Below, piece by piece: positions 1 to 64,000 of a stretch of DNA of 64,000 nucleotides. Position numbers and translations under genes: made by a program. Each line of letters begins with the position of its first letter. The first letter of the stretch is position 1. Source of the DNA: Candidatus Omnitrophota bacterium (GTDB lineage Bacteria; Omnitrophota; Gorgyraeia; Aquiviventales; Aquiviventaceae); contig JACQRB010000014.1 of assembly GCA_016206685.1 (NCBI GenBank), positions 9,152 to 73,151 on the forward strand, read 5' to 3'. The notes beneath the pieces are model-generated. The model was not told where the DNA came from, ran no database searches, and saw only the letters and a list, made by a program, of their open reading frames with translations.

Positions 1-8755: not shown

Positions 8756-9873
8756 CGGACCGGGCGCTGCGGCAAGTTTTAGTGCTGATCATCGCCACCC
8801 TCATCGGCCTGGGGTGCGTGGCGGTGTATTCCACGACGGCGATCATGGCGCATGAGACCTATGGGTCCAGCCTCCACTTCGTCGTGACGCACCTCTTGGC
8901 CGTTGCCATTGGGCTGGGACTGAGTCTGGCCGTCCTGGCCATTCCGTATCCCCTCCTGCGGGGCAGCGCCAAGTGGCTGCTCCTGGTGAGCGTGGTGCTG
9001 TTGGTCCTGGTGTTGGTGTGCGGCCTGCAGGTGGGGGGCGCGCGTCGCTGGTTTCGGCTGTGGCACGTGAGCATTCAGCCGTCGGAATTCGCGCAGCTGG
9101 CGCTGGTGATCTACCTGGCTGACTTCCTGGCGCGCAAACAGGCCGTCGTCGAGCGGTTTCGGGACGGCTTTCTGCCTCCGGTGTTGGCGACGGGGATCAC
9201 GGCGGGCCTGGTGCTGCTCCAGCCGGATCTGGGGACGGCGATCGTCATGGGGGCCGTGGCGATGTTGCTGCTCATGATGGCGAAGGCGCGCTGGCAGCAC
9301 GTGGGATGGCTCACGGTGCTGGGGGCCGTGGCGCTGGCGGTGCTCATCGGCGCCGAGGGGTATCGGCGCAGACGCATGCTGGCGTTCCTGAATCCGTGGC
9401 AGGATCCAGCCGGCGTGGGATTTCAAATTCTCCAGTCCTACGTGGCCTTTGCCAATGGCGGGCTACCGGGGGTGGGGATCGGCGCGTCCATGCAGAAACT
9501 GTTTTATCTCCCCGGCGCTCACACCGATTTCATTTTTGCGATCGTGGCGGAAGAGCTGGGGCTGATCGGGACGACCGCGGTGCTGGCCCTCTTCGCGCTG
9601 TTCGTCGGCTGCGGCATCCGCATGGCCTTGGGCGTCGAGGATCCGTTTAACAAGTATCTGATCTGTGGGTGCGTGGGGCTGGTGGGTCTTGAAGCGATCA
9701 TCAACGTGGCGGTCGTCACCGGCTTGCTGCCCACGAAGGGACTCCCGATGCCCTTGGTGTCCTACGGCGGGACGGCGATGGTCAGCAATCTCTTGGCCTG
9801 CGCGCTGATTCTCCATGCCAGCCGCCGACGCCCGTGCGGCGTGCGGAGTGCGGCGTGCGGAGTAGATTCGTAA
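8752..9873 (+). CDS. ftsW: SEDS-family peptidoglycan polymerase FtsW
   Basis: About 10 TM segments with IQPSEFAQLALVIYLA, PDLGTA and THTDFIFA..EELG blocks. The last roughly 12 codons are encoded by the left arm of a heptamer repeat. Confidence 0.9.
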   Translation: MTDRALRQVLVLIIATLIGLGCVAVYSTTAIMAHETYGSSLHFVVTHLLAVAIGLGLSLAVLAIPYPLLRGSAKWLLLVSVVLLVLVLVCGLQVGGARRWFRLWHVSIQPSEFAQLALVIYLADFLARKQAVVERFRDGFLPPVLATGITAGLVLLQPDLGTAIVMGAVAMLLLMMAKARWQHVGWLTVLGAVALAVLIGAEGYRRRRMLAFLNPWQDPAGVGFQILQSYVAFANGGLPGVGIGASMQKLFYLPGAHTDFIFAIVAEELGLIGTTAVLALFALFVGCGIRMALGVEDPFNKYLICGCVGLVGLEAIINVAVVTGLLPTKGLPMPLVSYGGTAMVSNLLACALILHASRRRPCGVRSAACGVDS

Positions 9874-9943
9874 CATGCCAGGCGCTGTGTGTGAGCGTGA
9901 AACACCGTTACTCCGAACTCCGAACTCCGAACTCCGAACTCCA
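9834..9943. repeat. Heptamer tandem-repeat module (gtgcggN x4 ... actccga x5) at the ftsW/murG junction
   Basis: The left block gtgcggc gtgcgga gtgcggc gtgcgga lies at 9834-9861. After a 45-nt spacer, the right block actccga x4 plus actccac lies at 9909-9943. The arms are largely complementary. Confidence 0.85.
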
Positions 9944-9961
9944 CAAGGTATTCGCGTCTTG

Positions 9962-11062
9962 ATGGTGGCGGAAGGCAGCGGCGGTCATCTCATCCCGGCC
10001 CTGGAGGTGGCGCGCGGCTTACGCCGCGGGGGGGCCTCGGTCAGGGTGGTGTATGCCCGGCGCGCTCGGGTGGGAGGGTTGCTGGAAGAGATCGTGTTGG
10101 AGGCCGAAGCCGACGGCGTACAGCTGCATCCGATTGACGTGTCGAGGGTGTCCCATCGAGCGATACGACTGTTTGGGCGGCTGGCCCAGGCGGGGCGGGC
10201 ATGGCGCCTCGCGCGCACCCTGTTTTGCGCGTCCCCTCCCCAAGTCGTGGTGGGGTTCGGGGGATGGGTGTCGGCGCCTGTAGTGCTGGCGGCGCGCCGT
10301 GCGGGGATCCCCGTGCTGCTCCATGAGCAAAACGTGCGCCTGGGCCGCGCGAATCGGTTTCTCCGTCGCTGGGCGCAGATGATCGCCGTGTCGTTCGAGC
10401 AGTCGCGCCAGGAGTGCCGGGGAACACCCGTGGTGGTGAGCGGCTTGCCGATCCGCCGCGCGATCGGGACCGCCGCCCGCGAAGAGGCGGCCGCGCATCT
10501 TGGCCTGGATCCGGATGCGTTGACCGTGCTCATCCTGGGCGGCAGCCAAGGGGCACGCGCCCTCAATCAACTGGCCTGCGGCCTGGTGAACGAGTTGACG
10601 GATCGCGAGCGGGCCTCATGGCAATTCATGCATCTGGCCGGCGTGTCGGATCACGCAGCCGTGCAGGCGGCCTATGCGGCCGCGCGCGCCCGTGGGTGGG
10701 TGGCGGCGCATCTGGGCCGCATGGACTGGGCCTATGCTGTGGCCGACGTCGTCATCGCGCGGGCCGGGGCCTCGACGATCGCCGAGTTGGCCCGCTGTGG
10801 GCTGCCCGCGCTCTTGGTCCCCTATCCGTATGCGAATGGACATCAGCGTGAGAACGCCCGTGTGGTCGCCTCCACCGGGGCGGGGGCATGGCTCGAGGAG
10901 TCGGCCGCCAGCCCGACGCGCCTGCTGCAGTCCCTTCGCGCGCTGCTGACGGATGCCGGCCGCCGAGTGAGGATGGGGGCTCAGATGGCGCGGTTGTCCA
11001 GACCCGACGCCACCACGCAACTGGCCTCGGCCATTGTCCAGCTTGCGAGGGTGCATGCTTAA
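9962..11062 (+). CDS. murG: UDP-GlcNAc:lipid I GlcNAc transferase (MurG)
   Basis: MVAEGSGGHLIPALEVA is the typical MurG N-terminus, and GGSQGA and ARAGASTIAEL blocks follow. The track start at 9875 would add a leader encoded by the repeat, so the start is ambiguous. Confidence 0.85.
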   Translation: MVAEGSGGHLIPALEVARGLRRGGASVRVVYARRARVGGLLEEIVLEAEADGVQLHPIDVSRVSHRAIRLFGRLAQAGRAWRLARTLFCASPPQVVVGFGGWVSAPVVLAARRAGIPVLLHEQNVRLGRANRFLRRWAQMIAVSFEQSRQECRGTPVVVSGLPIRRAIGTAAREEAAAHLGLDPDALTVLILGGSQGARALNQLACGLVNELTDRERASWQFMHLAGVSDHAAVQAAYAAARARGWVAAHLGRMDWAYAVADVVIARAGASTIAELARCGLPALLVPYPYANGHQRENARVVASTGAGAWLEESAASPTRLLQSLRALLTDAGRRVRMGAQMARLSRPDATTQLASAIVQLARVHA

Positions 11063-12434
11063 CGGCAAGCAGTTGCACTTCCTCGGCATCGGCGGCATCG
11101 GGATGAGCGGGCTGGCCCGCATCTGTCATGAGCGCGGCTACGCCGTCAGCGGCTGCGATGTGAGCGAGGGGCTGTCCCAGCGCCTCCTCCAGCAAGCCGG
11201 GATTCCTGTCGGCATCGGGCATCATCCCAGCCATCTCACGCATCAGGTCGGCCTGGTCGTCTATAGCTCAGCGGTGTCACCGCGCGAGCCTGAGCTGGTT
11301 GAGGCGCGCGCGCGGGGAATCCAGGCCGTGAGCCGCGGCCGGCTCTTAGCCGAGTTGGCGTCTGGCGCCAAGCTCGTGGCCGTCGCGGGCGCGCATGGCA
11401 AGACCACGACCTCAGGGATGGCCGCCCAGCTCTTGACGCAAGCGGGATGGGATCCGACGGCGGTGGTGGGCGGGCAGGTGCGCTCGCTGGGCAGCAACGC
11501 GCGCAACGGCCGCGGCCGCTACTTCGTGGCGGAGACGGATGAGTCGGATGGCTCCTTTTTGCTCCTGAAACCGTCGGTGGCCATCGTGACGAATATCGAT
11601 CGCGAGCACCTGAATTACTATCACACCTTTGAGAACCTGATCGCCGCGTTTCGGCAATTCGTGGGGCAGGTCGAGCCGGGCGGCATGCTCATTCGCTGCG
11701 AGGACGATCCCATGGTGCGGCTGCACCTGCCGCGATACCCGCATCAGATCAGCTATGGGCTCACCGCGCAGGCCGACGTGACCGCCGAGGCGATCCAGCC
11801 GCGCGGCTGGGGAGGCGAATTTCTCGCGCGCTACCAGGGGCAGCAGCTGGGCTCGTTTCGGCTGTGGGTCCCGGGCCGCCACAACGTGCAAAACGCCCTG
11901 GCCATCATCAGCTTGGGGCTTGCGCTGGATCTGCCGCTGGCGCTGATCCGGGAGGCGCTGGATGCCTACCGAGGCACCTCCCGGCGGTTTGAGCTGTTCC
12001 AGCTGTCGCAGGATGTCTGGTTTGTCGAGGACTACGCGCATCATCCCGCGGAGATCCGCGCCACGCTGACGGCCGATCCGTTCGTCGGACGCCATCGCCT
12101 GGTGGTGTTTCAACCCCATCGGTTTTCCCGGACGAAGCTGCTCGAGCAGGAGTTTGCGCGCTGCTTCGAGTCGGCCGACGGGCTCGTCATCACGGATATC
12201 TACCCGGCGTTCGAGGCCCCCATCCCCGGCGTGTCGGGGGAGCGGGTGGCCACCCTGATCAAGGCGCAAGGGCACCCGTGCGTGCGCTACGTCCCGCGTC
12301 CCGAACTCTCACGATACCTCGCGCATGTCATTCAGCCTCAGGACACGGTGTTTTTCCTGGGAGCAGGCGACATCGGAGAACTGTGCCATGAGCTGGCCAC
12401 CCACTGGCGTCCGCCGAGCGGAATCGCTCGCTAA
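11055..12434 (+). CDS. murC: UDP-N-acetylmuramate-L-alanine ligase (MurC)
   Basis: Contains HFLGIGGIGMSGLA, AGAHGKTTTSGM and DYAHHPAEI. Confidence 0.9.
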   Translation: MLNGKQLHFLGIGGIGMSGLARICHERGYAVSGCDVSEGLSQRLLQQAGIPVGIGHHPSHLTHQVGLVVYSSAVSPREPELVEARARGIQAVSRGRLLAELASGAKLVAVAGAHGKTTTSGMAAQLLTQAGWDPTAVVGGQVRSLGSNARNGRGRYFVAETDESDGSFLLLKPSVAIVTNIDREHLNYYHTFENLIAAFRQFVGQVEPGGMLIRCEDDPMVRLHLPRYPHQISYGLTAQADVTAEAIQPRGWGGEFLARYQGQQLGSFRLWVPGRHNVQNALAIISLGLALDLPLALIREALDAYRGTSRRFELFQLSQDVWFVEDYAHHPAEIRATLTADPFVGRHRLVVFQPHRFSRTKLLEQEFARCFESADGLVITDIYPAFEAPIPGVSGERVATLIKAQGHPCVRYVPRPELSRYLAHVIQPQDTVFFLGAGDIGELCHELATHWRPPSGIAR

Positions 12435-13281
12435 CCATACCAGCTTCCGCATCGGCGGACCGGCTGAGTGGTTTGCCGAGCCCTCCACCGTGGAGGACCT
12501 GATCGCGCTGCTGCGCTCCGCCGCCCACCGGGACACGCCGGTGTCCGTCATCGGCGGCGGCACCAACTCCTTGGTCGCGGATCGGGGGATCCACGGGTTG
12601 GTGCTGCGCTTGGGCAGGGGCTTCCGGATGGTCGAGCCGCTCTCTGACGCTCAGGATGATCACGCGCGCGTGCGCTGCGGCGCGGCGGTGGTCACGCAGC
12701 GATTGGTCTCGCTGGCGTGTCAGCACGGCTGGGGGGATCTGGAGGCCTTGGCGGGATTGCCCGGGCAGGTGGGTGGCGCGGTCGTGATGAACGCGCAGAA
12801 CATCGGTCAATTTGTCGAACGGCTGACGCTGGTGTCCTTGGGTGGCGACGTGGAGCAGCTGACGAGCGCGCAGATGCAGTTCGCGTATCGGTATACCGCG
12901 CTGAAGCCCGGCATCATTACGGACGTGATGTTCCGCTTCCCGCGCGCGCCGGTTGGCGTGTCGGCCGATCGCATCCATCAAGCGCTGTGCCGCCGCAACG
13001 ACAGCCAAGAGACCCGCTTGCCCTCGGCCGGCTGCGCCTTCAAGAATCCGCCGGGCACCTCGGCTGGGCGCTTGATCGATCAGGCGGGCTTGAAGGGCAC
13101 GCGCATCGGCGATGCGCGGGTGTCAGGGCGGCATGCCAACTTCATCGTGAATGTGGGCCAGGCGACGTGCGATGACGTCGTGTCGCTGATGGAGCATATT
13201 CAACGCCGGGTCGTCCAGCGGTTTGGGGTGCGGCTGGAGCCGGAAGTGCGGCTGTTCGGGGAGCGATGGGATCACGTCTGA
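12388..13281 (+). CDS. murB: UDP-N-acetylenolpyruvoylglucosamine reductase (MurB)
   Basis: Contains SFRIGGPAEWF, an FAD-binding GGGTNSLV motif, AGCAFKNP and GGAQVS-like GDARVSGRHANFIVN. The start is uncertain (12325 or 12388). Confidence 0.85.
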   Translation: MSWPPTGVRRAESLANHTSFRIGGPAEWFAEPSTVEDLIALLRSAAHRDTPVSVIGGGTNSLVADRGIHGLVLRLGRGFRMVEPLSDAQDDHARVRCGAAVVTQRLVSLACQHGWGDLEALAGLPGQVGGAVVMNAQNIGQFVERLTLVSLGGDVEQLTSAQMQFAYRYTALKPGIITDVMFRFPRAPVGVSADRIHQALCRRNDSQETRLPSAGCAFKNPPGTSAGRLIDQAGLKGTRIGDARVSGRHANFIVNVGQATCDDVVSLMEHIQRRVVQRFGVRLEPEVRLFGERWDHV

Positions 13282-14273
13282 TGCATCCGGAGCGCGTGGC
13301 GGTGGTGATGGGCGGGCCCTCGGCCGAGCATGCGATCTCCGTCAGGAGCGGGCAGGGGGTGGTGGCCGCGTTGATGCGGCGAGGCTGGCGGGTGCATCCG
13401 CTCTTGTTGCTGGAGACCCTGACGGTGGAAGAAGCCGGCCGCGCCACCCGCGCCGCGCTGGAAGCCGCCGAGCCCGACGCGGTCTTCCTCGCCTTGCACG
13501 GATCGTTTGGCGAGGACGGCACGATTCAAGCCATCTGCGAGGAACGCCAGGCGGCCTACACGGGTTCCGACGTCACGGCGAGCCGCCTGGGCTTACAGAA
13601 AGTGGCCAGCCGCCTCCGGTTTGAAGAGGCGGGCTTGCGCGTGCCGCGTTGGCGGGTGATCAATCCGCAGGATCCGGGCGCGCTCCAGGAGGCCATCGAG
13701 CAGGTGGGCGTGCCCGCCGTGGTCAAGCCCACCAACCAAGGCTCCAGCATCGGCGTGTCCATCGTGACGGAGCCCGGGGAGTTGGCGCGCGCCGTGCACG
13801 CGGCGGCTCGCTATGATACCCAGGTCCTCGTGGAAGCCTATGTCAGAGGCCGAGAGCTCACGGTGGGGATTCTGGATCGCGAGACCTTGCCGCTGGTGGA
13901 GATTTGTCCGAAGGCCCACCAGTTTTTTGACTACACGGCCAAGTACACGCCGGGACAGACCGAGTATCTCGTCCCGGCCTCGCTCAGCGCCTCGCTGACC
14001 CGGCGCGTTCAGGAAGCCGGGTTGCGCGCCCACGACGCCATCGGGTGCCGGCATTTTTCCCGGGTGGATGTGATCCTCGATCAAGCCGGGGAGCCGGTGA
14101 TCCTGGAGGTCAACACGATCCCCGGCCTGACGGCCACCAGTTTGCTGCCCAAGGCGGCGGCCTGCGCCGGGATCGCGTATGAAGAGCTGTGCGAGCGGCT
14201 GGTGACCATGGCGTTGCAGGGGGGGATGCGTACGCTGCTGGCGCAGTTGGCCGGCGTCGCGGCGCACGACTAA
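13281..14273 (+). CDS. ddl: D-alanine-D-alanine ligase
   Basis: Contains VVMGGPSAEHAISVRSG, ALHGSFGEDGTIQ, VVKPTNQGSSIGV and an ATP-grasp C-terminus ending EVNTIPGLT. Confidence 0.9.
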   Translation: MHPERVAVVMGGPSAEHAISVRSGQGVVAALMRRGWRVHPLLLLETLTVEEAGRATRAALEAAEPDAVFLALHGSFGEDGTIQAICEERQAAYTGSDVTASRLGLQKVASRLRFEEAGLRVPRWRVINPQDPGALQEAIEQVGVPAVVKPTNQGSSIGVSIVTEPGELARAVHAAARYDTQVLVEAYVRGRELTVGILDRETLPLVEICPKAHQFFDYTAKYTPGQTEYLVPASLSASLTRRVQEAGLRAHDAIGCRHFSRVDVILDQAGEPVILEVNTIPGLTATSLLPKAAACAGIAYEELCERLVTMALQGGMRTLLAQLAGVAAHD

Positions 14274-14291
14274 AGCGGGGTCGGCATCCGA

Positions 14292-15083
14292 ATGGCAACT
14301 CGTCGTCGAACGATCCGTGGCGTGCTTCCCCGGCTGGTCTCCACGCTCATGGCGGGCGTGCGCTGGACCATGAGGCATCCACGCGGGCTGATCGCGCTGG
14401 GGGTGGTCCTGGCCTGTGGCTGGACGGCGTGGCGGTCGGCCACCACGAGCGACGCCTTTCGCATCACCGACGTGCGCATTCCAGCCGAGAGCCATCTGAG
14501 CGTCCCGGTTTCCTCTCTGAAAGGCCGGAATCTCTGGACGGTGGACCTCAAGGCGCTCGAAGCGGACCTGAAAGCGCAACGGCCCCACCTCAAACGCGTG
14601 CGGGTCATCCGGATCTTGCCGCGCACGCTTGGGCTGGAGGTGGTGGAGCGCGTGCCGGTGGCCCAGCTCTTCCTGGGTGGCTGGCATCCGGTGGATGCCG
14701 GCGGCTACATCCTCCCGCAAGCCAGCTCCGCGCCCCTGGGGCAGTTGGTCCTGCTCAAAGGCATCGACAGCCCCAAACAGCCGCTGAAAGTCGGGCAAGC
14801 CAACGCCAACGAACGGTTGAGCAGGGCGCTGCAGATCGCGGAGCAGCTGCATCGCTCCCCGCTGCTCGCGGGCCATCGGCTCACCACGGTTGACGTCGCG
14901 GATCCGGCGCAGCTGACCTTCGTGATCGACGGAGACGTGGAAATTCGCTGCGGCAACGACACGCAGCTCGCCAGCCACTTGCGGCGCCTGCGCGCGGTGC
15001 TGCAGCAGGTGGCCAAGCACGGCCTGGCAATCCGCTACATTGATCTGCGGTTTTCAGACCCGGTGATCGGCCCGCGAACATGA
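14292..15083 (+). CDS. ftsQ: Cell division protein FtsQ (POTRA domain)
   Basis: N-terminal TM followed by a POTRA-like segment (FRITDVRI...LWTVDLKALEADLKAQRPHLKRVRVIRILPRTLGLEVVER). It sits in the ddl-ftsQ-ftsA position. Confidence 0.75.
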   Translation: MATRRRTIRGVLPRLVSTLMAGVRWTMRHPRGLIALGVVLACGWTAWRSATTSDAFRITDVRIPAESHLSVPVSSLKGRNLWTVDLKALEADLKAQRPHLKRVRVIRILPRTLGLEVVERVPVAQLFLGGWHPVDAGGYILPQASSAPLGQLVLLKGIDSPKQPLKVGQANANERLSRALQIAEQLHRSPLLAGHRLTTVDVADPAQLTFVIDGDVEIRCGNDTQLASHLRRLRAVLQQVAKHGLAIRYIDLRFSDPVIGPRT

Positions 15084-15192
15084 TCCCACCACCTGCCTCT
15101 CAGCTTCCGGCTGGCGCACTCGCGCCAAGCTGGATTGTTGTGGTCACAGCGAGTGCGCGGCCAGCCCGTGGCTGGCCGAGGCAGGTGGTGGG
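15084..15192 (+). repeat. Structured intergenic element, copy B
   Basis: Same outer arms as copy A (15085-15099 / 15178-15192) and the same central hairpin. The 3' inner hairpin differs in sequence but still pairs (ggccagcc/ggctggcc versus gccccgcc/ggcggggc). It lies between the ftsQ TGA and the ftsA ATG. Confidence 0.85.
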
Positions 15193-16371
15193 ATGACCAC
15201 CAAACCCCTGGTCGTGTTGGATATCGGCTCCACCAAGGTCGCCTGCGCGGTCGGTCGCAGCCCCATCGTGCTGCGACCAACCGAGCAGGCCACCTGTGAG
15301 GTGATCGGGACGGGTGTGGCCTCCTATCCGACGCTCAAGAGCACGTGGCCGTGCGACCAGGCGCTGTTAGCCAGGACCATCGAGCAGGCCCTGGAGGAGG
15401 CGCATCTGGACACCTGGCCGGATCGGGCCATCGTCATCCTCACGCATCCTGCGCTGTCCCATCGAGCCGTGACGGCTCAACTGGATCTGGCTGATGAGCC
15501 GGTGACGATCCGCGGGCGGGACCTCGAGCGGCTGCACGCGCAGGCCGTCAGTCAGGCGCTCGAAGTGGATCGCGAGCCGCTGTTGCTGGATCCCTTGGGA
15601 TATGCGGGCAACGGGTTCGACGCGGCCGGCGATCCGCGGGGGCTGGTCGCGACTCGCGTCCACGGACGATTTCAGTTGATCGGGATCCCGATGGCGGTCA
15701 AACGCGCCGTCTTGCAGGCCCTGGACGCGGTCGGCCTTGAGTTGGACCGCGTGGTCTACAGTCTCCAGGCGGTCGTGGCCGCGTGCGTGGAAGAGTCGTG
15801 GTGGTCCAAGCGCGTGCTGCTGGTGGATCTGGGCGGCTGCTGCACGGATCTCGCCCTCTGGGACAACGGGCATCTGGTGCGCAGCACCTCCATTCCCTGG
15901 GGCGGGATGACCCTCGTCGAGGCCATCGCCACCGACGCTCGCATGACGATGGACCACGCCCTGACGGCGAGCCTGGAGGGAGTGAGCAGTCCCCACCCGA
16001 TCGTCCGGAAGGTCTTCAACGAACAACTGCGACTGGTGGAATCTTCGCTTCGTCACCTCCTGGAAGAGACCGCGCATCCTGACCGGGCCATCGTCACAGG
16101 CCGGGGGGCGTTGATCGGGGGGCTGGTGGAATGGGTCGAGCAGGTCAGCCGCACCAAGGCCGTGCTGGGGCGCAGTCCCCTGGCGAAAGGCCTGGGCGAT
16201 CTTGGGCGCCAGATGGCCCTGAGTCCTTCGCTGGGCCTGCTCCAACGCATCTGCCAGACGGCCGCCGCCTCCTCACGCGGCGCGCCGAGCCGCGTCGGGA
16301 TTCAAGGATCCGGCCGGCTTATTGACCGCCTCCTTGCGCGCACCCGGTCCCTCCTGATCGAATACTTCTAG
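15193..16371 (+). CDS. ftsA: Divergent actin-like division protein FtsA
   Basis: Contains VVLDIGSTKVACAV, VDLGGCCTDLALW and GGMTLVEAIA blocks of the FtsA/actin ATPase fold. It sits after ftsQ but is quite divergent. Confidence 0.75.
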   Translation: MTTKPLVVLDIGSTKVACAVGRSPIVLRPTEQATCEVIGTGVASYPTLKSTWPCDQALLARTIEQALEEAHLDTWPDRAIVILTHPALSHRAVTAQLDLADEPVTIRGRDLERLHAQAVSQALEVDREPLLLDPLGYAGNGFDAAGDPRGLVATRVHGRFQLIGIPMAVKRAVLQALDAVGLELDRVVYSLQAVVAACVEESWWSKRVLLVDLGGCCTDLALWDNGHLVRSTSIPWGGMTLVEAIATDARMTMDHALTASLEGVSSPHPIVRKVFNEQLRLVESSLRHLLEETAHPDRAIVTGRGALIGGLVEWVEQVSRTKAVLGRSPLAKGLGDLGRQMALSPSLGLLQRICQTAAASSRGAPSRVGIQGSGRLIDRLLARTRSLLIEYF

Positions 16372-16394
16372 TTTTTCGGTTCGACTCCTCGTCG

Positions 16395-16424
16395 TTGACG
16401 CTGCCTTCCCGGCTGTGTTACAGT
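16395..16424 (+). promoter_or_regulatory. Putative sigma70-type promoter for yggS (possibly leaderless mRNA)
   Basis: TTGACG (16395-16400), an 18-nt spacer, then TACAGT (16419-24). The GTG start at 16432 lies only 7 nt after the -10 box. Confidence 0.4.
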
Positions 16425-16431
16425 ACCCCTC

Positions 16432-17094
16432 GTGTTGAGCGAGAACCTGGCGCGCGTCCGTGCGCGGATTCGACAAGCCTGCCACCGTTGCGGTCGCGAT
16501 CCCGCGTCTGTCACGTTGGTCTGCGTGACGAAGGGGATCGCGATTGAGGCGATTCAGGAAGCGGTGTCGCTGGGCGTGACGGATCTCGGGGAAAACCGCG
16601 TCCAGGAAGCGAAGCCCAAGCGTGCGGCGTTCGCGGCGGGAGAGGCCCGCTGGCATCTGATCGGCCATCTGCAGCGCAACAAGGCCAAAGACGCCATTGG
16701 GCTGTTTGGGGTCATCCATTCGCTCGACTCCGTGGCGCTGGCGGAAGAGCTTGAGCGCCAGGCCGCCAAGCGGCAGCAGATCCTCGACGCGTTGGTGCAG
16801 GTCAACGTGTCGGGTGAGGCCACGAAATTCGGCTGCACGCCTGCAGAGGCCCCGTCGCTGGCTCAAGCGATTGGCCGGCTACCGCATCTGCGATTGATGG
16901 GATTGATGACCATGGCTCCCTTCGTTGAAAATCCAGAACACGCTCGTCCGTATTTTCGTCGCTTGCGTCTCTTGCGTGAGGAGCTCTTGCGCTCATCACT
17001 GCTCTTATCAATGGGCATGTCCAACGATTTCGAAGTGGCGATTGAAGAAGGGGCCGATTTCGTCCGCATCGGCTCCGCCATTTTCAAGCCATGA
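16432..17094 (+). CDS. yggS: PLP-binding homeostasis protein YggS/YlmE family
   Basis: Contains LVCVTKG (Lys for PLP), HLIGHLQRNK, LVQVN and LSMGMSNDFEVAIEEGADFVRIGSAIF. Confidence 0.85.
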   Translation: MLSENLARVRARIRQACHRCGRDPASVTLVCVTKGIAIEAIQEAVSLGVTDLGENRVQEAKPKRAAFAAGEARWHLIGHLQRNKAKDAIGLFGVIHSLDSVALAEELERQAAKRQQILDALVQVNVSGEATKFGCTPAEAPSLAQAIGRLPHLRLMGLMTMAPFVENPEHARPYFRRLRLLREELLRSSLLLSMGMSNDFEVAIEEGADFVRIGSAIFKP

Positions 17095-17963
17095 AACCTC
17101 AATCACTCCGGAAGTTGCAGATCGGAGTGATTGGCGCAGGCAATATGGGCCGGGCGCTGATCCGGGGGCTCCTCCGAGCGGGTGTCCCGTCAGGACGCGT
17201 GGTCGTGGCGGAGGCCGATGCCTCGACGAGGCAGCGGGTGCGCCGGGCATTTCGCGTGCGCGGCGCGCTCTTGGATGAGATGGCGAGGCGCTGCGACGTG
17301 ATTGTCATCGCCGTGAAGCCCCAGGATCTGCCGCCGGTGCTGGATCAGCTCGCTCGCGGTCTTCGCGCGCGCGGGCCTGCCCGCCCCGGGTCTCGCGGGG
17401 CAGGCGGGCGTCAACCGCTCGTCATCTCGATTGCGGCGGGGGTGAGGCTGGCCGCGCTTGAGGGCAGGCTCAGCCGGGTGCCGGTGGTGCGCGTGATGCC
17501 CAACCTGCCGGCCAAGGTGGGCTGTGGGATTTCAGCCATGGCGACCGGCCGCGCGGTTGGCGCCTCGCATCTGGCCATCGCCAGAGCGATCTTTGGCTGT
17601 GTGGGAGAGGTCGTCGAGCTGCCCGAGCGGCTGTTTGATGCCGTGACGGCCATCAGCGGCTCAGGGCCGGCCTACTTTTTCCTCATCTTCAAGGCGTTGC
17701 GCGATGCCGGCTCGCGCGCCGGGCTGCCGAACGCGATCGCGCAGCGGTTGGCGCTTCGCACCGCCTCCGGCAGCGTCGCGCTGGCCGAGGCTTCGTCCCA
17801 ACCGCTTGAAGACCTGATCGCCCAAGTGGCCTCGAAGCGCGGGACGACGGAGGCGGCCTTGAACGTGTTTCGCCGGTATCGCTTGGCCGAGAGCATCCAA
17901 GCGGGTGTGGCGGCTGCCGTCCGGCGTTCACGCGCGTTGTCGAAAGAACATCGGGGACGTTGA
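17091..17963 (+). CDS. proC: Pyrroline-5-carboxylate reductase
   Basis: Contains IGVIGAGNMGRALI, AVKPQD, RVMPNLPA, SGSGPAYFF and SKRGTTEAAL. It carries a short R/G-rich insertion. Confidence 0.85.
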   Translation: MKPQSLRKLQIGVIGAGNMGRALIRGLLRAGVPSGRVVVAEADASTRQRVRRAFRVRGALLDEMARRCDVIVIAVKPQDLPPVLDQLARGLRARGPARPGSRGAGGRQPLVISIAAGVRLAALEGRLSRVPVVRVMPNLPAKVGCGISAMATGRAVGASHLAIARAIFGCVGEVVELPERLFDAVTAISGSGPAYFFLIFKALRDAGSRAGLPNAIAQRLALRTASGSVALAEASSQPLEDLIAQVASKRGTTEAALNVFRRYRLAESIQAGVAAAVRRSRALSKEHRGR

Positions 17964-17975
17964 GGAGGGCGTGAG

Positions 17976-18278
17976 ATGTTCGTGTTTGGGAATTTCCTGA
18001 GCGCGGCGGCGGCCATTCTCGATCAGATCCTGTGGTTGTATAACCTCGTGGTGTTCGTGGCGGTGGTGCTCTCCTGGGTGAGCGCGGATCCGTTCAACCC
18101 GATTGTCCGGGCGCTGCGGTCCGTCACCGAACCGGTGTTCGCCTGGGTTCGGGCTCGTCTGCCATTCGCCATGCTGGGGATGCTCGATCTCTCCCCGATG
18201 ATCGTGCTCTTTGCGATCTGGTTTGCCCGGTTGTTTCTGGTGCGCTCCCTCCTGGATCTGGCGCAGCGCCTGCACTAG
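17976..18278 (+). CDS. yggT: YggT/YlmG family membrane protein
   Basis: About 100 aa with 2-3 TM segments, a ...SWV..DPFNPIVRALRSVTEP block, and the conserved yggS-proC-yggT order. Confidence 0.75.
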   Translation: MFVFGNFLSAAAAILDQILWLYNLVVFVAVVLSWVSADPFNPIVRALRSVTEPVFAWVRARLPFAMLGMLDLSPMIVLFAIWFARLFLVRSLLDLAQRLH

Positions 18279-18286
18279 CAGACGAC

Positions 18287-19111
18287 ATGGCCGCCTCAGT
18301 CACCCAACAGCTTCACGACACGCTCAAGGCGATTGGGCGGCAGGTGCGCAGCGCCCCGACGATCGGCATCATCCTGGGCACGGGCCTGACCAAGCTGCTG
18401 GGCGAGGTCGAGCAGACGGCCGCCATTGCGTATGCGTCGCTGCCGCATATGCCCGCCTCGACCGCCCCCGGCCACCACGGCCGCCTGGTGTTCGGCACCG
18501 TGGCGGGCAAGACCGTCGTGATCATGGACGGACGCTTTCATCTCTATGAGGGCTACAGCGCCCAGGACATCGCGTATCCGGTGCGCCTGATGAAGGCCCT
18601 GGGCGTCAAGACGCTGCTGGTGTCGAACGTCGCCGGCGGGCTCAACCCGGCGTTCCACATCGGCGATCTCATGCTGATTGACGACCACATCAACCTCTTG
18701 GGCACCAGCCCCCTCATCGGGCCCAACGCCGATGAGCTGGGGCCGCGCTTTCCCGACATGAGCCGGCCCTACGACGCGCAGTTGTTGACGCTGGCCCAGC
18801 AGGTCGCCGGCGCCGAGCGGTTGCCGGTTCGTCGAGGGGTGTACGTCGCCATGCCCGGGCCGCAGCTGGAGACCAAGGCCGAGTACCGCTGGCTGCGCGC
18901 GGCCGGCGCGGATGCCGTGGGGATGTCCACGGTGCCGGAGGTCATCGCCGCGGTGCACGCGGGCCTGCGCGTGATGGCGGTCAGCCTCATCTCGGATCTG
19001 TGCATCCCGGAGACGCTCAAACCCGTCGCCATCGAGGAGATCCTCGCCGTGGCGGACCGGGCGGAGCCGTTGCTGACGAAACTGTTCGTGGGAGTCATCA
19101 CGCAGCTCTAA
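18287..19111 (+). CDS. punA: Purine nucleoside phosphorylase (trimeric PNP/PunA family)
   Basis: Contains [30 protein letters not shown] and GMSTVPEVI. Confidence 0.8.
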
Positions 19112-21919
19112 TGGAGTATAAATCCACGCTCAATCTGCCCAAGACCGGCTTCGCGATGAAAGCGGACTTGCCTGCGCGCGAGCCGCAGATCCTCGCGCGC
19201 TGGGAGGAGCTGGGGTTGTATGAACAGATCCAGCAAACGAGGAAGGGGAGACCAGCGTTTGTCCTGCACGACGGGCCGCCCTATGCCAACGGCGACATCC
19301 ACATCGGCCATGCCCTGAACAAAATCCTCAAGGACCTCATCGTGCGCTACAAGACGATGCGCGGGTTCGCCGCGCCCTACGTGCCGGGCTGGGACTGCCA
19401 CGGCATGCCGATCGAGCATCAGCTCTTCAAGGAGCTGATGCTCACCAAGCCGCAGATCAATCAGGCGAGCTTCCGCGAGAAAGCCCGCGCCTACGCGCAG
19501 AAGTACGTAGACATCCAGCGGGAGCAGTTCAAGCGGCTGGGCGTGTCGGGCGACTGGGGGAAACCGTATCTGACAATGTCCAAAGACTACGAGCTGACCA
19601 TCCTCCGGGTGTTCAAGGAACTGGTCGCCGCCGGCTACATCTAGAGGGAAGAAGCCGGTCTACTGGTGCGCCACCTGCGAGACTGCCCTGGCGGAGGCCG
19701 AGGTCGAGTACGAAGATCGGGCCGACACCTCGATCTATGTCGCGTTTCCCGTGACCAAACCGCCTCGACAACTTCCTGAGACGTTATTGGCGGCTTTTCA
19801 GCATCGGACCCAGACACCCTTGGCCGTGGCGGTGTGGACCACCACTCCCTGGACGCTGCCTGCCAATGTAGCCTTATGCTTTCATCCGACGGCCAAGTAC
19901 GTGGTGCTGCATCAACAAGGGTGGGCGTATAACCTGATCGTTGCCGAAGCCTTGGCGTCGGCATTGGCGGCACGGCTCAAGGCCACCAGTCCTCTGAACA
20001 CGGGATGGGGCACGGGACAGGATTTCGCAGGGATACAATGCGGCAATCCATTGACCGGCCGTCCATCTATGGCCGTGACCGACGAGAGTGTGTCGATGAG
20101 CGAAGGCACCGGCGTTGTGCACATCGCACCGGGGCATGGGCAGGAAGACTATACGGTCGGGCAACGATACAAGTTGGAGGTCTTCTCACCGGTGGATCAT
20201 CAGGGGAAATTTACCCAGGATGTCCCCCCATTCGCCGGCCAGTCGGTATTTGAGGCCAACCCGAAGATAATCGCCGACCTGGCGCAGCGCGGCCTCTTAT
20301 TAAAGGAAGAGCCGATCACCCACTCCTACCCGCATTGCTGGCGGTGCAAGCAGCCGGTGATTTTCCGCGCGACCCCGCAGTGGTTTTTGCGCATCGAGGA
20401 CGCCTTCCGCAGCAAGCTGCTCGAGTGCGCCAGGCAGGTCCGCTGGTTTCCGGACGCGGGCCTGGGCCGCATGTCCGGGATGCTCCAGAGCCGCCCGGAC
20501 TGGTGCCTCTCGCGCCAGCGCTACTGGGGAAGCCCCATCCCGGTGTTTCACTGCACGCGCTGCGAGCAGCCACTCTTGGATCCTCGCCTCATCGAGCAGA
20601 CCATCGAAGCGCTTGCGCAGCGCGGCATTGAGGCGTGGTTCCGCGCCTCGCCAGAGGAGTTGGTTCCGGGAGCGGCGTGTCCATGCGGCAGCCGCGAGCT
20701 GACGAAAGACCCGGACATCCTCGACGTGTGGTTTGATTCCGGCGTGAGCCACGAGGCCGTGCTGAAGGCGCGCCGGGAATTGACCTGGCCGGCCCAGCTC
20801 TACCTCGAGGGCTCCGACCAGCACCGCGGCTGGTTTCAGGTCTCGCTCATCCCATCGGTGGCGCTGCACGCTCGCGCGCCCTACGAGCAGGTGCTCACGC
20901 ATGGCTTCGTCGTTGACGGCGAGGGGCGCAAGATGTCCAAGAGCCTGGGCAACGTCATCGCCCCGCAGGAAGTCATCCAGCGCTATGGGGCGGATATCCT
21001 GCGCTTGTGGGTGGCCTCCTCCGATTACCGCGAGGACGTGCGCCTCTCGGAGGCGATCTTGGAGCAGGTGATCGAAGCCTACCGCAAGATCCGCAACACG
21101 TTTCGTTATCTGTTGGCGAACCTCTACGATTTCCAGCCCGCGCACCGGCAGCCCTATGAGCGGTTGCCTGAGCTGGATCGGTGGGCCCTCCAGCGCGCGC
21201 AGCGCCTCCTCGATGAGGTGACCCAGGCCTACGACGCCTACCAGTTCCATCAGGCCTTCCGCGCCATCTATCAATTTTGCGTCCTGGAGCTGTCGGCCTT
21301 CTACCTGGATGCGCTGAAGGACCGCCTCTACACGGAAGCGGCCCAGTCCGAAAAGAGACGCTGTGCGCAAACGAGCCTCTGTGCTATACTATCCGGCCTT
21401 GTGAGGATGCTCGCGCCCGTGCTGGCCATGACCGTGGAGGAGATCTGGCAGGCCATGCGCGCCTTGCACCTGATTGAAGAGCCGTCGGTGCACTTGGCGC
21501 AGTGGCCGCAGCCGCTGGTGCCGGCGAGCGATGAGCCATTGGAGCAGCGGTGGAACACGGTGCTGGCGGTGCGCGAGGTCGTGATGAAAGCGCTTGAAGA
21601 CAAGCGGATGGCGAACGTGATCGGCAGCTCCTTGGAGGCCCGCGTGACGTTGATAGTGACGGATCCGACGCTGCAGCGCCTGTTGCAGGAGTCTCGCCAG
21701 ACGCTCGCCGAGGCGTTCATCGTGTCAGACCTTGAGGTCGCTGGTAGCGCCGGGCCTGCAGGCGGGACGTCGCTGGCGGGGCTGGCAGGCGTGACCGTCG
21801 AGCGCGCCGCCGGGGCCAAGTGCCAGCGCTGTTGGAAGTACCTGCTCACGGTCGGCGAGGATCCCGCGCATCCGGCGCTCTGCGGCCGGTGCGCAACTGT
21901 GGTGAACGCCCTCGCATGA
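19111..21919 (+). CDS. ileS: Isoleucyl-tRNA synthetase, interrupted by a frameshift near 19640
   Basis: The N-terminal part 19111-19644 ([13 protein letters not shown] = HIGH motif) ends ...AAGYI-TAG. The IleRS continuation [23 protein letters not shown] is in the +1 frame from 19643 and runs to 21919 (KMSKS present, C-terminal Zn-ribbon CQRCW...CGRC). Confidence 0.85.
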
Positions 21920-22293
21920 GTTTGAGCAAACAACAGATCAAGCAATTCAAACAGTTGCTCCTGCAGGAGCGGGCGAAGTTTGCCGGGGAAATTCGCACCC
22001 TCGCCCAGGAGGCCTCCAAGAACCCGCGCGAGGCCTCGGGGGATCTCTCCTCCTATCCGGTCCACATGGCCGATATGTCGGCCGACACCTCCGAGCGGGA
22101 GCTGGTCAGCAACCTCGCCTCCAACGAGCAAGCGGTCCTCTATCAGATCGAAGACGCGCTCAAGCGCATCGACGAGGGCACCTACGGCGTCTGCCAACAG
22201 TGCCAGAAGCCCATAGCCTTAAGCCGCCTTCGCGCCGTGTCGTACACCTCGTTGTGCATCGGCTGCCAGCGCACCAAAGAACAAAAAAAGTAA
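21916..22293 (+). CDS. DksA/TraR-family C4 zinc-finger protein
   Basis: A coiled-coil N-terminal part is followed by GTYGVCQQCQKPI...SLCIGCQ, a C4 zinc finger. ATG 21916 overlaps the ileS stop. Confidence 0.8.
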   Translation: MSLSKQQIKQFKQLLLQERAKFAGEIRTLAQEASKNPREASGDLSSYPVHMADMSADTSERELVSNLASNEQAVLYQIEDALKRIDEGTYGVCQQCQKPIALSRLRAVSYTSLCIGCQRTKEQKK

Positions 22294-22352
22294 CCGCTAG
22301 ACCTTGTCCCATTAGCCCCGAGCCCAGAACCCCGAACCAACAGCGGTTTTCA

Positions 22353-22808
22353 GTGCGGCGCTGGCCGTGGCTGGTGGTGGCGCTGACGCTCGCCGGCGAT
22401 CAAGCCACCAAACTCCTCGTCTGCGCCTCGCTGGATCCGGCGGACAGCCTGCCGCTGATTCCCTCCGTCTTGCATCTGACGTACGTGCAGAACACCGGCG
22501 TGGCCTTCGGATTGTGGCGCGGCTACTCCAACGTGGTCGTGCTGGGGTCCGTGGTCATCGCCGCCTGGGTCCTCATGGAGCTCTTGCAGCGGCGCGACCG
22601 CCGCTGGCCCGTTCCGCTGGGGCTATCGCTGATTCTGGGCGGGGCGCTGGGCAACCTGATTGACCGGGTGCGCGTCGGCTATGTCATCGATTTTCTGGAC
22701 GTGCGCGTCTGGCCGGTCTTCAACGTGGCGGACTCCGCCATCAGCGTCGGGGTGGGGCTGCTGCTCTGGTCGACACTGAGGCGGAGACGCGTCTACGATG
22801 TATCCTGA
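22353..22808 (+). CDS. lspA: Lipoprotein signal peptidase II
   Basis: DQATKLLV, YVQNTGVAFG, GGALGNLIDR and FNVADSAI are LspA catalytic-Asp blocks. The start is GTG 22353. Confidence 0.85.
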   Translation: MRRWPWLVVALTLAGDQATKLLVCASLDPADSLPLIPSVLHLTYVQNTGVAFGLWRGYSNVVVLGSVVIAAWVLMELLQRRDRRWPVPLGLSLILGGALGNLIDRVRVGYVIDFLDVRVWPVFNVADSAISVGVGLLLWSTLRRRRVYDVS

Positions 22809-23577
22809 GCTGTGTCGCCTGGGTCCGTTCGCGATTCATACCTACGGCGTGGCGCTGGCGGCGGCGTTTCTGCTGACGCTCATCCTGGCGCGGCAGGCCC
22901 TCCGTCAGGACCTCAAGGGCCTGGTTCCGATGGATGAGCCGGCGCTGGCCGACTGGGCCGTGTGGGCGATGGGCGGCGGGATCCTCGGCGGGCGGGCCTT
23001 CTATGTGGCGTTGAACTGGGGCGTCTACGCGGCGCATCCGCTTGAGATCGTCGCGCTGTGGCACGGAGGCCTGGTCTGGTACGGCGGTCTTGCAGGAGGC
23101 GTCCTCGCCACCTGGGCATACCTGGCGCGGCGGGGCCTGGGATTCCGGCGGGGGATGGATCAGGTGATTCCGTTTGTCGTGCTGGGCCATGCCCTGGGGC
23201 GCCTGGGATGTTTTGCCAATGGCTGCTGCGCGGGCATCCCCACGCGCGCTTGGTGGGGGGTGCAGTTTCCCGGCACCGTTGAGCGCGTGGTGCCGACCCA
23301 GGTGTTGGAATCCGCGAGCTTGGTCGTGCTCTACCTCGTCCTGCGAGTCTTGCAGCGTCCGGCGATCTTGCGCGCTCCCGGGAGGCTGTTTGGGATGTAT
23401 CTGCTTGGCTATGGTCTCATCCGCTGGACAGTGGAGTTCTGGCGGGCGAACGAACGTCTGTGGGGCGGGTGGACGATCTATCAGGGTCTGAGCCTTGCCG
23501 TGATGATCGTGGGGGCCACGCTTATGAGGCGACGGACCACGCATGGCGCAAACCTATCAGTTTGTCGTGGGGCCTGA
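22798..23577 (+). CDS. lgt: Prolipoprotein diacylglyceryl transferase
   Basis: Contains IHTYGVALA, GGRAFYV, WHGGLVWYGGLAGG, GRLGCFANGCC and PTQVLES. Confidence 0.9.
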   Translation: MYPELCRLGPFAIHTYGVALAAAFLLTLILARQALRQDLKGLVPMDEPALADWAVWAMGGGILGGRAFYVALNWGVYAAHPLEIVALWHGGLVWYGGLAGGVLATWAYLARRGLGFRRGMDQVIPFVVLGHALGRLGCFANGCCAGIPTRAWWGVQFPGTVERVVPTQVLESASLVVLYLVLRVLQRPAILRAPGRLFGMYLLGYGLIRWTVEFWRANERLWGGWTIYQGLSLAVMIVGATLMRRRTTHGANLSVCRGA

Positions 23578-24577
23578 CGAAGCCCGTCTGCGGATCGATC
23601 GCTATCTGCTGCGGCATCTGCCTCAGGGCTTCTCCAGAACGATCATCCAACGCGCCATTCGCGGGGGCGCGATCACCATCGCCGGCCGCGCGCTCAAGGC
23701 GCATCGCCGGCTGCGAGCCGGCGAGACCGTCGTGGCACGCGTGGCCGGCCCGAGCGCCGGTCCCGATCCCCAGACGGTCGTGCCTGAGCCCATGGCGCTT
23801 GCCGTCGTGTATGAAGATGCGCACGTGCTGGTGGTGAATAAGCCCCCACGCCTCGTGACGCACCCGGCACCGGGCCATCCCTCCGGGACGCTGGTCAACG
23901 CCATCGCCTGGCACCTCTCTCAACATGCGGAATGCGGAACGCGGAATGCGGAACGAAGTGCGTCCACTCCGCACTCCGCACGCCGCACTCCGCACCTACC
24001 CAGGGCGGGAATCGTGCATCGGCTCGATCAGGATACCTCCGGGCTGTTGGTCGTCGCCAAAACGGCGCTGGCGCTGCGCGAGCTGGCCAAGCAGTTGAAA
24101 GCCCGCACCATGAGCCGCCGATACCTGGCGCTTGTCGAAGGGCATGTCCCTGTTGACGAGGGGACGATCAATGTCGGCGTGGGGCGTCACTTGACGCACC
24201 GGAAGGAGATGGCGGTCCGCTACCTCGGCGGCCGTGAAGCGGTCACGCATTATCGCGTGTTGAAACGCTTCAGTCTCTCGCTTGCCTACACGCTGCTCGA
24301 GCTGCGGCTGGAGACGGGGCGGACGCATCAAATCCGGGTACACCTGGCCCACCTTGGGTATCCCGTCCTGGGTGATGCGCTCTACAGCCGCCGTTCAGCC
24401 GGCTCCTGGAACGCGCTCGGCATCGCGCGGCAACTCCTGCATGCCTATGCCGTGCGGTTCATGCATCCGGCGACGCATCAACCACTCGAGCTGAGCGTCG
24501 GCCTCCCGGTGGATATGCAACACTGGCTTGATGGTTTTGATGCGCGGGCAGCGGTGGCCGTGAAAAGGAGGAGGTAG
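23543..24577 (+). CDS. rluD: 23S rRNA pseudouridine synthase RluD family, carrying an in-frame repeat insertion
   Basis: An S4 domain N-terminus is followed by VVNKPPRLVTHP, GIVHRLDQDTSGLLVVAK and TGRTHQIRVHLAHLGYPVLGD. The heptamer module at 23925-23997 encodes about 25 extra aa just before the catalytic HRLD block. Confidence 0.9.
   Translation: MAQTYQFVVGPDEARLRIDRYLLRHLPQGFSRTIIQRAIRGGAITIAGRALKAHRRLRAGETVVARVAGPSAGPDPQTVVPEPMALAVVYEDAHVLVVNKPPRLVTHPAPGHPSGTLVNAIAWHLSQHAECGTRNAERSASTPHSARRTPHLPRAGIVHRLDQDTSGLLVVAKTALALRELAKQLKARTMSRRYLALVEGHVPVDEGTINVGVGRHLTHRKEMAVRYLGGREAVTHYRVLKRFSLSLAYTLLELRLETGRTHQIRVHLAHLGYPVLGDALYSRRSAGSWNALGIARQLLHAYAVRFMHPATHQPLELSVGLPVDMQHWLDGFDARAAVAVKRRR
23925..23997. 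repeat. Heptamer tandem-repeat hairpin module inside rluD
   Basis: atgcgga atgcgga acgcgga atgcgga, a 13-nt spacer, then actccgc actccgc acgccgc actccgc. The total length keeps the rluD frame and introduces no stop. Confidence 0.9.
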
Positions 24578-24581
24578 GAAC

Positions 24582-25022
24582 ATGCAGCGGCAAGGCTGGT
24601 GGCTGGTGGGAGCGGTGGTGGGCGGCGGTCTGTTAATGGTGGGGCTTCGCGCGCAGGAGCGCCAGGCCGGTCGTCCGCCCGCGTCGAAGGCTGCAGACGG
24701 TTCGGCGCAAGCGGTCGTCTTCACCTTTGCGGATGAGGCTGGAGTCCAGGCCTTCGCCAACGTCTGGCGCCAGCGGGAGCAGGTGTTAGCGAGGTTGGCG
24801 ACGCTCCAGGAGTACTGGGCTCGCGAGCAGCAGGAGCTCGCCGGACTCACCCAACGTCTGGCTGCGGAGTATCATGTGGATGTGGCCAAATCCTACGCCT
24901 TGGATCCGCAGCGCAAGGTGCTCATCGAACAGTCGCCTTCTTCCCCCCCGGCCCCTGTGCTACCCCAACCGACCGAACCCCCTCCTGTAATGAACGGAAG
25001 AACGGAAGAACTAAAGAACTGA
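24582..25022 (+). CDS. Hypothetical exported protein (N-terminal TM/signal, coiled coil, Pro-rich tail)
   Basis: The ORF has an N-terminal hydrophobic segment (WWLVGAVVGGGLLMVGL). I recognise no family. Its last codons lie in the octamer repeat. Confidence 0.5.
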   Translation: MQRQGWWLVGAVVGGGLLMVGLRAQERQAGRPPASKAADGSAQAVVFTFADEAGVQAFANVWRQREQVLARLATLQEYWAREQQELAGLTQRLAAEYHVDVAKSYALDPQRKVLIEQSPSSPPAPVLPQPTEPPPVMNGRTEELKN

Positions 25023-25061
25023 AGAAGCGTTCTTCAGTTCTTAGGTTCCTTGGTTCTTCAG
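24992..25061 (+). terminator. Octamer tandem-repeat hairpin; likely transcription terminator or RNA-stability element
   Basis: (gaacggaa)x2 gaactaaa gaactgaa, spacer gaagcg, then ttcttcag ttcttagg ttccttgg ttcttcag. This is a long imperfect inverted repeat spanning the stop codon at 25020-25022. No clear U-tract follows. Confidence 0.5.
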
Positions 25062-25216
25062 TCAGTCAAGAGCGTACAGTTTCTCTTGACCAGGCAAGCA
25101 GAATATGATATACGTACCGGTTTACCTTGAAGTCAACAGGAACGCGCGACAGAACCCTTCGGATCGCTAAAGGAGCGATGGAGGAGGGGCGTCGCTGCCC
25201 GGACGGCGGATGCGAT

Positions 25217-25290
25217 GGCCCCATCGTCTAGCCCGGCTTAGGACGCTTGGTTCTCAGCCAAGAAACACCGGTTCAAATCCGGTTGGGGCT
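25217..25290 (+). tRNA. tRNA-Glu (anticodon CUC)
   Basis: I folded the cloverleaf manually. Acceptor GGCCCCA/TGGGGCT (G1-U72 wobble), D arm GTCT..GGAC, anticodon stem CTTGG/CCAAG with loop TTCTCAG, T arm ACCGG-TTCAAAT-CCGGT. CCA is not encoded. The 5' half resembles bacterial tRNA-Glu. Confidence 0.9.
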
Positions 25291-25370
25291 GTTATCTCAT
25301 GGTGGGGTTCTCCGCCCACCTGGAAAGTGCTCGGGGCGGATCAGCCCCCAGCAAGAACAGGTGGGCTGAA

Positions 25371-25387
25371 AATCCGGTTGGGGCTGC
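25371..25387 (+). repeat. Direct repeat of the tRNA-Glu 3' end (aaatccggttggggctg)
   Basis: This 17-nt sequence is identical to 25275-25291. The roughly 80-nt interval contains the inverted repeat gcccacctg/caggtgggc. Confidence 0.7.
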
Positions 25388-25416
25388 TCTCGTCAGGTCA
25401 CAAACAGGAGGGGGGC

Positions 25417-25683
25417 ATGGCGCAATCGTACAAGTTCCTGCGCGCAAGCACCGTGGTGTTTAAGGTGTTGGCGTGGGTGTCGTTGGTGCTGCAAGTCGTG
25501 ACCGGGGTCATCCTCTTGGTCGTCGGGGGCGAGCCGGTTGCGATCGGCGGGATCGGCGTGCCAGCGCGGGTGGTGGGCGTGTTGAATTTCGTCGTGGCCG
25601 GCATGTATTTCTTTTCATTGTGGTTGATGGCCAATCTGATCCGGCTGTGGCTCGACATCCGTGACCGTCTCCCCGGATCATAA
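25417..25683 (+). CDS. Small integral membrane protein (about 88 aa, 2-3 TM), first gene of the pilus locus
   Basis: A strong SD (aggagggggg) precedes ATG 25417 and the protein is hydrophobic (VLAWVSLVLQVVTGVILLVVGG...VVAGMYFFSLWLMANLI). The track ORF start at 25210 overlaps the tRNA and is rejected. Confidence 0.55.
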   Translation: MAQSYKFLRASTVVFKVLAWVSLVLQVVTGVILLVVGGEPVAIGGIGVPARVVGVLNFVVAGMYFFSLWLMANLIRLWLDIRDRLPGS

Positions 25684-25698
25684 CGAGCCGTCAGCCGT

Positions 25699-26997
25699 AT
25701 GGAGGCGCGGCTGCGTACCACGGAGCAGGTGACGGGGCGGCTGCGGGGTCGTCTGGTGGAGCTCTTGAATGGGATGCCGGATGACCGGCGGGCGCACGTC
25801 AGTTCCCAGGTCCTCAAAGAGCGGCTGCGGCAGGAGCTGCGGGCGATGCCCGTTGACGACTACCGGGTGCTGCAGGTCTCGCGCCAGGGCGAGGAAGACC
25901 GCTTTCTCCAGAAGATCATTGATGAAACCCTGGGCTTGAGCCCGTTGGACCGGCTGCTGGTGGACCCGACCATCAGCGAGATTATGGTCAACGGACCGCA
26001 TGAGGTCTTCGTGGAGCGGGGAGGCCGGCTGCAGCGTCTTGCCAATGTCCAGTTCCGTGACACCCCGCATCTGATGGCCGTCATCGAGCGGCTCCTCAAC
26101 TCGCAGGGGCTGTCGGTGAACGAGTCCAATCAGGTGTGCGATGCCAGCCTCCCGGACGGCTCCCGCATCAACGTCATCATCCCGCCGCTGACCCTGAACG
26201 GACCCGTGGTCACCATCCGTCGCAAGCTGCGCGAATGGACCATGGAGGAGTACGTGGCGACGCTGGCGCTCAATCAGCAAGCCGCCGAGTTCCTCCAAGC
26301 CTGCGTGCGCGCCCGGGTGAACTGCATCGTCTCGGGCGGGACCTCCAGCGGCAAGACCACCCTCGTCAGCATCCTCTCGGCATTCATCCCGCCGCACGAG
26401 CGCGTGATCACCATCGAGAACGTCGCGGAGTTGACCTTGGTGAACCGCCAGCATTGGATCCGCTTGGTCTCCAAAGCCCCCAATCTCGAAGGACGCGGCG
26501 AGATCCCCCTGCGGACGTTGGTCCGCAATGCCCTGCGGATGCGCCCGGACCGCATCATCCTCGGCGAAGCGCGGGGGGGAGAGGCCCTGGATGTGGTGCA
26601 AGCCATGCATACCGGACATGAGGGCGTCATCACCGTCCTGCACGCCAACTCCCCGCAAGCCGCCCTGGAGCGGCTGGAGACCCTGATGTTGATGAGCGGA
26701 TTGGAGCTGCCGCCGCAGGCCTGCCGGATGCAGGTGACGAGCGTGGTGGACCTGGTGATCCATCTGGCGCGCTTTGCGGACGGGAGCCGCCGGATCGCGA
26801 CCATCACCCAGGTGCTCGGTGGCTCGCAGGAGGGCTTTCAATTGGAGGATCTCTGTGTCTTTGAGGTGGAAGGGTTCTCAGCGGATGGACGGATGCGCGG
26901 GGCCCTGCGCTATACGGGAGCGCGTCCAAAATTTCTGCAGAAGTTTCAGTTGAACAACGTCCCGTTGCCGGGATGGATGACACGACAGGAGGGGTGA
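25699..26997 (+). CDS. cpaF: CpaF/TadA-type secretion ATPase (paralog 1)
   Basis: Contains ISEIMVNGPHEVFVERGG, Walker A SGGTSSGKTTLVSIL, IITIENVAEL, RMRPDRIILGEARGGEALDVVQAMHTGHEG and TVLHANSP. Confidence 0.9.
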   Translation: MEARLRTTEQVTGRLRGRLVELLNGMPDDRRAHVSSQVLKERLRQELRAMPVDDYRVLQVSRQGEEDRFLQKIIDETLGLSPLDRLLVDPTISEIMVNGPHEVFVERGGRLQRLANVQFRDTPHLMAVIERLLNSQGLSVNESNQVCDASLPDGSRINVIIPPLTLNGPVVTIRRKLREWTMEEYVATLALNQQAAEFLQACVRARVNCIVSGGTSSGKTTLVSILSAFIPPHERVITIENVAELTLVNRQHWIRLVSKAPNLEGRGEIPLRTLVRNALRMRPDRIILGEARGGEALDVVQAMHTGHEGVITVLHANSPQAALERLETLMLMSGLELPPQACRMQVTSVVDLVIHLARFADGSRRIATITQVLGGSQEGFQLEDLCVFEVEGFSADGRMRGALRYTGARPKFLQKFQLNNVPLPGWMTRQEG

Positions 26998-27001
26998 CAC
27001 G

Positions 27002-28003
27002 ATGAGATCGCGGATGCGTCGGGGCGTGGGGCCACTGTGCGTGGGGATCGCGGCGCTGGCGCTGGCGGGATGCGAGCGGTTCCCGTGGGAAAGCGGCGGG
27101 GGATCGAGCGCCAAGCCCGCCGCAAGCGCGCCCGAATCAGCGGGGCCGCCCCCTGTGCCGTTTGTGCCGGAGCAGGAAACGGTGGCGAAGGTGAACCAGA
27201 CCCCGGTCTCGACGACCGATGTGGAGCTCGCCCTCTCGGAGCTGAAACGCCTCATGCAGGCGTACCAGCAGACCTGGGAGCCGTTGCCGGTGGACGACAC
27301 CCCGGACCGGCTGGACCTGCCCGACGTGGTGAACAATTTGGTGGACTCGGAGCTCAGGACGCAGGATCTCCTGGCTCGGGGCTTAAGTGCGGACGCCAAG
27401 CGCCGCTGGACGTATGTCCAACGGAGTTTCTATTCGCAGGAATGGGACCGATGGCAGCGGGAGCGCGCCCTGCCCGCCGACGAGGAAGTCCACCAGTTCT
27501 ACGAGCAGAACAAAGCGGGCTTCTCGGAGCCGGAGCGCATCCGGGCGAGCCAGGTCGTCATGGACACGCTGGCAGAAGCGGAAGCGGTGCGCTCGCAGGC
27601 GGTCCAGGGAGCCGTCTTCTCCCAGCTCGCCCGTGAGCGGTCCGTCGGGGCGGGCAAGGAGCAGGGGGGAGACATCGGCTGGCATCTGCGGGCGGTGGAC
27701 AAGGAACGGTTGCGGTTGATGGGCCAGCCCTCGCCGGAGCAGGTGTTCTTCCCGCAGCTGGAGCCCGTCGCCTTTGCGTTGGAGGTCAATCAGGTGAGCC
27801 AGCCGGTCAAGGGACCCGACGGCCGCTACTACGTCATCCAGTTGCAGGAACGCAAGTCCGCCCGCCAGCAGACCGAGCTGGAAGTGCGGGACGCCATCAA
27901 GGAACTTCTGACCCTGCAACAGGTCCAGCGCCAACTGGAGCAGTTGCGCCAGAAGGCGCAGGTGGAGCGGTTTGGGGAACGCCTGAACGCGGTGAAGCAG
28001 TGA
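27002..28003 (+). CDS. PpiC/parvulin-type peptidyl-prolyl isomerase lipoprotein (SurA/PrsA-like)
   Basis: A lipobox LALAGC sits near the N-terminus. A parvulin block follows (IRASQVVM...ARERSVGAGKEQGGDIGW...GPDGRYYVIQL). Confidence 0.75.
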   Translation: MRSRMRRGVGPLCVGIAALALAGCERFPWESGGGSSAKPAASAPESAGPPPVPFVPEQETVAKVNQTPVSTTDVELALSELKRLMQAYQQTWEPLPVDDTPDRLDLPDVVNNLVDSELRTQDLLARGLSADAKRRWTYVQRSFYSQEWDRWQRERALPADEEVHQFYEQNKAGFSEPERIRASQVVMDTLAEAEAVRSQAVQGAVFSQLARERSVGAGKEQGGDIGWHLRAVDKERLRLMGQPSPEQVFFPQLEPVAFALEVNQVSQPVKGPDGRYYVIQLQERKSARQQTELEVRDAIKELLTLQQVQRQLEQLRQKAQVERFGERLNAVKQ

Positions 28004-28130
28004 TCCCCCCACCTGTTGGGCTTCGCCGCCACCAGTCTGAGACGCGACCGAAGGCGAAGCGGTCGCTGTCCCTGCGGCATTCCTTGCGTCGTGACAGCGA
28101 CCGGCCTTTGGCCAACCAACAGGTGGGGGG
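28004..28130 (+). repeat. Structured intergenic element, copy C (same architecture, different sequence)
   Basis: The outer 15-bp arms are ccccccacctgttgg (28005-28019) / ccaacaggtgggggg (28116-28130). Inner hairpins are gcttcgcc/ggcgaagc, ggtcgctgtc/gacagcgacc and ggcc/ggcc. It lies between the PpiC TGA and the cpaB ATG 28131. Confidence 0.8.
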
Positions 28131-29009
28131 ATGATCCCGTTGAGCGCGCCGGTCAAGAAATTCCTCCCCCTGATCTTTGCCGTGGTGATGGGGCTGCTGG
28201 CGGTCGGCTTGGTTCGTCGGTACCTCGGCCAGCAACGCCGGGCGTTGGAGCTTGAGCGTCAGCGGCTCATGGTGAATTACCAGGATCCGGTCGAGGTGGT
28301 GGTGGCGGCGAAGGACCTCCCTGCCGGGGTCACGTTGGAGCCGGCGCATTTGACGCTCGCCAAGGTCCCCGAGCGGTTCATGCAGCCCTATGCCACCCGC
28401 ATGCCGCAGCCACTGGTGGGCATGGTCACGGGCGCCCCCATCGCCGAAGGGGAGCAGGTCTTGCTCAACAAAATCCGCCGCCCGGAAGACGTTCCAACTA
28501 ATGCGACACTCTCCGATCTCACCCCCAAAGGCAAGCGGGCGGTCACCGTCTCGGTGGATATCATCACCGGCGTCGGCGGATTCATTCAGCCCGGCGATAC
28601 CGTGGACGTCCTCTGGACCTTAAAACTGCCCGCGGCAGGAGGGCAAGATGGCCAGGTGGTCACGTTGACCTTGTTCCAGGATGTCCCGATTCTCGCGGTG
28701 GCGCACGAGTTCCTGGGGCAGGGCAAGCGACCGGTGAAACCTGCTGAAGCGGAACACACGGTGACGCTCGCGTTGAGCCCGCAGGAAACCGCCTTTCTGC
28801 TCTTTGCGAGGGAGCAGGGACGGATTCAGCTCAGCCTGCGCTCCCAGTTGGATGGCGATGCGCAGGTGACCGTCGCCCCGGCGAGCATCAACACGCTGAT
28901 GGAGCAACTCCTGGGCAGTCAAGCCGGGGCGCCGACGAAAGCCCCTCGTCAGGTCGAAGTCTACAAGGGGCTCAAGCGGGACGTCGTGGTGCTCTCGGAA
29001 CAGCAATGA
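28131..29009 (+). CDS. cpaB: Flp pilus assembly protein CpaB/RcpC
   Basis: An N-terminal TM is followed by a SAF-like segment (VVVAAKDLPAGVTLEPAHLTL..VP) and an RcpC-like C-terminal domain. Confidence 0.8.
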   Translation: MIPLSAPVKKFLPLIFAVVMGLLAVGLVRRYLGQQRRALELERQRLMVNYQDPVEVVVAAKDLPAGVTLEPAHLTLAKVPERFMQPYATRMPQPLVGMVTGAPIAEGEQVLLNKIRRPEDVPTNATLSDLTPKGKRAVTVSVDIITGVGGFIQPGDTVDVLWTLKLPAAGGQDGQVVTLTLFQDVPILAVAHEFLGQGKRPVKPAEAEHTVTLALSPQETAFLLFAREQGRIQLSLRSQLDGDAQVTVAPASINTLMEQLLGSQAGAPTKAPRQVEVYKGLKRDVVVLSEQQ

Positions 29010-30634
29010 TGAGGAAGCGCTTCGCGCTGCTGGGGCTGATGCTTGCCGGGCTGTGGGTCGCCTCGGCGTGGGCGCAGCCGGTTTCCGCCGAGCGCGACGC
29101 CACGGCATCCTCGCCGGCCGCCAGCCAGGATCAGAGCGTCCCTGCCATCATCTTCCTTGAGCCCAGGCAAATCCGCAGCATGGCGGTGGAGGACGTCAAA
29201 CGGATTGCGGTGGGCGATCCGGACATCGTGGATGTGACGATCGTCTCCTCCAACGAAGTCCTCCTGCACGCCAAGGCGGCCGGCACGACGAACCTCATCC
29301 TGTGGGATCATCAGGGGCAGCGTGTCACCAACGTCGAGGTCGTGGACCGGCTGCCGGAAGCCCTTGAAGCCCAACTGCGCCAGCTCCTCACCCAGCTCAA
29401 CGTGCCGGGGGTGCAGGTGAAGCGGGAACACGGCAAGCTCTTTCTCATCGGGCAAGTCTTCAGGAAAGAGGAGTTCGAGCGTCTGGAGCAGATGCTCTCC
29501 GCCTATCCCGGCGTCACAAACCTGGCGCAAATCTCCGAGTCGGCCCCTGCGCCCTCGCTGCTGCCGCCGTTGGTGAAATTGTCGGTTCAAGTGATCGAGA
29601 TTAACCGCTCGGACCTGGAGCGGTTGGGCGTGCGCTGGTCGGAGTCCGTGGCATTCACCGAGCCGGAGGCGACCGACCGGACCGCGCACGACGCGCTCTT
29701 GCGGTGGGGCACCTCGCTCACGCGGGGCAGCACCTCCTGGACGCTGAACGCCCTGGTCAAACAGAACCGGGCGCGCATCCTTGCCGAACCGAAGCTCGTC
29801 ACCGCCAACGGCAAGCAAGCCTCCTCCTTCATCGGGGTGGAAGTGCCGGTGATCACGGCGACGACCTTCAGCACCACGACCTCGGCGGTCAGCACCAGCA
29901 TCGAGTTCCGCCAGACCGGGGTGTTGTTGAAGATGACGCCGAATATCCACACCAGCGACCATAAGATCACGACGGCCATCGAGGCCGAGGTCTCAAGCGT
30001 GGATAACTCGGTGGCGCTGAGCGTGCCGGTCGGCAACCAGACGGTGGCGGTGCCGGGCTTTTCGGTGCGCAAAGCGAATACGGAAGTGACCACCGCCTCA
30101 GGCGAGACCGTCATGATCGCCGGCTTGTTGCAGACCGAGGACACCAAGGATGTCAGCCAGGTGCCGGGCTTGGGCGGCATGCCGGTGGTGGGTCGTCTCT
30201 TCCGCTCACCGGAAACCGAGTCCACGCAGCGGGAACTGGTCATCGCGGTCACGCCGGAACTCCTCGGCGAGGAGGAGGTCAGTCCCGAGAAGGCGCTGAC
30301 GGTGGAGGAAGCGCTGTCGGTTGCGGAAAACGCCGCCTCGGCGGAGAACCCGCGGTTGCGCTACGTGCTGCAGGTCGAGGAGCGCATCGCCAAGTCCCTG
30401 CGGTATCCGACCCGCGAAAAGGACCTCAATGCGAGCGGGCAGGTGAAGCTGCGCGTCCACCTGTTGCGGGACGGCACCCTCAAGCAAGCGGTCATCTCCG
30501 AGTCCTCCGGGTTTGAGGCCTTTGACCAGGCTGCCCTCAACGCGGCACGGAGCCAATCCCCCTTCCCGCCGTTTCCCTCCGACCTGACCCAAGGGGAGCT
30601 GTGGCTTGAGCTGCCGGTCCTCTTTCGTCCCTAG
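29006..30634 (+). CDS. cpaC: Secretin (CpaC/RcpA-like) with a C-terminal TonB-C-like domain
   Basis: A signal peptide precedes the secretin core (ARILAEPKLVTANGKQASSFIGVEVP...VPGFSVRKANTEVTTASGETVMIAGLL...VPGLGGMPVVGRLFRS...ELVIAVTPELL). The last roughly 95 aa (YPTREKDLNASGQVKLRVHLLRDGTLKQAVISESSGFEAFDQAALNAAR..SPFPPFP) resemble TonB_C. Confidence 0.8.
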   Translation: MMRKRFALLGLMLAGLWVASAWAQPVSAERDATASSPAASQDQSVPAIIFLEPRQIRSMAVEDVKRIAVGDPDIVDVTIVSSNEVLLHAKAAGTTNLILWDHQGQRVTNVEVVDRLPEALEAQLRQLLTQLNVPGVQVKREHGKLFLIGQVFRKEEFERLEQMLSAYPGVTNLAQISESAPAPSLLPPLVKLSVQVIEINRSDLERLGVRWSESVAFTEPEATDRTAHDALLRWGTSLTRGSTSWTLNALVKQNRARILAEPKLVTANGKQASSFIGVEVPVITATTFSTTTSAVSTSIEFRQTGVLLKMTPNIHTSDHKITTAIEAEVSSVDNSVALSVPVGNQTVAVPGFSVRKANTEVTTASGETVMIAGLLQTEDTKDVSQVPGLGGMPVVGRLFRSPETESTQRELVIAVTPELLGEEEVSPEKALTVEEALSVAENAASAENPRLRYVLQVEERIAKSLRYPTREKDLNASGQVKLRVHLLRDGTLKQAVISESSGFEAFDQAALNAARSQSPFPPFPSDLTQGELWLELPVLFRP

Positions 30635-30723
30635 CCAGGCCTCCTCCGGTTTCTCCCCGGTCTTTATTGTTTTTTCAGCGATTTTGAGGCATACTTTGTC
30701 ATGATAACAGTTTTTTGAATCCG

Positions 30724-32754
30724 ATGCAGGTGAAACCACAGGTCATCTCGTGTTTCAGCACCAAAGGGGGGGTCGGCAAGACGCTCATCGTGACGAATCT
30801 TGCCACGACCCTGAGCCGCCATCAGTTCCGCAAGACGGCGCTCATCAGTCTCGCCCCGATCGAGCATGACGTCACCGCGATGCTCGATTCCTCGAACGTC
30901 CATCGGGTCACCGAGCTCCTCACGCCCGCCTCGTTGCCCGGCGTGCTGGCCACGCTGCGACAGGCCTACAGCTTCGTGGTGATTGACGCCGGCTCGGTGT
31001 TCAGCGAGCTGGCGCTGGCGGCGTTTGAGCACTCCAATCTCCTCCTCCTCGTCACCACGCCGGACGTGATTGCCATCCGCCATGCCGTCAAATCTGCGGA
31101 AGCCCTGGAAGCCATGCGGGTGCCGCTGCGCATGGTCAAAGCCGTGATCAACCGGGCGGAGAGCCGGGGGAACTTCCGCTCCGCCGAAGTCAGGGCGCAC
31201 CTGCCCATCGAGGTCGTCGCCGAGATCCCCTCGGAGGGGCGGTTGGTCGGGCTGTCCCTGAATCAGGGGCGCCCGCTCGTGCTGGCCAACGAGCGCGGGC
31301 GGATTACCGATGCGTTCCTGCGGTTTGGGCGGTTCCTCGTCGAGCACCCCGAGCTGTTTGTGGAGCACGTCGAGTTGGACCGCTCCAAGCGGCCCTCCAT
31401 GCCGATCCCTCAGCCGGTGTCGCTGGCCAGCCTGGCGCATCAAGCCGGGCTCCCCGACGCCCACGAGCCGGAGGACCCCGTCGTGGCGCTGAAGCGCCGG
31501 GTCCATGCCCGCTTGCTGGAAAAATTCGACTTGAAGCGGCTCGACACCCAAACCGCCAATAACCCCACGGTGGTGGGCCAACTGCGGGAACAGACGGGCA
31601 AGGCCGCCCTGGAGCTCCTCGTCGAAGAGGGAGGGTTCGTGCCGGGCGCGGATGCGCGGGAGCAGCTCGTCAAAGAAATCGTGGATGAGGCGCTGGGATT
31701 GGGGCCCCTGGAAGACCTGATCGCCGACGACGAGGTCTCCGACATCCTGGTCAACGGCAAGGACCAGATCTACATCGAGAAGCGCGGCAAGCTCCACCTG
31801 ACCGACAAGCGGTTCGTCTCCAACGACCAGGTGCTGACCGTCATCGAGCGCATCATCGCCCCCCTGGGGCGGCGCATTGACGAGTCCACCCCCATGGTGG
31901 ACGCCCGCTTGCCCGACGGGTCCCGTGTCAATGCGATTATTCAGCCGCTGTCTCTCCGCGGCCCGATGCTCTCCATCCGGAAGTTCCGGACCGAGCGCTT
32001 CTCCATGGAGGACCTCATCCGTCTGGGGACCCTCACCCCGGCGATGGCGCAGTTCCTCACCGTGTGCGTGAAAGCGCGCAAGAACATCATCGTGTCCGGC
32101 GGGACCGGCTCCGGCAAGACGACGACGTTGAATGTGCTCTCCGGCTGTATCCCGCCCGGTGAGCGCATCGTGACGATTGAGGACGCCGCGGAATTGCGCC
32201 TCCACCAGGAGCACTGGGTGCCGCTGGAAGCGCGTCCCCCGAACATCGAGGGCCGGGGGATGATCACGATCCGCCAGTTGTTCCGCAACGCCCTGCGCAT
32301 GCGCCCGGACCGCATCATCATCGGCGAGTGTCGTGGGGATGAGACGCTCGACATGCTCCAAGCCATGAATACGGGGCACGACGGCTCGCTCACGACGCTC
32401 CATGCCAACTCGCCGCAGGATGTCATCTCGCGGCTGGACTCCCTCATCCTGATGAGCAACGTGGAACTCCCCGTGAGGGCCGTGCGGGAGCAAATCGTCT
32501 CGGCGATCCACCTCATCGTGCACACCGCCCGCCTGTCGGACGGCTCCCGCAAGGTCACCCATATCACCGAGATCACGGGGATGGATGAGCATACCGGTGT
32601 GACGTTCGGGGATCTGTTCCTGTTCCACCAGCGCGGCGTCGGGGCTGGGAACGAGGTCCTTGGCGAGTTCAAGCCGGCGGGGCGGCTGCCCTCGTTCCTG
32701 GATGAGCTGCGGGCCAAGGGGCTTGCGCTGGATGAGGCGATGTTTCACCCGTAG
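30724..32754 (+). CDS. Fusion of a CpaE/TadZ-like ParA/MinD ATPase domain with a CpaF/TadA secretion ATPase (paralog 2)
   Basis: The N-terminus has a deviant Walker A (VISCFSTKGGVGKTLIVTNLA..VVIDAG). The C-terminal half is CpaF (VSDILVNGKDQIYIEKRG, SGGTGSGKTTTLNVL, RMRPDRIIIGECRGDETLDMLQAMNTGHDGSLTTLHANSP). The start is TTG 30715 or ATG 30724. Confidence 0.85.
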   Translation: MQVKPQVISCFSTKGGVGKTLIVTNLATTLSRHQFRKTALISLAPIEHDVTAMLDSSNVHRVTELLTPASLPGVLATLRQAYSFVVIDAGSVFSELALAAFEHSNLLLLVTTPDVIAIRHAVKSAEALEAMRVPLRMVKAVINRAESRGNFRSAEVRAHLPIEVVAEIPSEGRLVGLSLNQGRPLVLANERGRITDAFLRFGRFLVEHPELFVEHVELDRSKRPSMPIPQPVSLASLAHQAGLPDAHEPEDPVVALKRRVHARLLEKFDLKRLDTQTANNPTVVGQLREQTGKAALELLVEEGGFVPGADAREQLVKEIVDEALGLGPLEDLIADDEVSDILVNGKDQIYIEKRGKLHLTDKRFVSNDQVLTVIERIIAPLGRRIDESTPMVDARLPDGSRVNAIIQPLSLRGPMLSIRKFRTERFSMEDLIRLGTLTPAMAQFLTVCVKARKNIIVSGGTGSGKTTTLNVLSGCIPPGERIVTIEDAAELRLHQEHWVPLEARPPNIEGRGMITIRQLFRNALRMRPDRIIIGECRGDETLDMLQAMNTGHDGSLTTLHANSPQDVISRLDSLILMSNVELPVRAVREQIVSAIHLIVHTARLSDGSRKVTHITEITGMDEHTGVTFGDLFLFHQRGVGAGNEVLGEFKPAGRLPSFLDELRAKGLALDEAMFHP

Positions 32755-32755
32755 G

Positions 32756-33106
32756 ATGGCCGTGCTCATGAATGTGACGCGCCACCACGTCGTGGCGCAG
32801 CGCGCGCAGGCGGCCAGAGGGCTCCTGGCACGCATGGTCGGCTTGCTGGGTCGTGACGCCTTGCCGGCGGGGGAGGCGATGGTGTTTCCCTGGTGCAACT
32901 CCATCCATACCGTGGGGATGCGCTTTCCCATTGATGCGATCTTTGTTGATCAGCAGTGGCAGGTGGTGTCGTGGCGATCCGGCGTGCGTCCGTGGAGGGT
33001 GGTGTGGCCGGTGCGGGGAGCCTGGGGAGTGGTCGAGATGGCCCAGGGGACCCTGGATCGCCTGGGGCTGAAGGTCGGTGATCAGCTCCATCTAGCCGAG
33101 TCGTAA
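32756..33106 (+). CDS. DUF192 (COG1430) family protein
   Basis: About 116 aa containing GLLGRDALPAGEAMVFPWCNSIHTVGMRFPIDAIFVD and a final GVVEM..G block typical of DUF192. Confidence 0.7.
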   Translation: MAVLMNVTRHHVVAQRAQAARGLLARMVGLLGRDALPAGEAMVFPWCNSIHTVGMRFPIDAIFVDQQWQVVSWRSGVRPWRVVWPVRGAWGVVEMAQGTLDRLGLKVGDQLHLAES

Positions 33107-33156
33107 CACGAAGCGGTGGAAGGGGAAAGATGAGAGATTTTGGGCTTGAGTTTGGC

Positions 33157-33186
33157 TTGACAAGCGCGCCCGGCGTTCACTATACT
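33157..33186 (+). promoter_or_regulatory. Consensus sigma70-type promoter of the pilin operon
   Basis: TTGACA (33157-62), an 18-nt spacer, then TATACT (33181-86). It lies in a 260-nt intergenic region directly upstream of the riboswitch. Confidence 0.6.
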
Positions 33187-33194
33187 TGTAAGTA

Positions 33195-33318
33195 CCGTGA
33201 GGCCGAGAAAGGCAAACTCGCCGAAAGGCGGGGTCGCAAAGCTTCGGGTCTTCACTCTCTGAACACACGCTGTGGGAGGCGTGTGGCGTTCTCGGGGAGC
33301 AGATAGCCGGGCTGCCGA
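33195..33318 (+). promoter_or_regulatory. c-di-GMP-I (GEMM-I) riboswitch aptamer
   Basis: AGGCAAACUCGCCGAAAGGCGGGGUCGCAAAGCUUCGGG aligns almost position-for-position with the Vibrio Vc2 aptamer core GGGCAAACCAUUCGAAAGAGUGGGACGCAAAGCCUCCGG (GNRA loop, GCAAAGC bulge). A second helix ends ...CGGGGAGCAGAUAGCCGGGCUGCC, compared with CCGGUAGGUAGCGGGGUUACC in Vc2. Confidence 0.78.
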
Positions 33319-33338
33319 ATAGGCGGACCGGTTTTTTA
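33307..33338 (+). terminator. Intrinsic terminator forming the riboswitch expression platform
   Basis: The stem ccgggctgcc / ggcggaccgg (one mismatch, one G-U) is followed by TTTTTT. Its 5' arm overlaps the 3' end of the aptamer. Confidence 0.65.
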
Positions 33339-33365
33339 TTTGGAGATAATCTAAAAAGATATAAA

Positions 33366-33566
33366 ATGGCTCTTCATATGATTGTATTAGTTATAGTAAA
33401 TGTCGTTAGGCGGAGCAGGACAAGCGGGCAAGCGATGATCGAGTACGCGATCCTCTTCGCGGTGATCGCGGTGCTCACCGTCATCGGCGTGACGACCTTC
33501 GATGACTCGGTCAAGACCGCCTTGCAAGGCTTCTTCAATGCGGCAGCCAACAAGATCGCCAAATAA
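33366..33566 (+). CDS. flp: Flp-family pilin (short, classical type), paralog 1
   Basis: Leader ...RRSRTSG then QAMIEYAILFAVIAVLTVIG. This is the G/xxxxEY prepilin motif with a hydrophobic helix and a short tail. The exact start is uncertain because the 5' region is AT-rich. Confidence 0.75.
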   Translation: MALHMIVLVIVNVVRRSRTSGQAMIEYAILFAVIAVLTVIGVTTFDDSVKTALQGFFNAAANKIAK

Positions 33567-33567
33567 A

Positions 33568-33635
33568 ATGCGGAATGCGGAATGCGGAATGCGGAATGTC
33601 AATCGCCACGCCGCACGCCGCACTCCGCACTCCGC
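33568..33635. repeat. Heptamer tandem-repeat hairpin module between pilin 1 and pilin 2
   Basis: atgcgga x4 (33568-33595), a 12-nt spacer, then acgccgc x2 plus actccgc x2 (33608-33635). Its first ATG is the in-frame candidate start of pilin 2. Confidence 0.9.
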
Positions 33636-33801
33636 ACTTGGAAAGGGACAGGCGGTGCTGGAATACGCCGTCCTGATTGGGATCGTCGCCGCGGCGCTCA
33701 TCGCCATGCAGCTCTACGTCCGGCGATCCATCCAGGCGAACCTCAAGGTGCTGGAAGACCAGGTGAACGCGGAAGCGGTGAAACCTGTACTCGTCCAGTA
33801 G
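33568..33801 (+). CDS. Flp-like pilin, MQxYxxR subfamily, paralog 2
   Basis: ...GKG then QAVLEYAVLIGIVAAALIAMQLYVRRSIQANLKVLEDQV. The leader peptide is encoded by the heptamer module, and the start could be 33568 or 33589. Confidence 0.7.
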   Translation: MRNAECGMRNVNRHAARRTPHSALGKGQAVLEYAVLIGIVAAALIAMQLYVRRSIQANLKVLEDQVNAEAVKPVLVQ

Positions 33802-33876
33802 ATTAGTACGCAGAACTAACCGCGGTCTTCGCAGTCGCTCTGCGGTTTCCGCGGTTGCAAAGGGAGGGGAGACAGC

Positions 33877-34092
33877 ATGAAGAAGAGGCGACTGGTTACT
33901 GGTTACTGGTCACTGGTCACTACCAGAGGGCAGAGCACGCTGGAATACATCCTGGTGCTGGCTGCCATTATTGCCGCAATCGCGATCGCGGCGGGCACGC
34001 TCATTAAACCGGCGGTGACCAAGACGATGAACGACACCAAAACGGTGATCGAGGACGCGACAGGGAAGCTCAAGGACGGGCTGAGCCTGTGA
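33877..34092 (+). CDS. Flp-family pilin (short type), paralog 3
   Basis: SD gggagggg precedes the start. The leader MKKRRLVTGYWSLVTTRG is followed by QSTLEYILVLAAIIAAIAIAAG. The leader contains a 4x heptamer tract (33892-33926). Confidence 0.8.
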   Translation: MKKRRLVTGYWSLVTTRGQSTLEYILVLAAIIAAIAIAAGTLIKPAVTKTMNDTKTVIEDATGKLKDGLSL

Positions 34093-34127
34093 AGGGCGCG
34101 AGCCCGACGGGAGGAGGTGAGCAGACG

Positions 34128-34490
34128 ATGACGCGCAGGGGCATGGGAGGACAGTCCACGGCGGAGTACGTCATCCTCATCAGCGTGGTGCTGGCGGCGA
34201 CGGTCGCCATGCAGATGTACGTCAAGCGCGGATTGCAGGGCAAGGTCAAGGACGTGACCGATAACGTGGGCTTTGGCCTGAAGGACGCCGGCTTCACGGC
34301 GCTGACCAACCAGTACGAGCCTTACTATGCGGTCTCGGACTTCAACGTCAGCCAGAAGCAGAGCACCAAGACCAGCGTGACGGACGGCTACAAGGTGAGC
34401 CGCGTGACCGATCTCGATGAGACGAAGCGGACCGGGGTGTCCAAGCAAGAGGTGGACCTCAGCAAAGACAATCAGTGGCTCGCGCAGTAA
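34128..34490 (+). CDS. Flp-like pilin with extended C-terminal domain, paralog 4
   Basis: SD GGAGGAGG precedes the start. MTRRGMGG is followed by QSTAEYVILISVVLAATVAMQMYVKRGLQGKVKDV and a tail of about 80 aa. Confidence 0.8.
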   Translation: MTRRGMGGQSTAEYVILISVVLAATVAMQMYVKRGLQGKVKDVTDNVGFGLKDAGFTALTNQYEPYYAVSDFNVSQKQSTKTSVTDGYKVSRVTDLDETKRTGVSKQEVDLSKDNQWLAQ

Positions 34491-34497
34491 CACGCAC

Positions 34498-34881
34498 ATG
34501 GCGAAGGGGGTGAAGGTGACAATGAGCAGGCTGACAGGGCGACGCGGGCCCCGTAGGACGTTTGTCCAACGGGGCGGGCAGAGCACGGTGGAGCTCGCCG
34601 TGCTGGTTGCCGTGATTACGGGGGCGCTCCTGGCGATGCAGATTTACGTCAAGCGCGGCGCGATGGGCAAGCTCCGGGACGCCGCGGACCAAGCCGGCGA
34701 GCAATTCACGCCGTTGAACACCACCTCCGAATTCACGGTCACCAGGAACAGCGCCAGGACGGAAAAGACCGAGGCGACCGGACTGACGACGGCGACCCTC
34801 ACGCAAGATGACCAAACCCGCACGGGAGCGGAACAGGTGACCACGCGGCTCGATGAGGAAAAGCTCTTCAAGCAACCATAA
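34498..34881 (+). CDS. Flp-like pilin with extended C-terminal domain, paralog 5
   Basis: ...FVQRGG is followed by QSTVELAVLVAVITGALLAMQIYVKRGAMGKLRDAADQAGEQF. The alternative start is ATG 34522. Confidence 0.8.
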   Translation: MAKGVKVTMSRLTGRRGPRRTFVQRGGQSTVELAVLVAVITGALLAMQIYVKRGAMGKLRDAADQAGEQFTPLNTTSEFTVTRNSARTEKTEATGLTTATLTQDDQTRTGAEQVTTRLDEEKLFKQP

Positions 34882-35299
34882 GCGCGTTGCCGCTTGCGCC
34901 GCGCAGTCCGTGACGGAATACGCCGTCCTGATCGGGCTGCTGACCGCCGCGGTGCTCGGGATGCAGCTCTACCTCAAGCGCGGCATCCAGGCCGGCGTCA
35001 AGGTGGCGGCGGACCAGATGAGCCCGCACGCCAACGACCCGACCGGAGAGAAGGCGCAGGTTGATGGCATGCGCTACGAGTCCGGCGAACGGAGCCAGGC
35101 CGTCGTCGCCACGGGCAGCGTCTTGGAGCGGAAGTCGGCGGCGCGGACGCTGCGCCAGCGGACCGCCAACATGACCGCCACCACAGGCGGCGGGGTGCAG
35201 CGGCAGATTGCCACGGATACCGCCGCCACGTCGGGCGTCCTGCCGGAAGGGGGAAGTGGGGTGGCGTCTCGCTCGGAGGTGGTGGTGGATGTGCGCTAA
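34853..35299 (+). CDS. Flp-like pilin with extended C-terminal domain, paralog 6
   Basis: ...ACAA is followed by QSVTEYAVLIGLLTAAVLGMQLYLKRGIQAGVKVAADQM. Ala replaces Gly at the -1 position. It overlaps the previous gene by 29 nt. Confidence 0.7.
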   Translation: MRKSSSSNHKRVAACAAQSVTEYAVLIGLLTAAVLGMQLYLKRGIQAGVKVAADQMSPHANDPTGEKAQVDGMRYESGERSQAVVATGSVLERKSAARTLRQRTANMTATTGGGVQRQIATDTAATSGVLPEGGSGVASRSEVVVDVR

Positions 35300-35636
35300 G
35301 CGCGGGCAAAGTCTGGTGGAATACGCCGTCTCCCTGGCGGTCATCATCGCCGCGCTCCTCGCCGTCCAGATCTACCTCAAACGGGGCGTGGCGGGCAAGC
35401 TGCGCACCGCCGCGGATTCCATCGGGGAGCAGTACGCCCCCCGGCAGACCACCTCCAGCCTCATCTTCCAGACCCACAGCGACACCGTCACCGAGTCCAA
35501 GCTGGAAAAGGACAAACTCATCGGGGGCGGCAAGAAGGCGGATGTCATGGTCACCACCACGACGATCAACGATGAGACGACGCAACGCACCGGCACGGAA
35601 ACCGTGGACTCCCTCGGCACCGACCTCTGGGACTAA
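35289..35636 (+). CDS. Flp-like pilin with extended C-terminal domain, paralog 7
   Basis: SD ggaggtgg precedes the start. MCAKRG is followed by QSLVEYAVSLAVIIAALLAVQIYLKRGVAGKLRTAADSIGEQY. Confidence 0.8.
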   Translation: MCAKRGQSLVEYAVSLAVIIAALLAVQIYLKRGVAGKLRTAADSIGEQYAPRQTTSSLIFQTHSDTVTESKLEKDKLIGGGKKADVMVTTTTINDETTQRTGTETVDSLGTDLWD

Positions 35637-35637
35637 C

Positions 35638-36660
35638 ATGACCAGCGACCAGCGACCAAATCACTTGGTCTCATGTCTCATGTCTCATGTCTCATGTCTT
35701 CGTGCCAACAAGGGTCAAGCCCTCCTTGAACTCGCCATCTTCGGCTCGCTCTTCATCCTGGTCCTCGGCGTGCTCCTGAACTATGGGCTCAACGCCGACT
35801 ACAGCCAGCGCGCCAAGATGGAAGCCTTTCGGCAAGCCCTCGCCCTGTCATCCGATTCGAACATCACCGGAGGCGGCTCGTACGCCCTGGCGAAAGATCG
35901 CTACATCCCCAACCCCTCCAACCCCTTCGCCCTCGGCTCGGACATTCCGGTGTCTGAGTCAGGCAGCGTCATTCGTGATTTCCGGTTGGACGAAACCGCG
36001 GATACGGTCAGTGAGCTGCCGCGCGTCAACATCACGGTGAACGGAGAGCCGTTTGATTGCCCCAGCGCGGGCACCGGCTGCACGACAGCCGGCTTTCGCA
36101 CCGAGCCGCTGACCGGCTCCCTGGACCGCTACCAGGAGGTCTACGGCAGCTCCAACGTCAACGGCGGCGGCGACACCGTCACGGTCATTGATTCCTGCGA
36201 GGGCGAGGTCGTCAGCTTTGAGAGCTGCGTGCGCCAGGCGCGGATGATCGTGGATTCCGACGCCTGCACCGCCGAGTGCAAGCGGGGGAAGTTCGAGGGC
36301 AGCGACGACTGCGCCTCGACCTGTGCTGCGCCCATGACCGTGCCGTGGTACGCCCAGGGCGCCGTCAAAGATACAAGCGGCAAATGGACGTTTCCGAACT
36401 TGAATACGCTCTTTACCGGCATCACGACGACGGGACTGCAGCGCGGCTCGAGCCGCCACACCACGATGGCAAGCACCTTGCACAAGCAGGAAACCGCCTC
36501 AGCCGTCAGCACCACCGACTCGGTCAACTGGCGCGATGACGTCACCCGCAAAGTCGTGTATAAACCACTTGGCGACACAAGCGGAACCCCCGTGACGCAG
36601 TCGGTCACCACCACGCCTAAAGATGAGCAGAACAGCACGACCTGGACAACCCCCTGGTAA
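35638..36660 (+). CDS. TadE-like pseudopilin with Cys-rich C-terminal domain
   Basis: ...RANKG is followed by QALLELAIFGSLFILVLGVLLNYGLNADYSQRAKMEAFRQA, a TadE/G-like N-terminus. The 5' end is built from two heptamer tracts (35640-35702). The C-terminal half has at least 8 Cys. Confidence 0.7.
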   Translation: MTSDQRPNHLVSCLMSHVSCLRANKGQALLELAIFGSLFILVLGVLLNYGLNADYSQRAKMEAFRQALALSSDSNITGGGSYALAKDRYIPNPSNPFALGSDIPVSESGSVIRDFRLDETADTVSELPRVNITVNGEPFDCPSAGTGCTTAGFRTEPLTGSLDRYQEVYGSSNVNGGGDTVTVIDSCEGEVVSFESCVRQARMIVDSDACTAECKRGKFEGSDDCASTCAAPMTVPWYAQGAVKDTSGKWTFPNLNTLFTGITTTGLQRGSSRHTTMASTLHKQETASAVSTTDSVNWRDDVTRKVVYKPLGDTSGTPVTQSVTTTPKDEQNSTTWTTPW

Positions 36661-36664
36661 CCCA

Positions 36665-36925
36665 ATGCGGAACTTAGCTCGGACACTCCGCACTCCACAC
36701 TCCGCACTCCGCATGCGGAGGGGTCAAGCATCGCTGGAAATGACCGTCGCGCTCATCGGGGCGCTTCTTTTGTTGTTCGGTAGCTTAAAAGTTTTCTTAT
36801 GGATCAATGAACGGCTGGTGAAGCGACAGGTCAGCTATGAAGACACGCGGGTAGCCGCTGGGAGTCAGGATTCCCTGAAGCTGTGGGAGGAACCCACGGA
36901 GCCGCTCAAGATCTTCAATGAGTGA
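36665..36925 (+). CDS. Small TadE-like pseudopilin
   Basis: ...MRRG is followed by QASLEMTVALIGALLLLFGSLKVFLWINERL. The leader is encoded by the heptamer module at 36665-36719. The start is 36665 or 36713. Confidence 0.65.
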   Translation: MRNLARTLRTPHSALRMRRGQASLEMTVALIGALLLLFGSLKVFLWINERLVKRQVSYEDTRVAAGSQDSLKLWEEPTEPLKIFNE

Positions 36926-36931
36926 CGCAAC

Positions 36932-39040
36932 ATGATCCGTCTTCTCAGGAAGCTGCTTTCTGTTGCGAATCTGAGGCGCAAGCGGGCGCAGGCGCGAGGA
37001 CAGATTGCGACCGTCCTCCTGCTGGCGATCGTCGCGGTGTTGCTCTTCACCCTCATGACTGCCAACCTCGGGCAGGTGTCGCTCGTCGCCACCAACGCCG
37101 CCAACGCCTCCGACTCCGCCAGCCTCTATCTTGCCAGCCAGCTCTCGACCAAGTCCCACCAGTTGTGGGAATCGCTGGGGCATAAGACCCAGAAGTGCCA
37201 GAAGAAAGGCTTCTTCGGATCGCTCTTTGCCATCATCTTTGCCATCGTCATGATCGTCCTTCAGCAGTATGAGTTCCTCCCGGTAGCGTTCGCCCCTACC
37301 ACTACAGGTGCTATTGCCGCAGCGTTTGGCTCTACCACAGCTCCAATAGTCGCTGCGGGTGCCATAGGAGGTTTCGTCGGTGGCGCAATTGGAGGTGCCG
37401 TCACCGGCACCAATCCGTTGATCGGCGCCTTGCAAGGCGCCTTGATTGGCGCCTCGATTGGCTTTGGGGTAGGCTCAGCGCAGAACCTTGCTGCCAGTTT
37501 TGCGAGTTCCGCAGGAACGAAAGCAGGGGCTGCCGCTGCGGCCGTCGGAACAGGGAGCGAGTTTGAGATCGCGTTGGCCTTCGCGAAGGAGTTTAACGCA
37601 TTCATGGCCTCCTACGCTGCACCCTTTGCCATCGGTGGTGGCGCCTTCTCTGCCGGCACGAGCCTCTTCAACTCGGTCATGTCGGATCTGGCGAAGTCGG
37701 ATGCCATCGCGGCGGCTGCCAAAGCCTTGAGCGGGCTGCCGGAGACATTGCGCATCCAGCAGGGCGTCATCTTCCGCGCGCTGTCCGAGACCGTGGATGA
37801 CCCGACGAAAGTCCAGGATGTCCATGACGCGGATGGCGACGGTGACACCCAGGAGCAGATTCCCCGATTCCTCTCATGGTGGGATCAACGGGTGAAAGCC
37901 TTAAAAGACAACATCCCCACGATGGCGGACACCGTCAGCCAGTTTGTCAACGGTCCGATGACGACCTTTCACGACGCCGCGGAGGCGACCTATAAGAAAC
38001 CTCCTGATCCAGGCATGTTCGCCAGGCAGGAGGTGGAGGGCAGCGGGATGGAGGGCAGCGACGGAGAGCTGGTGGACCTGGCGCGCCGTCTTGAAAATGC
38101 CGGCCACCCGATCTCCTTCTGGGCGCCCGGACCGACCGCGGCGCAGATTGACGACTCCGAGTGCGAGGAATCCGCCTGCGACGCAGCCCCCCTGCCCCCC
38201 GGCTGGGATGAGGTGGACGAGACCATCGAGCGCCTCCAACAGCTTGCAGGGACCGGCGGAGCAACCGACGAAGACAAAGGCATGATTGACAACCTCAAAG
38301 ATCAGACCGTCACCCACAACACCGCGACCTGGGAGTCCTGGTCCAAGCTGTTCTATGACCCCGATCCCCAGGAGACCGATGACTTCTATGACGAAGCTGC
38401 TGTGCTAGTCAACGGCGGCGTCTTCGAAGGGGAGTCGTTCAAGGGGATCAAAGCGTGGAAGGAGGAGCTGCAGAGCGTGAAGGTGTCGCTGCCCCAATGC
38501 CAGCCCCAGTACGACGAGGAGGACGACCAGCTCATCGGCGTGTCCAACCCGCCCTGCCAGGATCTCGCGGGGAGCCTCCTGGGTGAGCCCTTTGCGACGT
38601 CCGACGCGGATTTCGCCGACGAGTTCGTCCCTGTGGAAACCAAGCTGAATCAACTGGTTTCGGACATCGAGAGCTTCCGCCCGGCGTCCAAAGATTTCGT
38701 GACCACCATGACAACGCTCTCCGAGGGGATCACGACGGACTTCGGTGGCAAGAACCCCGCCGGCTACGCGTGGAGCGATTCGCGCGGGGACCTGTCGGTT
38801 GAGGTCGAGGTGGGACCCTTCAAGGTCGCCCGGACGAAGAAGAAATCCAGCTTCAAGAAAATCTGCATCGTCCTGAAAGACTACGCCGACGACGGCTCGC
38901 GAAGCTGGGTGAAGATCACCCGGCAGGACCCGGTGCGGGATGCGGGGTTCTGGCGCTGGAACGACTACGGCGGCAAGACGGCCAAGCTCTCGCGCTCGGC
39001 GTACAGTTTTAACTTCGTGAAGATTGCCGGGACGCAGTGA
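36932..39040 (+). CDS. TadG-like large pseudopilin / pilus-associated protein (702 aa)
   Basis: The N-terminus RGQIATVLLLAIVAVLLFTLMTANLGQVSLVATNAANASDSASL resembles the TadG N-terminal (Tad_N) motif. A Gly/Ala-rich hydrophobic block and then an acidic globular region follow. Confidence 0.65.
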   Translation: MIRLLRKLLSVANLRRKRAQARGQIATVLLLAIVAVLLFTLMTANLGQVSLVATNAANASDSASLYLASQLSTKSHQLWESLGHKTQKCQKKGFFGSLFAIIFAIVMIVLQQYEFLPVAFAPTTTGAIAAAFGSTTAPIVAAGAIGGFVGGAIGGAVTGTNPLIGALQGALIGASIGFGVGSAQNLAASFASSAGTKAGAAAAAVGTGSEFEIALAFAKEFNAFMASYAAPFAIGGGAFSAGTSLFNSVMSDLAKSDAIAAAAKALSGLPETLRIQQGVIFRALSETVDDPTKVQDVHDADGDGDTQEQIPRFLSWWDQRVKALKDNIPTMADTVSQFVNGPMTTFHDAAEATYKKPPDPGMFARQEVEGSGMEGSDGELVDLARRLENAGHPISFWAPGPTAAQIDDSECEESACDAAPLPPGWDEVDETIERLQQLAGTGGATDEDKGMIDNLKDQTVTHNTATWESWSKLFYDPDPQETDDFYDEAAVLVNGGVFEGESFKGIKAWKEELQSVKVSLPQCQPQYDEEDDQLIGVSNPPCQDLAGSLLGEPFATSDADFADEFVPVETKLNQLVSDIESFRPASKDFVTTMTTLSEGITTDFGGKNPAGYAWSDSRGDLSVEVEVGPFKVARTKKKSSFKKICIVLKDYADDGSRSWVKITRQDPVRDAGFWRWNDYGGKTAKLSRSAYSFNFVKIAGTQ

Positions 39041-39042
39041 CC

Positions 39043-39483
39043 ATGCGCATAGATTCGCCTGAGCTCAAGTATATCGCAGTGACGCTGCTCGTCGTGGTCG
39101 CGCTGATTGGCGCGCTGCGCCTGACCAGGAGCGACGTCGCCCGCTGCCGGGAGGTCTTCCAGGACTTGGCGCGGGGAAAGCGCTCGGTGCAGCAGCGCAT
39201 TGACTGGGGGCAGCTCCACGCCATAGGGGTCAACGTGGGCGCCACCTATGCGGGTCTGCCGGATGAAGGGGCGAGGGTGACCTATCGGCGGCTCTTCGTC
39301 GAGCATTTCTCCAAGGGATTCCTGCAGACGGGGGCGAGGCTCGATGAGTTTGTGCGCTGGCGCGTCCACGAGCGGACACCCGAGCAGGTGGTGGTCGCGG
39401 CGGACTATCCGGCGAAGCAGAAGACGCTGCTGCTGACGATGGCTGTTTCAGGGAAGAAGCTCGAGGGCATCCAATGGCAATGA
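39043..39483 (+). CDS. Hypothetical single-TM protein in the pilus operon
   Basis: ORF with N-terminal TM (YIAVTLLVVVALIGAL), tightly packed between the TadG-like gene and a pilin gene. I recognise no family. Confidence 0.5.
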   Translation: MRIDSPELKYIAVTLLVVVALIGALRLTRSDVARCREVFQDLARGKRSVQQRIDWGQLHAIGVNVGATYAGLPDEGARVTYRRLFVEHFSKGFLQTGARLDEFVRWRVHERTPEQVVVAADYPAKQKTLLLTMAVSGKKLEGIQWQ

Positions 39484-39662
39484 CCCAGCGGGGGGGTCAA
39501 ACGGCAGTGGAATACGCCGTCTTGATCGTGGTCGTCGTGGCGGCGCTGCTGGCGATGGCGGTGTACGCCAAGCGCGCGCTGACGGGGAAATGGCGCGAGG
39601 TCGGCGACACCTTCGGCTACGGCCGCCAGTATGAACCGGGTGCAACAGCAGTGAGTCAGTGA
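39474..39662 (+). CDS. Flp-like pilin, paralog 8
   Basis: MAMTQRGG is followed by QTAVEYAVLIVVVVAALLAMAVYAKRALTGKWREVGDTFGYGRQY. Confidence 0.8.
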   Translation: MAMTQRGGQTAVEYAVLIVVVVAALLAMAVYAKRALTGKWREVGDTFGYGRQYEPGATAVSQ

Positions 39663-40543
39663 TGATAAACCTGATGCTCGAGTGGCTGATCTATCTCTTG
39701 GCGATGGGGGCGGTCATCTGCGCCGCGTTCATCGCGTATCCGCTCATCATGCGCGCCCTGACCCGTTCCGCCAGCCGGATTGAGCAGTTCCAGCAGGGCA
39801 AGGTGGAGCAAGCCACCAAGGCGCTGGATGACATCTTTGTCGAGGTCAAGCCCCGGTGGCTGGCGCTCGCCTACGGCGTGGGACCCGTGACGGCGGGACT
39901 GCTGGTGTTTGTCCTGACGGACAACATGCTCTTTGCGCTGCTCGGGGCGGTGGTCGGCGTGATTCTTCCGGACGTCTGGGTCAGGCAGACGCGCGCGATC
40001 CGCAAGCGCACCTTCCGCGCGCAGCTCGTGGATGCGCTCTTCATCCTCTCCAGCAGCCTGCGGGCCGGGCTCTCCCTGACGCAGGCGTTTGAGCAGTTGG
40101 AATCGGAGATGAGCCCGCCGGCATCGCAGGAGTTCGGCCTGATGATGAAAGCCCACCGGCTCGGGCGCACGCTGGACGAATCGCTCCAGCGGTTGAACCA
40201 GCGCATCCCCTGTGAGGAGCTGGAGCTGATGACGACCGCGCTGCTCGTCGCGCGGGAAACCGGCGGCGATGTCACCGGCATCATCGGCCAGCTCATCGCC
40301 ACCATCCGGGAGCGCAAGAAGCTCAGCGAGAAGGTGGTCACCCTGACCCTGCAGGGACGGCTGCAGGCCTACATCATGAGCTCGGTGCCGCTGGCGTTCT
40401 TTTTCTTCGTGCGCGCCTTCAACCCGCGGTACTTCGAGCTGCTCCTTGTCAGCGAGACTGGCAAGACCATCCTGGCAACGGCAATCGGGTTGTGGCTGGT
40501 GGGGATCTTCCTCCTGTTCCGGTTCAGCCGAGCGGAGGTCTGA
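39659..40543 (+). CDS. tadB: TadB-type inner-membrane platform protein (T2SSF domain)
   Basis: TM segments flank a cytoplasmic T2SSF-like domain (FRAQLVDALFILSSSLRAGLSLTQAFEQL...). Confidence 0.8.
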   Translation: MMINLMLEWLIYLLAMGAVICAAFIAYPLIMRALTRSASRIEQFQQGKVEQATKALDDIFVEVKPRWLALAYGVGPVTAGLLVFVLTDNMLFALLGAVVGVILPDVWVRQTRAIRKRTFRAQLVDALFILSSSLRAGLSLTQAFEQLESEMSPPASQEFGLMMKAHRLGRTLDESLQRLNQRIPCEELELMTTALLVARETGGDVTGIIGQLIATIRERKKLSEKVVTLTLQGRLQAYIMSSVPLAFFFFVRAFNPRYFELLLVSETGKTILATAIGLWLVGIFLLFRFSRAEV

Positions 40544-40547
40544 GGCG

Positions 40548-41441
40548 ATGGTGACGGTGATCTACCTGGCGATGTTCCTGTGTGTGGCGGGGGTGGCGGT
40601 GGCGTTGCTGCCGCAGCCGCAGGTGGATTTTCCCCGGTTGACCGAAGGACAGTTGCCGCCCAGCCGCCCGCTGGAGGCCCCGTTGATGGGCGCCCGCCGC
40701 GGATTCCTGCGGGCCCTCCTGTCGCTCGTGGGGCGGTTGGTGCCGTGGATTCGAAAGCGCGAGGAACGCCGGGGGCAGCTCGTGGATACCGCCTCGAACC
40801 TCACGACGGAAGAGTTTGAAGGCATCAAGGTCCTCGCGGCAGGCGGCGGAGCGTTGCTGGCGATGGTGATTCTTCAGGAGCTCCGAGAGGTGACGCCGCT
40901 GTGGGTGATGGCGGCGGCGGTCCTGGGGTTCGTGATGCCGGATGCCTGGCTGCGCGCCCGGCTGGCGCGGCGGCACAAGGCGATGATGAGGCTGCTGCCG
41001 GAGATCATTGACATCCTGGCGTTGTGCGTGGGCGCGGGGCTGGATTTTCTCGGGGCGCTCAACAAAGTCGTGGCGGTCAAGGATTGGAAGCGCGAGCCGC
41101 TGAGCGAGGAGCTCGCTGCGGTCTTACAGGACATCAAGCTGGGCAAGCGGCGGGGGGAAGCCTTGCGGGCGATGGCCAAGCGGGTCAAGATGCCCGAGAT
41201 GACGTCCTTTGTCCGCACGCTGATCCAGGCGGACCGCATGGGCACCCCCATCGGGGAAGCCCTGGCCATTCATGCCGAGGACCTGCGGTTCCAGCGGTTC
41301 ACCAAAGCCGAGCGGCTGGCGCTCAAAGCGCCTATCAAGATTCTCATCCCGCTCATCTTCTGCATCCTGCCTAGCGTGGCGTTGATCGTGGGCGCGCCCA
41401 TCTTCATGCAGTTCGTGCAGCAAAACCCCTTCGGGAGATGA
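40548..41441 (+). CDS. tadC: TadC-type inner-membrane platform protein (T2SSF domain)
   Basis: Contains LPEIIDILALCVGAGLDFLGALNKVV...GKRRGEALRAMAKRV and a C-terminal TM pair. The start is ATG 40548. Confidence 0.8.
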   Translation: MVTVIYLAMFLCVAGVAVALLPQPQVDFPRLTEGQLPPSRPLEAPLMGARRGFLRALLSLVGRLVPWIRKREERRGQLVDTASNLTTEEFEGIKVLAAGGGALLAMVILQELREVTPLWVMAAAVLGFVMPDAWLRARLARRHKAMMRLLPEIIDILALCVGAGLDFLGALNKVVAVKDWKREPLSEELAAVLQDIKLGKRRGEALRAMAKRVKMPEMTSFVRTLIQADRMGTPIGEALAIHAEDLRFQRFTKAERLALKAPIKILIPLIFCILPSVALIVGAPIFMQFVQQNPFGR

Positions 41442-41456
41442 GGGTGTTGGTGAGCG

Positions 41457-44400
41457 ATGCGCATTGACCGCTGGCTCCAACTGAAACGCACGAAGGCGTT
41501 CTGCATCAGCCTGGCGATGCTCTTCGCCGCGGAGCAGTGCGTCTGGGGCGCGGACCTCAACCTGCTCCACACCCTGCAGCTCTCCGGCGAGCAGCAGCGC
41601 CAGCTCGACCAGGCGCTCTCTGCCGCGGTCCTGACCATCTACCAAGACCTCTACAGCCGCGAACCCTCTTCCGAAGAGCTGCGTGAGGCGCTGGAGTTCC
41701 TGCGCCGCTCGCCCCAACTGGCTCACTTGGTGGAACGGCTCAGCCAATCCCCGGAATCCCGCTGGAGACTCCGCCAGCTCAACCCCGAGCGGATCAAGCA
41801 GCGCAAGGCGGAAGCCGCCCAGATTTCGCAAGCCGTCAGCCGCACCGTCGGCGGCTTCCTCCGCGACGTATTGCACTCATCACTCATCACTCATCACTCA
41901 TTACTGGTCATTACACCCACCCTCACCCTCCAACCTGCCCCGATAGTTCTGGCACAACTTGACGAGCCGGCAATTCAGTCCATCGAATCCTGGCTCCGCC
42001 AACCCGATACCCTGTGCGCCAACTGCGCCCCCAACGCCCTCGCTCCCTTACTGGGGATGGTCGGCGTGAACGTCTCCCGTGAGACCCTCACCGCCCAGGC
42101 GTTTCTCCTGGACTACCTCAGTGGGAATGCGGAATTCGGAATACTCCGCACTCCGCACTTCGAAGGTCCGTTGTTCATCAGCATGGATACCGTCCAACGC
42201 CTCGCCCAAGCGTACGGCTTGACGCTGAACGCCGTCGAGCTCACCAGCGACGAGCTCCTCCTGCTGAAGTACCCCATGATTGCCGCCCTGGACCTCACGC
42301 AGGACGGACAAGCCGACCACTACGTCGTCGTGCAGGACGCCAATGAGGCGCGGGTGGTCTACTACGAATCCGACGGCACGCGCGAATCCCTGCCCACGCA
42401 TGAGTTCCTACGGCTCTTCACCGGCTTTGCCCTCGTGGCCTCAGCCGACTCGTATGGGCGACTCTTGAATCAATCCCAAACGAGGACCATCGCTGGCGGA
42501 AGGTCCCGCCGGCAAGAGCTTCCGGACCTCGACAAACTCTTTGAGGAGCCCTCGCTTGGCGACACCTTGATGTCGGTCGGGATGAGCCTTGCCTCGGCGT
42601 ATTTTTCGCCGATGGGCTCCGGTGATTTCCTGTCGAATTTCGGCAGCTCGGCGCTGTACTCCCAAGTCAGCCAAGGCGCCACCCACCTCGCCGTCCGCAC
42701 CTTCGGCTGGAGTCCCGGGGCGGCTCAAATCTTCGGCTATGGCGTCACCGGCGCGTTGAGCGGAGCGACCACTGGCGCCTATCAGTCAAATTACCGGTGG
42801 AACAGCGACTCGTGGCTAGGGAGTACCATGGGGGGGTGGTTTGACATTCAGGCATATCCCATCTCCACAGGGGCAGCCATGGGAGCCCTCAAGGGTGCCG
42901 CGATCGGCGGGGGCTCGCTCCTCGCCTACGAAGCCCTCAAGGACACCAGCTTCTACGAGAGCAATCCCTTTGTGGCACGGCAGATGACGTCGCTGGTGGG
43001 AGGGGCAGGGGGCTACCTCGGCTTTTACGGTCTGACCTCGCTGGCCGGCATTGATCCCGCAATCACCGTTTCGAAAAGTTACGTCGATGCGCAACAGGAC
43101 TTCAAACTCGGGAACGCGACGCTGGCAAACCTCACCCTCATTCCGGAAGCCTTTGAAAAGCAGGGGGGCTATCAGGTGTGGGCCTCGCAGGCATTTGGGG
43201 GCGCTCTTGGCGGGTTGTACCTGGCATTCTCCGATCCTGCCTTCCAGACCAGCCTGGTGTCTCAGGGCATCGGGCTCGCCGCTGAGTACGCCGTACCCAA
43301 CTCCAGATATTCCCGCCTCTTGGGTCAAAGTGCTGGCTCCCTCGGCGCAGCCGCCTTGGGGTATGGAAGCGTCGGGTGGCCTGAGGTCCTCAGGGACGCG
43401 GCGATCTCCGGTCTCTCATCACTCGCCCTACAATCCCTGGGCGGCGGATTCGACCGCAACACGGGCAAGAACAACTGGGGGCTTACGCCCGTCCAGATGG
43501 CGGCGGTCGAGTATGCGGGGACCACCCTCCTGCGCGCGACATGGGACAGCGGCGCGGGATGGTACAGGGGGTCGAATGATGCTCTGTCGTCCACCTTCAC
43601 CGACTCCCTTGGTCGCAACCTCAGAAACCTCTCCCTGGACTATGCGACCTTCGGCAGGACCACCCCGGCTTGGACGCGCGGGGCAGGCGGCTGGGTGGAG
43701 GCGCAGTACATCGAGAAGCTCGCCCAGGTGTCCGGCATCGCCAACTTCAAAGCCAATGCCGACCACGCCATGCAAACCACCGGTCAGTCCTGGAATCAAT
43801 TCGTCAAAAGCGGTCGGCTGGATGACATCCTGCCCTCTCCGGCATTCTCCCTGGTGGACTATACGGCTTCCACCCTCCACTCCGCCGCCGTTGAGAACCT
43901 GGCGTTTCCGATGAGAGACTTTGCCTCACGGATGCTGCCGCAAACGCCGCCTCAGTCAATTCCCTTTAAGGATGGTACGATCGGCAAGCTCCAGGTCGCC
44001 GGAGCCACCTTCGGTCCTCCTGGAGGATCAGACCTCGTGGTGAACAGCTACGCGCTCTACAAAGACGGTCAGGAGCTTGGTCAGTATGTTGGAGTTGACC
44101 CGAAAACAGGCACGATCCGCGTCGCTGGCGACATCGAGGGCGATGCTGTTCAGTACTATGATGACCAGGGCAAGCTGACCGCAGCCATCACCGAGACGGG
44201 CATCCTGACGCCCCAGGTCGCCGGCGCGACCTTTCGTTCGCCAGTAGGGACTGACACCTTCACCGTTGACACCTACGAGCTCCGTGACTTCAGCGGCACC
44301 CCGTTGGGGCAGTTCATCGGCTTCGATGCCCAGGGCAAAGTCCGCGTCGCCGGTGACCTCGAAGGCGCCCAGGTGCGGTACTTCGATCAGGCTGGTCAGC

Positions 44401-47400
44401 TCACTGCGAACATCTCTTATGACACGACTGCGAAGGAGTTCCTGGTTACTCACCTGTTTAGCAAGAACGCGACCTTGGCGCTGGAGGACACCTCAATCAC
44501 AGGCGCCCTCTGGCAGACTACTGACCTTGCGGGCAACGTCATAGGAAGGGCGATCTACAACGACGACCAGCTCGTGGCGACCATCAGCCCTGATAACCGG
44601 GTGGTCACGCCCGAGCTGAAAGGCGTGCAATTCAACATCCCCAATGAAGGGACCGCGACGCTTGACATCCACGCGGTGCATGACCTCGTCAGCGGCAAGC
44701 GCCTCGAGTCTGTGGCGGTTGATCCGAAGACCGGTCAGACCAGAGCCGGTTGGGGACCTCAAGACGCCTCTACCGCGTTCCATTATCCAACGCCGACAGG
44801 AGGCTTGCGCATTGATCGCGTGAACGTTGACCCCGACACCGGAGAGATGGGTCCAGTGGGCATCAAAGCCTACTTCGACGAGCACAAGCGACTGCTTGGC
44901 GTCGTTGACTCAACCACGCCCGAGCACCCTGTCACGCGGATTGCGGCTGCCCAGAATGAGATTACTGAGCCAGCCAGACAGCTTGGATTCGAAGATGGCG
45001 AGGTGTTCGACATCCACGTCGGTGAGGATTCCGTGAAGCCGATCACGCAGGTCGCTTCCCGGGAGGGTCTTGGACAGTATGTCTTTAACTATGCGAGAGA
45101 CACAGCTATCTTTCAGACAGAACCAGGCGCCTCAACCCAAAGCCTCGTGAAGCAGCTCTTGGGTCCTGAGGTGATAGTCCCAGAATCCGCCAGCGCGACC
45201 GTCGTCTTTGACAAAACCGGCACCCCTGTCGTCCTCCTCCCGACGCCGCAGGCTGAGCAGCCCATGCGGGTGTTTGAAGTCAATTGGCAGGAGGAAAGCC
45301 CGCTCGACCTGATGAAGCGATTCATCGAGGAAACCAGTCAACCCTCAAGCACCGGATCGCCACTGAACCTCGAGTCCGCCGACCTGACCCTCCAGCAGAA
45401 GCCGGTGGGCAACGACATCACCGGAACGTCCCAAGCCAAGGCGGCTTTGGTCGAACTCATCCACTACGGCATGGGACCGGAGGGCATGACCGTCTTCACA
45501 GGCAAAGACGGTCAGCAGCGGCTTGCCAGTTTGGAGTCCAAGACTCCAGAAACTCATATCTATCGGTTTGCGGATGATGGCAGCAAGGTGGGCATTAACC
45601 CTACGAGCGGCACAGTGGTCTTCGCCGAAGATGCAACCGGTAAGCGGTTCCTAAACGAATCGGGCAAGCTCACAAGGCTTGAGCTCAATCCAAGACAGGC
45701 AGAAACCCTTGACTTGCAAGGTCGAGGTAACCTTGAACTGAAGGCTGGCGATGCTCCAGCGACCTTCACCGCTGATTCCAAAGGTCAGCTTCGCCTCATC
45801 GAGGGTACTGCTACAGCCACCGGACCCGATGCCTTCACCCAGAACCTCTCTGTAGCCACTGGAGATGCCCTAGTCGGTAAACCCCTATCCCAGCAGACGC
45901 AGGCGTCTACGTCGTTGGTGCGCCAGTTCCAGCAGGAATTCAATGACAAGGGCTATCCGGCGGTGTTTGGTGTGGCACCCCTCGCAGTTGACGGGATAGC
46001 TGGTGAGCAGACCAAGCAAGCAGCCCAGCTTGCGCTAGGGCGTGAACTGTCAGTCATCAACGCGCAAGGTGAGCAAGCGCGGTTGACAGCGGACAAAATG
46101 GTGGAGTACGTCAGGCAGAATCCAGGGAAACTGTCAGCGCTGACCAATCCGTTCATTTCACCGGAAGAAAAGGCTGCGGCGTTGCGTGAAATAGAGGGGA
46201 CGCGTTCGCCCACATTAGATATGCGGGAGCGGCGCCTCCAGGGGCTCGCTACCGCAATTCAGAAGGGTGACTACGAACAAGCCTTGGTCGGTCGTGAACA
46301 GTACAAAGTTGCTGTAGCGCTATCGTACAACTTAAATGCGTTAAAGAGTCTCGATTCTCTGAAGCCGGTACCAGACGACGTTCGACCAATGTTGGAGTCG
46401 GCTGAGCGCAAGTTAGTGATTGGAGATATTGCTGGATCTCAACTTGAATTAGGCAAGGCAAAATTGGCAGCTCAAGTCAATGACACGATCCGCAACTATA
46501 TCCGTGTTCTTGATGCGCCGATTCAGACAGAATTTGACGTTGTACGCAACAATATCTATGCAGGATATGAAGCAGCATCTGACGTTATCAGTAACTCTAT
46601 CAGTACGATCCCTGGTCTTGAGACGTCCCGTGATCGTGATACGCCGCTTGGAGCTCGGGGCGACGCAGCTCCGGACCGGATAGAACCTTACCTCAAGGTC
46701 CTGGAAGGTATTAAGGCAACGCTTGCCGATCCGGATCTGACACCTAACGGGCTTCGGGTGGCTCAGGAGAAGTTTCAGCAAGTTCAGATCTTGGTCCAGC
46801 GTGATCAATCCAGAGATCTGGCTGACGCAAACGCATGGGCTCGTGGATACGCAACCCTGTTCGACCAAGCACTTAATGACGTTCGAGCTGGGACGTTTGA
46901 CTCCACTATGAGTAAATACGGGGGACCGATAAACAAACTCTCCTACAGCGAAGTTAGGGATCTATTTGGCAAAGCGCTTGCTGGTGATCAGGCGGCTCAA
47001 GAAATAGGCAGACTTGGACCCGACCTTACTGCTGTCAATCAAGCACTTCGAGACGCGATGCCCATGGAGCAAAAAGCTTTCATGGCTGCCCACCACGGAA
47101 CTCTGATGGTGGCTGCAAGGTCGGCAGGCGCAGGACTTGCGCTAGGACCTGCTGCTTGGTTCGCGCCTTTGTCCACTGGGATCAGCGCTCTTCTTTTAAC
47201 TAGCACCTTAGGAACTCAGTCTCTTGCTCAAGCATTCGAGACGAGCATTCGAGAACAGTCTGCCTTTGACGAAGCACCCGTTAAACAAGCAATGATAAAA
47301 ATGGCTTTTGATACCGTGAATCTGTGGAACGTTGGGATTGGTTACTTTTCAGACGCCCGGCTCTTTTTCATCCCAAGTCTTCTCTTTAGCTATAAGCCAT

Positions 47401-50400
47401 ATGTCAGTGAGGGGAGTTTTGCTAAGAGCTACGAGGTTCCGCTTGCCATCGCTGCGACTTTTGCAGCAGCAGGCTTCAGCTTTCCGACATACGAAGCGGG
47501 CAAGACGATACCTGGGGTGCTCCGTGAGGCATATCAGCAAGGGAGTCGTACCCCGGTGTGGGGCAGTGAAGTTCTGGGTGGTTTTAGGGAGATATTCGGA
47601 TCGGGTGGGCCGGCAGCAAAGACGTCATGGCGCAGCTTGACGTTGGCTGAGGAAACGGCAGGGCTTAGCAAGAGCGCTCAAATGGTCATGGCGCCATCCC
47701 AAACCGCCACCTTGGCTGCGGGCATCATGAGGGATGCTGCAATATTTAACGCAGGGGTTGGTCTTGTTACTGGTGGACATTCTGCTCTGGACTTGATGTA
47801 TCAAACCATCACCGATCCAAACATGAAAGCCTTCGCTTTAGCAGCACCTTTCCTCACCCCCATCGCCTCTCCTATTCTCCAGAGAGCGCCAATAGCCGGG
47901 AGAATTGCTAATCTGTTTGAGAAGGGCAACGAAACATTTTTTGCCGAAACGTTGGGACGTGGAGTTCTGGCTAGGGCAGAAAGGTATTTCGTTGAAGAAT
48001 TTATAAAAGAACCTTTGATATCCAAGTCGGTACTGATGTCTCAGTATTTACCTGATGGCGCTCGCGAAATAGCTGAAGAGCTATTTGATAGGACTCCAAA
48101 CATCAGCTCTCACATAAGTGGAGCAACCAGCAGAACGTCAGGAGTGCCCTTCCACAACTCGATGGGTGTGCTGGGAGTGCTGCAGGGTGGACAGTTCCAG
48201 GAAATCCCGACTGGCATAACTGAGCCGAAGATTCTCTACGGAGCAAGTGGGGAGCCGGTTCGGATGCTCATGCCGGGTGAGGCGGCTTCGGTGGACGTCA
48301 GTGCCCAACAGACACCGGTGACGCTCGTGAATGAGCTTGGCAGGCCGTTTGGTCAGGAGCTTGCTCAGCCTGTGACGCTGTTCGGTACTGACAATCAACC
48401 GGTAACAGGATCACCCATTGACGTCGCTGCGTCTTCACCAGCGCTGTTCGATGCGTCTGGAAACCAACCCCTTACTGAGCCGGTCAAGGTCTATAGTCCA
48501 GGCCAGTTGTTTGACGCCTCTGGCAAAGAAGTCGTTCCCGCTCCTGTACTAGCTGAAGTAGCTTCAGACATTAGAGCGAAATCATTCCCAACAGTTGACC
48601 AACCATTGACGCCCCCTGCGGTTGTGGACGTCGCACTGTTGCCTAAGACATTTGTGCAGGAACATCGGCTCACTAGCCCGGTTACCGTTGACCGCTGGAC
48701 CTATGACTCCACGAGCAATCTCTACGAGGCGCAAGCGAACCTCCCAGGTGCCAGCGCACCACTGACGTTCCAGTTCAACCCTACGAGTGGTCCGAGGGTT
48801 GACACCATCCAACTTGGTGACACCACGTATGACCACACTGGAATTTCCCGCATCTTCGAGCCTGGTCTGCATCAGTTTGGTGATCGCGTCTACGCCTTTG
48901 AGACACCACTGAAGCTGCCTGTCGCCAACGGCACACCTAACCTGACCACGCTGCCACCTTCGATTGTTGATGTGACCCCGCTGATGGGCTTGCTGCCAGC
49001 GAATCTGCCGACTGAGCTGCGCAACGACCTGGCGCTCAAGCTAACGCGCCATGAGGGCAACGTCGCCGAGATTTTGAACCGACCTGAGCTTGCCCTTCAG
49101 GACCGGACGCTCATCATGACCTATTTTGCAATTCAAGACCTTATTGACCCAGCTCAACTCAAACCGGCAGAGGAATCGAAGCTCGTGCAGGCTGTCCATG
49201 ACCTGGTCGGTCAGGGGATTCCGAAGATTCCTGTCCGCGAGCTGGCGACACGATATGCTCTTCCTATGAGATCTGAGGTGCTTGCCACTGATACCATCCT
49301 CCTCATTCCCCAGTTCAAAACAGCGACCGGCGAACGCTCGCCTCCGCCTGCAGCCGGCGCTCAAGTGATCCCCCTTCATACCGTGCCTTCATTCGGGGCT
49401 GCCCCAAGCGCACCAGAAATGCAGATAGCCGCCAGCGCTGAATCAGTCCCCTTGCCGCAGCTACCTCGTAAGCAAGAACCCCTCATCGAAGAGCCCATTA
49501 CAGAGCCAGGTGTACCTCCTCTGTCAACTCCCATCCCAACACCTAGCCCTCTTTCATGGCAATCTCGCGTCAGGGGTACATTGCGCCACGGCAGCAGCTA
49601 CCTCCAAACCGAACGACCGGTGGAGACGATGCTGGGAAGCGGCTTGGCGCTGTCGGCGCTGAGTGTGTTCCTGACCGGTGGAGCGACGCTGCCGCTGGTG
49701 GCGACGGCTCTCGCGACGGGAGCGGCGGCGTTCTTGAAGCAGGCTCAAACCGAAACGCCTGCCGTCGTGCCGCCCGTGGTGGAGCAGGGCGAAGAGCCTA
49801 TCCGGAAGCCTGCGGAAGTCGTGAACCTCGCTGAGTGGCGAGCGCGCCTGATGCGAGGCGCCAAAACCGTTCCTGCCCAAGCCTGGAAGATCGCGGCTGG
49901 GATTTTTGGAACCCTGACCCTCTCGGACTGGACGAAGTGGTCCGGCAGGGTGGGGCTGTTCGCAGTGGCAATGGTGCTCGGGTTCCCAGGAGTCGTGTTG
50001 GCGCATCAGTTTCTCGCAAAGGCGACGGGACTGTTGGCAGCTCCGGAAGCATGGACGGCGATCAAAGCCTCTGAGAATACGCTCTGGGGTATTGCGCGGG
50101 ATGTACTACGAGCCAACGGGATCGAGCCGACGAACACCCAGATTGCGAATCTGGTCAATGAGATCGCTCAGCACAACGGCATCGCGAGCCCCGACGTCAT
50201 CCGGATCGGCCAACAGATCGACGTTCCAAGCCAATACGCGACGCCGGAGGCCATCGCCCAGCTCACTGGTCAGACTGTTCCGGCTCCTCAGCCACCTGTG
50301 GCAGAAACGCCCGCATCGGCTGTTGAGCAGGCCCCACCGACTGCGGAGCAGGTCGCGCCTCCTGCCCAGGTTCAACCGGCTGCGGGAGAACAGCTCCAAG

Positions 50401-53400
50401 AGACGTCGTCTGCGGCGCTATCCGCCTGGCAACAGGCGCTGGATGGGCTGACCGTGAATGCGGAGTGGCTCAGCAGCGCGTTCCTCATCCTCGCCGGCGT
50501 AGCAATCCTCGGCATCGCATCGCTCCTCATCTTCCGCTGGTGGTCCCGCCGTCGCTCGCAGGTTTCCCAGCCCGTTGCCGAGCCGAAATTTGTCGAGCCA
50601 GACGAGGCGATCCCAGTTGAGCAGCCAACCTCTGGCCGGATCATTATGTTAGATGACCAGGCCGTTGGTGAAGTCAAGCAGCCTGGAGACATCAAGGAGG
50701 TTGAAGGCCGCATCTTGTATGGTCGCCTTGAGCAAGAGCGGGTTCAGCTCATGCAGCGGTATTTGGCTGGTGATCAATCTGTCGAGGCGCGAATCCGCAA
50801 GCTCGAAGCACAGCGCAATGACGCCTTGGATCAACTCAAGGTGGCTGCCGAACAGTATGACGATGACGTGCTCCTGAGTTTGCTTAACCCGGACGGACAG
50901 CAACGGTTTGCAGTGGGCCAGCAGATCTCGCGGGATGAGCGGGGCGGCCGCAACGTGATTGGCGAAATTCTCGAAGCACGCAGAGCCACAGAAGAAGCGG
51001 CCAAGCAGCAGGCGCGCGATGCCATCTTGAGCGACGTGGATCAGGCGATTTCTGCCAGCACGGAAGCGTGGCAACTTGAACAACACAAGCGAACCTTCCT
51101 GGACAATGTCCTTGACCCTGCCAAGCTCGCCAGCCAAGAGTTCACTGATGACGAGGTGGCAGCGCTTCGCCAGGAAGTTGTGCGACGCTTTGAGCAGGCC
51201 GGAGAGCGGCTCATTGTGACGGAGGCCAAAGCAGAGGAAGCCGTCGCGCAGAAGTTGGCCGAACGACAGTTGGCTGAGTCAGCTCTCGAAGAGGTTTTAA
51301 AGACACGAGAGGTTTACTATCGCGCCTTTGATGAGCGAAAGACCCTGGGGCTCCAAAAGGTCGAAGAAGCAGGAGAGCCTTATCGACAAGCGCAGACGGA
51401 AGCTGCTCAGGCATGGCTGCAGAGCCGAAGGGAGGTAGTCCGTCATCTCCTTAGGCTCTGGGTACCTCTATGGAAGACAGGACCTAGGGAAGGAGAAACG
51501 CCTGAAGCGAAAGTTGAGCGTCTCACGAATACGTTGTTAGAACGGTTCGAGCGTATCGTTCAGTCTGGCCGATACAGCAACGAAGACGCTTTGCACTTCT
51601 TAGATCAACTTGTTCGAGCTAGGACTACTTTTGAGCGGGAAGGTTTGGCTGAAGAACGGGCGCTTGTTGAACGGCACATCCAAGACCTGATCGCCATGAT
51701 TGAAGCCGTTTCGGATGGCACTGTCTATTGGGAAGGCAATCTCGTCGGTCAAGACTTCAACAAGCTCTTCAAAGCGGGCCTTCCTGTGGCCATACTAGGG
51801 GATGAGGCCGAAGGACAGCAGCCTCCTTACACGATCACAGTGGTGACTTCGTCAGGGTTCAAGGGCCGTCGAGAATACATTGGTGATCAAGAGGTCAGCG
51901 CTCAGGTAAGCGTACGTGGCACGGCACCTGCCGAGGTCAAAATCGGACCGACCATCGAAGCCAAAGAAGCCGCCAAACCAGCAGAGGTAGAGGAAGCCGC
52001 CGCGCCGACCGACGGCGAAGCCAGCGCGGTGCGGGCCGATGCCGATATTGTGAGAGTTCGAGTTGAGGGCTCAAAGGTTGTCACTGTAGCAGAAGCGTTG
52101 GAAGCTGCCAAAGAGCGTGGAGTTGTCACGGAAGAGGTGATCAACCGGGTGTCTCAGGGAGCATACCGAGTTGAAGTAGAAATCCAGCGGAGGGACGGTT
52201 CCGTTGGAGCGACGATCGATGCCAGACTCATGGGTGGACTCGAATATGGAGTGGCCCCAGGCAGTTCCATTATCCTTACTCCAACAGCGCCCACCGCCAA
52301 GGAGCCACGGCCGGGTGGGCTGGAAGGACAAGCTGGGTTTGCGCTGGTCGAGGTCCTGCCGGGGGTGGCAGGAGGCGTGCTCGTCAGTATCGCGCTCTAC
52401 CCGCTGATCGGCTGGCTCGGAGGACTGGCAGGCTTGGCGGTGCTGGGAGGGCTGTGGTTGGTGGCGTCGCGGATTCGGGCGCCGGCGGAAGAGAAAGCGT
52501 CAGGGCTTGCGGTGGGCGTGCCGCGCCTGTCGGTCTTGGAGCCAGACGACGGCGGCGATGGCCAGCGCGAACAGGACCATGCCTCCGAAGATGATATACA
52601 GGCCCACTTCTCGTTGTTCGATCATCTTCGCTCCTTATTGAGCCACGTGGCAACGCTGTACAGGATCACCAGCATCCCAATGCCACTGATGAAGATCGTT
52701 GGACGAAAGGGAGAAGGAGAAACCACTTGGCCAATTACCACGCTCGCCAGAAAGATGTTCGCTGCGTTGTATAACGCGTTCGCGAGCCCCTTCCGCTGGC
52801 TTTCATCGAGCTTCATCAACTCAAGTATATCGCTCGTCTGGAGCCCTGTCAATGTCACGCTCACCCCCACACTCCTCAGCCTTGGCTTCCTGCTCGCCTG
52901 GGCCCTCGGCTGGATTCCGGATGTCACGCTCGGCGCCGACGGCTGGCACGGCTCGCTGCCGTATTTTAGCTTTGGTGGGCTGGCGAAGATCATCAAAGAA
53001 TCCGGTGAGGGTGGAGACAAGTCGACTACGAAGGAACTGGTGTTCACCACGCAAGAAGTCGCAGCTCTGCTCAGAGTCCACCTTAGCACCGTCTACCACT
53101 TGATCGACAAGGGTCTATTGAAGGCTTCTAGAATCAGCTCTCACATCATCCGTATCCACCGTGATGCACTCGAGGAGACATTTGGCGCAGGAGCACCTGA
53201 GGTGAAGTGGTTGACCGTGGAAGAGGTCGCGAAGCGAGTCAAGCTTCACTATAGAACACTGCTACGTCGGATCCATGCGAAAGGACTAAAGGCGTATCGG
53301 CTCGGGGGCGGCGAGGGAGACTTTCGCATCCGCCAGGATGATCTTAACGCCTTTCTCACCGCCAGGAAGACAAATCCTGCGCTCACGCCGCCCGCCGCCA

Positions 53401-56400
53401 GGAGCGGGCAGACAGGGTCCGAAGTCTTCCCAGGGCCATGGTTCCCGCCGATGCGCTCCGATCCAACGTCGCCGTGGAGGGAGAGGGACCGAGGAGGAGT
53501 GGAGTTTGGGGATCTGGGACCTTTCAACGAACCCCCGGCCTCACCCGGGAAGATTGAGCCCAATGATTCCGCCGATGCCGTGGTCGCGGTCCTTGTGCGA
53601 TGGTCCGAGCAGGGAATCTCGAAGGCCCAGTTCGAGTCGGTCCTGAGCTGGTGGGATCCTGATAAGGAGCGAGAGGAGGAGGCGTTAAGGCCTCAACTTA
53701 GGTCTGGGGATCCGCTGACAGGCTGGCTCCTCGGCGCACTCGAGCAATACCAGCAGGAATACCAGCAGGAGCCGACGAACCCTACCTTGGCCGTCGCCGC
53801 CAAGACGCTCCGGGAATTCCTGTCCCCCCCGCCTGTGGCCGAGCCGCAGCAGGGCGGCAGGGCGCAGACGAAGGAAGAGGAGGCGCTCGTAGAAAAGCAG
53901 AAGCTGGAACAACGGGTCAGGACGACGTTCCATGACCTGGCGATTCCTGTCAACGTGATCATAGGCAGCGTCGAGTTCATCAGGGAGGCGTTGGGCCAGC
54001 ACCCCGAGGCGAAACCACTGGTTCAGCAGCTCACGAAGCTCATGGGTGAGCTCAACGCCAAGCTTAACCACGCGAGGGCTCGCGTCGTGAAGGTCCTTTG
54101 GGAAGAGGCACGCTCCACTCAGGATGCGCGGACACGGCTCATGGAGCTGGTAGATGGGATCAGAACGTCCCTCGAGGATCTGGCGCGCTGGTGGGACCTC
54201 CATCAGGATGACCTTCTCCAATACGTCAGGGACACACCAGGCGAGCCTCGCGTTGCGTGGGCAAGAGACCGGATCTCAAAAGTGCTTCCGCAAGCTCGCG
54301 AATTGCTCGATCAGGTCCTCGAGGAGGAAGCGCCGACCGAGGTGGATCTGGGATCACTCGTGACGCGCGTACAAGCAGACTTCCCGGCGACCGACTCTCT
54401 CACAGTCACCCTTGCTGACTTGCCGCCTGTGCTCCCGCGTGTGCGGGTGAAGGCCTTCGGGCTGCGCCGGGGTCTGTGGAACATCCTGCGCAACGCGGAG
54501 GAGGCGGGGGCGACACGCGTGGGAATCCGCCTTACACTCGTTCCCCTCACGCCCATCCCTGGGGCGCCGCCAGGGATCGCGATCGAGGTGGCCAATGACG
54601 GACCTGCCATTGAAGAGGGGGTGCTTGCGAAGCTGTTCAAGGAGCAGGTGACCGGTAAGGAACACGGCCACGGCATTGGCATGGACGCGCTTGGCAGGCT
54701 TGTGAGGGCATCGGGTGGCACGATCAGGGCGGACAACCGTGAGGGCCACCCGGTCTTCACGATCTGGCTACCGGCCTTTACGCCAACCGTGGGCGGCGGG
54801 GCGCCGAGCGGAAAAACAGTAGAGCTCAAGCGCAGCGGGATGGAGGCAGTGAGGCAGTTGCGCGAGCTCTATACCAGAGCGCTTGAGCTGCTCGACCAGC
54901 CAACACAACTCCCCGCGCTCATGACTGAAGCCAGCCGCGCGGTGGATCAGATTCTAGTCGGCGAAGCGCGCCGGATGGCGAAGGACCTCCTGAATCCCCT
55001 CAGCGGGCTCCAGCTCGCTGTTGAGCTCTCATTGCGGCGACAGAAGGGTTGGCTGCCAGGGGAACGGGAGGGTCTCTCCTCGATGTTGCGCCGGCAACTT
55101 GAGGAGTTGGACGATATCAACCGCGCGTTGGAGGGATGGCCGGACGACCAGCCGTTACCCATCGAAACGCTTCGGGAGGGTTTGCCCGCCATACTCGATT
55201 GGCGCGCGATCCTTGCCGTCGCGCCGGCGAAAGCCGAGCGTTTCTACCAAACGGCAATCAAAACGGTTGAATCGCTCGCATCCCGTCACAACGTCTTTCG
55301 GGAACTGCTTGACTTCACAGAGCGCATCACCCTGGAAGACGCAGTAAAAATTTATGCTGAGACCGTGCGGAGCTATCTAAACGGAGCCTATAAAGATCAA
55401 GACCCAGGCGCCCTGATAGCTGCTTCAGACTGGCGTGATGTCTTTGAGAATAAATTGACGCCATTCTCTTCAGATATGCGGCTCTTTGGGGGTCAAGAAA
55501 CGCAAACGTTCGACAAGAAATCAATAGAGAAAGTCAGAGAGATTGGCCGCGTCGTGATTGCGCTCCATACGTTGAAGAGCAAGATGCAATCCGGAGAGTG
55601 GGATCCCGAAGTCGTCAAGAGGGCGTTCGCGAAAGCCGCCATGGAGGGAGCCTTCTTGCAGCATGTGAAGAACGCGTTAACGGACCGCGACCAGCGTGAC
55701 TGGTCACAGAAGGACTTGGAGGAACTGGCTCGGAGTCTGGGCATTACGGAATTGAAGTTGAATGATCTCATCGACGACCTAGCGGCTCGTCAAGCCATTC
55801 CTGTTGAACCTGGTCTGGTCATCCGTATCGAACGCGAGTCAGGAGGGTTCCAAGTCTCGCTCCCGACGATCAACAAAAGCAGGCCATCCTCGACCCGCAA
55901 GCGCCTGATGGCCTGGGCGGTCACGAGTGTCGTGATGAGCGCTCTCGCGGCGTGGGCGAAGATGTCTGTCGGCGCTGCCGAACCTGGGACGTTCAGCCAG
56001 TTTGTGGGCGACCTCTTGGGGGCTGGGTTCCTCGGCGCGGTCACTGCACTCTTGGCCGCCGTGGTCATGCTGCCGGTGGTGCTGATGGGTCGCCACCCCG
56101 CCCCACGCAGAGGAAGCGGCACGCTCGCCGAGCTTTCCGATTGGCTCGCTGGCGATATCCCAAGCTCCATGGATGCCGGCAAGTGGAAGGAGCGGCTCGA
56201 GACCTTCAGGCAAGAGGCAGGATACGCTCACGTTCCAGAAGCGGACTTCGTGGAGGCGGTTCAAGGAATCATTCACGAGGACAAGCAGTGGATCCGGAAG
56301 CAGGTCGAGTTCCTGAGCCTGTCGGCCAAGGAGGAAGACGCGCGAGGCAGCGCTGCTGAGCGCATTGCTCGCAAAGCCCAGGAGACGGCTCCAGACAATC

Positions 56401-59400
56401 CGGACGCGCCGACCTATCTGATTCTTCTGACCACCGCAGAGCTGATTGCCGCCGTGCTGTCCCGCCCCGAGCCAGGCGGCAAGGGCATCACGCGCCGCCA
56501 GATACTCAGGTCTGCGCTGCTACTAGGAGGGGCAAGGCTACTGGGGCTGCGTTCGCAGGCTCGTGCCGCAGAGCCGCCGCAGAATCCCGCCGACGCGCAA
56601 GCGATTCTGGCTCGCATCGTGACGCCCCAGCGGCGCCGTGCCATCGAGCGAGCGGCGCGTCTGTTGGACGTGGAGCCGGAGCTGATTGAAGCCTTCCTTA
56701 TCGAAGAGGTTCTGTATCGCGAATCAAAGAGTAGATGGGGTCGGTGGTTAGCGGATACGAAAGACCTACTTTCCTCACGGGCGAGCCGGGGGGTGATGCA
56801 AGTTAGGATGGACACGATCCTTGGGACAAAGACAACCAGCCGGCATCTCTTGACATTCTTGAAAGAGCTGCGAGCGTTTGGCGAAGACGGGGAACCGCGC
56901 ACTGACGAAGAGCGGGACGCCCGGGAGGCGCTTCGCGAAGTCATGACGGCGTGGGACACGTATGAGACTGTGGCGAAACCATTAGGGAAGAAGCTGAAAG
57001 ACTATCTCTACGAGTCAGTTGCCAAGCTGCTGCTCTACGACCGGTTCAATATCCTGGCAGGGGCGTTCGTCATGCGTATAAAAGCCGGGCAAGATGGAGC
57101 GGCAAACAAGGACAAGGGTCCCAGGATCCACTCACGCCACTGGAAGGCGGAGACGCTCGAGCGGGTGGCGAAGTTCTATTCGGGCGCAGAAAAATCAAAC
57201 CGCGGCAAGCATAAGCTGGCGTGGTACCGGATCCTGAAGCCGGAAGCTCCGAGCCGTCAACGGGTGCCGCAGAAGCGGAAGGTCAGCGTCCCGGACGCAA
57301 CGGGTAGAGCAGCAGTCGAAAGCGGCCTGATCCTGGCGACGGACTGGAAGGGGCGCAAGGAGGACGAGCTCAAGCAGCTTGATGAGCGGATGGGGCTCAC
57401 GCCGGAACGGCTGAAGAAACTCCGGGTGCTGAATGCCAACCTGAAGCAGGTCATGTGGGAAGTTCTGCAGATGTATAAGCATGCGCCTAACCAGAGATAC
57501 CATGTGGAGAGTTTCGCCTTCTTCGGCAGCATCGTGACAGCTTCGCCGGAGGAGTTCCTACGTCGCTTGGATGATCCGGAGCATGATGAGCACGGTCTGC
57601 CGACGCACGACGTGGACGTCGCCGTCAATGTGACCCCTCGCGACAATGTTCCCGTGCAACGATATCAGCCAATCTGGTACAGGCGGCGCCGCATCAACGT
57701 GGTGACGTCTGGGGTGACGGGAGGGGGTCCATCCGCACTCCTGGACGTGAAGCGGTTGGAAGCTTCCGAGAATTACCTGCTCGAGTTCCTGCGCGAGCGC
57801 GTCGCCAGCCTCTCGCCGGAGGAGCGCCTGGCGCTTTTCGATAGAACGGTGCTCGACAAGGTGGCTGACGAACTCATTGCCCACTGGAAGCGACAAGAAA
57901 AAGACGGGAAGCCGTTACTCGCCCTGCAGATGGGTCTGGCTACGAGCCCTGGTCTCACCGACAGAGAATCCAAAGCGCTCATCGTCTCTTTGCGCAAGCA
58001 GGAGGAAGCCATCGTCCAGATTCTCATGGATATCTATCGGGCTCGGGAGCGCGACAAACTCGGGTGGGAAATGGAGGGACCGTTGACGCAGGTGTTGCAT
58101 GAGCGCGTGCGCCAGGAAATCAGCCGGGAACTCGCAATGAGTTGGCTCGAACGAAGCCCTGACGCGGTCAACGTCGCCTCTCAAGACTATGTCCGGCAGA
58201 TTGATCAAGATGATGCGCTCCGTCCGATGCTGACCACGGTGATTTCGCGGTCTGAGAATGTCAAAGACCGATTGGAAGCGCTCGCGCTCATCATGAATAC
58301 GATGCAGGACAGACAATCGCGGGGAGTCGATGTGTTTGAGCCGCTTTGGGACAACATGATGAAGGAACTCCTGTCGCAAGGCGTCGCTCAGTTGAATCCG
58401 CAAGACATCGCGATGGCAGAGCTCATCCGGCTCGAAATCTTTGCAAGCCTCTTGGCTCGCGCCAGAACCCTCAATAGTTCGGAGGCCACGACCGTTCAGG
58501 CAACATTCGGGGTGGCCTTTGCCGCGGCGTTTGCCCCGAAGCTCCTCAGTGTCCTGGGATTGAGTGCGCCCATCATCCCCATGATGGCGTGGCCCGTGGC
58601 GTTCCTGGCGCTAGGATATGGCATCTGGTTCAAGCGGGCCCTCTTTGGTCAGATTCACCAGGCAGTCAGGGGCTGGTTGGGTAGACCGCCGGTCGTTTCG
58701 GGCAAGCTGGATGTTGACGCATTGGCCAGGGAGGTCACTGACTCTCTGGATCTGATCGAGCGAGGGACCATCGAGTTGTTTAGTCTCAAGGAGATGGATG
58801 AGGAAGGAGCACGGGCAGCCGCCGCAGCCTACGGCTTGGCTCTCGAGGCACTGCGCAACAGCATCATCGGGGCATTGAAGCGGGACAGACGGCCTTATGA
58901 CGACAAGATCGTTGATGCGATCCAAGAGCGCGCTGTGCAACTCCTGCGGCCTGGATCTGTTGTCTCGCAGGAGACCGGAGAGCGCTTGCCAAGTTCAGCC
59001 AACGGATGGCGGACGCTCCATTCCTGGCTCGTGCCGCTGGTGGGGGCTGGGCTCCTTTCCCTCTACGGCTTCGGCGGGGACTTCTCGTGGGGCTTGGTGG
59101 GGCTGACGCTGGCGATGCTTGGCGGGCTGGCGGCGGTGAGCTACTTGGCTTCGACGGCTTCGAGCCGGCTTGCGAACTTCTTCAGGTCGTCCCGCAGCAG
59201 TTTGACTTGGAGCTCAAGGGCTTCAAGCTTCTTCTCGATGTCAAAGCTGCACGTCTTGAGGACAGACGTGTCATTTTTCAGCCGGTCGATCTCATCGGTG
59301 TTTTTGCGGCCAATCAGCTTGAGCAGATCAATATCTTCGACCATCTGGTTGACCTTCGGTTCCATTCGCTCCACAGACTTGCGAACCCCTGAGAGTCCTT

Positions 59401-62400
59401 CACCAAATGTCCGAAACTCTCCACGTAACTCTTCCAGCAGGGCGTTGGTCCGCCCGGATTCAGCGCTTGAAGACGGCTTGCGTGCAGGGGACATTACTTC
59501 TTCTCCTTCTAGTTCTAGGCCTTTAGACATACACCACCAGCAATCACGTGTCAATCCGAAATTCTTGGGCCTGCTCCTGCGACAGATTGCGGCTGGGCTG
59601 CGCAGCCTCTGGGCCGGCAAGGTGAGCCCGGCTCACGCACCGCCACAGCCACAGGTTCGCTCCTGGATCAGCCGCATCAGACCGCTCATCATCTCCTTCT
59701 TTGTCATTGCCACGACGCTCTTCCTGCCGACCCTTGGCTGGGCTGGCACCTACGTTGTCCGGCAAGGCGACAGCCTCTGGCGCATCGCCAAAGCACAGCT
59801 TGGCGATCCCCTGCGCTGGACTGAAATTCATCAAGCCAATCCGGCGATTATCAATCCGGACCTCATCTTTCCAGACCAACCGATTACCATTCCTGAACCG
59901 TCCGGGACCTCAGACGCCATCACCCAGCTGGCTGGTCAGCCAGCCGGTGGAGAACAAGCGCCGTTTGGACCGCAGAGCGTGCCTGACACAGGAGGTCTGG
60001 CCGACCTGATCACGCAAGCCATCCAGGCTCATCCGGATGTGTTGCTGGCCATCGGCGCCGTCGGACTTGCATGGCTCGGCTATGTCGCCTACCGCTGGTG
60101 GACCCGCCGCCCATCGAACCCCTCTCTCTCGCGTGATCTGCAAATTCGCTGGCTCTGGATGACGTTTGGATTCCGGCAATTCCTGAAAGAGCTGCGACCG
60201 CGATTCAACACAGCCTTCGTGGCATTACTGCTCTACGTGCTGACCAGTTTCAACGGGGTGTTAGTGGCTGCCTTCGCAGGCGCATTGTCTTCGACTAAAC
60301 CCGCAGCTCAAACAGGTCAACTGCAACGCTCGCCGCTACCAGACTTCACGTCTTCTCCGTTATTTATCGCTCCCACCCTCGAGGAGATCAAGTACTACGG
60401 CGATCTGCGCAAAGCCATAGGCAAGGTGGAAGAATCCAAGCGCTGGGTCGCCCTCATGGAACGGCTGTGGACGAAGACGGACGGCACGCGCTTCATGTTG
60501 ACTTCATTGAAGGAAGGAGAACTCTACACACCGGTTCCGGTCGAAGGTGCGGATGGTCCGGACAAACAGTTCGTGACCACGAAGCGGTTCATGGACTTCG
60601 TGCGGGATGAGAAGACGGCGTCCCGAGTCTATGCCGCCCCCTCTATCCCGGGACCGCTCGACCTCGCGAAGATCAAGGAAGACTGGCGCCAGATCACCAA
60701 CCCGCGCGAGCTGGAGCGGGCTCACGAGAAGCGAGAGCGGCTGTACGTGGTCTTCACCTGGCGGGAAGCCGACGGCACGCTGAAGGAAGGCCTGCTGGAA
60801 GCCGGCAAGCTCGCCGCCGAGGACACCGAGCGGCTCTCCAAGGCGTTTCTCAACGGGTTGTTTCTGTCGAGCCAATTGCTTGACGTGCTTGCCATCAGCA
60901 ATCCCCAGGCGCAAGCCAAGGAAATCAAGGCACGGTTTGGCATAGATATAGATGTTGAGGTAGGGAAGCAACCCTATGCCGCGGTGGACGTCAAGCGGGA
61001 TGAGCTGGGCAACATCACTCAGGTGGTTGGATTCTATCGGGACGATGACATTGAGGTGGAGCCGAATTGGGAGACTAAGCGGGCTGAGCTCATCCTCAAG
61101 GAGAAGGACGGGAATAAGAGCCCGCTCAAATTCTGGCCACTTAACAAGGACGAGATGGGGCTGACGTTCGCCAGGAAAACGCCGAATGAGATCGAGCGCG
61201 AGATAGGCGTGAGAGCAGGCAAAGAGTACGAAGGGGAGCGGTATGACCTCGAGAAGGACGGTGAGCCATTGGCGCGAGGCGAGATCATCCTCGGTCAAAA
61301 CTTCCTTGAGTCGCGGCTGGTGGATAACAAGATGGCGCAACTCCTCCTGCACGTGCAAATGGAGTCGTTGCTGCACTCCGTGGACTTTTTGGAGAAGCGA
61401 AGGGTCCTGGACCTGATCCTGGTGCCCATCAATATCGGTTTGGCTGTGGCGGGGAAGGGCGTGCCGATTCCCATTAGCAACATCGCCCGGATGGCTTTTG
61501 AAGCCCTGTATCATGACAAGCTGAAAGCTGCGACCCCCACGCCGGAGCAACAGGTGGAGTTCTTTGCACAATTCTTGATGGTTCGGCAGAAAGCACAGCG
61601 GGCTGGTCAGCGATTGAGCGACGACGAATTCGCACGCGAGAGTGAAACCGCCAAGGAGCAGTGGGCTGCGCTCAAGCCCGAGGAGCAATCCCGTCTGCGC
61701 GACGACGCCAAGACGTATCTGGTGGAGCGCTTCAGCGACTTCGATGACGAGCGGTTCTTCCATTTTGTCAGAGCCCAACGGACCGAGCAGACCGCGCGCT
61801 TCCTTCTGAACGCCTTCACGCTGTTTGCGGATATCGCCGGGGCAGTCCTTGAGCAGGACACCGTCAAAGTGCGGGGGGGATTCAAAGGGACCCAGCAGAT
61901 TGTGTTTGACCAGCCCAGGTTTAAGCTGGCGGTGGATATCCTCCGCGCGAAATACCTCTCCCTCACCGAGGTCAACCTTGGTCAGCTCATCTCCCTGGCG
62001 GCGACCGGTCGCCAACTGAACCTGATGAGCGTCCGCGAATTCGGTCGCGGGTCATTCCTGAATACGTTCTTCAGCGCGGTGAGCTTGAGGCCTGACACCC
62101 TGAGCGTGGTCAATGCGCTCCACAAGGCGTTCGCCCCGCCTGAGACGGCTTGGCAGAAAGTGTTTGAGACGTCGCCAAGCACCCCGCGCTTCATTGTGGA
62201 GCTCTTCGGCTTTCCCATCCAGACTTTCTCGGAGCTCGCCCTGAAGAAGGACGTGTTGCGGGCGATGTCCGAGTCGCATGCGTACGAAGTGACCGACGGG
62301 TGGTTCTCGTCCTCAGTCACCCCATACACGCAAGAGCGGTTCGAGCATCTTGACAAGATCCCCATTGGTAAAGTGATTCAGCTCGAATCGGGACAGCAGG

Positions 62401-64000
62401 TCAAGATTCCGGTGTATCTGGGCATCGAGCGGCTTCCGGACGGCGGGGAGAGATACCGCGTCATCATGATGGGCAAGAAGGGTCTTGAGCAGGCTGAGAA
62501 AGAGGTTCACAAGGATCTTGAGCGATACGACGGGTGGAGGAAGGGACTGAAGGAAGGCGGCTTCATCCAGCAGGTCTCAGCCCTCGCCGGCACGTACCGG
62601 CAGCGCATCTGGACCTGGCTTTTTGAAGGACACGATTGGGAAGCGCGGTTGTACCGCGCCAGCGCCTACCTGTGGGACCAGGCATTGATGGCGCACCGGG
62701 CGATGCTGTCAGGCAGTTGGGATATCGCCGAGGGAATCTTTGAGTACTTAACAGCTGTCGCTCAAGCTCAGAAGGACAGCCCGGTCGGAAAATTCGGCGG
62801 ATTCGCGGCAGCCTTTGACGCGTATCGTCGCGGCTCGTTCGAGGAACCCACCGTCGGTCCGAACGCAGCCATCGGTCTGGCATTTCTGACCTACGAGGCG
62901 AAGACAGGCGATACACGGTATCACCACCTGGTTGAGGATATCGCGGATTGGCTCGTGGAGATGCAGGGTGCCTCGAACGGCGGTGGAGTCAAGCAGTCGG
63001 CGCGGCTGACCAAACAATTTGGAGAGCCGAACGCCCTCGTCCATGCTTTCCTCAAGGCAGCCGGTCGCCCAGAGGCGGCGGCGCAGATTCGCACGTGGGT
63101 GGGGGAGCGCATGTGGGATCCCAGTAAGGGGCTGATGAGGGCTGAGGAAGGGCAGGATCAATACTCAGCCGACGCCCAGAGCCGCTGGATTCTCAGCGAG
63201 ACGGACCTGTTCTTCGATTCAAAGGACAAGGGCGGGCTTGGCATGGACGCGGACGCCTTCTGGAGTTATCTGGAGCGCATCGAGAGCCGGTTCGGGGTGA
63301 CGGAGAATTACACCAAGCGGGACGGAACGTTTGTCAAGGACTTGAAGCTGTTCGACTTGGCTGACAAAGACAATGCCGGCAGGATTGCGCGGCGGCATGT
63401 TGACACAGACGGCAAGGCGCTCCGGGCAGGGTTCGCCGAGGTGACTGGCGAAATGATCCTGGTCTATAAAACGGCAGCCAGGAAGTTTTCCGCGCTCGGT
63501 CGGAAGGGCCTTGCGGACAAGGCGCTTGAGAAAGCGAAATTCTACGCCGACCAACTGGAGCGCATGAAGGGCGAGGATGGCACGTTGCCGCAAGCAACCC
63601 GCAAAGACTTCTGGTCAGGGTTTGGCTGGTACACGCCGTTGGGTTATGCGTCGGTGGCATCCAAAGGGCAGGATGGCATAGCCAGATATGGGGATAACTT
63701 CCTCACCCCCTTCACCGACGAATCGAAGGAAGACTCCTCCTCGGTTCAATTGGAGCCGATTACGCGACCGCCTGTTGAGGCAACCATCACCAAGGAACAA
63801 GCCGTCTATCCAATAGCCGAGCTCGGCAAGGAGAAGCGCGAGCCGAAGAAGGAGCTGTTTGCCGGTTTGGTGGAGCGCAAGCTCCTTCGTGACAAGCGAA
63901 ACGACGGCTCCATCACGCCTGATGAACTCAAGAAGTTAGCTAAGTTCGAGGAGCGCCAGGAGAAACTGATCTACTACAACCCTGACGGCAGCGAGTTCGT
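41457..64000 (+). CDS. Giant multi-domain, multi-TM protein; 5' end present, 3' end beyond the window (more than 7,514 codons in window)
   Basis: A frame-0 TGA at 41451 is followed by ATG 41457, and then there is no stop through 63998 (hand-translated across the whole length; codon phase cross-checked at 46200, 52620 and 59100). The ORF track shows no + ORF in this frame after 41441. The N-terminus is signal-peptide-like. The start lies 15 nt downstream of tadC on the same strand. Confidence 0.85.
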   Translation, partial: MRIDRWLQLKRTKAFCISLAMLFAAEQCVWGADLNLLHTLQLSGEQQRQLDQALSAAVLTIYQDLYSREPSSEELREALEFLRRSPQLAHLVERLSQSPESRWRLRQLNPERIKQRKAEAAQISQAVSRTVGGFLRDVLHSSLITHHSLLVITPTLTLQPAPIVLAQLDEPAIQSIESWLRQPDTLCANCAPNALAPLLGMVGVNVSRETLTAQAFLLDYLSGNAEFGILRTPHFEGPLFISMDTVQRLAQAYGLTLNAVELTSDELLLLKYPMIAALDLTQDGQADHYVVVQDANEARVVYYESDGTRESLPTHEFLRLFTGFALVASADSYGRLLNQSQTRTIAGGRSRRQELPDLDKLFEEPSLGDTLMSVGMSLASAYFSPMGSGDFLSNFGSSALYSQVSQGATHLAVRTFGWSPGAAQIFGYGVTGALSGATTGAYQSNYRWNSDSWLGSTMGGWFDIQAYPISTGAAMGALKGAAIGGGSLLAYEALKDTSFYESNPFVARQMTSLVGGAGGYLGFYGLTSLAGIDPAITVSKSYVDAQQDFKLGNATLANLTLIPEAFEKQGGYQVWASQAFGGALGGLYLAFSDPAFQTSLVSQGIGLAAEYAVPNSRYSRLLGQSAGSLGAAALGYGSVGWPEVLRDAAISGLSSLALQSLGGGFDRNTGKNNWGLTPVQMAAVEYAGTTLLRATWDSGAGWYRGSNDALSSTFTDSLGRNLRNLSLDYATFGRTTPAWTRGAGGWVEAQYIEKLAQVSGIANFKANADHAMQTTGQSWNQFVKSGRLDDILPSPAFSLVDYTASTLHSAAVENLAFPMRDFASRMLPQTPPQSIPFKDGTIGKLQVAGATFGPPGGSDLVVNSYALYKDGQELGQYVGVDPKTGTIRVAGDIEGDAVQYYDDQGKLTAAITETGILTPQVAGATFRSPVGTDTFTVDTYELRDFSGTPLGQFIGFDAQGKVRVAGDLEGAQVRYFDQAGQLTANISYDTTAKEFLVTHLFSKNATLALEDTSITGALWQTTDLAGNVIGRAIYNDDQLVATISPDNRVVTPELKGVQFNIPNEGTATLDIHAVHDLVSGKRLESVAVDPKTGQTRAGWGPQDASTAFHYPTPTGGLRIDRVNVDPDTGEMGPVGIKAYFDEHKRLLGVVDSTTPEHPVTRIAAAQNEITEPARQLGFEDGEVFDIHVGEDSVKPITQVASREGLGQYVFNYARDTAIFQTEPGASTQSLVKQLLGPEVIVPESASATVVFDKTGTPVVLLPTPQAEQPMRVFEVNWQEESPLDLMKRFIEETSQPSSTGSPLNLESADLTLQQKPVGNDITGTSQAKAALVELIHYGMGPEGMTVFTGKDGQQRLASLESKTPETHIYRFADDGSKVGINPTSGTVVFAEDATGKRFLNESGKLTRLELNPRQAETLDLQGRGNLELKAGDAPATFTADSKGQLRLIEGTATATGPDAFTQNLSVATGDALVGKPLSQQTQASTSLVRQFQQEFNDKGYPAVFGVAPLAVDGIAGEQTKQAAQLALGRELSVINAQGEQARLTADKMVEYVRQNPGKLSALTNPFISPEEKAAALREIEGTRSPTLDMRERRLQGLATAIQKGDYEQALVGREQYKVAVALSYNLNALKSLDSLKPVPDDVRPMLESAERKLVIGDIAGSQLELGKAKLAAQVNDTIRNYIRVLDAPIQTEFDVVRNNIYAGYEAASDVISNSISTIPGLETSRDRDTPLGARGDAAPDRIEPYLKVLEGIKATLADPDLTPNGLRVAQEKFQQVQILVQRDQSRDLADANAWARGYATLFDQALNDVRAGTFDSTMSKYGGPINKLSYSEVRDLFGKALAGDQAAQEIGRLGPDLTAVNQALRDAMPMEQKAFMAAHHGTLMVAARSAGAGLALGPAAWFAPLSTGISALLLTSTLGTQSLAQAFETSIREQSAFDEAPVKQAMIKMAFDTVNLWNVGIGYFSDARLFFIPSLLFSYKPYVSEGSFAKSYEVPLAIAATFAAAGFSFPTYEAGKTIPGVLREAYQQGSRTPVWGSEVLGGFREIFGSGGPAAKTSWRSLTLAEETAGLSKSAQMVMAPSQTATLAAGIMRDAAIFNAGVGLVTGGHSALDLMYQTITDPNMKAFALAAPFLTPIASPILQRAPIAGRIANLFEKGNETFFAETLGRGVLARAERYFVEEFIKEPLISKSVLMSQYLPDGAREIAEELFDRTPNISSHISGATSRTSGVPFHNSMGVLGVLQGGQFQEIPTGITEPKILYGASGEPVRMLMPGEAASVDVSAQQTPVTLVNELGRPFGQELAQPVTLFGTDNQPVTGSPIDVAASSPALFDASGNQPLTEPVKVYSPGQLFDASGKEVVPAPVLAEVASDIRAKSFPTVDQPLTPPAVVDVALLPKTFVQEHRLTSPVTVDRWTYDSTSNLYEAQANLPGASAPLTFQFNPTSGPRVDTIQLGDTTYDHTGISRIFEPGLHQFGDRVYAFETPLKLPVANGTPNLTTLPPSIVDVTPLMGLLPANLPTELRNDLALKLTRHEGNVAEILNRPELALQDRTLIMTYFAIQDLIDPAQLKPAEESKLVQAVHDLVGQGIPKIPVRELATRYALPMRSEVLATDTILLIPQFKTATGERSPPPAAGAQVIPLHTVPSFGAAPSAPEMQIAASAESVPLPQLPRKQEPLIEEPITEPGVPPLSTPIPTPSPLSWQSRVRGTLRHGSSYLQTERPVETMLGSGLALSALSVFLTGGATLPLVATALATGAAAFLKQAQTETPAVVPPVVEQGEEPIRKPAEVVNLAEWRARLMRGAKTVPAQAWKIAAGIFGTLTLSDWTKWSGRVGLFAVAMVLGFPGVVLAHQFLAKATGLLAAPEAWTAIKASENTLWGIARDVLRANGIEPTNTQIANLVNEIAQHNGIASPDVIRIGQQIDVPSQYATPEAIAQLTGQTVPAPQPPVAETPASAVEQAPPTAEQVAPPAQVQPAAGEQLQETSSAALSAWQQALDGLTVNAEWLSSAFLILAGVAILGIASLLIFRWWSRRRSQVSQPVAEPKFVEPDEAIPVEQPTSGRIIMLDDQAVGEVKQPGDIKEVEGRILYGRLEQERVQLMQRYLAGDQSVEARIRKLEAQRNDALDQLKVAAEQYDDDVLLSLLNPDGQQRFAVGQQISRDERGGRNVIGEILEARRATEEAAKQQARDAILSDVDQAISASTEAWQLEQHKRTFLDNVLDPAKLASQEFTDDEVAALRQEVVRRFEQAGERLIVTEAKAEEAVAQKLAERQLAESALEEVLKTREVYYRAFDERKTLGLQKVEEAGEPYRQAQTEAAQAWLQSRREVVRHLLRLWVPLWKTGPREGETPEAKVERLTNTLLERFERIVQSGRYSNEDALHFLDQLVRARTTFEREGLAEERALVERHIQDLIAMIEAVSDGTVYWEGNLVGQDFNKLFKAGLPVAILGDEAEGQQPPYTITVVTSSGFKGRREYIGDQEVSAQVSVRGTAPAEVKIGPTIEAKEAAKPAEVEEAAAPTDGEASAVRADADIVRVRVEGSKVVTVAEALEAAKERGVVTEEVINRVSQGAYRVEVEIQRRDGSVGATIDARLMGGLEYGVAPGSSIILTPTAPTAKEPRPGGLEGQAGFALVEVLPGVAGGVLVSIALYPLIGWLGGLAGLAVLGGLWLVASRIRAPAEEKASGLAVGVPRLSVLEPDDGGDGQREQDHASEDDIQAHFSLFDHLRSLLSHVATLYRITSIPMPLMKIVGRKGEGETTWPITTLARKMFAALYNAFASPFRWLSSSFINSSISLVWSPVNVTLTPTLLSLGFLLAWALGWIPDVTLGADGWHGSLPYFSFGGLAKIIKESGEGGDKSTTKELVFTTQEVAALLRVHLSTVYHLIDKGLLKASRISSHIIRIHRDALEETFGAGAPEVKWLTVEEVAKRVKLHYRTLLRRIHAKGLKAYRLGGGEGDFRIRQDDLNAFLTARKTNPALTPPAARSGQTGSEVFPGPWFPPMRSDPTSPWRERDRGGVEFGDLGPFNEPPASPGKIEPNDSADAVVAVLVRWSEQGISKAQFESVLSWWDPDKEREEEALRPQLRSGDPLTGWLLGALEQYQQEYQQEPTNPTLAVAAKTLREFLSPPPVAEPQQGGRAQTKEEEALVEKQKLEQRVRTTFHDLAIPVNVIIGSVEFIREALGQHPEAKPLVQQLTKLMGELNAKLNHARARVVKVLWEEARSTQDARTRLMELVDGIRTSLEDLARWWDLHQDDLLQYVRDTPGEPRVAWARDRISKVLPQARELLDQVLEEEAPTEVDLGSLVTRVQADFPATDSLTVTLADLPPVLPRVRVKAFGLRRGLWNILRNAEEAGATRVGIRLTLVPLTPIPGAPPGIAIEVANDGPAIEEGVLAKLFKEQVTGKEHGHGIGMDALGRLVRASGGTIRADNREGHPVFTIWLPAFTPTVGGGAPSGKTVELKRSGMEAVRQLRELYTRALELLDQPTQLPALMTEASRAVDQILVGEARRMAKDLLNPLSGLQLAVELSLRRQKGWLPGEREGLSSMLRRQLEELDDINRALEGWPDDQPLPIETLREGLPAILDWRAILAVAPAKAERFYQTAIKTVESLASRHNVFRELLDFTERITLEDAVKIYAETVRSYLNGAYKDQDPGALIAASDWRDVFENKLTPFSSDMRLFGGQETQTFDKKSIEKVREIGRVVIALHTLKSKMQSGEWDPEVVKRAFAKAAMEGAFLQHVKNALTDRDQRDWSQKDLEELARSLGITELKLNDLIDDLAARQAIPVEPGLVIRIERESGGFQVSLPTINKSRPSSTRKRLMAWAVTSVVMSALAAWAKMSVGAAEPGTFSQFVGDLLGAGFLGAVTALLAAVVMLPVVLMGRHPAPRRGSGTLAELSDWLAGDIPSSMDAGKWKERLETFRQEAGYAHVPEADFVEAVQGIIHEDKQWIRKQVEFLSLSAKEEDARGSAAERIARKAQETAPDNPDAPTYLILLTTAELIAAVLSRPEPGGKGITRRQILRSALLLGGARLLGLRSQARAAEPPQNPADAQAILARIVTPQRRRAIERAARLLDVEPELIEAFLIEEVLYRESKSRWGRWLADTKDLLSSRASRGVMQVRMDTILGTKTTSRHLLTFLKELRAFGEDGEPRTDEERDAREALREVMTAWDTYETVAKPLGKKLKDYLYESVAKLLLYDRFNILAGAFVMRIKAGQDGAANKDKGPRIHSRHWKAETLERVAKFYSGAEKSNRGKHKLAWYRILKPEAPSRQRVPQKRKVSVPDATGRAAVESGLILATDWKGRKEDELKQLDERMGLTPERLKKLRVLNANLKQVMWEVLQMYKHAPNQRYHVESFAFFGSIVTASPEEFLRRLDDPEHDEHGLPTHDVDVAVNVTPRDNVPVQRYQPIWYRRRRINVVTSGVTGGGPSALLDVKRLEASENYLLEFLRERVASLSPEERLALFDRTVLDKVADELIAHWKRQEKDGKPLLALQMGLATSPGLTDRESKALIVSLRKQEEAIVQILMDIYRARERDKLGWEMEGPLTQVLHERVRQEISRELAMSWLERSPDAVNVASQDYVRQIDQDDALRPMLTTVISRSENVKDRLEALALIMNTMQDRQSRGVDVFEPLWDNMMKELLSQGVAQLNPQDIAMAELIRLEIFASLLARARTLNSSEATTVQATFGVAFAAAFAPKLLSVLGLSAPIIPMMAWPVAFLALGYGIWFKRALFGQIHQAVRGWLGRPPVVSGKLDVDALAREVTDSLDLIERGTIELFSLKEMDEEGARAAAAAYGLALEALRNSIIGALKRDRRPYDDKIVDAIQERAVQLLRPGSVVSQETGERLPSSANGWRTLHSWLVPLVGAGLLSLYGFGGDFSWGLVGLTLAMLGGLAAVSYLASTASSRLANFFRSSRSSLTWSSRASSFFSMSKLHVLRTDVSFFSRSISSVFLRPISLSRSISSTIWLTFGSIRSTDLRTPESPSPNVRNSPRNSSSRALVRPDSALEDGLRAGDITSSPSSSRPLDIHHQQSRVNPKFLGLLLRQIAAGLRSLWAGKVSPAHAPPQPQVRSWISRIRPLIISFFVIATTLFLPTLGWAGTYVVRQGDSLWRIAKAQLGDPLRWTEIHQANPAIINPDLIFPDQPITIPEPSGTSDAITQLAGQPAGGEQAPFGPQSVPDTGGLADLITQAIQAHPDVLLAIGAVGLAWLGYVAYRWWTRRPSNPSLSRDLQIRWLWMTFGFRQFLKELRPRFNTAFVALLLYVLTSFNGVLVAAFAGALSSTKPAAQTGQLQRSPLPDFTSSPLFIAPTLEEIKYYGDLRKAIGKVEESKRWVALMERLWTKTDGTRFMLTSLKEGELYTPVPVEGADGPDKQFVTTKRFMDFVRDEKTASRVYAAPSIPGPLDLAKIKEDWRQITNPRELERAHEKRERLYVVFTWREADGTLKEGLLEAGKLAAEDTERLSKAFLNGLFLSSQLLDVLAISNPQAQAKEIKARFGIDIDVEVGKQPYAAVDVKRDELGNITQVVGFYRDDDIEVEPNWETKRAELILKEKDGNKSPLKFWPLNKDEMGLTFARKTPNEIEREIGVRAGKEYEGERYDLEKDGEPLARGEIILGQNFLESRLVDNKMAQLLLHVQMESLLHSVDFLEKRRVLDLILVPINIGLAVAGKGVPIPISNIARMAFEALYHDKLKAATPTPEQQVEFFAQFLMVRQKAQRAGQRLSDDEFARESETAKEQWAALKPEEQSRLRDDAKTYLVERFSDFDDERFFHFVRAQRTEQTARFLLNAFTLFADIAGAVLEQDTVKVRGGFKGTQQIVFDQPRFKLAVDILRAKYLSLTEVNLGQLISLAATGRQLNLMSVREFGRGSFLNTFFSAVSLRPDTLSVVNALHKAFAPPETAWQKVFETSPSTPRFIVELFGFPIQTFSELALKKDVLRAMSESHAYEVTDGWFSSSVTPYTQERFEHLDKIPIGKVIQLESGQQVKIPVYLGIERLPDGGERYRVIMMGKKGLEQAEKEVHKDLERYDGWRKGLKEGGFIQQVSALAGTYRQRIWTWLFEGHDWEARLYRASAYLWDQALMAHRAMLSGSWDIAEGIFEYLTAVAQAQKDSPVGKFGGFAAAFDAYRRGSFEEPTVGPNAAIGLAFLTYEAKTGDTRYHHLVEDIADWLVEMQGASNGGGVKQSARLTKQFGEPNALVHAFLKAAGRPEAAAQIRTWVGERMWDPSKGLMRAEEGQDQYSADAQSRWILSETDLFFDSKDKGGLGMDADAFWSYLERIESRFGVTENYTKRDGTFVKDLKLFDLADKDNAGRIARRHVDTDGKALRAGFAEVTGEMILVYKTAARKFSALGRKGLADKALEKAKFYADQLERMKGEDGTLPQATRKDFWSGFGWYTPLGYASVASKGQDGIARYGDNFLTPFTDESKEDSSSVQLEPITRPPVEATITKEQAVYPIAELGKEKREPKKELFAGLVERKLLRDKRNDGSITPDELKKLAKFEERQEKLIYYNPDGSEF
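41874..41901 (+). repeat. (cactcat)x4 heptamer tract inside the giant ORF
   Basis: Four perfect tandem heptamers encode HSSLITHHS. A unit that is not a multiple of 3 means any copy-number change shifts the frame. Confidence 0.9.
41985..42450 (+). other. Peptidase C39-like (papain-fold cysteine peptidase) domain of the giant ORF
   Basis: The candidate nucleophile context is LCANCAPNALAPLLGMVG (Cys codon at 42014). The downstream DHYVVVQDANEARVVYYESDG (His codon at 42318) matches the C39 Cys...His layout. A heptamer module (42126-42170) is inserted in-frame. Confidence 0.55.
43995..44440 (+). repeat. Two tandem 74-aa protein repeats (222-nt period) in the giant ORF
   Basis: VAGATFGPPGGSDLVVNSYALYKDGQELGQYVGVDPKTGTIRVAGDIEGDAVQYYDDQGKLTAAI aligns with VAGATFRSPVGTDTFTVDTYELRDFSGTPLGQFIGFDAQGKVRVAGDLEGAQVRYFDQAGQLTANI. 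A degenerate third unit lies near 44620-44800. Confidence 0.8.
45912..46040 (+). other. Peptidoglycan-binding domain (PG_binding_1-like) in the giant ORF
   Basis: SLVRQFQQEFNDKGYPAVFGVAPLAVDGIAGEQTKQAAQLALG fits the V..LQ..L...GY....DG..G..T..A pattern. Confidence 0.6.
50061..50228 (+). other. LysM domain 1 of the giant ORF, flanked by TM segments
   Basis: IKASENTLWGIARDVLRANGIEPTNTQIANLVNEIAQHNGIASPDVIRIGQQIDVP is LysM-like. TM-like segments lie at about 49930-50000 and 50465-50530. Confidence 0.6.
52500..52625 (-). CDS. Candidate 41-aa single-TM peptide, antisense-embedded in the giant ORF
   Basis: MIEQREVGLYIIFGGMVLFALAIAAVVWLQDRQARHAHRKP. It has SD AGGAG 5 nt upstream, and its ATG overlaps the stop of the upstream minus-strand ORF (ATGA). 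Confidence 0.5.
   Translation of the reverse strand: MIEQREVGLYIIFGGMVLFALAIAAVVWLQDRQARHAHRKP
52622..52816 (-). CDS. Candidate 64-aa two-TM protein, antisense-embedded in the giant ORF
   Basis: MKLDESQRKGLANALYNAANIFLASVVIGQVVSPSPFRPTIFISGIGMLVILYSVATWLNKERR. The ATG lies 7 nt after a consensus -10 box, giving a leaderless configuration. Confidence 0.5.
   Translation of the reverse strand: MKLDESQRKGLANALYNAANIFLASVVIGQVVSPSPFRPTIFISGIGMLVILYSVATWLNKERR
52824..52852 (-). promoter_or_regulatory. Consensus sigma70-type promoter on the minus strand inside the giant ORF
   Basis: The minus strand reads TTGACA (52852-52847), a 17-nt spacer, then TATACT (52829-52824). These are the same hexamers as the pilin-operon promoter. 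Confidence 0.55.
53040..53360 (+). other. Two tandem excisionase/MerR-type HTH (HTH_17-like) domains in the giant ORF
   Basis: The two copies are FTTQEVAALLRVHLSTVYHLIDKGLLKASRISSHIIRIHRDALEETF and WLTVEEVAKRVKLHYRTLLRRIHAKGLKAYRLGGGEGDFRIRQDDLNAFL. Confidence 0.65.
53890..54775 (+). other. Histidine-kinase core (HisKA-like H-box plus HATPase_c) in the giant ORF
   Basis: H-box TTFHDLAIPVNVIIGSVEFIRE, N-box LWNILRNAEEAGATRV, G1 IEVANDGPAI, G2 GHGIGMDALGRLVRASGGTI, ending HPVFTIWLP. Confidence 0.7.
56484..56567 (+). other. Internal twin-arginine (Tat) signal-peptide-like segment in the giant ORF
   Basis: GITRRQILRSALLLGGARLLGLRSQARA then AEP. It has an RRxxL motif, an h-region and an AxA site, and sits immediately upstream of the SLT-like domain. 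Confidence 0.5.
56590..57090 (+). other. Lytic transglycosylase (SLT, goose-lysozyme-like) domain in the giant ORF
   Basis: LIEAFLIEEVLYRESKSRWG...SRGVMQVRMDT...YDRFNILAGAFVM fits the SLT pattern of a catalytic E-S, GxMQ and AY/N..G. Confidence 0.55.
59141..59494 (-). CDS. Candidate 117-aa coiled-coil protein, antisense-embedded in the giant ORF
   Basis: MSPARKPSSSAESGRTNALLEELRGEFRTFGEGLSGVRKSVERMEPKVNQMVEDIDLLKLIGRKNTDEIDRLKNDTSVLKTCSFDIEKKLEALELQVKLLRDDLKKFASRLEAVEAK. SD AGGAG lies 8 nt upstream and the stop is TAG. The sense-frame translation here is S/R-rich low complexity. Confidence 0.55.
   Translation of the reverse strand: MSPARKPSSSAESGRTNALLEELRGEFRTFGEGLSGVRKSVERMEPKVNQMVEDIDLLKLIGRKNTDEIDRLKNDTSVLKTCSFDIEKKLEALELQVKLLRDDLKKFASRLEAVEAK
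59526..59554 (-). promoter_or_regulatory. Sigma70-type promoter on the minus strand inside the giant ORF
   Basis: The minus strand reads TTGACA (59554-59549), a 17-nt spacer, then TATGTC (59531-59526), about 30 nt upstream of the SD-ATG of the coiled-coil ORF. Confidence 0.5.
59748..59894 (+). other. LysM domain 2 of the giant ORF, flanked by TM segments
   Basis: TYVVRQGDSLWRIAKAQLGDPLRWTEIHQANPAIINPDLIFPDQPITIP is a canonical LysM. It is preceded by the TM segment IRPLIISFFVIATTLFLPTLGWA and followed by VLLAIGAVGLAWLGYVAYRWW. Confidence 0.75.

What the first reader, a model, noticed from the sequence alone, without database searches (positions are those of the whole stretch)
41457..64000. 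Giant uninterrupted ORF (>22.5 kb, >7,500 codons, still open at window end) directly downstream of the pilus locus and absent from the supplied ORF track
In the frame with codon starts divisible by 3 there is a TGA at 41451 and an ATG at 41457, then no stop up to 63998. I translated the whole stretch by hand and verified phase at several anchors. The ORF track contains no + ORF in this frame after tadC, as expected for an ORF that never terminates inside the window. The frame stays open through about 48-50% GC stretches (46.2-48.2 kb), where chance openness is implausible, and most of the translation is protein-like. It starts with a signal-peptide-like N-terminus (KAFCISLAMLFAAEQCVWGA). It contains many TM-like segments and a mosaic of domains: a C39-like peptidase, tandem repeats, PG-binding, 2x LysM, SLT, 2x HTH plus a histidine kinase core, and long coiled coils. 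Its start is 15 nt after tadC on the same strand, suggesting co-transcription with a c-di-GMP-controlled pilus operon. Metagenomic studies have reported giant genes next to secretion/pilus-like loci in Omnitrophota and proposed roles in prey attachment and cell-wall digestion. This locus fits that theme, but the specific combination seen here is not something I can match to a described system.
Basis: partly seen in the sequence, partly recalled or inferred. Interest (0 to 1): 0.92.

Follow-up and report, generated by a model that had tools for sequence, protein, structure and literature searches.

The report
Giant pilus-linked gene in Omnitrophota
This is a real giant gene of more than 7,500 codons, still open at the window end, that sits at the end of a Tad pilus operon in an uncultured Omnitrophota bacterium; genes of this kind are already described, but this family shows unreported features, including small genes nested inside the giant reading frame.

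Summary
From ATG 41457 the frame has no stop for 7,514 codons; the other five frames have 127-340 stops over the same span.

The contig comes from an NCBI 'Candidatus Omnitrophica' MAG. The N-terminal 380 aa (signal/anchor, helical region, C39 cysteine peptidase) define a family of more than 50 loci. In all 39 loci with upstream sequence the gene follows tadB-tadC directly. In almost every locus the frame stays open to the end of the available sequence (up to about 3,880 codons).

A c-di-GMP-I riboswitch precedes the pilin-to-giant gene block here and in 5 of 8 relatives. Confirmed modules are two LysM, two HTH_17, a histidine-kinase core, about 14 scattered TM helices, and a conserved C-terminal block of about 1,200 aa ending in an (alpha/alpha)6 glycosidase-like barrel. 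The SLT claim was not confirmed.

This matches the published Omnitrophota giant-gene class (N-terminal C39, many TM helices, Tad/T2SS neighbours), so it is a new member of a known kind.

Three things were absent from the two giant-gene papers I searched:
- Hairpin repeat elements and nested small genes sit at two hotspots, and the giant frame is kept open across all 23 insertions.
- Window 59.1-59.5 kb looks coded on the opposite strand.
- The operon carries riboswitch control.

The full length and whether the protein is translated are untested.

The parts
41457..64000 (+). Giant ORF, at least 7,514 codons, still open at the window end
   Evidence: No stop from 41457 to 63998. The other frames have 127-340 stops. 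The codon-position GC pattern fits this frame.
41457..42596 (+). Conserved N-terminal module (aa 1-380): signal/anchor helix (aa ~14-33), helical region, C39 peptidase domain (aa ~150-345). This is the family-defining part.
   Evidence: 55-78% identity in 52 loci and 31 database proteins. NCAPNA / DHYVVV / ESDG motifs are invariant in A1. AF2 pLDDT is 81. Foldseek matches ComA, PCAT1 and LahT C39 domains, TM 0.65-0.72. Pfam PF03412 scores 35.8 bits.
41874..41905 (+). Heptanucleotide array (CACTCAT) x4.6 at hotspot A of the N-terminal module. It is degenerate: no partner arm and no hairpin.
   Evidence: TRF; fold z = +0.6.
42124..42159 (+). Short paired arrays (GGAATGC) x2.7 and (ACTCCGC) x2.4 at hotspot B. 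Weak hairpin, no cassette.
   Evidence: TRF; fold dG -18.5, z = -2.0.
43233..43904 (+). Region aa 593-816 shared with six related loci (39-45% identity)
   Evidence: tblastn.
43962..44516 (+). Two tandem repeats of about 90 aa (aa 836-1020), with a weak third copy downstream
   Evidence: Local alignment score 122 against shuffles 27 +/- 5.
45912..46022 (+). PG_binding_1-like segment (sub-threshold)
   Evidence: Pfam 16.8 bits, cut-off 23.
50073..50228 (+). LysM domain 1 (aa 2873-2924), preceded by a TM helix at aa 2832-2850
   Evidence: Pfam 23.9 bits against 20.9; hydropathy.
52622..52864 (-). Weak candidate for a nested antisense small 2-TM gene (low confidence)
   Evidence: GC1/GC2 inversion at 52737-52856. 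Small codon-model advantage, below the threshold used. Architecture aligns with the minus-strand 2-TM cassettes of L030, L046 and L047.
53043..53360 (+). Two HTH_17 / excisionase-type DNA-binding domains (aa 3863-3907 and 3918-3968)
   Evidence: Pfam 74.5 bits; TIGR01764 73 bits.
53904..54776 (+). Histidine-kinase core: H-box-like FHDLAIPV (aa ~4157) and HATPase_c (aa 4335-4440). A second, His-less DHp-like segment lies at aa ~4506-4553.
   Evidence: HATPase_c 36.5 bits against 26.4; HisKA only 19.3 bits. Sensor-kinase NCBIfam hits. The H-box was read from the sequence.
56490..56576 (+). Internal twin-arginine-signal-like segment (ITRRQILRSALLLGGARLLGLRSQARA), probably acting as a TM helix
   Evidence: Read from the translation; not tested with a predictor.
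59141..59530 (-). Antisense-coded segment: a 129-aa (ATG) or 159-aa (TTG) coiled-coil ORF on the minus strand, nested in the giant ORF. The giant frame here reads as 29% Ser, 12% Arg.
   Evidence: GC1 0.30-0.38 against GC2 0.58-0.64. Codon model favours the minus frame by up to 36 nats, comparable with known nested cassettes in L030, L037 and L038. Composition. Only generic coiled-coil Pfam hits.
59751..59894 (+). LysM domain 2 (aa 6099-6146), preceded by a TM helix at aa 6077-6095
   Evidence: Pfam 33.9 bits; hydropathy.
60387..63998 (+). Conserved module of about 1,200 aa (aa 6311-7514), also found inside other 2,000-6,500-aa proteins, usually after a LysM
   Evidence: Exhaustive HMMER gave 93 hits; the best was 1.3e-168 at 35% identity. 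blastp map.
62655..63716 (+). (alpha/alpha)6-barrel, glycoside-hydrolase / sugar-epimerase-like domain (aa ~7067-7420)
   Evidence: AF2 pLDDT 71, pTM 0.77. Foldseek PDB matches to GH76, rhamnosidase, MmpH and 2-epimerases, TM 0.5-0.6. Stand-alone homologues carry an N-terminal PilZ domain.
33157..33326 (+). Promoter-like site (TTGACA-18-TATACT), c-di-GMP-I-GGC riboswitch (33202-33320) and terminator-like hairpin (33312-33326) ahead of the pilin-to-giant gene block
   Evidence: Rfam RF03167 69.3 bits against 59; consensus scans.
33366..41441 (+). Five or six Flp-type pilin genes (G/xxxxEY motifs), orf35542, tadG-like, orf39037, tadB, tadC: the operon segment that ends in the giant ORF
   Evidence: ORFs and translations; Pfam Tad and T2SSF. 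The order is conserved in relatives.
25699..32754 (+). Upstream Tad machinery: CpaF-like ATPase, PPIase, CpaB/RcpC, secretin fused to TonB_C, TadZ-TadA fusion
   Evidence: Pfam.

Best explanation
This is the 5' part (at least 22.5 kb) of a genuine giant gene of the Omnitrophota type. It is the last gene of a Tad/Flp pilus operon that starts behind a c-di-GMP-I riboswitch.

Shown here:
- The frame is open for 7,514 codons.
- Its first 380 aa form a conserved module: a signal/anchor helix, a helical region and a C39 double-glycine-type cysteine peptidase with the Cys and His motifs intact. This module defines a family of more than 50 loci.
- In every locus with upstream sequence the gene follows tadB-tadC.
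- In nearly every locus the frame runs off the end of the available sequence.
- The frame is kept open even across inserted gene cassettes, so continuity of the ORF is under selection.

Inferred:
- The product is a multi-pass inner-membrane protein, with about 14 TM helices (roughly one per 500 aa).
- Its loops alternate between outside modules and cytoplasmic modules. Outside: C39, repeats, two LysM, and a glycosidase-like (alpha/alpha)6 barrel. Inside: a long coiled coil, two HTH domains and a histidine-kinase core.
- It is made together with the pilus when c-di-GMP changes.
- It acts at the cell surface, binding and modifying peptidoglycan or glycans of a partner cell (attachment, episymbiosis or predation) or of the cell's own envelope around the pilus.
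- The C39 domain may cut the protein, or the GG-containing pilin-like proteins, after double-glycine sites.

The variable body appears to grow by accretion. Modules look like ordinary genes with their own signal or TM starts, and at least one segment (59.1-59.5 kb) is an engulfed or nested minus-strand gene.
For: Open frame and statistics. Coding signature.

Source labelled Candidatus Omnitrophica/Omnitrophota.

Family:
- 52 loci found.
- ORF runs off the locus end in about 45 of them. In the loci with the most downstream sequence it reaches 3,072-3,879 codons.
- L025 has 1 TAG in 3,726 codons, inside an M48 domain.
- L005 is open for 3,759 codons after a frameshift at a repeat array.

Synteny: tadB-tadC-giant in 39 of 39 loci.

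Selection on the frame: 23 of 23 insertions are in frame with 0 stops. 16 of 16 intragenic IVP cassettes have 0 stops in the giant frame; 12 of 12 intergenic cassettes have 1-8 stops in the equivalent frame.

Riboswitch: present here and in 5 of 8 relatives, twice directly upstream of tadB. Promoter-like and terminator-like sites flank it.

Domains. C39 fold. Barrel. PilZ-bearing homologues of the barrel.

Topology signals: TM helices next to both LysM domains, with RWWSRRR and RWWTRR on the far side.

Literature match.
Against: - There is no expression, proteomic or long-read evidence for this locus, and the 3' end is not in the window.
- Most of the body has no detectable homologue. The word-indexed search of the C-terminal 1,215 aa found nothing. 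Beyond aa 380, only aa 593-816 and aa 1367-1474 match related loci.
- SecA_DEAD, present in most published giants, is not seen in these 7,514 aa.
- Cytoplasm-type modules (HTH, kinase) and internal signal-like segments would fit separate gene products as well as one protein.
- The hydropathy-only topology is not fully consistent around aa 3,800-3,860.
- One segment of about 130 aa reads as antisense junk.
- The contig carries a frameshift in ileS, so it is not error-free.
- A terminator-like site lies between orf35542 and tadG.
Confidence: 0.65

Rival explanations
1. Polyprotein or multi-product locus. The frame is read through, but the functional units are module-sized proteins. They would be released by the N-terminal C39 peptidase at double-glycine sites, or made from internal starts. 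That would explain why modules begin with their own signal, TM or Tat-like segments. This overlaps with the best explanation.
For: Modules start like ordinary proteins: a Tat-like RRQILRS...ARA at aa ~5012 and a TM followed by LysM at aa ~6077. The C39 fold and catalytic motifs are conserved in the whole family. West-Roberts et al. raise the same idea. Several GG motifs lie near module borders (by eye).
Against: No cleavage sites were tested. Shine-Dalgarno signals are rare genome-wide, so internal starts cannot be assessed. Internal starts alone would not require a stop-free frame, yet the frame is under selection.
Confidence: 0.3
2. Accretion scaffold. Only some modules are functional: the N-terminal module, the LysM-plus-barrel block and the kinase. 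Much of the rest is tolerated read-through of engulfed genes and mobile elements in non-native frames or on the wrong strand. The giant ORF is then partly an evolutionary by-product of stop loss in a genome with high GC3. This overlaps with the best explanation.
For: The antisense-coded 59.1-59.5 kb segment. Nested cassettes translated out of frame in relatives. Antisense frames opposite real genes stay open for 600-755 codons in this genome. There is a low-GC3 segment at 45.9-48.6 kb. The body diverges extremely between loci.
Against: The codon-position signature fits the giant frame over nearly all 22.5 kb. The C-terminal 1,200-aa block is conserved at 22-35% identity in other large proteins. 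Zero stops against an expectation of about 172 needs ongoing selection.
Confidence: 0.3
3. Not one gene. It would be an operon of ordinary genes, an assembly chimera, or a decaying pseudogene that only looks like a single ORF.
For: The contig has at least one frameshift, in ileS. The MAG comes from short-read metagenomics and only short Logan contigs match it. The giant protein did not appear in the protein database searches.
Against: P(no stop) is about 1e-76. The same open-frame behaviour appears in about 45 independently assembled loci from JGI, ENA and NCBI. Sequencing errors and decay create stops; they do not remove them.
Confidence: 0.03

Closest known systems
Omnitrophota giant genes with N-terminal signal peptide and C39 peptidase (West-Roberts et al. 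2023, bioRxiv 10.1101/2023.11.21.568195; the 24-protein PF03412 architecture cluster of Nielsen & Lui 2026, bioRxiv 10.64898/2026.06.07.730766)
   Same: Phylum label. N-terminal signal plus C39. Many scattered TM helices (about one per 370-500 aa). HATPase_c-type regulatory modules. Carbohydrate-active domains found only by structure prediction. Tad/T2SS genes and TonB_C domains next door. Sequences that are almost unique to each locus.
   Different: At least 7,514 aa are visible and the contig allows at most about 12.6 kb more, whereas published catalogues start at 10,000 or 30,000 aa. No SecA_DEAD, dockerin or TSP3 domains in the visible part. High GC (58-65%). The strict tadB-tadC-giant order, the c-di-GMP riboswitch and the nested cassettes and hairpin elements are not mentioned in either paper.
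C39 double-glycine leader peptidases of PCAT/AMS ABC transporters (ComA, PCAT1, LahT)
   Same: Fold (TM 0.65-0.72). The CxxxAL...G catalytic Cys motif, the HYVVV His motif and a downstream acidic residue.
   Different: Not fused to an ABC transporter. It follows a signal/anchor helix and a helical region of about 110 aa. It is interrupted at two loop positions by hairpin elements or gene cassettes in many relatives. The substrate is unknown.
Tad/Flp pilus operons under GEMM-I (c-di-GMP-I) riboswitch control
   Same: Flp pilins with G/xxxxEY, CpaB, a secretin, TadZ/TadA, TadB, TadC and a TadG-like protein. The aptamer scores above the Rfam gathering score. That c-di-GMP riboswitches often sit ahead of pilus genes is from my own knowledge (Sudarsan et al. 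2008).
   Different: A giant gene is the terminal cistron. The secretin carries a TonB_C domain. TadZ and TadA are fused. No A24 prepilin peptidase (TadV) was found in the locus.
In-frame palindromic elements in coding genes (Rickettsia palindromic elements; small dispersed repeats and heptamer STRR repeats of cyanobacteria), recalled from my own knowledge and not checked in papers here
   Same: Hairpin-forming repeat elements of about 75 nt are inserted in frame in coding regions: rluD, the ftsW-like/murG junction and the giant gene.
   Different: The arms are tandem arrays of a 7- or 8-nt unit (median 4.4 copies) that differs between genomes and sites. The loop can carry a whole gene.
23S rRNA intervening-sequence proteins / bAvd-like four-helix bundles (PF05635, PF22296)
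   Same: The nested cassettes encode PF05635 proteins (126-130 bits) inside a long stem formed by the flanking arms, as in rRNA intervening sequences.
   Different: They sit inside a protein-coding gene, in its +1 frame, with the host frame kept stop-free. None is present in this window.

Membership tests
Omnitrophota giant genes (C39-N-terminal class) | Encoded in an Omnitrophota genome | tested here: met
   Nine of ten window proteins looked up are in the collection, and their clusters carry names of NCBI MAG 'Candidatus Omnitrophica/Omnitrophota bacterium' proteins (HY596_*). Relatives are mostly labelled Omnitrophica/Omnitrophota. These are submitter labels only; no marker-gene phylogeny was run.
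Omnitrophota giant genes (C39-N-terminal class) | N-terminal signal peptide followed by a C39 peptidase domain | tested here: met
Omnitrophota giant genes (C39-N-terminal class) | Numerous transmembrane helices spread along the protein | tested here: met
   About 14 hydropathy peaks of at least 1.6 over 19 residues. This is hydropathy only; DeepTMHMM is not available.
Omnitrophota giant genes (C39-N-terminal class) | Length of at least 10,000 aa (Nielsen & Lui) or more than 30,000 aa (West-Roberts) | not testable with these tools
   7,514 codons are visible and the ORF is still open. The contig is 76.6 kb, but the sequence beyond the window could not be fetched.
Omnitrophota giant genes (C39-N-terminal class) | Divergent SecA_DEAD / preprotein-binding domain (in most, not all, published giants) | tested here: not met
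   No PF07517 hit in aa 1-7514 at E <= 0.01. It could lie downstream of the window.
Omnitrophota giant genes (C39-N-terminal class) | Type II secretion / type IV or Tad pilus genes in the neighbourhood | tested here: met
   conserved in 39 of 39 relatives.
Peptidase C39 | Pfam PF03412 above the gathering score, papain-like C39 fold, catalytic Cys and His | tested here: met
   35.8 bits against 22. Foldseek TM 0.65-0.72 to ComA, LahT and PCAT1. C190 (NCAPNALAPLLG) and H288 (DHYVVV) are invariant in the three-sequence alignment A1. Activity was not tested.
Peptidase C39 | Fusion to an ABC-transporter membrane and ATPase domain (bacteriocin exporters) | tested here: not met
   No ABC_membrane or ABC_tran hit in the giant protein.
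c-di-GMP-I riboswitch | Covariance-model score above the Rfam gathering score, placed 5' of the regulated genes | tested here: met
   RF03167 69.3 bits against 59, full length, at 33202-33320, followed by pilin genes. Conserved in 5 of 8 relatives. Ligand response was not tested.
Tad/Flp pilus system | Flp pilin(s), CpaB/RcpC, secretin, TadZ, TadA ATPase, TadB, TadC | tested here: met
Tad/Flp pilus system | Dedicated A24 prepilin peptidase (TadV/CpaA) in the locus | tested here: not met
   No Peptidase_A24 hit among the locus ORFs scanned. It may be encoded elsewhere in the genome.
Sensor histidine kinase | HATPase_c plus a HisKA/DHp domain with a phospho-acceptor His | tested here: inconclusive
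   HATPase_c 36.5 bits against 26.4 (met). HisKA 19.3 bits against 26.9 (below the cut-off), and that segment lacks a His. An H-box-like FHDLAIPV upstream was seen by eye only.
LysM | Pfam PF01476 above the gathering score | tested here: met
   23.9 and 33.9 bits against 20.9.
SLT lytic transglycosylase | Pfam SLT match or lysozyme-like fold with a catalytic Glu | tested here: not met
   No SLT hit at E <= 1, only T6SS_Tse3_cat at 14.5 bits. No PDB sequence match.
Six-hairpin (alpha/alpha)6 glycosidases / 2-epimerases | (alpha/alpha)6-barrel fold | tested here: met
   AF2 pTM 0.77. Foldseek probability 1.0 and TM 0.5-0.6 to GH76, MmpH, rhamnosidase and cellobiose 2-epimerase. Catalytic residues and family assignment were not determined.

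The most novel reading that the evidence does not exclude
Giant genes of this family grow, and are kept open, by accretion. Hairpin elements built from tandem 7-8-nt arrays, small gene cassettes (PF05635 four-helix bundles, small 2-TM proteins) and even whole neighbouring genes on either strand become embedded in the reading frame. They persist only when they leave the frame stop-free. The result is true nested or overlapping genes inside a giant ORF. The 7-8-nt arrays near the 5' end may also act as slipped-strand on/off switches for the whole giant gene. This would give a concrete, testable mechanism for how bacterial genes reach tens of kilobases.
Probability: 0.3. Interest if true: 0.85.

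Novelty: new member of a known kind. Interest (0 to 1): 0.58.

Why it matters
Giant bacterial genes are among the least understood features of uncultured episymbiotic or predatory bacteria. Whether they are really read as one unit is an open question.

This locus and its family of more than 50 members add three things:
1. A sequence handle: a conserved 380-aa N-terminal C39 module that always follows tadB-tadC. It can be used to find such genes and to design experiments.
2. Evolutionary evidence that ORF continuity is under selection: the frame is kept open across 23 of 23 insertions, while the same cassettes between genes carry stops.
3. A regulatory link: a c-di-GMP riboswitch upstream, and PilZ-bearing homologues of the terminal glycosidase-like domain. 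This ties the giant protein to pilus-mediated surface behaviour.

The nested cassettes and the antisense-coded stretch suggest how such genes grow.

Tried and rejected
- Whole-protein and 3,715-aa homologue queries failed, one as too long and one timed out.
- The word-indexed search and both collection scans with the C-terminal 1,215 aa found nothing. Only the exhaustive HMMER search found relatives.
- The Shine-Dalgarno test for internal starts was uninformative, because SD motifs are rare even at bona fide starts.
- Inverton hypothesis for the 59.1-59.6 kb anomaly: no convincing flanking inverted repeats and no heptamer arrays there. Rejected.
- The idea that the window anomaly is a PF05635 cassette was rejected: there is no IVP match anywhere in the window. 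The antisense protein gives only generic coiled-coil hits.
- Exact look-ups of the antisense ORF and of CpaF, made to reach the NCBI contig and extend past the window, failed.
- BLAST self-comparison missed the tandem repeats; direct alignment found them.
- The literature search for the heptamer and IVP elements returned nothing relevant.
- orf39037 was considered as TadV and rejected: it has a single TM helix and no A24 hit.
- Chance openness due to high GC was rejected.
Full report
OBSERVATION

The frame whose codons start at positions divisible by 3 has a TGA at 41451 and an ATG at 41457. It has no stop up to 63998, which is 7,514 codons. Over the same 22.5 kb the other five frames contain 127-340 stops. 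With the observed codon-position composition about 172 stops would be expected, so log10 P(no stop) is about -76. The codon-position GC pattern (GC1 about 0.65, GC2 about 0.45, GC3 0.5-0.8) fits this frame almost everywhere, and GC3 drops to about 0.5 at 45.9-48.6 kb.

SOURCE AND CONTEXT

Exact-sequence look-ups place the window on a 76.6-kb contig of an NCBI MAG named 'Candidatus Omnitrophica/Omnitrophota bacterium' (locus tags HY596_01065 to HY596_01200). I could not fetch sequence beyond the window.

Upstream lie a cell-wall and division gene cluster (FtsI, MurE, MurF, MurD, MurG, MurC, FtsA), then ileS, lspA, lgt and rluD, and then a Tad/Flp pilus locus:
- a CpaF-like ATPase, a PPIase and CpaB;
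- a secretin fused to a TonB_C domain;
- a TadZ-TadA fusion;
- a near-consensus promoter-like site, a c-di-GMP-I-GGC riboswitch at 33202-33320 (69.3 bits against a cut-off of 59) and a terminator-like hairpin at the aptamer's 3' end;
- five or six Flp-type pilin genes, orf35542, a TadG-like gene, orf39037, tadB and tadC.

The giant ORF starts 15 nt after tadC.

THE PROTEIN

Pfam and NCBIfam find these domains above their cut-offs:
- Peptidase_C39, aa 242-329;
- LysM, aa 2873-2924 and aa 6099-6146;
- two HTH_17/excisionase domains, aa 3863-3968;
- HATPase_c, aa 4335-4440.

HisKA and PG_binding_1 are only sub-threshold. No SLT domain was found by Pfam at E <= 1 or by sequence search of the PDB. 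Two tandem repeats of about 90 aa are clear at aa 836-1020.

Hydropathy gives about 14 TM helices scattered from aa 2730 onwards, in addition to the N-terminal signal/anchor. Both LysM domains directly follow a TM helix. The next TM helix after each is followed by RWWSRRR or RWWTRR. This is coherent with LysM outside and the coiled-coil, HTH and kinase modules inside. This topology is inferred, not computed with a dedicated predictor.

An AlphaFold model of aa 1-380, built with 12 homologues, has pLDDT 81. Its second half matches C39 double-glycine peptidases (ComA, LahT, PCAT1; TM 0.65-0.72). The NCAPNALAPLLG (Cys), DHYVVV (His) and ESDG motifs are invariant in the family alignment.

The last 1,200 aa had no hit in the word-indexed search. 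An exhaustive HMMER search found 93 relatives. The block is an internal module of other proteins of 2,000-6,500 aa, usually preceded by LysM. P0034 continues about 700 aa beyond the point where the window ends, so the ORF very probably continues.

The final third (aa ~7067-7420) models as an (alpha/alpha)6 barrel (pTM 0.77). It resembles GH76 mannanases, rhamnosidases, MmpH and sugar 2-epimerases. Stand-alone homologues of about 650 aa carry an N-terminal PilZ domain, which is a second link to c-di-GMP.

THE FAMILY

Only the first ~380 aa are broadly conserved. With an alignment of that module I found 3 loci in species-representative genomes (MAGs labelled Omnitrophota, Planctomycetales and Nitrospirae) and 49 in JGI metagenomes. 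I also found 31 mostly partial database proteins, and the named ones are mainly 'Candidatus Omnitrophica'.

- Synteny: in all 39 loci with upstream sequence the order is tadB-tadC-giant.
- Open frame: in about 45 loci the ORF runs off the end of the available sequence. In the loci with the most downstream sequence it is still open after 3,072-3,879 codons.
- Exceptions, which support the same picture:
  - L002/L025 have one TAG in 3,726 codons. It splits an M48 peptidase domain, with HELGHH before it and SRFDEHAAD after it.
  - L005, L032 and L049 have frameshifts located at short-repeat arrays. In L005 the shifted frame then runs 3,759 codons to the locus end.
  - L029 ends in a TAA after 353 codons on a short contig.
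- Divergence: beyond aa 380 only aa 593-816 (six loci) and aa 1367-1474 (one locus) are shared.
- Riboswitch: c-di-GMP-I riboswitches occur in 5 of 8 relatives scanned, and in two of them directly upstream of tadB.

The opposite is seen.

NESTED ELEMENTS

At two positions of the N-terminal module (site A, aa ~140-160; site B, aa ~225-235), 25 of 37 loci carry arrays of tandem 7- or 8-nt repeats. The median is 4.4 copies, or about 31 nt. The arrays usually come as a left and a right array that pair into long, periodically bulged hairpins (z = -6 to -10). The unit sequence differs between loci.

In 23 cases an insertion of 195-603 nt sits at these sites. Most of these insertions encode a PF05635 (23S-rRNA-IVS / bAvd-like) four-helix-bundle protein in the +1 frame (126-130 bits). 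Some encode a small 2-TM protein on the minus strand.

All 23 insertions are in frame and have no stop in the giant frame. As a control, 16 of 16 intragenic IVP cassettes have 0 stops in that frame, while 12 of 12 intergenic cassettes in the same Tad loci have 1-8 stops in the equivalent frame. This is evolutionary evidence that continuity of the giant frame is selected. One caveat applies: the intragenic cassettes are a closely related subfamily, so they are not 16 independent events.

The window has no IVP cassette. It has only degenerate arrays at the two hotspots: (CACTCAT) x4.6 at 41874-41905, and short paired arrays at 42124-42159.

ANTISENSE-CODED SEGMENT IN THE WINDOW

At 59.1-59.5 kb the giant frame reads as 29% Ser and 12% Arg, and GC1 falls to 0.30-0.38, below GC2. 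A codon model trained on the upstream genes prefers a minus-strand frame by up to 36 nats. That is as strong as the signal from known nested cassettes in L030, L037 and L038, which the same scan recovers.

That minus frame holds an ORF (59141-59530 from its ATG) that encodes a coiled-coil-like protein. Its third codon positions coincide with those of the giant frame, which is the antisense arrangement least likely to create stops at high GC3. In this genome such frames stay open for 600-755 codons opposite real genes. No flanking inverted repeats or arrays were found.

I read this as a minus-strand gene nested in, or engulfed by, the giant ORF (moderate confidence). A second, weaker candidate lies at 52622-52864. 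It resembles the minus-strand 2-TM cassettes of other loci, but it did not pass the stricter scan.

COMPARISON WITH WHAT IS KNOWN

West-Roberts et al. 2023 describe Omnitrophota giant genes with numerous TM helices, N-terminal C39 domains near signal peptides, frequent HATPase_c domains and nearby T2SS-like genes. [quoted passage not shown]

Nielsen & Lui 2026 catalogue 916 proteins of at least 10 kaa. Their catalogue includes a PF03412 architecture cluster, roughly 2% TM residues, and 13 of 14 of the largest giants flanked by T2SS, T4P or Tad genes, with some TonB_C flanks. Most of the sequences are unique.

The window gene fits this class on every testable feature except two. No SecA_DEAD domain is seen in the visible part, and total length could not be tested. 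It is therefore a new member of a known kind.

The two giant-gene papers contain none of the terms I searched for riboswitches, c-di-GMP, nested or antisense genes, intervening-sequence proteins, 'tad' or 'pilus'. Those family-level observations may therefore be new, but I searched only these two papers and the held library.

MECHANISM (INFERRED)

A change in c-di-GMP switches the riboswitch. The pilins, the platform proteins TadB and TadC, and the giant protein are then made together. The giant protein inserts co-translationally as a multi-pass membrane protein. It displays peptidoglycan-binding and glycan-active modules outside, and coiled-coil, DNA-binding and kinase modules inside. The C39 domain may process it or the GG-containing pilin-like proteins. 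None of this has been tested.

LIMITS

- The 3' end is unknown.
- There are no expression data.
- Topology comes from hydropathy only.
- Taxonomy rests on submitter labels.
- Many related loci come from a few environments and are not all independent.
- The contig has an ileS frameshift.

Noticed in passing
window 9833-9942, 23925-23995, 33567-33638, 33891-33921, 35668-35699, 36684-36713, 41874-41905: A genome-wide family of hairpin elements of about 75 nt, built from two arrays of a tandem 7-nt unit (here mostly AATGCGG / CACTCCG, about 4.4 copies each). One straddles the ftsW-like/murG junction. One is inserted in frame in rluD and adds about 24 aa. One follows the first pilin gene. They resemble in-frame palindromic elements such as the Rickettsia RPEs.
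   Followed up: partly
L003 331-798; L005 10668-11114; L028, L036-L039, L045-L053 (sites A and B of the N-terminal module): Cassettes encoding PF05635 (23S rRNA IVS / bAvd-like) four-helix-bundle proteins are nested in the +1 frame inside the C39 domain of the giant ORF, between hairpin arms. The giant frame has 0 stops across 16 of 16 such cassettes, while 12 of 12 intergenic copies have 1-8 stops in the equivalent frame.
   Followed up: yes
L030 10152-10475 (-), L046 4187-4549 (-), L047 3324-3584 (-); window 52622-52864 (-): A second cassette type: small 2-TM proteins encoded on the minus strand inside the giant ORF. The window has a weak look-alike.
   Followed up: partly
L005 ~10335-10415; L049 ~414-481; L032: Frameshifts in the giant ORF fall at the 7-8-nt repeat arrays of hotspot A. 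This could be slipped-strand phase variation of the giant gene, or assembly error in repeats.
   Followed up: partly
L002 10118-10120 = L025 16280-16282: A single in-frame TAG splits an M48 metallopeptidase domain (HELGHH before it, SRFDEHAAD after it) in an otherwise open frame of 3,726 codons. It may be a nonsense mutation, a read-through site or an error. The two records are 99.99% identical, so this is one observation.
   Followed up: partly
window ~19640 (ileS, 19000-21919): The isoleucyl-tRNA synthetase gene is split by a frameshift: ...VAAGYI* in one frame continues as RGKKPVYWC... in the next. This is either an assembly indel or a real lesion in an essential gene.
   Followed up: partly
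window 33157-33326; L004 7579-7712; L005 122-261; L010 2319-2403; L015 1183-1294; L044 945-1041 and 7976-8056: c-di-GMP-I riboswitches are conserved in these Tad-plus-giant-gene loci. In the window the aptamer is flanked by an 11/12 sigma-70-like promoter and a terminator-like hairpin.
   Followed up: yes
P0065, P0066, P0069, P0075 (homologues of window aa ~7050-7400): Stand-alone proteins of about 650 aa combine an N-terminal PilZ c-di-GMP receptor domain with the same (alpha/alpha)6 glycosidase-like barrel that ends the visible part of the giant protein.
   Followed up: partly
window 29006-30634 and 30715-32754: The Tad secretin carries a C-terminal TonB_C domain. TadZ (ParA-like) and TadA (T2SSE ATPase) are fused in one 679-aa protein, and a second CpaF-like ATPase lies at 25699-26997. 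No A24 prepilin peptidase was found in the locus.
   Followed up: partly
window 45900-48600: This segment of the giant ORF has GC3 of about 0.5, against about 0.72 elsewhere, and overall GC of 52%. It has no detectable homologue and may have been acquired from a lower-GC relative.
   Followed up: no
window 34089-34490, 34417-34881 (pilin-like genes): Two pilin-like proteins have a double glycine directly before the predicted class III cleavage site (GG|QSTAEY, GG|QSTVEL). The operon ends in a gene with a conserved double-glycine (C39) peptidase domain. A link between the two is pure speculation.
   Followed up: no
window 25217-25291: A tRNA gene (54.3 bits) lies just upstream of the CpaF-like gene and overlaps a mechanical ORF (25210-25683).
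   Followed up: no

Follow-up and report, generated by a model that had tools for sequence, protein, structure and literature searches.

The locus lies in a 64,000-nucleotide stretch of Candidatus Omnitrophota DNA (the window), in which the reading frame containing position 53040 is free of stop codons from 41454 to the window end, giving at least 7,515 codons. This giant open reading frame (ORF) continues past the window end, so its length is a lower bound. On its 5' side is a Tad/T2SS-like gene cluster (T2SSE, Rotamase_2, RcpC, secretin and T2SSF x2), and the synteny of the locus is also found in two relatives (L081 and L082). A homolog of the N-terminal part of the giant ORF is present in an Omnitrophica MAG (P0153). 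The C-terminal part of IleRS shares 62-67% identity with three MAGs (two labelled Omnitrophota, one Planctomycetales) and at most 50% with everything else.

In the product of the giant ORF, an N-terminal hydrophobic segment is followed by no fewer than 12 other transmembrane (TM) candidates. A C39 peptidase domain lies near the N-terminus of the product (PF03412, aa 243-330, E 9e-9), with a Cys motif (NCAPNAL) and a His motif (HYVVV) that were both picked by eye and whose residues are plausible. Two LysM domains were identified (aa ~2874-2925 and ~6100-6147), which bears out the earlier description of a giant membrane ORF with murein-binding domains. No SecA_DEAD, glycosyl-transferase or dockerin domain was found within the visible part of the ORF, and no Response_reg domain in that part or among those neighbours in the window that were tested.

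Between the LysM domains, the ORF encodes a module of two HTH_17 domains and a histidine kinase-type core (Table 1), through which GC1/GC2/GC3 and codon-model signals identify the giant frame as the coding one. Just upstream is an antisense mini-operon ("island 1"), whose second ORF starts in an ATGA overlap with the stop of the first.

Table 1. Features of the giant ORF in and around the HTH-kinase module (residue ranges count along the giant ORF product; values in aa are lengths)
Feature	Residues	Nucleotides	Strand	Remarks
Giant ORF		41457..63998	+	At least 7,514 codons from ATG 41457
Antisense island 1 mini-operon		52500..52852	-	Promoter-equipped; just upstream of module
Island 1 promoter		52852->52824	-	Sigma70-like, TTGACA-17-TATACT
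Island 1 ORF 1	64 aa	ATG 52816->52622	-	Hydrophobic
Island 1 ORF 2	41 aa	ATG 52625->52500	-	Single TM; AAGGAG SD
Hydrophobic segment, candidate TM	3803-3821	52860..52916	+	Hessa-type sum 1.64; directly upstream of module
HTH_17 copy 1	3863-3911	53040-53186	+	Starts at in-frame GTG after GAAGGA
HTH_17 copy 2	3919-3969	53208-53360	+	Adjoins TTG 53211; GAGGTG 6 nt upstream
Pro/Gly-rich linker	~170 aa	53361..53870	+	Without domain match; low-confidence model
HisKA-like helix alpha-1 with H-box FHDLAIPVNVIIGSVEF		53910..54056	+	His4160 codon 53931-53933
Extra helical segment	~60-75 aa	54057..54236	+	Between H-box helix and CA-proximal helix
Thr4238	4238	54165-54167	+	In extra helical segment; phospho-His position of related kinases
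DHp helix alpha-2	4262-4295	54237..54338	+	Leads into ATPase domain
HATPase_c / CA domain	4336-4440	54459-54773	+	N, F and G2 boxes intact
Second DHp-like segment	4501-4566	54954..55151	+	After CA domain; Lys4510 replaces His
Domain of unknown function	~4584-4732	55203..55649	+	In stand-alone P0001, P0017 (35-41% identity)
Hydrophobic pair	4817-4835, 4855-4873	55902..56072	+	Loop-closing; STRKR before, RHPAPRR after

The HTH pair and the kinase-type core

The two excisionase/MerR-like HTH domains that the first-pass annotation placed from 53040 onwards are confirmed by two profiles above their curated thresholds, namely PF12728 (E 6e-23, 81.3 bits, cut-off 27), which matches in two stretches, and TIGR01764 'excise' (E 1.6e-22, 79.6 bits, cut-off 28.8). 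A single-sequence structure model of the region reached a pLDDT of 37-64. The combination of an HTH_17 pair inside a giant membrane protein with a fused kinase core is absent from the 150 best matches among 1.8 billion representatives, and no ortholog of the module was found among these representatives.

The catalytic (CA) part of the core is identified by HATPase_c at 38.8 bits, above the Pfam cut-off of 26.4, and by PDB sequence matches to ZraS, FixL and NtrB at ~1e-6. The N box (N4343, N4347), the F box (F4395) and the G2 box (G4405, G4407, G4409) are conserved. However, the G1 box reads N-D-G-P-A and not D-x-G-x-G, an Asn that is common to 3 of 40 otherwise normal relatives. The earlier assignment of a HATPase_c domain with N, G1 and G2 boxes thus holds for the domain and for N and G2, but G1 deviates. 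An alignment-based structure model reached a pLDDT of 83, and its top Foldseek matches in the PDB are all DHp-CA histidine kinases (E ~1e-12), although the model was driven by the kinase alignment and the DHp part of this match is therefore partly built in.

The H-box TTFHDLAIPVNVIIGSVEF scores 12.5 bits against PF00512 HisKA (E 0.16), below the cut-off of 26.9. On a DHp profile built for this analysis from 106 related kinases it scores 13.9 bits, with His4160 in the phospho-His column, and the surrounding residues keep the HisKA signature H-D-L-x-x-P-V-x-x-I-x-G-x-x-E-F. His4160 and the N-box Asn N4347 are 187 aa apart, whereas the median distance in 94 relatives is 113 (107-123). The canonical phospho-His column is occupied by Thr4238 here and by His in all 38 relatives compared. 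The motif annotated as a recognisable H-box is confirmed only in part: it falls short of the HisKA threshold and is displaced from the N box. Kinase activity is uncertain because of this displacement, the Thr at the canonical position, the G1 Asn and the sub-threshold HisKA match.

Probable topology and proposed function of the module loop

The domains of the module, their order, the fold of the kinase-type core, the continuous coding frame and the type of locus are established. The reading that is favoured, at slightly better than even probability, is that the segment forms a regulatory loop, probably cytoplasmic, of one multi-pass giant Omnitrophota protein, with uncertain kinase chemistry. 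Judged from sequence, the loop that holds the module (~1,000 aa, aa ~3823-4816) most likely lies on the cytoplasmic side, with an ambiguous N-terminal boundary. At its C-terminal boundary, the STRKR before TM4817 and the RHPAPRR after TM4855 form a cytoplasmic charge pattern, and each LysM loop is bracketed by its own hydrophobic segments (2833-2855/3005-3027 and 6077-6102/6196-6213). At the N-terminal boundary, segment 3803-3821 is flanked by K/R before and D/D after, which suggests an N-in/C-out orientation by the positive-inside rule, and the side on which the loop lies turns on whether this segment spans the membrane. If every candidate is real, an even number of TM segments separates the first LysM from the module, which counts against a cytoplasmic module, as do the positively charged, signal- or anchor-like N-termini of the stand-alone homologs of the domain at aa ~4584-4732. 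An HD-type motif was also noticed in one of these homologs, and in P0001 DGG motifs bracket the related domain.

The presence of a cytoplasmic-type module in a protein with periplasmic domains had been described as a puzzle that processing or internal initiation would resolve. Such a mechanism is mostly unnecessary, given a polytopic ORF, separate LysM loops, a cytoplasm-like C-terminal boundary and published precedents.

In the favoured reading, the module would be translated within the giant inner-membrane polypeptide, without an internal start or cleavage, with its loop directed to the cytoplasm and the LysM loops to the periplasm. The loop would present, in order, a tandem of excisionase-type winged HTH domains, a flexible linker, a helical DHp-like stalk and a Bergerat-fold ATP-binding domain. 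The CA domain is predicted to bind ATP and may phosphorylate His4160, in a geometry resembling CheA P1 or an extended DHp where an extra N-terminal helical hairpin carries the His; alternatively, it may act as an ATPase or a pseudokinase switch. Conformational changes in the envelope-spanning parts could convey a signal to the module loop, and the membrane-tethered HTH pair would bind DNA, probably at adjacent direct repeats as in Xis/BldC-type proteins. The state of an envelope or prey-contact machine might in this way be coupled to gene expression or chromosome tethering, as in membrane-anchored one-component regulators.

A less probable but substantial alternative is a degenerate kinase, in which phosphotransfer has been lost, the CA domain has an ATP-binding or structural role and the HTH pair tethers protein or nucleic acid. 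The Thr in a column that is His in all 38 of the relatives, the shift of the sole His-bearing H-box by ~75 residues with its sub-threshold HisKA score, the atypical G1 box, the Lys in place of His in the second DHp-like segment and a window without a receiver domain all point in this direction. However, the H-box of His4160 retains the HisKA signature, the N, F and G2 boxes are invariant and the G1 Asn recurs in otherwise normal relatives. Furthermore, other giant proteins commonly include receiver domains, and one could lie past the window.

Possible release, internal initiation or export

Release of a separate HTH-kinase protein, by cutting of the giant precursor by its own C39 domain or another protease, is improbable. 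The C39 domain carries candidate Cys and His motifs, cleavage has been proposed in published work on giant Omnitrophota proteins, and Gly-Gly sites occur 8 aa before HTH copy 1 (GEGG/DKS) and just before TM4817 (ESGG/FQV), in addition to the DGG motifs around the related domain in P0001. However, GG, [DE]GG and related motifs show no enrichment when the giant ORF is compared with shuffled versions (z <= 1.5), and the GG sites do not have the hydrophobic pattern typical of double-glycine leaders. Placed after a signal peptide, the peptidase would be periplasmic, so cytoplasmic sites would be out of its reach, and cleavage is only a proposal for any member of the class.

Slightly less probable again is a joint reading of the ORF as a stop-less 'gene train' of operon-like modules, which would have kept N-terminus-like signals and be freed by internal initiation and/or C39 cleavage. 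Such signals are taken to include the HTH_17 start at a GTG with an SD, an internal Tat-type signal with its own GTG at aa 5001-5040, and signal-peptide-like segments ahead of each LysM. As part of this reading, the HTH-kinase unit would be a free cytoplasmic regulator, and the inter-module linkers would double as sites where nested genes can settle as long as the main frame stays open. The nested genes cited as examples are the antisense mini-operon at 52500-52852 and, in the relative L082, a bAvd-like gene in another frame.

Internal initiation at GTG 53040, whether the message is the giant mRNA or an internal transcript, would likewise yield a free cytoplasmic HTH_17-HTH_17-kinase protein, and is considered unlikely. 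The GAAGGA reported before this GTG is present at a spacing of 4 nt, the HTH_17 profile aligns from its own first position exactly at the GTG codon, and HTH_17 domains are usually N-terminal. In addition, the topology signals at the N-terminal side of the loop do not agree with one continuous chain, and the coding signal of the giant frame falls just upstream, in island 1. Against this, an equal or better SD-like motif precedes 29 of the 439 in-frame start codons, with similar rates in the other two frames (24/421 and 6/72), and strong SDs are mostly missing at the true gene starts in the window. HTH copy 2 also lies beside a possible start, with an even better SD-like motif (Table 1), showing that such coincidences arise here. 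In the 70 codons that precede 53040, the giant frame gives a strong coding signal (+17.6 bits), and no other frame exceeds -6. No promoter-like site was found on the + strand, and the mRNA structure around 53040 is unremarkable. With the SD and GTG combination at chance level and coding sequence upstream, the suggestion of an ancestral or still-used start at 53040 is not upheld. Moreover, no stop follows 53040 for at least 3,650 codons, so that the product would still be a giant membrane protein unless it was also cleaved.

The least probable is an exported effector, in which the loop is extracytoplasmic or sent into prey via the Tad/T2SS-like machine and its HTH and ATPase domains act in the prey cell: the positive-inside pattern at TM3803, the N-termini of the adjacent-domain homologs (one with the HD-type motif), published topology predictions that put many cytoplasm-type domains outside (which their authors doubt) and the supposed predatory habit of giant-gene Omnitrophota favour it, but the periplasm is without ATP or DNA, the C-terminal loop boundary looks cytoplasmic, a segment-specific secretion signal is absent and the idea is wholly inferential.

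Comparison with known systems

The DNA-binding pair resembles Xis, AlpA and BldC-type HTH_17 proteins through its strong profile match. Small stand-alone tandem HTH_17 proteins with three copies each were also found (P0019 and P0140), and tandem arrays thus exist; here, in contrast to the family, the pair sits inside a membrane protein that exceeds 7,500 aa, with a kinase core fused to it. For this core, the best sequence and structure matches are class I, HisKA-type kinases (ZraS, FixL/YF1, CckA, CpxA and HK853), with which it shares a DHp-like stalk leading to a Bergerat-fold CA domain, the N, F and G2 boxes and an H-box-like motif. It differs from them in the displaced His, the Thr at the canonical position, the G1 Asn and the extra helical segment of ~75 aa. 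N-terminal to the core, class I kinases carry a sensor, HAMP or PAS domain where the module has DNA-binding domains, and no cognate regulator of the module is in view in the window. The membrane-anchored one-component regulators ToxR, CadC and TcpP are small single-pass proteins with an OmpR-type winged helix and without an ATPase. The module differs from them in DNA-binding fold, size and ATPase, and the likeness is one of function only and does not make it a member of that group.

Few known polypeptides are predicted to be as long as the giant Omnitrophota proteins. The present example shows a regulatory cassette of DNA-binding domains and a kinase-type ATPase built into one of them. It has several oddities: the phospho-acceptor His is displaced, the loop topology is ambiguous and the adjacent linker holds an antisense mini-operon with its own promoter. 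If the module autophosphorylates or binds DNA, it would offer a first handle on how a giant envelope machine talks to the cell, and if it is released, polyprotein-style expression would be established in bacteria. As it stands, it is mainly one further domain combination for a known class.

Giant multi-transmembrane proteins of Omnitrophota have been described (West-Roberts et al., 2023, bioRxiv 10.1101/2023.11.21.568195; 2026 preprint 10.64898/2026.06.07.730766), and cytoplasm-type domains, HATPase_c included, are already documented within them. Of 916 long Omnitrophota proteins, 136 contain HATPase_c, and the published reading is that of cytoplasm-facing regulatory content. The ORF described here shares with these proteins the Omnitrophota host, the upstream gspE-, Rotamase_2-, RcpC-, secretin- and gspF-type genes, an N-terminal C39 domain near a signal peptide, many TM segments, mostly orphan sequence and an embedded HATPase_c 'signal-transduction' domain. 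The fusion of tandem HTH_17 to a kinase core is unmentioned in the text of the 2023 and 2026 papers. The published 'giant' classes begin at 10-30 kaa, compared with the window-limited 7,515 aa visible here, and their SecA_DEAD, glycosyl-transferase and dockerin content is absent from the visible part. The giant ORF is an unusual example of this described Omnitrophota class and not a novel type of system.

The giant reading frame and its locus

From 41454 up to the window's final base, the frame containing position 53040 has no stop codon, which gives an open reading frame (the giant ORF, to which amino acid numbers refer) of at least 7,515 codons with its first ATG at 41457. Codon-position GC and a codon-usage model whose training set was the window's own housekeeping genes identify this frame as coding almost everywhere, including the module at 53040-54775. 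Pfam searches placed a C39 peptidase and two LysM domains outside the module and found no further significant domain in the remaining segments, while hydropathy scans gave at least 12 good transmembrane candidates. The main features are listed below.

Features of the giant ORF and its surroundings (nucleotide positions in the window, or amino acids of the giant ORF)
Feature	Position	Strand	Basis or description
Peptidase_C39	aa 243-330	+	Pfam
LysM 1	aa ~2874-2925	+	Pfam
LysM 2	aa ~6100-6147	+	Pfam
Second DHp-like segment	aa 4501-4566	+	16.6 bits, own profile; 17.8 bits, Pfam HisKA
Internal twin-arginine-type signal	56454-56573, aa 5001-5040	+	in-frame GTG, then ...GITRRQILRSALLLGGARLLGLRSQARA, followed by AEPP
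Complete-looking antisense mini-operon (island 1)	52500-52852	-	promoter and two small ORFs, just upstream of the module
Antisense island 2	59094-59450 (minus ORF 59141-59620)	-	codon model
Other near-consensus promoter	33157	+	TTGACA-18-TATACT, 11/12; Tad-cluster gene gap at ~32.9-33.9 kb

Two further parts of the ORF stand out. A block of ~4 kb (45654-49500) has an atypical composition, with GC3 falling from ~0.75 to 0.46-0.56, a negative codon model in all six frames and no domain match in a Pfam search; it may be a recent acquisition or a rapidly evolving part. The twin-arginine motif occurs twice in the 7,515 amino acids, and only the match in the table has an h-region and AxA site. This signal could be the remnant of an N-terminus or an element for dual Sec/Tat targeting. 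No domain match of significance lies downstream of it: an SLT domain read there by eye was rejected for want of Pfam support, the one hint being a sub-threshold muramidase match (E 0.18).

The giant ORF begins 16 nt past the second of two T2SSF genes, preceded by genes for a TadG-like protein, a secretin, RcpC, a Rotamase_2 isomerase and a T2SSE ATPase. Housekeeping genes lie beyond this secretion cluster: IleRS, a set for lipoprotein processing, and the dcw cluster. In its C-terminal part, IleRS shares 62-67% identity with sequences from three metagenome-assembled genomes (MAGs) and at most 50% with all others; two of the three are labelled Candidatus Omnitrophota, one of these being a 67%-GC groundwater bin. 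The IleRS gene itself is broken into ORFs at 19000-19644 and 19751-21919, which lie in different frames; this suggests an indel error in the assembly (long reads being one possible source) or a frameshift in the gene. The first 800 amino acids of the giant ORF have homologs in Omnitrophota-type MAGs, located directly downstream of two T2SSF genes.

Tandem HTH_17 domains and a non-canonical kinase core

The two HTH domains proposed by the first-pass annotation from 53040 onward were confirmed. HTH_17 was detected twice by Pfam (E 6e-23; 81 bits, cut-off 27), with copy 1 beginning exactly at the residue encoded at 53040, and the NCBIfam model TIGR01764 'excisionase family' matched at E 1.6e-22. 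A profile made from both module copies and tandem-HTH proteins returned two hits in the giant ORF and no others (aa 3863-3911 and 3919-3969). PADLOC recognised the module solely through its HTH domains (mad1-like) and found no defence-system ATPase match.

The histidine-kinase core claimed downstream was upheld in its ATPase (CA) domain and only in part in its dimerisation (DHp) region. HATPase_c scored 38.8 bits against a Pfam cut-off of 26.4, many NCBIfam kinase equivalogs matched the CA domain below threshold, and a PDB sequence search returned ZraS, FixL chimeras, NtrB and CckA at 1e-6 to 1e-4. The CA assignment holds on sequence alone. The segment TTFHDLAIPVNVIIGSVEF bears a HisKA signature, but Pfam HisKA reached just 12.5 bits (E 0.16). 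Our own DHp profile, built from 106 related kinases, placed His4160 on the phospho-histidine column at 13.9 bits and helix alpha-2 at aa 4262-4295, directly preceding the CA domain, with ~75 additional helical residues between the His4160 helix and helix alpha-2. Among 94 relatives, the median distance from the histidine to the second N-box asparagine is 113 residues (5-95% range 107-123); in the module it amounts to 187 residues for His4160 and 109 for Thr4238. In a 41-sequence alignment, Thr4238 occupies the column that holds histidine in 38/38 relatives, but the H-box residues around it have all been replaced. MAFFT places the H-box on the stretch 'GIRTSLEDL', which was rejected as a decayed H-box: it keeps no neighbouring consensus residue, and the H-box half of the DHp profile does not fall on it, although it still marks the canonical spacing.

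Of the N, G1 and G2 boxes named by the first-pass annotation, the N box (N4343, N4347) and the glycines of G2 show no variation in the same alignment, nor does F4395, whereas G1 is deviant, reading N-D-G-P-A against D-x-G-x-G in relatives, with its Asn common to 3 of 40. Structure prediction by AlphaFold2 without an alignment was poor (pLDDT 49.5) and usable for helices only; with an alignment the pLDDT rose to 83. The alignment-based model starts with a kinked N-terminal helix that bears His4160, at lower confidence; a 77-residue helix comes next, then a return helix and an alpha/beta ATPase domain that is well defined. Its best Foldseek matches in the PDB are all DHp-CA histidine kinases (YF1/FixL, ZraS, CckA, CpxA and HK853; E ~1e-12 across 220-270 columns), the helical part of the model being swayed by the kinase alignment used as input. 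The kinase core is real but non-canonical.

Beyond the CA domain, the second DHp-like segment carries Lys4510 in place of the histidine. Within 54954-55649 it is followed by a domain of unknown function common to two stand-alone proteins, P0001 and P0017, whose N-termini are charged or hydrophobic and signal- or pilin-like. In P0001 the domains are bracketed by five DGG motifs and P0017 has an HD-type motif; the genomic contexts of both were uninformative.

Translation through the module and candidate nested genes

The module might be made as a separate product, by internal initiation or by processing. The GTG at 53040 and the preceding GAAGGA, at a spacing of 4 nt, are present as first described. 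However, their use as evidence for an internal start fails, since an equal or better Shine-Dalgarno-like match precedes 29 of the 439 in-frame ATG, GTG and TTG codons, and the other two frames give the same rate. Strong Shine-Dalgarno sequences are mostly missing from real gene starts in the window, and the second HTH copy likewise starts next to a TTG preceded by a still better GAGGTG. Over the 70 codons upstream of 53040 the giant frame reaches +17.6 bits, with every other frame at -6 or lower, so coding passes through this position and does not begin there. No promoter-like site was found near it on the plus strand. Unfolding of the mRNA at candidate starts gave no information, since structure at true starts is no weaker than in the background. 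There is no stop ahead of the module, and ribosomes from upstream therefore necessarily read into it; a product begun at 53040 would extend at least 3,650 further codons. An internal start at 53040 is unsupported and unlikely.

For processing, it has been suggested that C39 domains might cleave giant proteins (West-Roberts et al., 10.1101/2023.11.21.568195). Single GG sites flank the module loop at aa 3855-3856 and 4797-4798, but GG, [DE]GG and SGG are not enriched in the giant ORF (z <= 1.5), and C39 self-processing therefore has no statistical support here.

Island 1 looks like a genuine nested antisense operon. Its sigma70-type promoter (TTGACA-17-TATACT, 11/12) is one of only two matches of at least 10/12 on both strands of the whole window, where 0.1 matches of at least 11/12 are expected by chance. 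The -10 element stops 8 nt short of ATG 52816, leaving a 64-aa hydrophobic ORF near-leaderless, and the TGA of this ORF overlaps (ATGA) the ATG of a 41-aa ORF that has a single transmembrane segment and the Shine-Dalgarno sequence AAGGAG ahead of its start. Over the 64-aa ORF the giant frame no longer scores as coding (-2.7 bits, compared with +3.5 in the minus frame), and over the 41-aa ORF both strands score well in the codon model. Neither homologs nor Pfam matches were found for these ORFs; if the genes are real, the plus frame stays open across them by chance with p ~0.2. At island 2 the codon model strongly favours a minus-strand frame that has wobble positions in common with the giant frame (+32 and +23 bits, the giant frame scoring -7 and -28). 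The giant frame is Ser/Arg-rich and of low complexity here, the minus ORF encodes a coiled-coil-like 159 aa, and the probability that the plus frame remains open is ~0.07. An invertible-segment reading of the islands was rejected, the inverted repeats found being short and imperfect.

Relatives differ near the N-terminus. The window ORF (compared over 41457-42500) and the related protein P0151 are continuous through aa 230/236, a point that separates the Cys half of the C39 domain from its His half. At the matching point one relative locus (L081, 10001-11700) has a variable spacer and a frame change, and another (L082, 8095-10995) has a ~450-nt insertion that holds a complete bAvd/23S-rRNA-IVP-like gene in another frame with the main frame still open. 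In ORFs of this kind the linkers are therefore variable, and they can accommodate nested genes without closing the long frame.

Membrane topology and comparison with described giant proteins

The co-occurrence of LysM domains and a kinase in one chain, presented by the first-pass annotation as a topological puzzle, is explained by a polytopic layout. Each LysM domain is enclosed by its own pair of hydrophobic segments, and the LysM loops fit the periplasmic expectation because RWWSRRRS (LysM 1) and RWWTRRPS (LysM 2) trail their closing segments. The module loop ends in STRKR, followed by the transmembrane segments TM4817 and TM4855 and then RHPAPRR, a pattern that, as predicted from sequence, is a cytoplasmic signature. 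The N-terminal limit of the loop is ambiguous: TM3803-3821 scores well as a candidate (Hessa-type sum 1.64), but its flanks point to an N-in/C-out orientation, and the number of membrane passes at 3630-3672 is uncertain (3.95 and 0.50). One local inconsistency remains right at the upstream edge of the module, and transmembrane predictions for these giant proteins have been described as unreliable (West-Roberts et al., 10.1101/2023.11.21.568195).

Homology searches returned no counterpart of the complete module. A word-indexed search with the whole loop gave no match at E <= 1e-5, and a scan of GTDB genomes with the loop gave none. An exhaustive HMMER search of 1.8 billion representatives yielded generic CA-domain matches (best E 1.5e-12) and small tandem-HTH proteins, with no ortholog of the architecture among them. 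HTH_17 is unmentioned in the text of West-Roberts et al. and of a 2026 preprint (10.64898/2026.06.07.730766), and in one supplement. The combination of tandem HTH_17, a kinase core with displaced histidine and a second, histidine-less DHp appears undescribed, none of the databases searched holding a counterpart.

The first-pass observation was largely right and its domains are real; its interpretation is supported only in part. The locus is of the type described by West-Roberts et al. (10.1101/2023.11.21.568195), in which C39 lies N-terminally near signal peptides, transmembrane helices are numerous, the upstream secretion cluster consists of gspD/E/F, rcpC and a Rotamase_2 isomerase, and HATPase_c is among the 20 most frequent domains. 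In the 2026 preprint (10.64898/2026.06.07.730766), Tad cassettes adjoin giant genes, a C39 architecture cluster comprises 24 proteins, and PF02518 occurs in 136 of 916 long Omnitrophota proteins, within a 'signal-transduction / regulatory' module interpreted as facing the cytoplasm. The claimed puzzle is a known property of a described class, the giant membrane proteins of Omnitrophota.

Follow-up and report, generated by a model that had tools for sequence, protein, structure and literature searches.

We analysed a stretch of 64,000 nt, called the window in the following, which stems from a Candidatus Omnitrophota MAG (the proteins of its contig neighbours carry that name). On the plus strand a giant open frame runs through to the window's end, and within it, on the minus strand, lies a small gene with its own expression signals. 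The features of this locus, of which the overlapping part is called island 2, are the following:

41454..63998, plus strand: giant frame, open for 7,515 codons and running off the window; probable start ATG at 41457; domains Peptidase_C39, two LysM, two HTH_17 and HisKA/HATPase_c, with many hydrophobic segments
59082..59138, plus strand: hydrophobic, TM-like segment (Kyte-Doolittle 1.76), ending at the stop codon of the small gene
59141..59494, minus strand: small gene, ATG at 59494, 117 aa and a TAG stop codon (59143-59141)
59142..59555, plus strand: giant-frame reading of island 2, a Ser/Arg/Phe-rich stretch of 138 aa without a stop
59503..59507, minus strand: Shine-Dalgarno sequence AGGAG, 8 nt ahead of the ATG
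59526..59531, minus strand: -10-like hexamer TATGTC, 17 nt past the -35 hexamer (3/6, without the final T)
59549..59554, minus strand: -35 hexamer TTGACA (6/6 consensus, read directly)
59685..59894, plus strand: beginning of the next giant-frame module, with a hydrophobic segment (59685-59741) followed by a LysM domain (about 59751-59894)

The minus-strand unit had been proposed in an earlier note on this DNA. The hexamers TTGACA and TATGTC with 17 nt in between, the AGGAG 8 nt before the ATG and the frame of 117 codons all lie where they had been described, and the leader, put at about 30 nt, measures 31 nt from the second hexamer to the ATG. Likewise, the S/R/F-rich sense stretch opposite the small frame is present and free of stops, the TM flanks correspond to hydrophobic 19-mers at 59082 and 59685, and the TM plus LysM module seen behind the island is borne out by a LysM domain match. 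The sense peptide of island 2 contains 27.5% Ser and 12.3% Arg and has a net charge of +10; neither a Pfam nor a PHROG match was obtained for it.

The protein encoded by the small gene has a basic N-terminus and the motif SGRTNALLEELRGEFRTFGEGLSGVR, followed by a coiled coil with the end RLEAVEAK. In the AlphaFold2 model residues 9-116 form a single helix (pLDDT 93), and no TM segment or lipobox was found in the protein. The product is thus predicted to be a single-helix coiled-coil protein of about 110 residues with a basic N-terminal tail. The exact 117-aa protein is absent from a collection of 15 billion proteins in which the contig neighbours are present; we conclude from this that the small gene was left unannotated.

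The earlier note had suggested a search for homologues of this protein as free-standing genes, and such genes were found. A family HMM matches the window protein with an E-value of 2.8e-39. Among 1.84 billion representatives the family has 223 hits up to an E-value of 1e-3, of which 39 reach 1e-10 or better. The members, for the most part 80-170 aa long, share the motifs RRTNVLLEKLxxEFRTFGEGLxxVR in the N-terminal and RLxxVEAK in the C-terminal part. The family is unnamed and has no Pfam entry; we refer to it as the FRTFGEGL family. Its signature RRTNxLLExLxxEF(R/K)TFGEGLxxVR is met by the window protein as GRTNALLEELRGEFRTFGEGLSGVR, and so are the length, the one long helix and the C-terminal RLxxVE(A/T)K. 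Free-standing members occur on Omnitrophota contigs of about 41% GC (L007, L008, L010) and also in five Bacillota MAGs. Weak Pfam matches of the family to DUF1664, DUF16, FlaC_arch, Lpp, ZapB and XhlA all remained below the curated cut-offs and are due to coiled-coil composition. These families are likewise short and mostly one long helix, but the N-terminal VLLExLxxEFRTFGEGL is found in none of them.

Nine other loci of 60-65% GC carry the same gene opposite an open frame with coincident third codon positions. In L001, L002, L004, L005 and L011-L014 the opposite frame is stop-free from contig end to contig end; in L004 it comprises 3,999 codons and faces three tandem paralogues of the small gene, each preceded by an AGGAG. 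The contigs of seven of the nine loci are 0.9-2.5 kb long, so that giant size of the frame is established for no locus but the window and L004. In all 10 loci the small gene has the same orientation. Hydrophobic stretches precede the island also in L001, L003 and L004. Of the giant frame, only island 2 resembles the opposite-strand frames of L001-L005; elsewhere no similarity was detectable between the giant frames of the various loci. In L003 the coiled-coil gene and a 64-aa membrane-protein gene, of the type of the window's other island (island 1), are neighbours.

The promoter motif is conserved together with the gene. TTGACA or TTGACT followed by a 17-nt spacer is kept in all high-GC loci, window included, and in L007 and L008, and the 10 high-GC loci conform to TTGAC[AT]-17-TAnnnn, with TATGGT, TATGCT, TACGAT, TAGGAT, TAGCAT, TACCTT or TATGGC as -10 hexamer in the homologous loci. 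In seven loci the ATG follows 6-10 nt past the -10 hexamer, which is the leaderless type, and the window, L002 and L004 have a leader with a Shine-Dalgarno sequence. Within the 64 kb, both strands included, TTGACA-N17-TA occurs at just two sites, 59554 and 52852, both on the minus strand and inside the giant frame. A consensus scanner called the homologous promoter sites of L004 (10/12) and L013 (9/12) and not that of the window, because TATGTC lacks the final T. No terminator was found downstream of the small gene.

Codon usage speaks for the giant frame in 137 of 149 segments of 300 nt. When the antisense frame was scored against the giant frame in 747 segments of 150 nt, the mean difference was -15.8 nats (sd 8.2); the antisense frame is ahead, by +11 to +25 nats, only at island 2, and nowhere else in 22.5 kb does antisense codon usage lie above that of the giant frame. 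This local advantage and the rarity of TTGACA-N17-TA go beyond what is expected by chance. On both sides of the gene the giant frame has codon usage of the coding type, whereas inside it the small-gene frame wins. That the small ORF is a genuine gene is shown by its codon usage, the conserved family, its free-standing members and the one-helix prediction. Its independent transcription is inferred from its signals, RNA or protein data being absent.

The substitutions between the loci point to the same strand. Position 2 of the small-gene codons is more conserved than position 1 (pairwise difference 0.316 versus 0.412), the variability increases from position 2 over position 1 to position 3, and the substitutions are conservative, the mean BLOSUM62 score being 2.08 in the small-gene frame and 1.42 in the giant frame. 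As far as can be inferred from comparing sequences, it is the strand of the small gene that is under protein-level selection. The earlier note had seen here a real unit of promoter, Shine-Dalgarno sequence and ORF embedded antisense in the giant frame, with the sense peptide as the mere shadow of that gene. This view is supported by the family, the substitution pattern, the conserved promoter and the open frame; orthologues keeping the sense peptide without the antisense ORF would have refuted it, and the opposite pattern was found.

With shared third codon positions only Tyr, His and Gln residues can create stops in the antisense frame. A recount of the window protein gave no Tyr, no His and 2 Gln, as had been noted before, and the openness of the giant frame at island 2 is as unsurprising as was claimed: given the amino-acid sequence, the chance is about 0.67 for the gene and about 0.40 for the promoter/leader. 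As these chances are high, the case for selection rests on the set of loci. None of the 12 nested genes has an antisense stop (joint chance 10^-6.7, obtained by multiplying the chances of the single genes at their given amino-acid sequences), and the promoter/leader segments are free of stops in 9/9 (joint chance 10^-2.7); the loci behind these figures are related and not strictly independent. Among the free-standing relatives, 7/8 have at least one stop in the antisense frame. The absence of antisense stops from all 12 nested genes points to a giant frame kept open by selection. Judged by these patterns, the constraint on the giant frame is stop avoidance, and there is no evidence for selection on its peptide sequence.

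The openness could also be a by-product of ordinary gene order, the island being situated between two separate plus-strand genes without any read-through. The opposite frame would then be a shadow ORF, its missing stops being caused by the high GC content and a small protein poor in Tyr, His and Gln and not by selection. For the single locus this is quite possible, as the gene body is open with a chance of 0.12-0.73 and the promoter/leader with one of 0.3-0.77. Open antisense frames without a giant gene do occur: L003 has one of 406 codons and of the same type beside an ordinary ferritin-like gene and contains no giant ORF, and in L015, a Bacillota locus, no stop occurs in the antisense frame along the entire 206-codon gene. 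Moreover, the module after the island resembles a protein N-terminus (TM plus LysM), and in L011-L014 gene callers let the downstream module begin right next to the small gene. However, a separate upstream gene needs a stop, and there is none in the 7,515 codons of the window or the 3,999 codons of L004, with a random expectation of about one stop per 36 codons (own calculation, 63% GC). The 12 genes and nine leaders together are without any stop at a joint chance of about 10^-9, and the same frame is of the coding type on either side of the gene. We hold this explanation to be unlikely.

The small ORF might instead be untranslated, its promoter giving only a regulatory antisense RNA, or the gene being a silent relic. 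Antisense RNAs from strong intragenic promoters are common in bacteria, no expression data exist for this locus, the -10 hexamer of the window is weak and the source record lacks an annotation for the small gene. Against this, the ORF is intact in all 12 copies at merely 26-58% identity and shows the protein-type conservation described above, Shine-Dalgarno sequences or leaderless ATGs are correctly spaced, and the same family is known as free-standing genes. An ORF without translation appears distinctly improbable on this evidence.

It is very doubtful that the sense peptide is the functional one and the minus-strand ORF an accidental shadow. The peptide is 36-57% identical between loci and is placed, as a cytoplasmic loop would be, between TM segments, but this reading is contradicted by free-standing homologues that share the N-terminal motif and have no opposing giant frame, by codon usage and substitution patterns favouring the minus strand, by the conserved promoter and Shine-Dalgarno sequence and by the missing family match of the sense peptide. 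Finally, an invertible, phase-variable cassette whose flipping exchanges a linker of the giant protein for a coiled coil or stop is barely conceivable: the shared third positions would allow an inversion to keep the frame (an inference only), but there are no inverted repeats around 59141-59554 (the best pairs, of 13-20 nt and 80-92% complementarity, lie elsewhere), no recombinase is found nearby in the window and all 10 loci have one orientation.

The giant frame itself looks like a giant gene of the Archaeovorin type. Its N-terminus is signal-like (MRIDRWLQLKRTKAFCISLAMLFAA), with the C39 peptidase near (Peptidase_C39 match at residues 243-330, E-value 2.2e-9), and 14 hydrophobic 19-mers with a Kyte-Doolittle value of at least 1.7, a crude predictor, are distributed along the frame. 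HTH_17 DNA-binding domains, of which it has two, usually reside in small free-standing DNA-binding proteins. Archaeovorins are described as having a C39 peptidase at the N-terminus together with many TM segments and HATPase_c (bioRxiv 10.1101/2023.11.21.568195). A length above 30,000 aa is a further criterion, as is a SecA-DEAD helicase-like domain, which is reported for most full-length examples. We base the assignment on the Omnitrophota source, the N-terminal C39 peptidase, the many TM segments and HATPase_c, which the window frame shares with these genes. It differs from them in the two HTH_17 domains; no SecA match was obtained in the 7,515 visible codons, but these are only part of the frame, which continues beyond the window on a contig of just 76.6 kb. 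The small gene thus lies head-on inside what looks like a giant gene of the Archaeovorin type. A nested antisense gene is not mentioned in the Omnitrophota giant-gene literature searched: the terms "antisense" and "opposite strand" are absent from the full text of both papers (bioRxiv 10.1101/2023.11.21.568195; 10.64898/2026.06.07.730766), and "nested" is absent from the one in which it was searched.

Island 2 meets those criteria of an antisense overlapping pair that can be read from sequence alone, i.e. an intact ORF and expression signals for each strand, conserved in relatives, and a constraint on both frames, which is protein-type for the small and stop avoidance for the giant one. Going by titles and abstracts, olg1 and olg2 of Pseudomonas aeruginosa are called evolutionarily novel (PMC8850804). 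The overlapping genes of E. coli O157:H7, ano among them, are called novel genes antisense to annotated ones (PMC5960689, PMC9927249). What olg1/olg2, ano and island 2 have in common is a protein-coding ORF with its own expression signals entirely inside a longer gene of the opposite strand; with the shadow ORFs of high-GC genomes island 2 shares a frame pairing that favours long antisense ORFs. Island 2 differs from olg1/olg2 and ano in that the embedded gene appears to be the old partner and the enclosing giant frame the newcomer, in that the enclosing frame seems to be selected only for the absence of stops, and in that the arrangement is kept across 26-58% protein identity and comes without expression data.

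We therefore favour, with fair confidence, the explanation that an old gene has been engulfed by a growing giant ORF and that both are still in use; expression, engulfment and regulatory interplay are inferred. That the small gene is the older partner is deduced from the distribution of the family, whose members are found as free-standing genes in other Omnitrophota and also in Bacillota MAGs. In a lineage of 60-65% GC, neighbouring genes or modules of the same strand would have fused so that a long frame came to run through the antisense strand of the small gene. Read-through would have been easy because antisense frame and small gene share third codon positions and because the family is almost without Tyr and poor in His and Gln. 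Whether engulfment took place once or several times is not decided by the non-homologous giant frames. Thereafter the small gene would remain under protein-level selection and the giant frame would be selected here only for the absence of stops, about 350 bases probably encoding protein on both strands, with transcription and translation inferred. In the giant protein the island would become a positive, Ser/Arg-rich loop of about 140 aa between TM segments. The open frame may allow ribosomes to carry transcription-translation coupling over the island into the TM plus LysM module, and the putative sigma-70-type promoter of the small gene, firing against the giant gene, may cause interference or segmentation at the module boundary.

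More tentatively, and as a possibility which we do not regard as probable, the giant ORFs of Omnitrophota could be mosaics grown by reading across all that separated genes of one strand, active opposite-strand genes included, whose head-on transcription would punctuate or gate the expression of the giant gene. Two genes would have been engulfed here, the one for the coiled-coil protein and that of island 1 for a 64-aa membrane protein; they would keep strong, often leaderless promoters and sit at module boundaries marked by TM clusters, where the stop-free giant frame would serve only continued translation-coupled transcription. If this is true, another gene would determine part of the sequence of the "giant protein", and coding on both strands would be a built-in, conserved feature of these loci.

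Island 2, a minus-strand unit at 59141-59554 of the window, carries a gene for a coiled-coil protein (the small gene) inside a giant plus-strand frame that is by far the longest open stretch of the window. The relevant features, including a second unit called island 1, are as follows.

59554-59549, minus strand: TTGACA by direct reading, the predicted -35 element of the small gene
59531-59526, minus strand: TATGTC, a -10-like hexamer, 17 nt after TTGACA
59507-59503, minus strand: AGGAG, the Shine-Dalgarno sequence, inside the 31 nt between TATGTC and the ATG
59494 (ATG) to 59143-59141 (TAG), minus strand: the small gene, 117 codons
41454 (the preceding stop) to the window end, plus strand: the giant frame, 7,515 codons, still open at the end
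Island 2 as read in the giant frame, plus strand: predicted junction peptides such as ...AAVSYLASTASSR, with an Arg-rich linker
52622-52852, minus strand: island 1, with the same anatomy as island 2

The earlier note had described a promoter, a Shine-Dalgarno sequence and a 117-codon ORF antisense within the open giant frame, and direct reading found it accurate in every detail. Its remark on the few residues that allow a sense stop was likewise borne out by a residue count (0 Tyr, 0 His, 2 Gln). The third codon positions of the small gene and the giant frame coincide, and in this pairing a plus-frame stop requires a Tyr codon preceded by a small-gene codon with T or C at its end, or a His or Gln codon preceded by one with T at its end. 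Read in the giant frame, island 2 gives 138 residues, 27.5% of them Ser and 12.3% Arg, with a net charge of +10; this peptide matched no Pfam or PHROGs family and is flanked by hydrophobic segments at 59082 and 59685.

The giant frame as a whole has fourteen strongly hydrophobic segments, a signal-like N-terminus, a Peptidase_C39 domain, two LysM domains, two HTH_17 domains and HisKA/HATPase_c. The HTH_17 (excisionase/MerR-like) and HisKA/HATPase_c matches are situated at 53040-53260 and about 54400-55100 on the plus strand. Such domains are normally at home in small cytoplasmic proteins, and this content is in keeping with the giant ORF being a fusion of formerly separate genes. Ordinary chromosomal genes (ftsI, murE, murF, murD, murC, ileS and a secretin gene) occupy the left part of the window. 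The secretin-type ORF (28748-30631, plus strand; GspD/PilQ family match) has a TonB C-terminal domain at residues 552-628. For the ileS-like ORF (19598-21916, plus strand) the match to the isoleucine-tRNA ligase model starts no earlier than model position 171; the N-terminal portion may be encoded in a different ORF or frame, and the cause could be gene splitting, a frameshift or faulty assembly.

Codon usage was scored with a model trained on eleven of the window's ordinary genes. The giant frame was the best of the six frames in 137 of 149 windows of 300 nt, and the one stretch won by the antisense frame with coincident third positions was 59004-59604, with a margin of up to 38.8 nats. In windows of 150 nt the mean antisense-minus-sense score was -15.8 (sd 8.2, n = 747), and values above +8 were confined to nine windows, all at 59094-59544, with a peak of +25.5. 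On both sides of island 2 the giant frame was again ahead. The same change from giant frame to small-gene frame and back was seen in related loci wherever both flanks are visible.

The small protein belongs to an unnamed family. A first search returned a single relative (P0001, 55% identity), and the two-sequence profile run against 1.84 billion representative proteins gave 223 matches at E <= 1e-3 and 39 at E <= 1e-10, almost all of 80-170 aa. Members of the family begin with a basic N-terminus (M..PRKP.K), continue with the motif RRTNVLLEKLxxEFRTFGEGLxxVR and a variable coiled coil, and finish with RLxxVEAK at the C-terminus. Nothing but sub-threshold coiled-coil matches was found for the small protein in Pfam and PHROGs. 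AlphaFold2, supplied with a 28-sequence alignment, predicted one continuous helix from residue 9 to 116 (mean pLDDT 93). In all likelihood the protein is a coiled coil that oligomerises in the cytoplasm and has a basic tail.

Free-standing homologues, for which the earlier note had proposed a search, do exist, both in Omnitrophota-type contigs of about 41% GC (L007, L008 and L010) and in five MAGs labelled Bacillota. In L007 and L008 the gene is located between a TpsB-type transporter operon and a cytidylyltransferase gene, and in L010 before a gene for a solute-binding protein. As the neighbours vary between loci (solute-binding protein, AraC regulator, amylase, SecDF, TPR, TpsB/TPS pair), the gene neighbourhood gives no functional lead. 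One Bacillota MAG of 56% GC contains a 206-codon member built of RLDT(V/I)(D/E)(N/T) repeats (L015, 9961-10579); both strands are open over these coordinates, which indicates that the composition of the family readily leaves the antisense frame open. Profile scans of the contigs of GTDB representative genomes gave no match with the two-sequence alignment, and with a 10-sequence alignment a scan of genome contigs matched only the free-standing Bacillota copies; these scans did not recover the nested form from any GTDB representative genome.

The predicted promoter of the small gene is conserved. Ten high-GC loci all have TTGACA (TTGACT in L013), followed after exactly 17 nt by TATGTC, TACGAT, TATGGC, TATGGT, TATGCT, TACCTT, TAGGAT or TAGCAT, and the low-GC Omnitrophota copies read TTGACA-17-TAAACT. 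For the regions of L004 and L013, two of the high-GC relatives, the homologous sites were the only promoter-like sites reported by a promoter scanner. The same scanner did not call the window site, since TATGTC does not end in T. In seven loci the ATG follows 6-10 nt after the -10 hexamer, a spacing at which the mRNA would have no leader or almost none; in the window, L002 and L004 the leader measures 31-91 nt and contains AGGAG or GAGG. The arrangement TTGACA-N17-TA occurs just twice in the entire window when both strands are searched, the second time in island 1.

No terminator was found after the small gene. The plus strand of island 2 contains three terminator-like hairpins with T-rich tails (59206-59309), and the surrounding 1.7-kb region has four such sites compared with 1.4 expected. 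Since none is present at the homologous places of L004 or L013, the hairpins were treated as chance; they are probably a by-product of the Lys/Glu codons of the opposite strand. Rfam gave no family match in 52000-60500.

We examined all high-GC relatives (60-65%) with retrievable DNA, which had been picked by similarity of the small protein only (L001-L005 and L011-L014). In eight of them the opposite frame with coincident third positions was open across the entire contig or region; these contigs comprise 0.9-2.5 kb, except for L004, where the region is 12 kb of a 44-kb contig and the frame has 3,999 open codons. L004 contains three tandem paralogues of the small gene (9983-10375, 10388-10768 and 10781-11008, plus strand of the locus), all antisense to this frame; AGGAG stands 7 nt ahead of each ATG, and copies 2 and 3 are each preceded by agatagAGGAGtcctgcc. 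A segment of about 30 aa in the giant frame of L004, SWAGGFGEAGQPGGLPALVWAGLLSAIVIVA, is repeated about 700 nt apart. The exception is L003, where the opposite frame is open for just 406 codons and a ferritin/Dps-like domain follows the island. Around the free-standing low-GC genes the opposite frame is closed, either at the gene itself or immediately beyond it. L006, which duplicates the Bacillota type at 41% GC and looks spurious, was left out of the nested cases. A protein identical to one of the window is present in run SRR12113385, and relatives are present in samples SRR22387871, SRR22388048, 3300009444 and ERZ27298651.

The overlap recurs in loci with merely 26-58% protein identity. Outside the island the opposite-strand frames of L001-L005 showed no similarity to the giant frame of the window. 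The sense translation of 58002-60500 had no homologue in 5.8 billion proteins, so that the giant-frame flanks cannot be compared across genomes by protein search. As far as these sequence comparisons go, the conserved entity is the small gene and not the surrounding giant protein.

The main alternative is an ordinary gene order on opposite strands, with an open frame across the small gene that is only a shadow of its composition. This was assessed by fixing the amino acids, redrawing synonymous codons from genome usage and scoring how often no antisense stop appeared. The chance of no stop was between 0.12 and 0.73 per gene, and these moderate probabilities, as well as the 406-codon open frame of L003, speak for a shadow frame. 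The joint statistics speak against it: 12 of 12 nested genes are free of stops (product 10^-6.7), and for a conservative subset of eight clearly distinct genes the product is still about 3e-5. Nine promoter/leader segments also lack a giant-frame stop (per-segment chance 0.30-0.77, product 10^-2.7). Furthermore, a separate upstream gene would need a stop codon, and none is present in the plus frame over 22.5 kb in the window or over 12 kb in L004. Of the free-standing relatives, seven of eight have at least one stop in the antisense frame, and by our tally His and Gln make up about 2% of the residues in nested copies compared with 6% in free-standing ones. The products assume independence, which is only approximate for related loci. 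With this reservation we concluded that the giant frame is kept open by selection. The small ORF could also be RNA-only or a relic; this reading is contradicted by the intact ORF, the ribosome-binding signals and the substitution pattern.

The latter was determined from 57 gap-free columns of 11 nested genes. Pairwise differences amounted to 0.412, 0.316 and 0.584 at small-gene codon positions 1, 2 and 3, the third value meaning that synonymous sites are near saturation. The order 2<1<3 is expected if the small-gene frame is constrained, because its position 1 is position 2 of the giant frame. Per aligned pair, the mean BLOSUM62 score reached 2.08 for the small-gene frame as against 1.42 for the giant frame; the strand comparison suggested by the earlier note thus came out in favour of the minus-strand protein. 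The substitution pattern and the free-standing relatives rule out a selected sense peptide with the minus-strand ORF as its mere shadow. For an invertible cassette there is no support, as flanking inverted repeats are missing.

Island 1 contains TTGACA (52852-52847), 17 nt, TATACT (52829-52824), 7 nt and an ATG at 52816, that is, a leaderless-type start. Its 64-aa ORF has two hydrophobic stretches (MKLDESQRKGLANALYNAAN...NKERR) and uses the antisense frame sharing third positions with the giant frame; it had no Pfam match and was not flagged by codon usage. Downstream of the island-2-type gene of L003 (357-713, plus strand) the same strand carries a 217-aa ORF (963-1613) with its own TTGACA-17-TACGAT and, 10 nt further, an ATG. 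At its N-terminus this ORF resembles the protein of island 1 (61% over 28 aa, E 3e-7), and consequently the two island genes are neighbours in L003. Their order and orientation are as in the window, where 6.3 kb of plus-strand coding sequence separates them.

Taken together, the data demonstrate that the small gene and its expression signals are conserved, that it lies antisense in a long frame with coding character on either side of it, and that this frame is kept stop-free across it. We infer that the small gene predates the overlap and would have been engulfed when same-strand modules fused, an event that its stop-poor antisense frame would have favoured. Translation of the giant frame through the island would yield a Ser/Arg-rich, positively charged loop between transmembrane segments, its sequence presumably dictated by the small gene. 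The value of the open frame may lie in continuous coupled transcription-translation into the next module and not in the peptide itself. Head-on transcription from the small-gene promoter may disturb the expression of the giant gene at the module boundary or divide it into segments. Overall the comparative support is strong, albeit without expression evidence.

The small gene is absent from the source record and the public protein collection, in which five contig neighbours are present (MBI43228xx), entered there as proteins of a Candidatus Omnitrophota (Omnitrophica) MAG with a contig of 76,600 bp, and 29 of the 33 family members with recorded contig size were called on contigs <3 kb, where the giant ORF is truncated. 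This suggests an annotation blind spot: gene callers suppress the small gene in every case where it faces a long giant ORF.

Whether antisense overlapping genes of bacteria are functional is still debated (for example PMC7457138). Published cases of genes embedded in antisense come from E. coli and Pseudomonas, and in the abstracts and titles of these papers the authors call the embedded ORFs novel. Compared with these cases the polarity is reversed here, the embedded partner being an old, independently recognisable family, and the overlap is conserved across deep divergence. With recurring overlap and measurable stop avoidance, this is among the cleaner comparative cases for two-strand coding.

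Giant Omnitrophota genes are already known. The Archaeovorin type is described with C39 near the N-terminus, many transmembrane regions and HATPase_c (bioRxiv 10.1101/2023.11.21.568195), and the giant frame matches it in C39, transmembrane-like segments and HATPase_c. Within the limits of a full-text term search, nested opposite-strand genes are mentioned neither there nor in a 2026 preprint on 176 complete Omnitrophota genomes (10.64898/2026.06.07.730766). The Omnitrophota giant-gene paper leaves open whether such ORFs give one transcript and one polypeptide or several pieces. Conserved head-on promoters and genes at module boundaries are concrete places where this question can be addressed.
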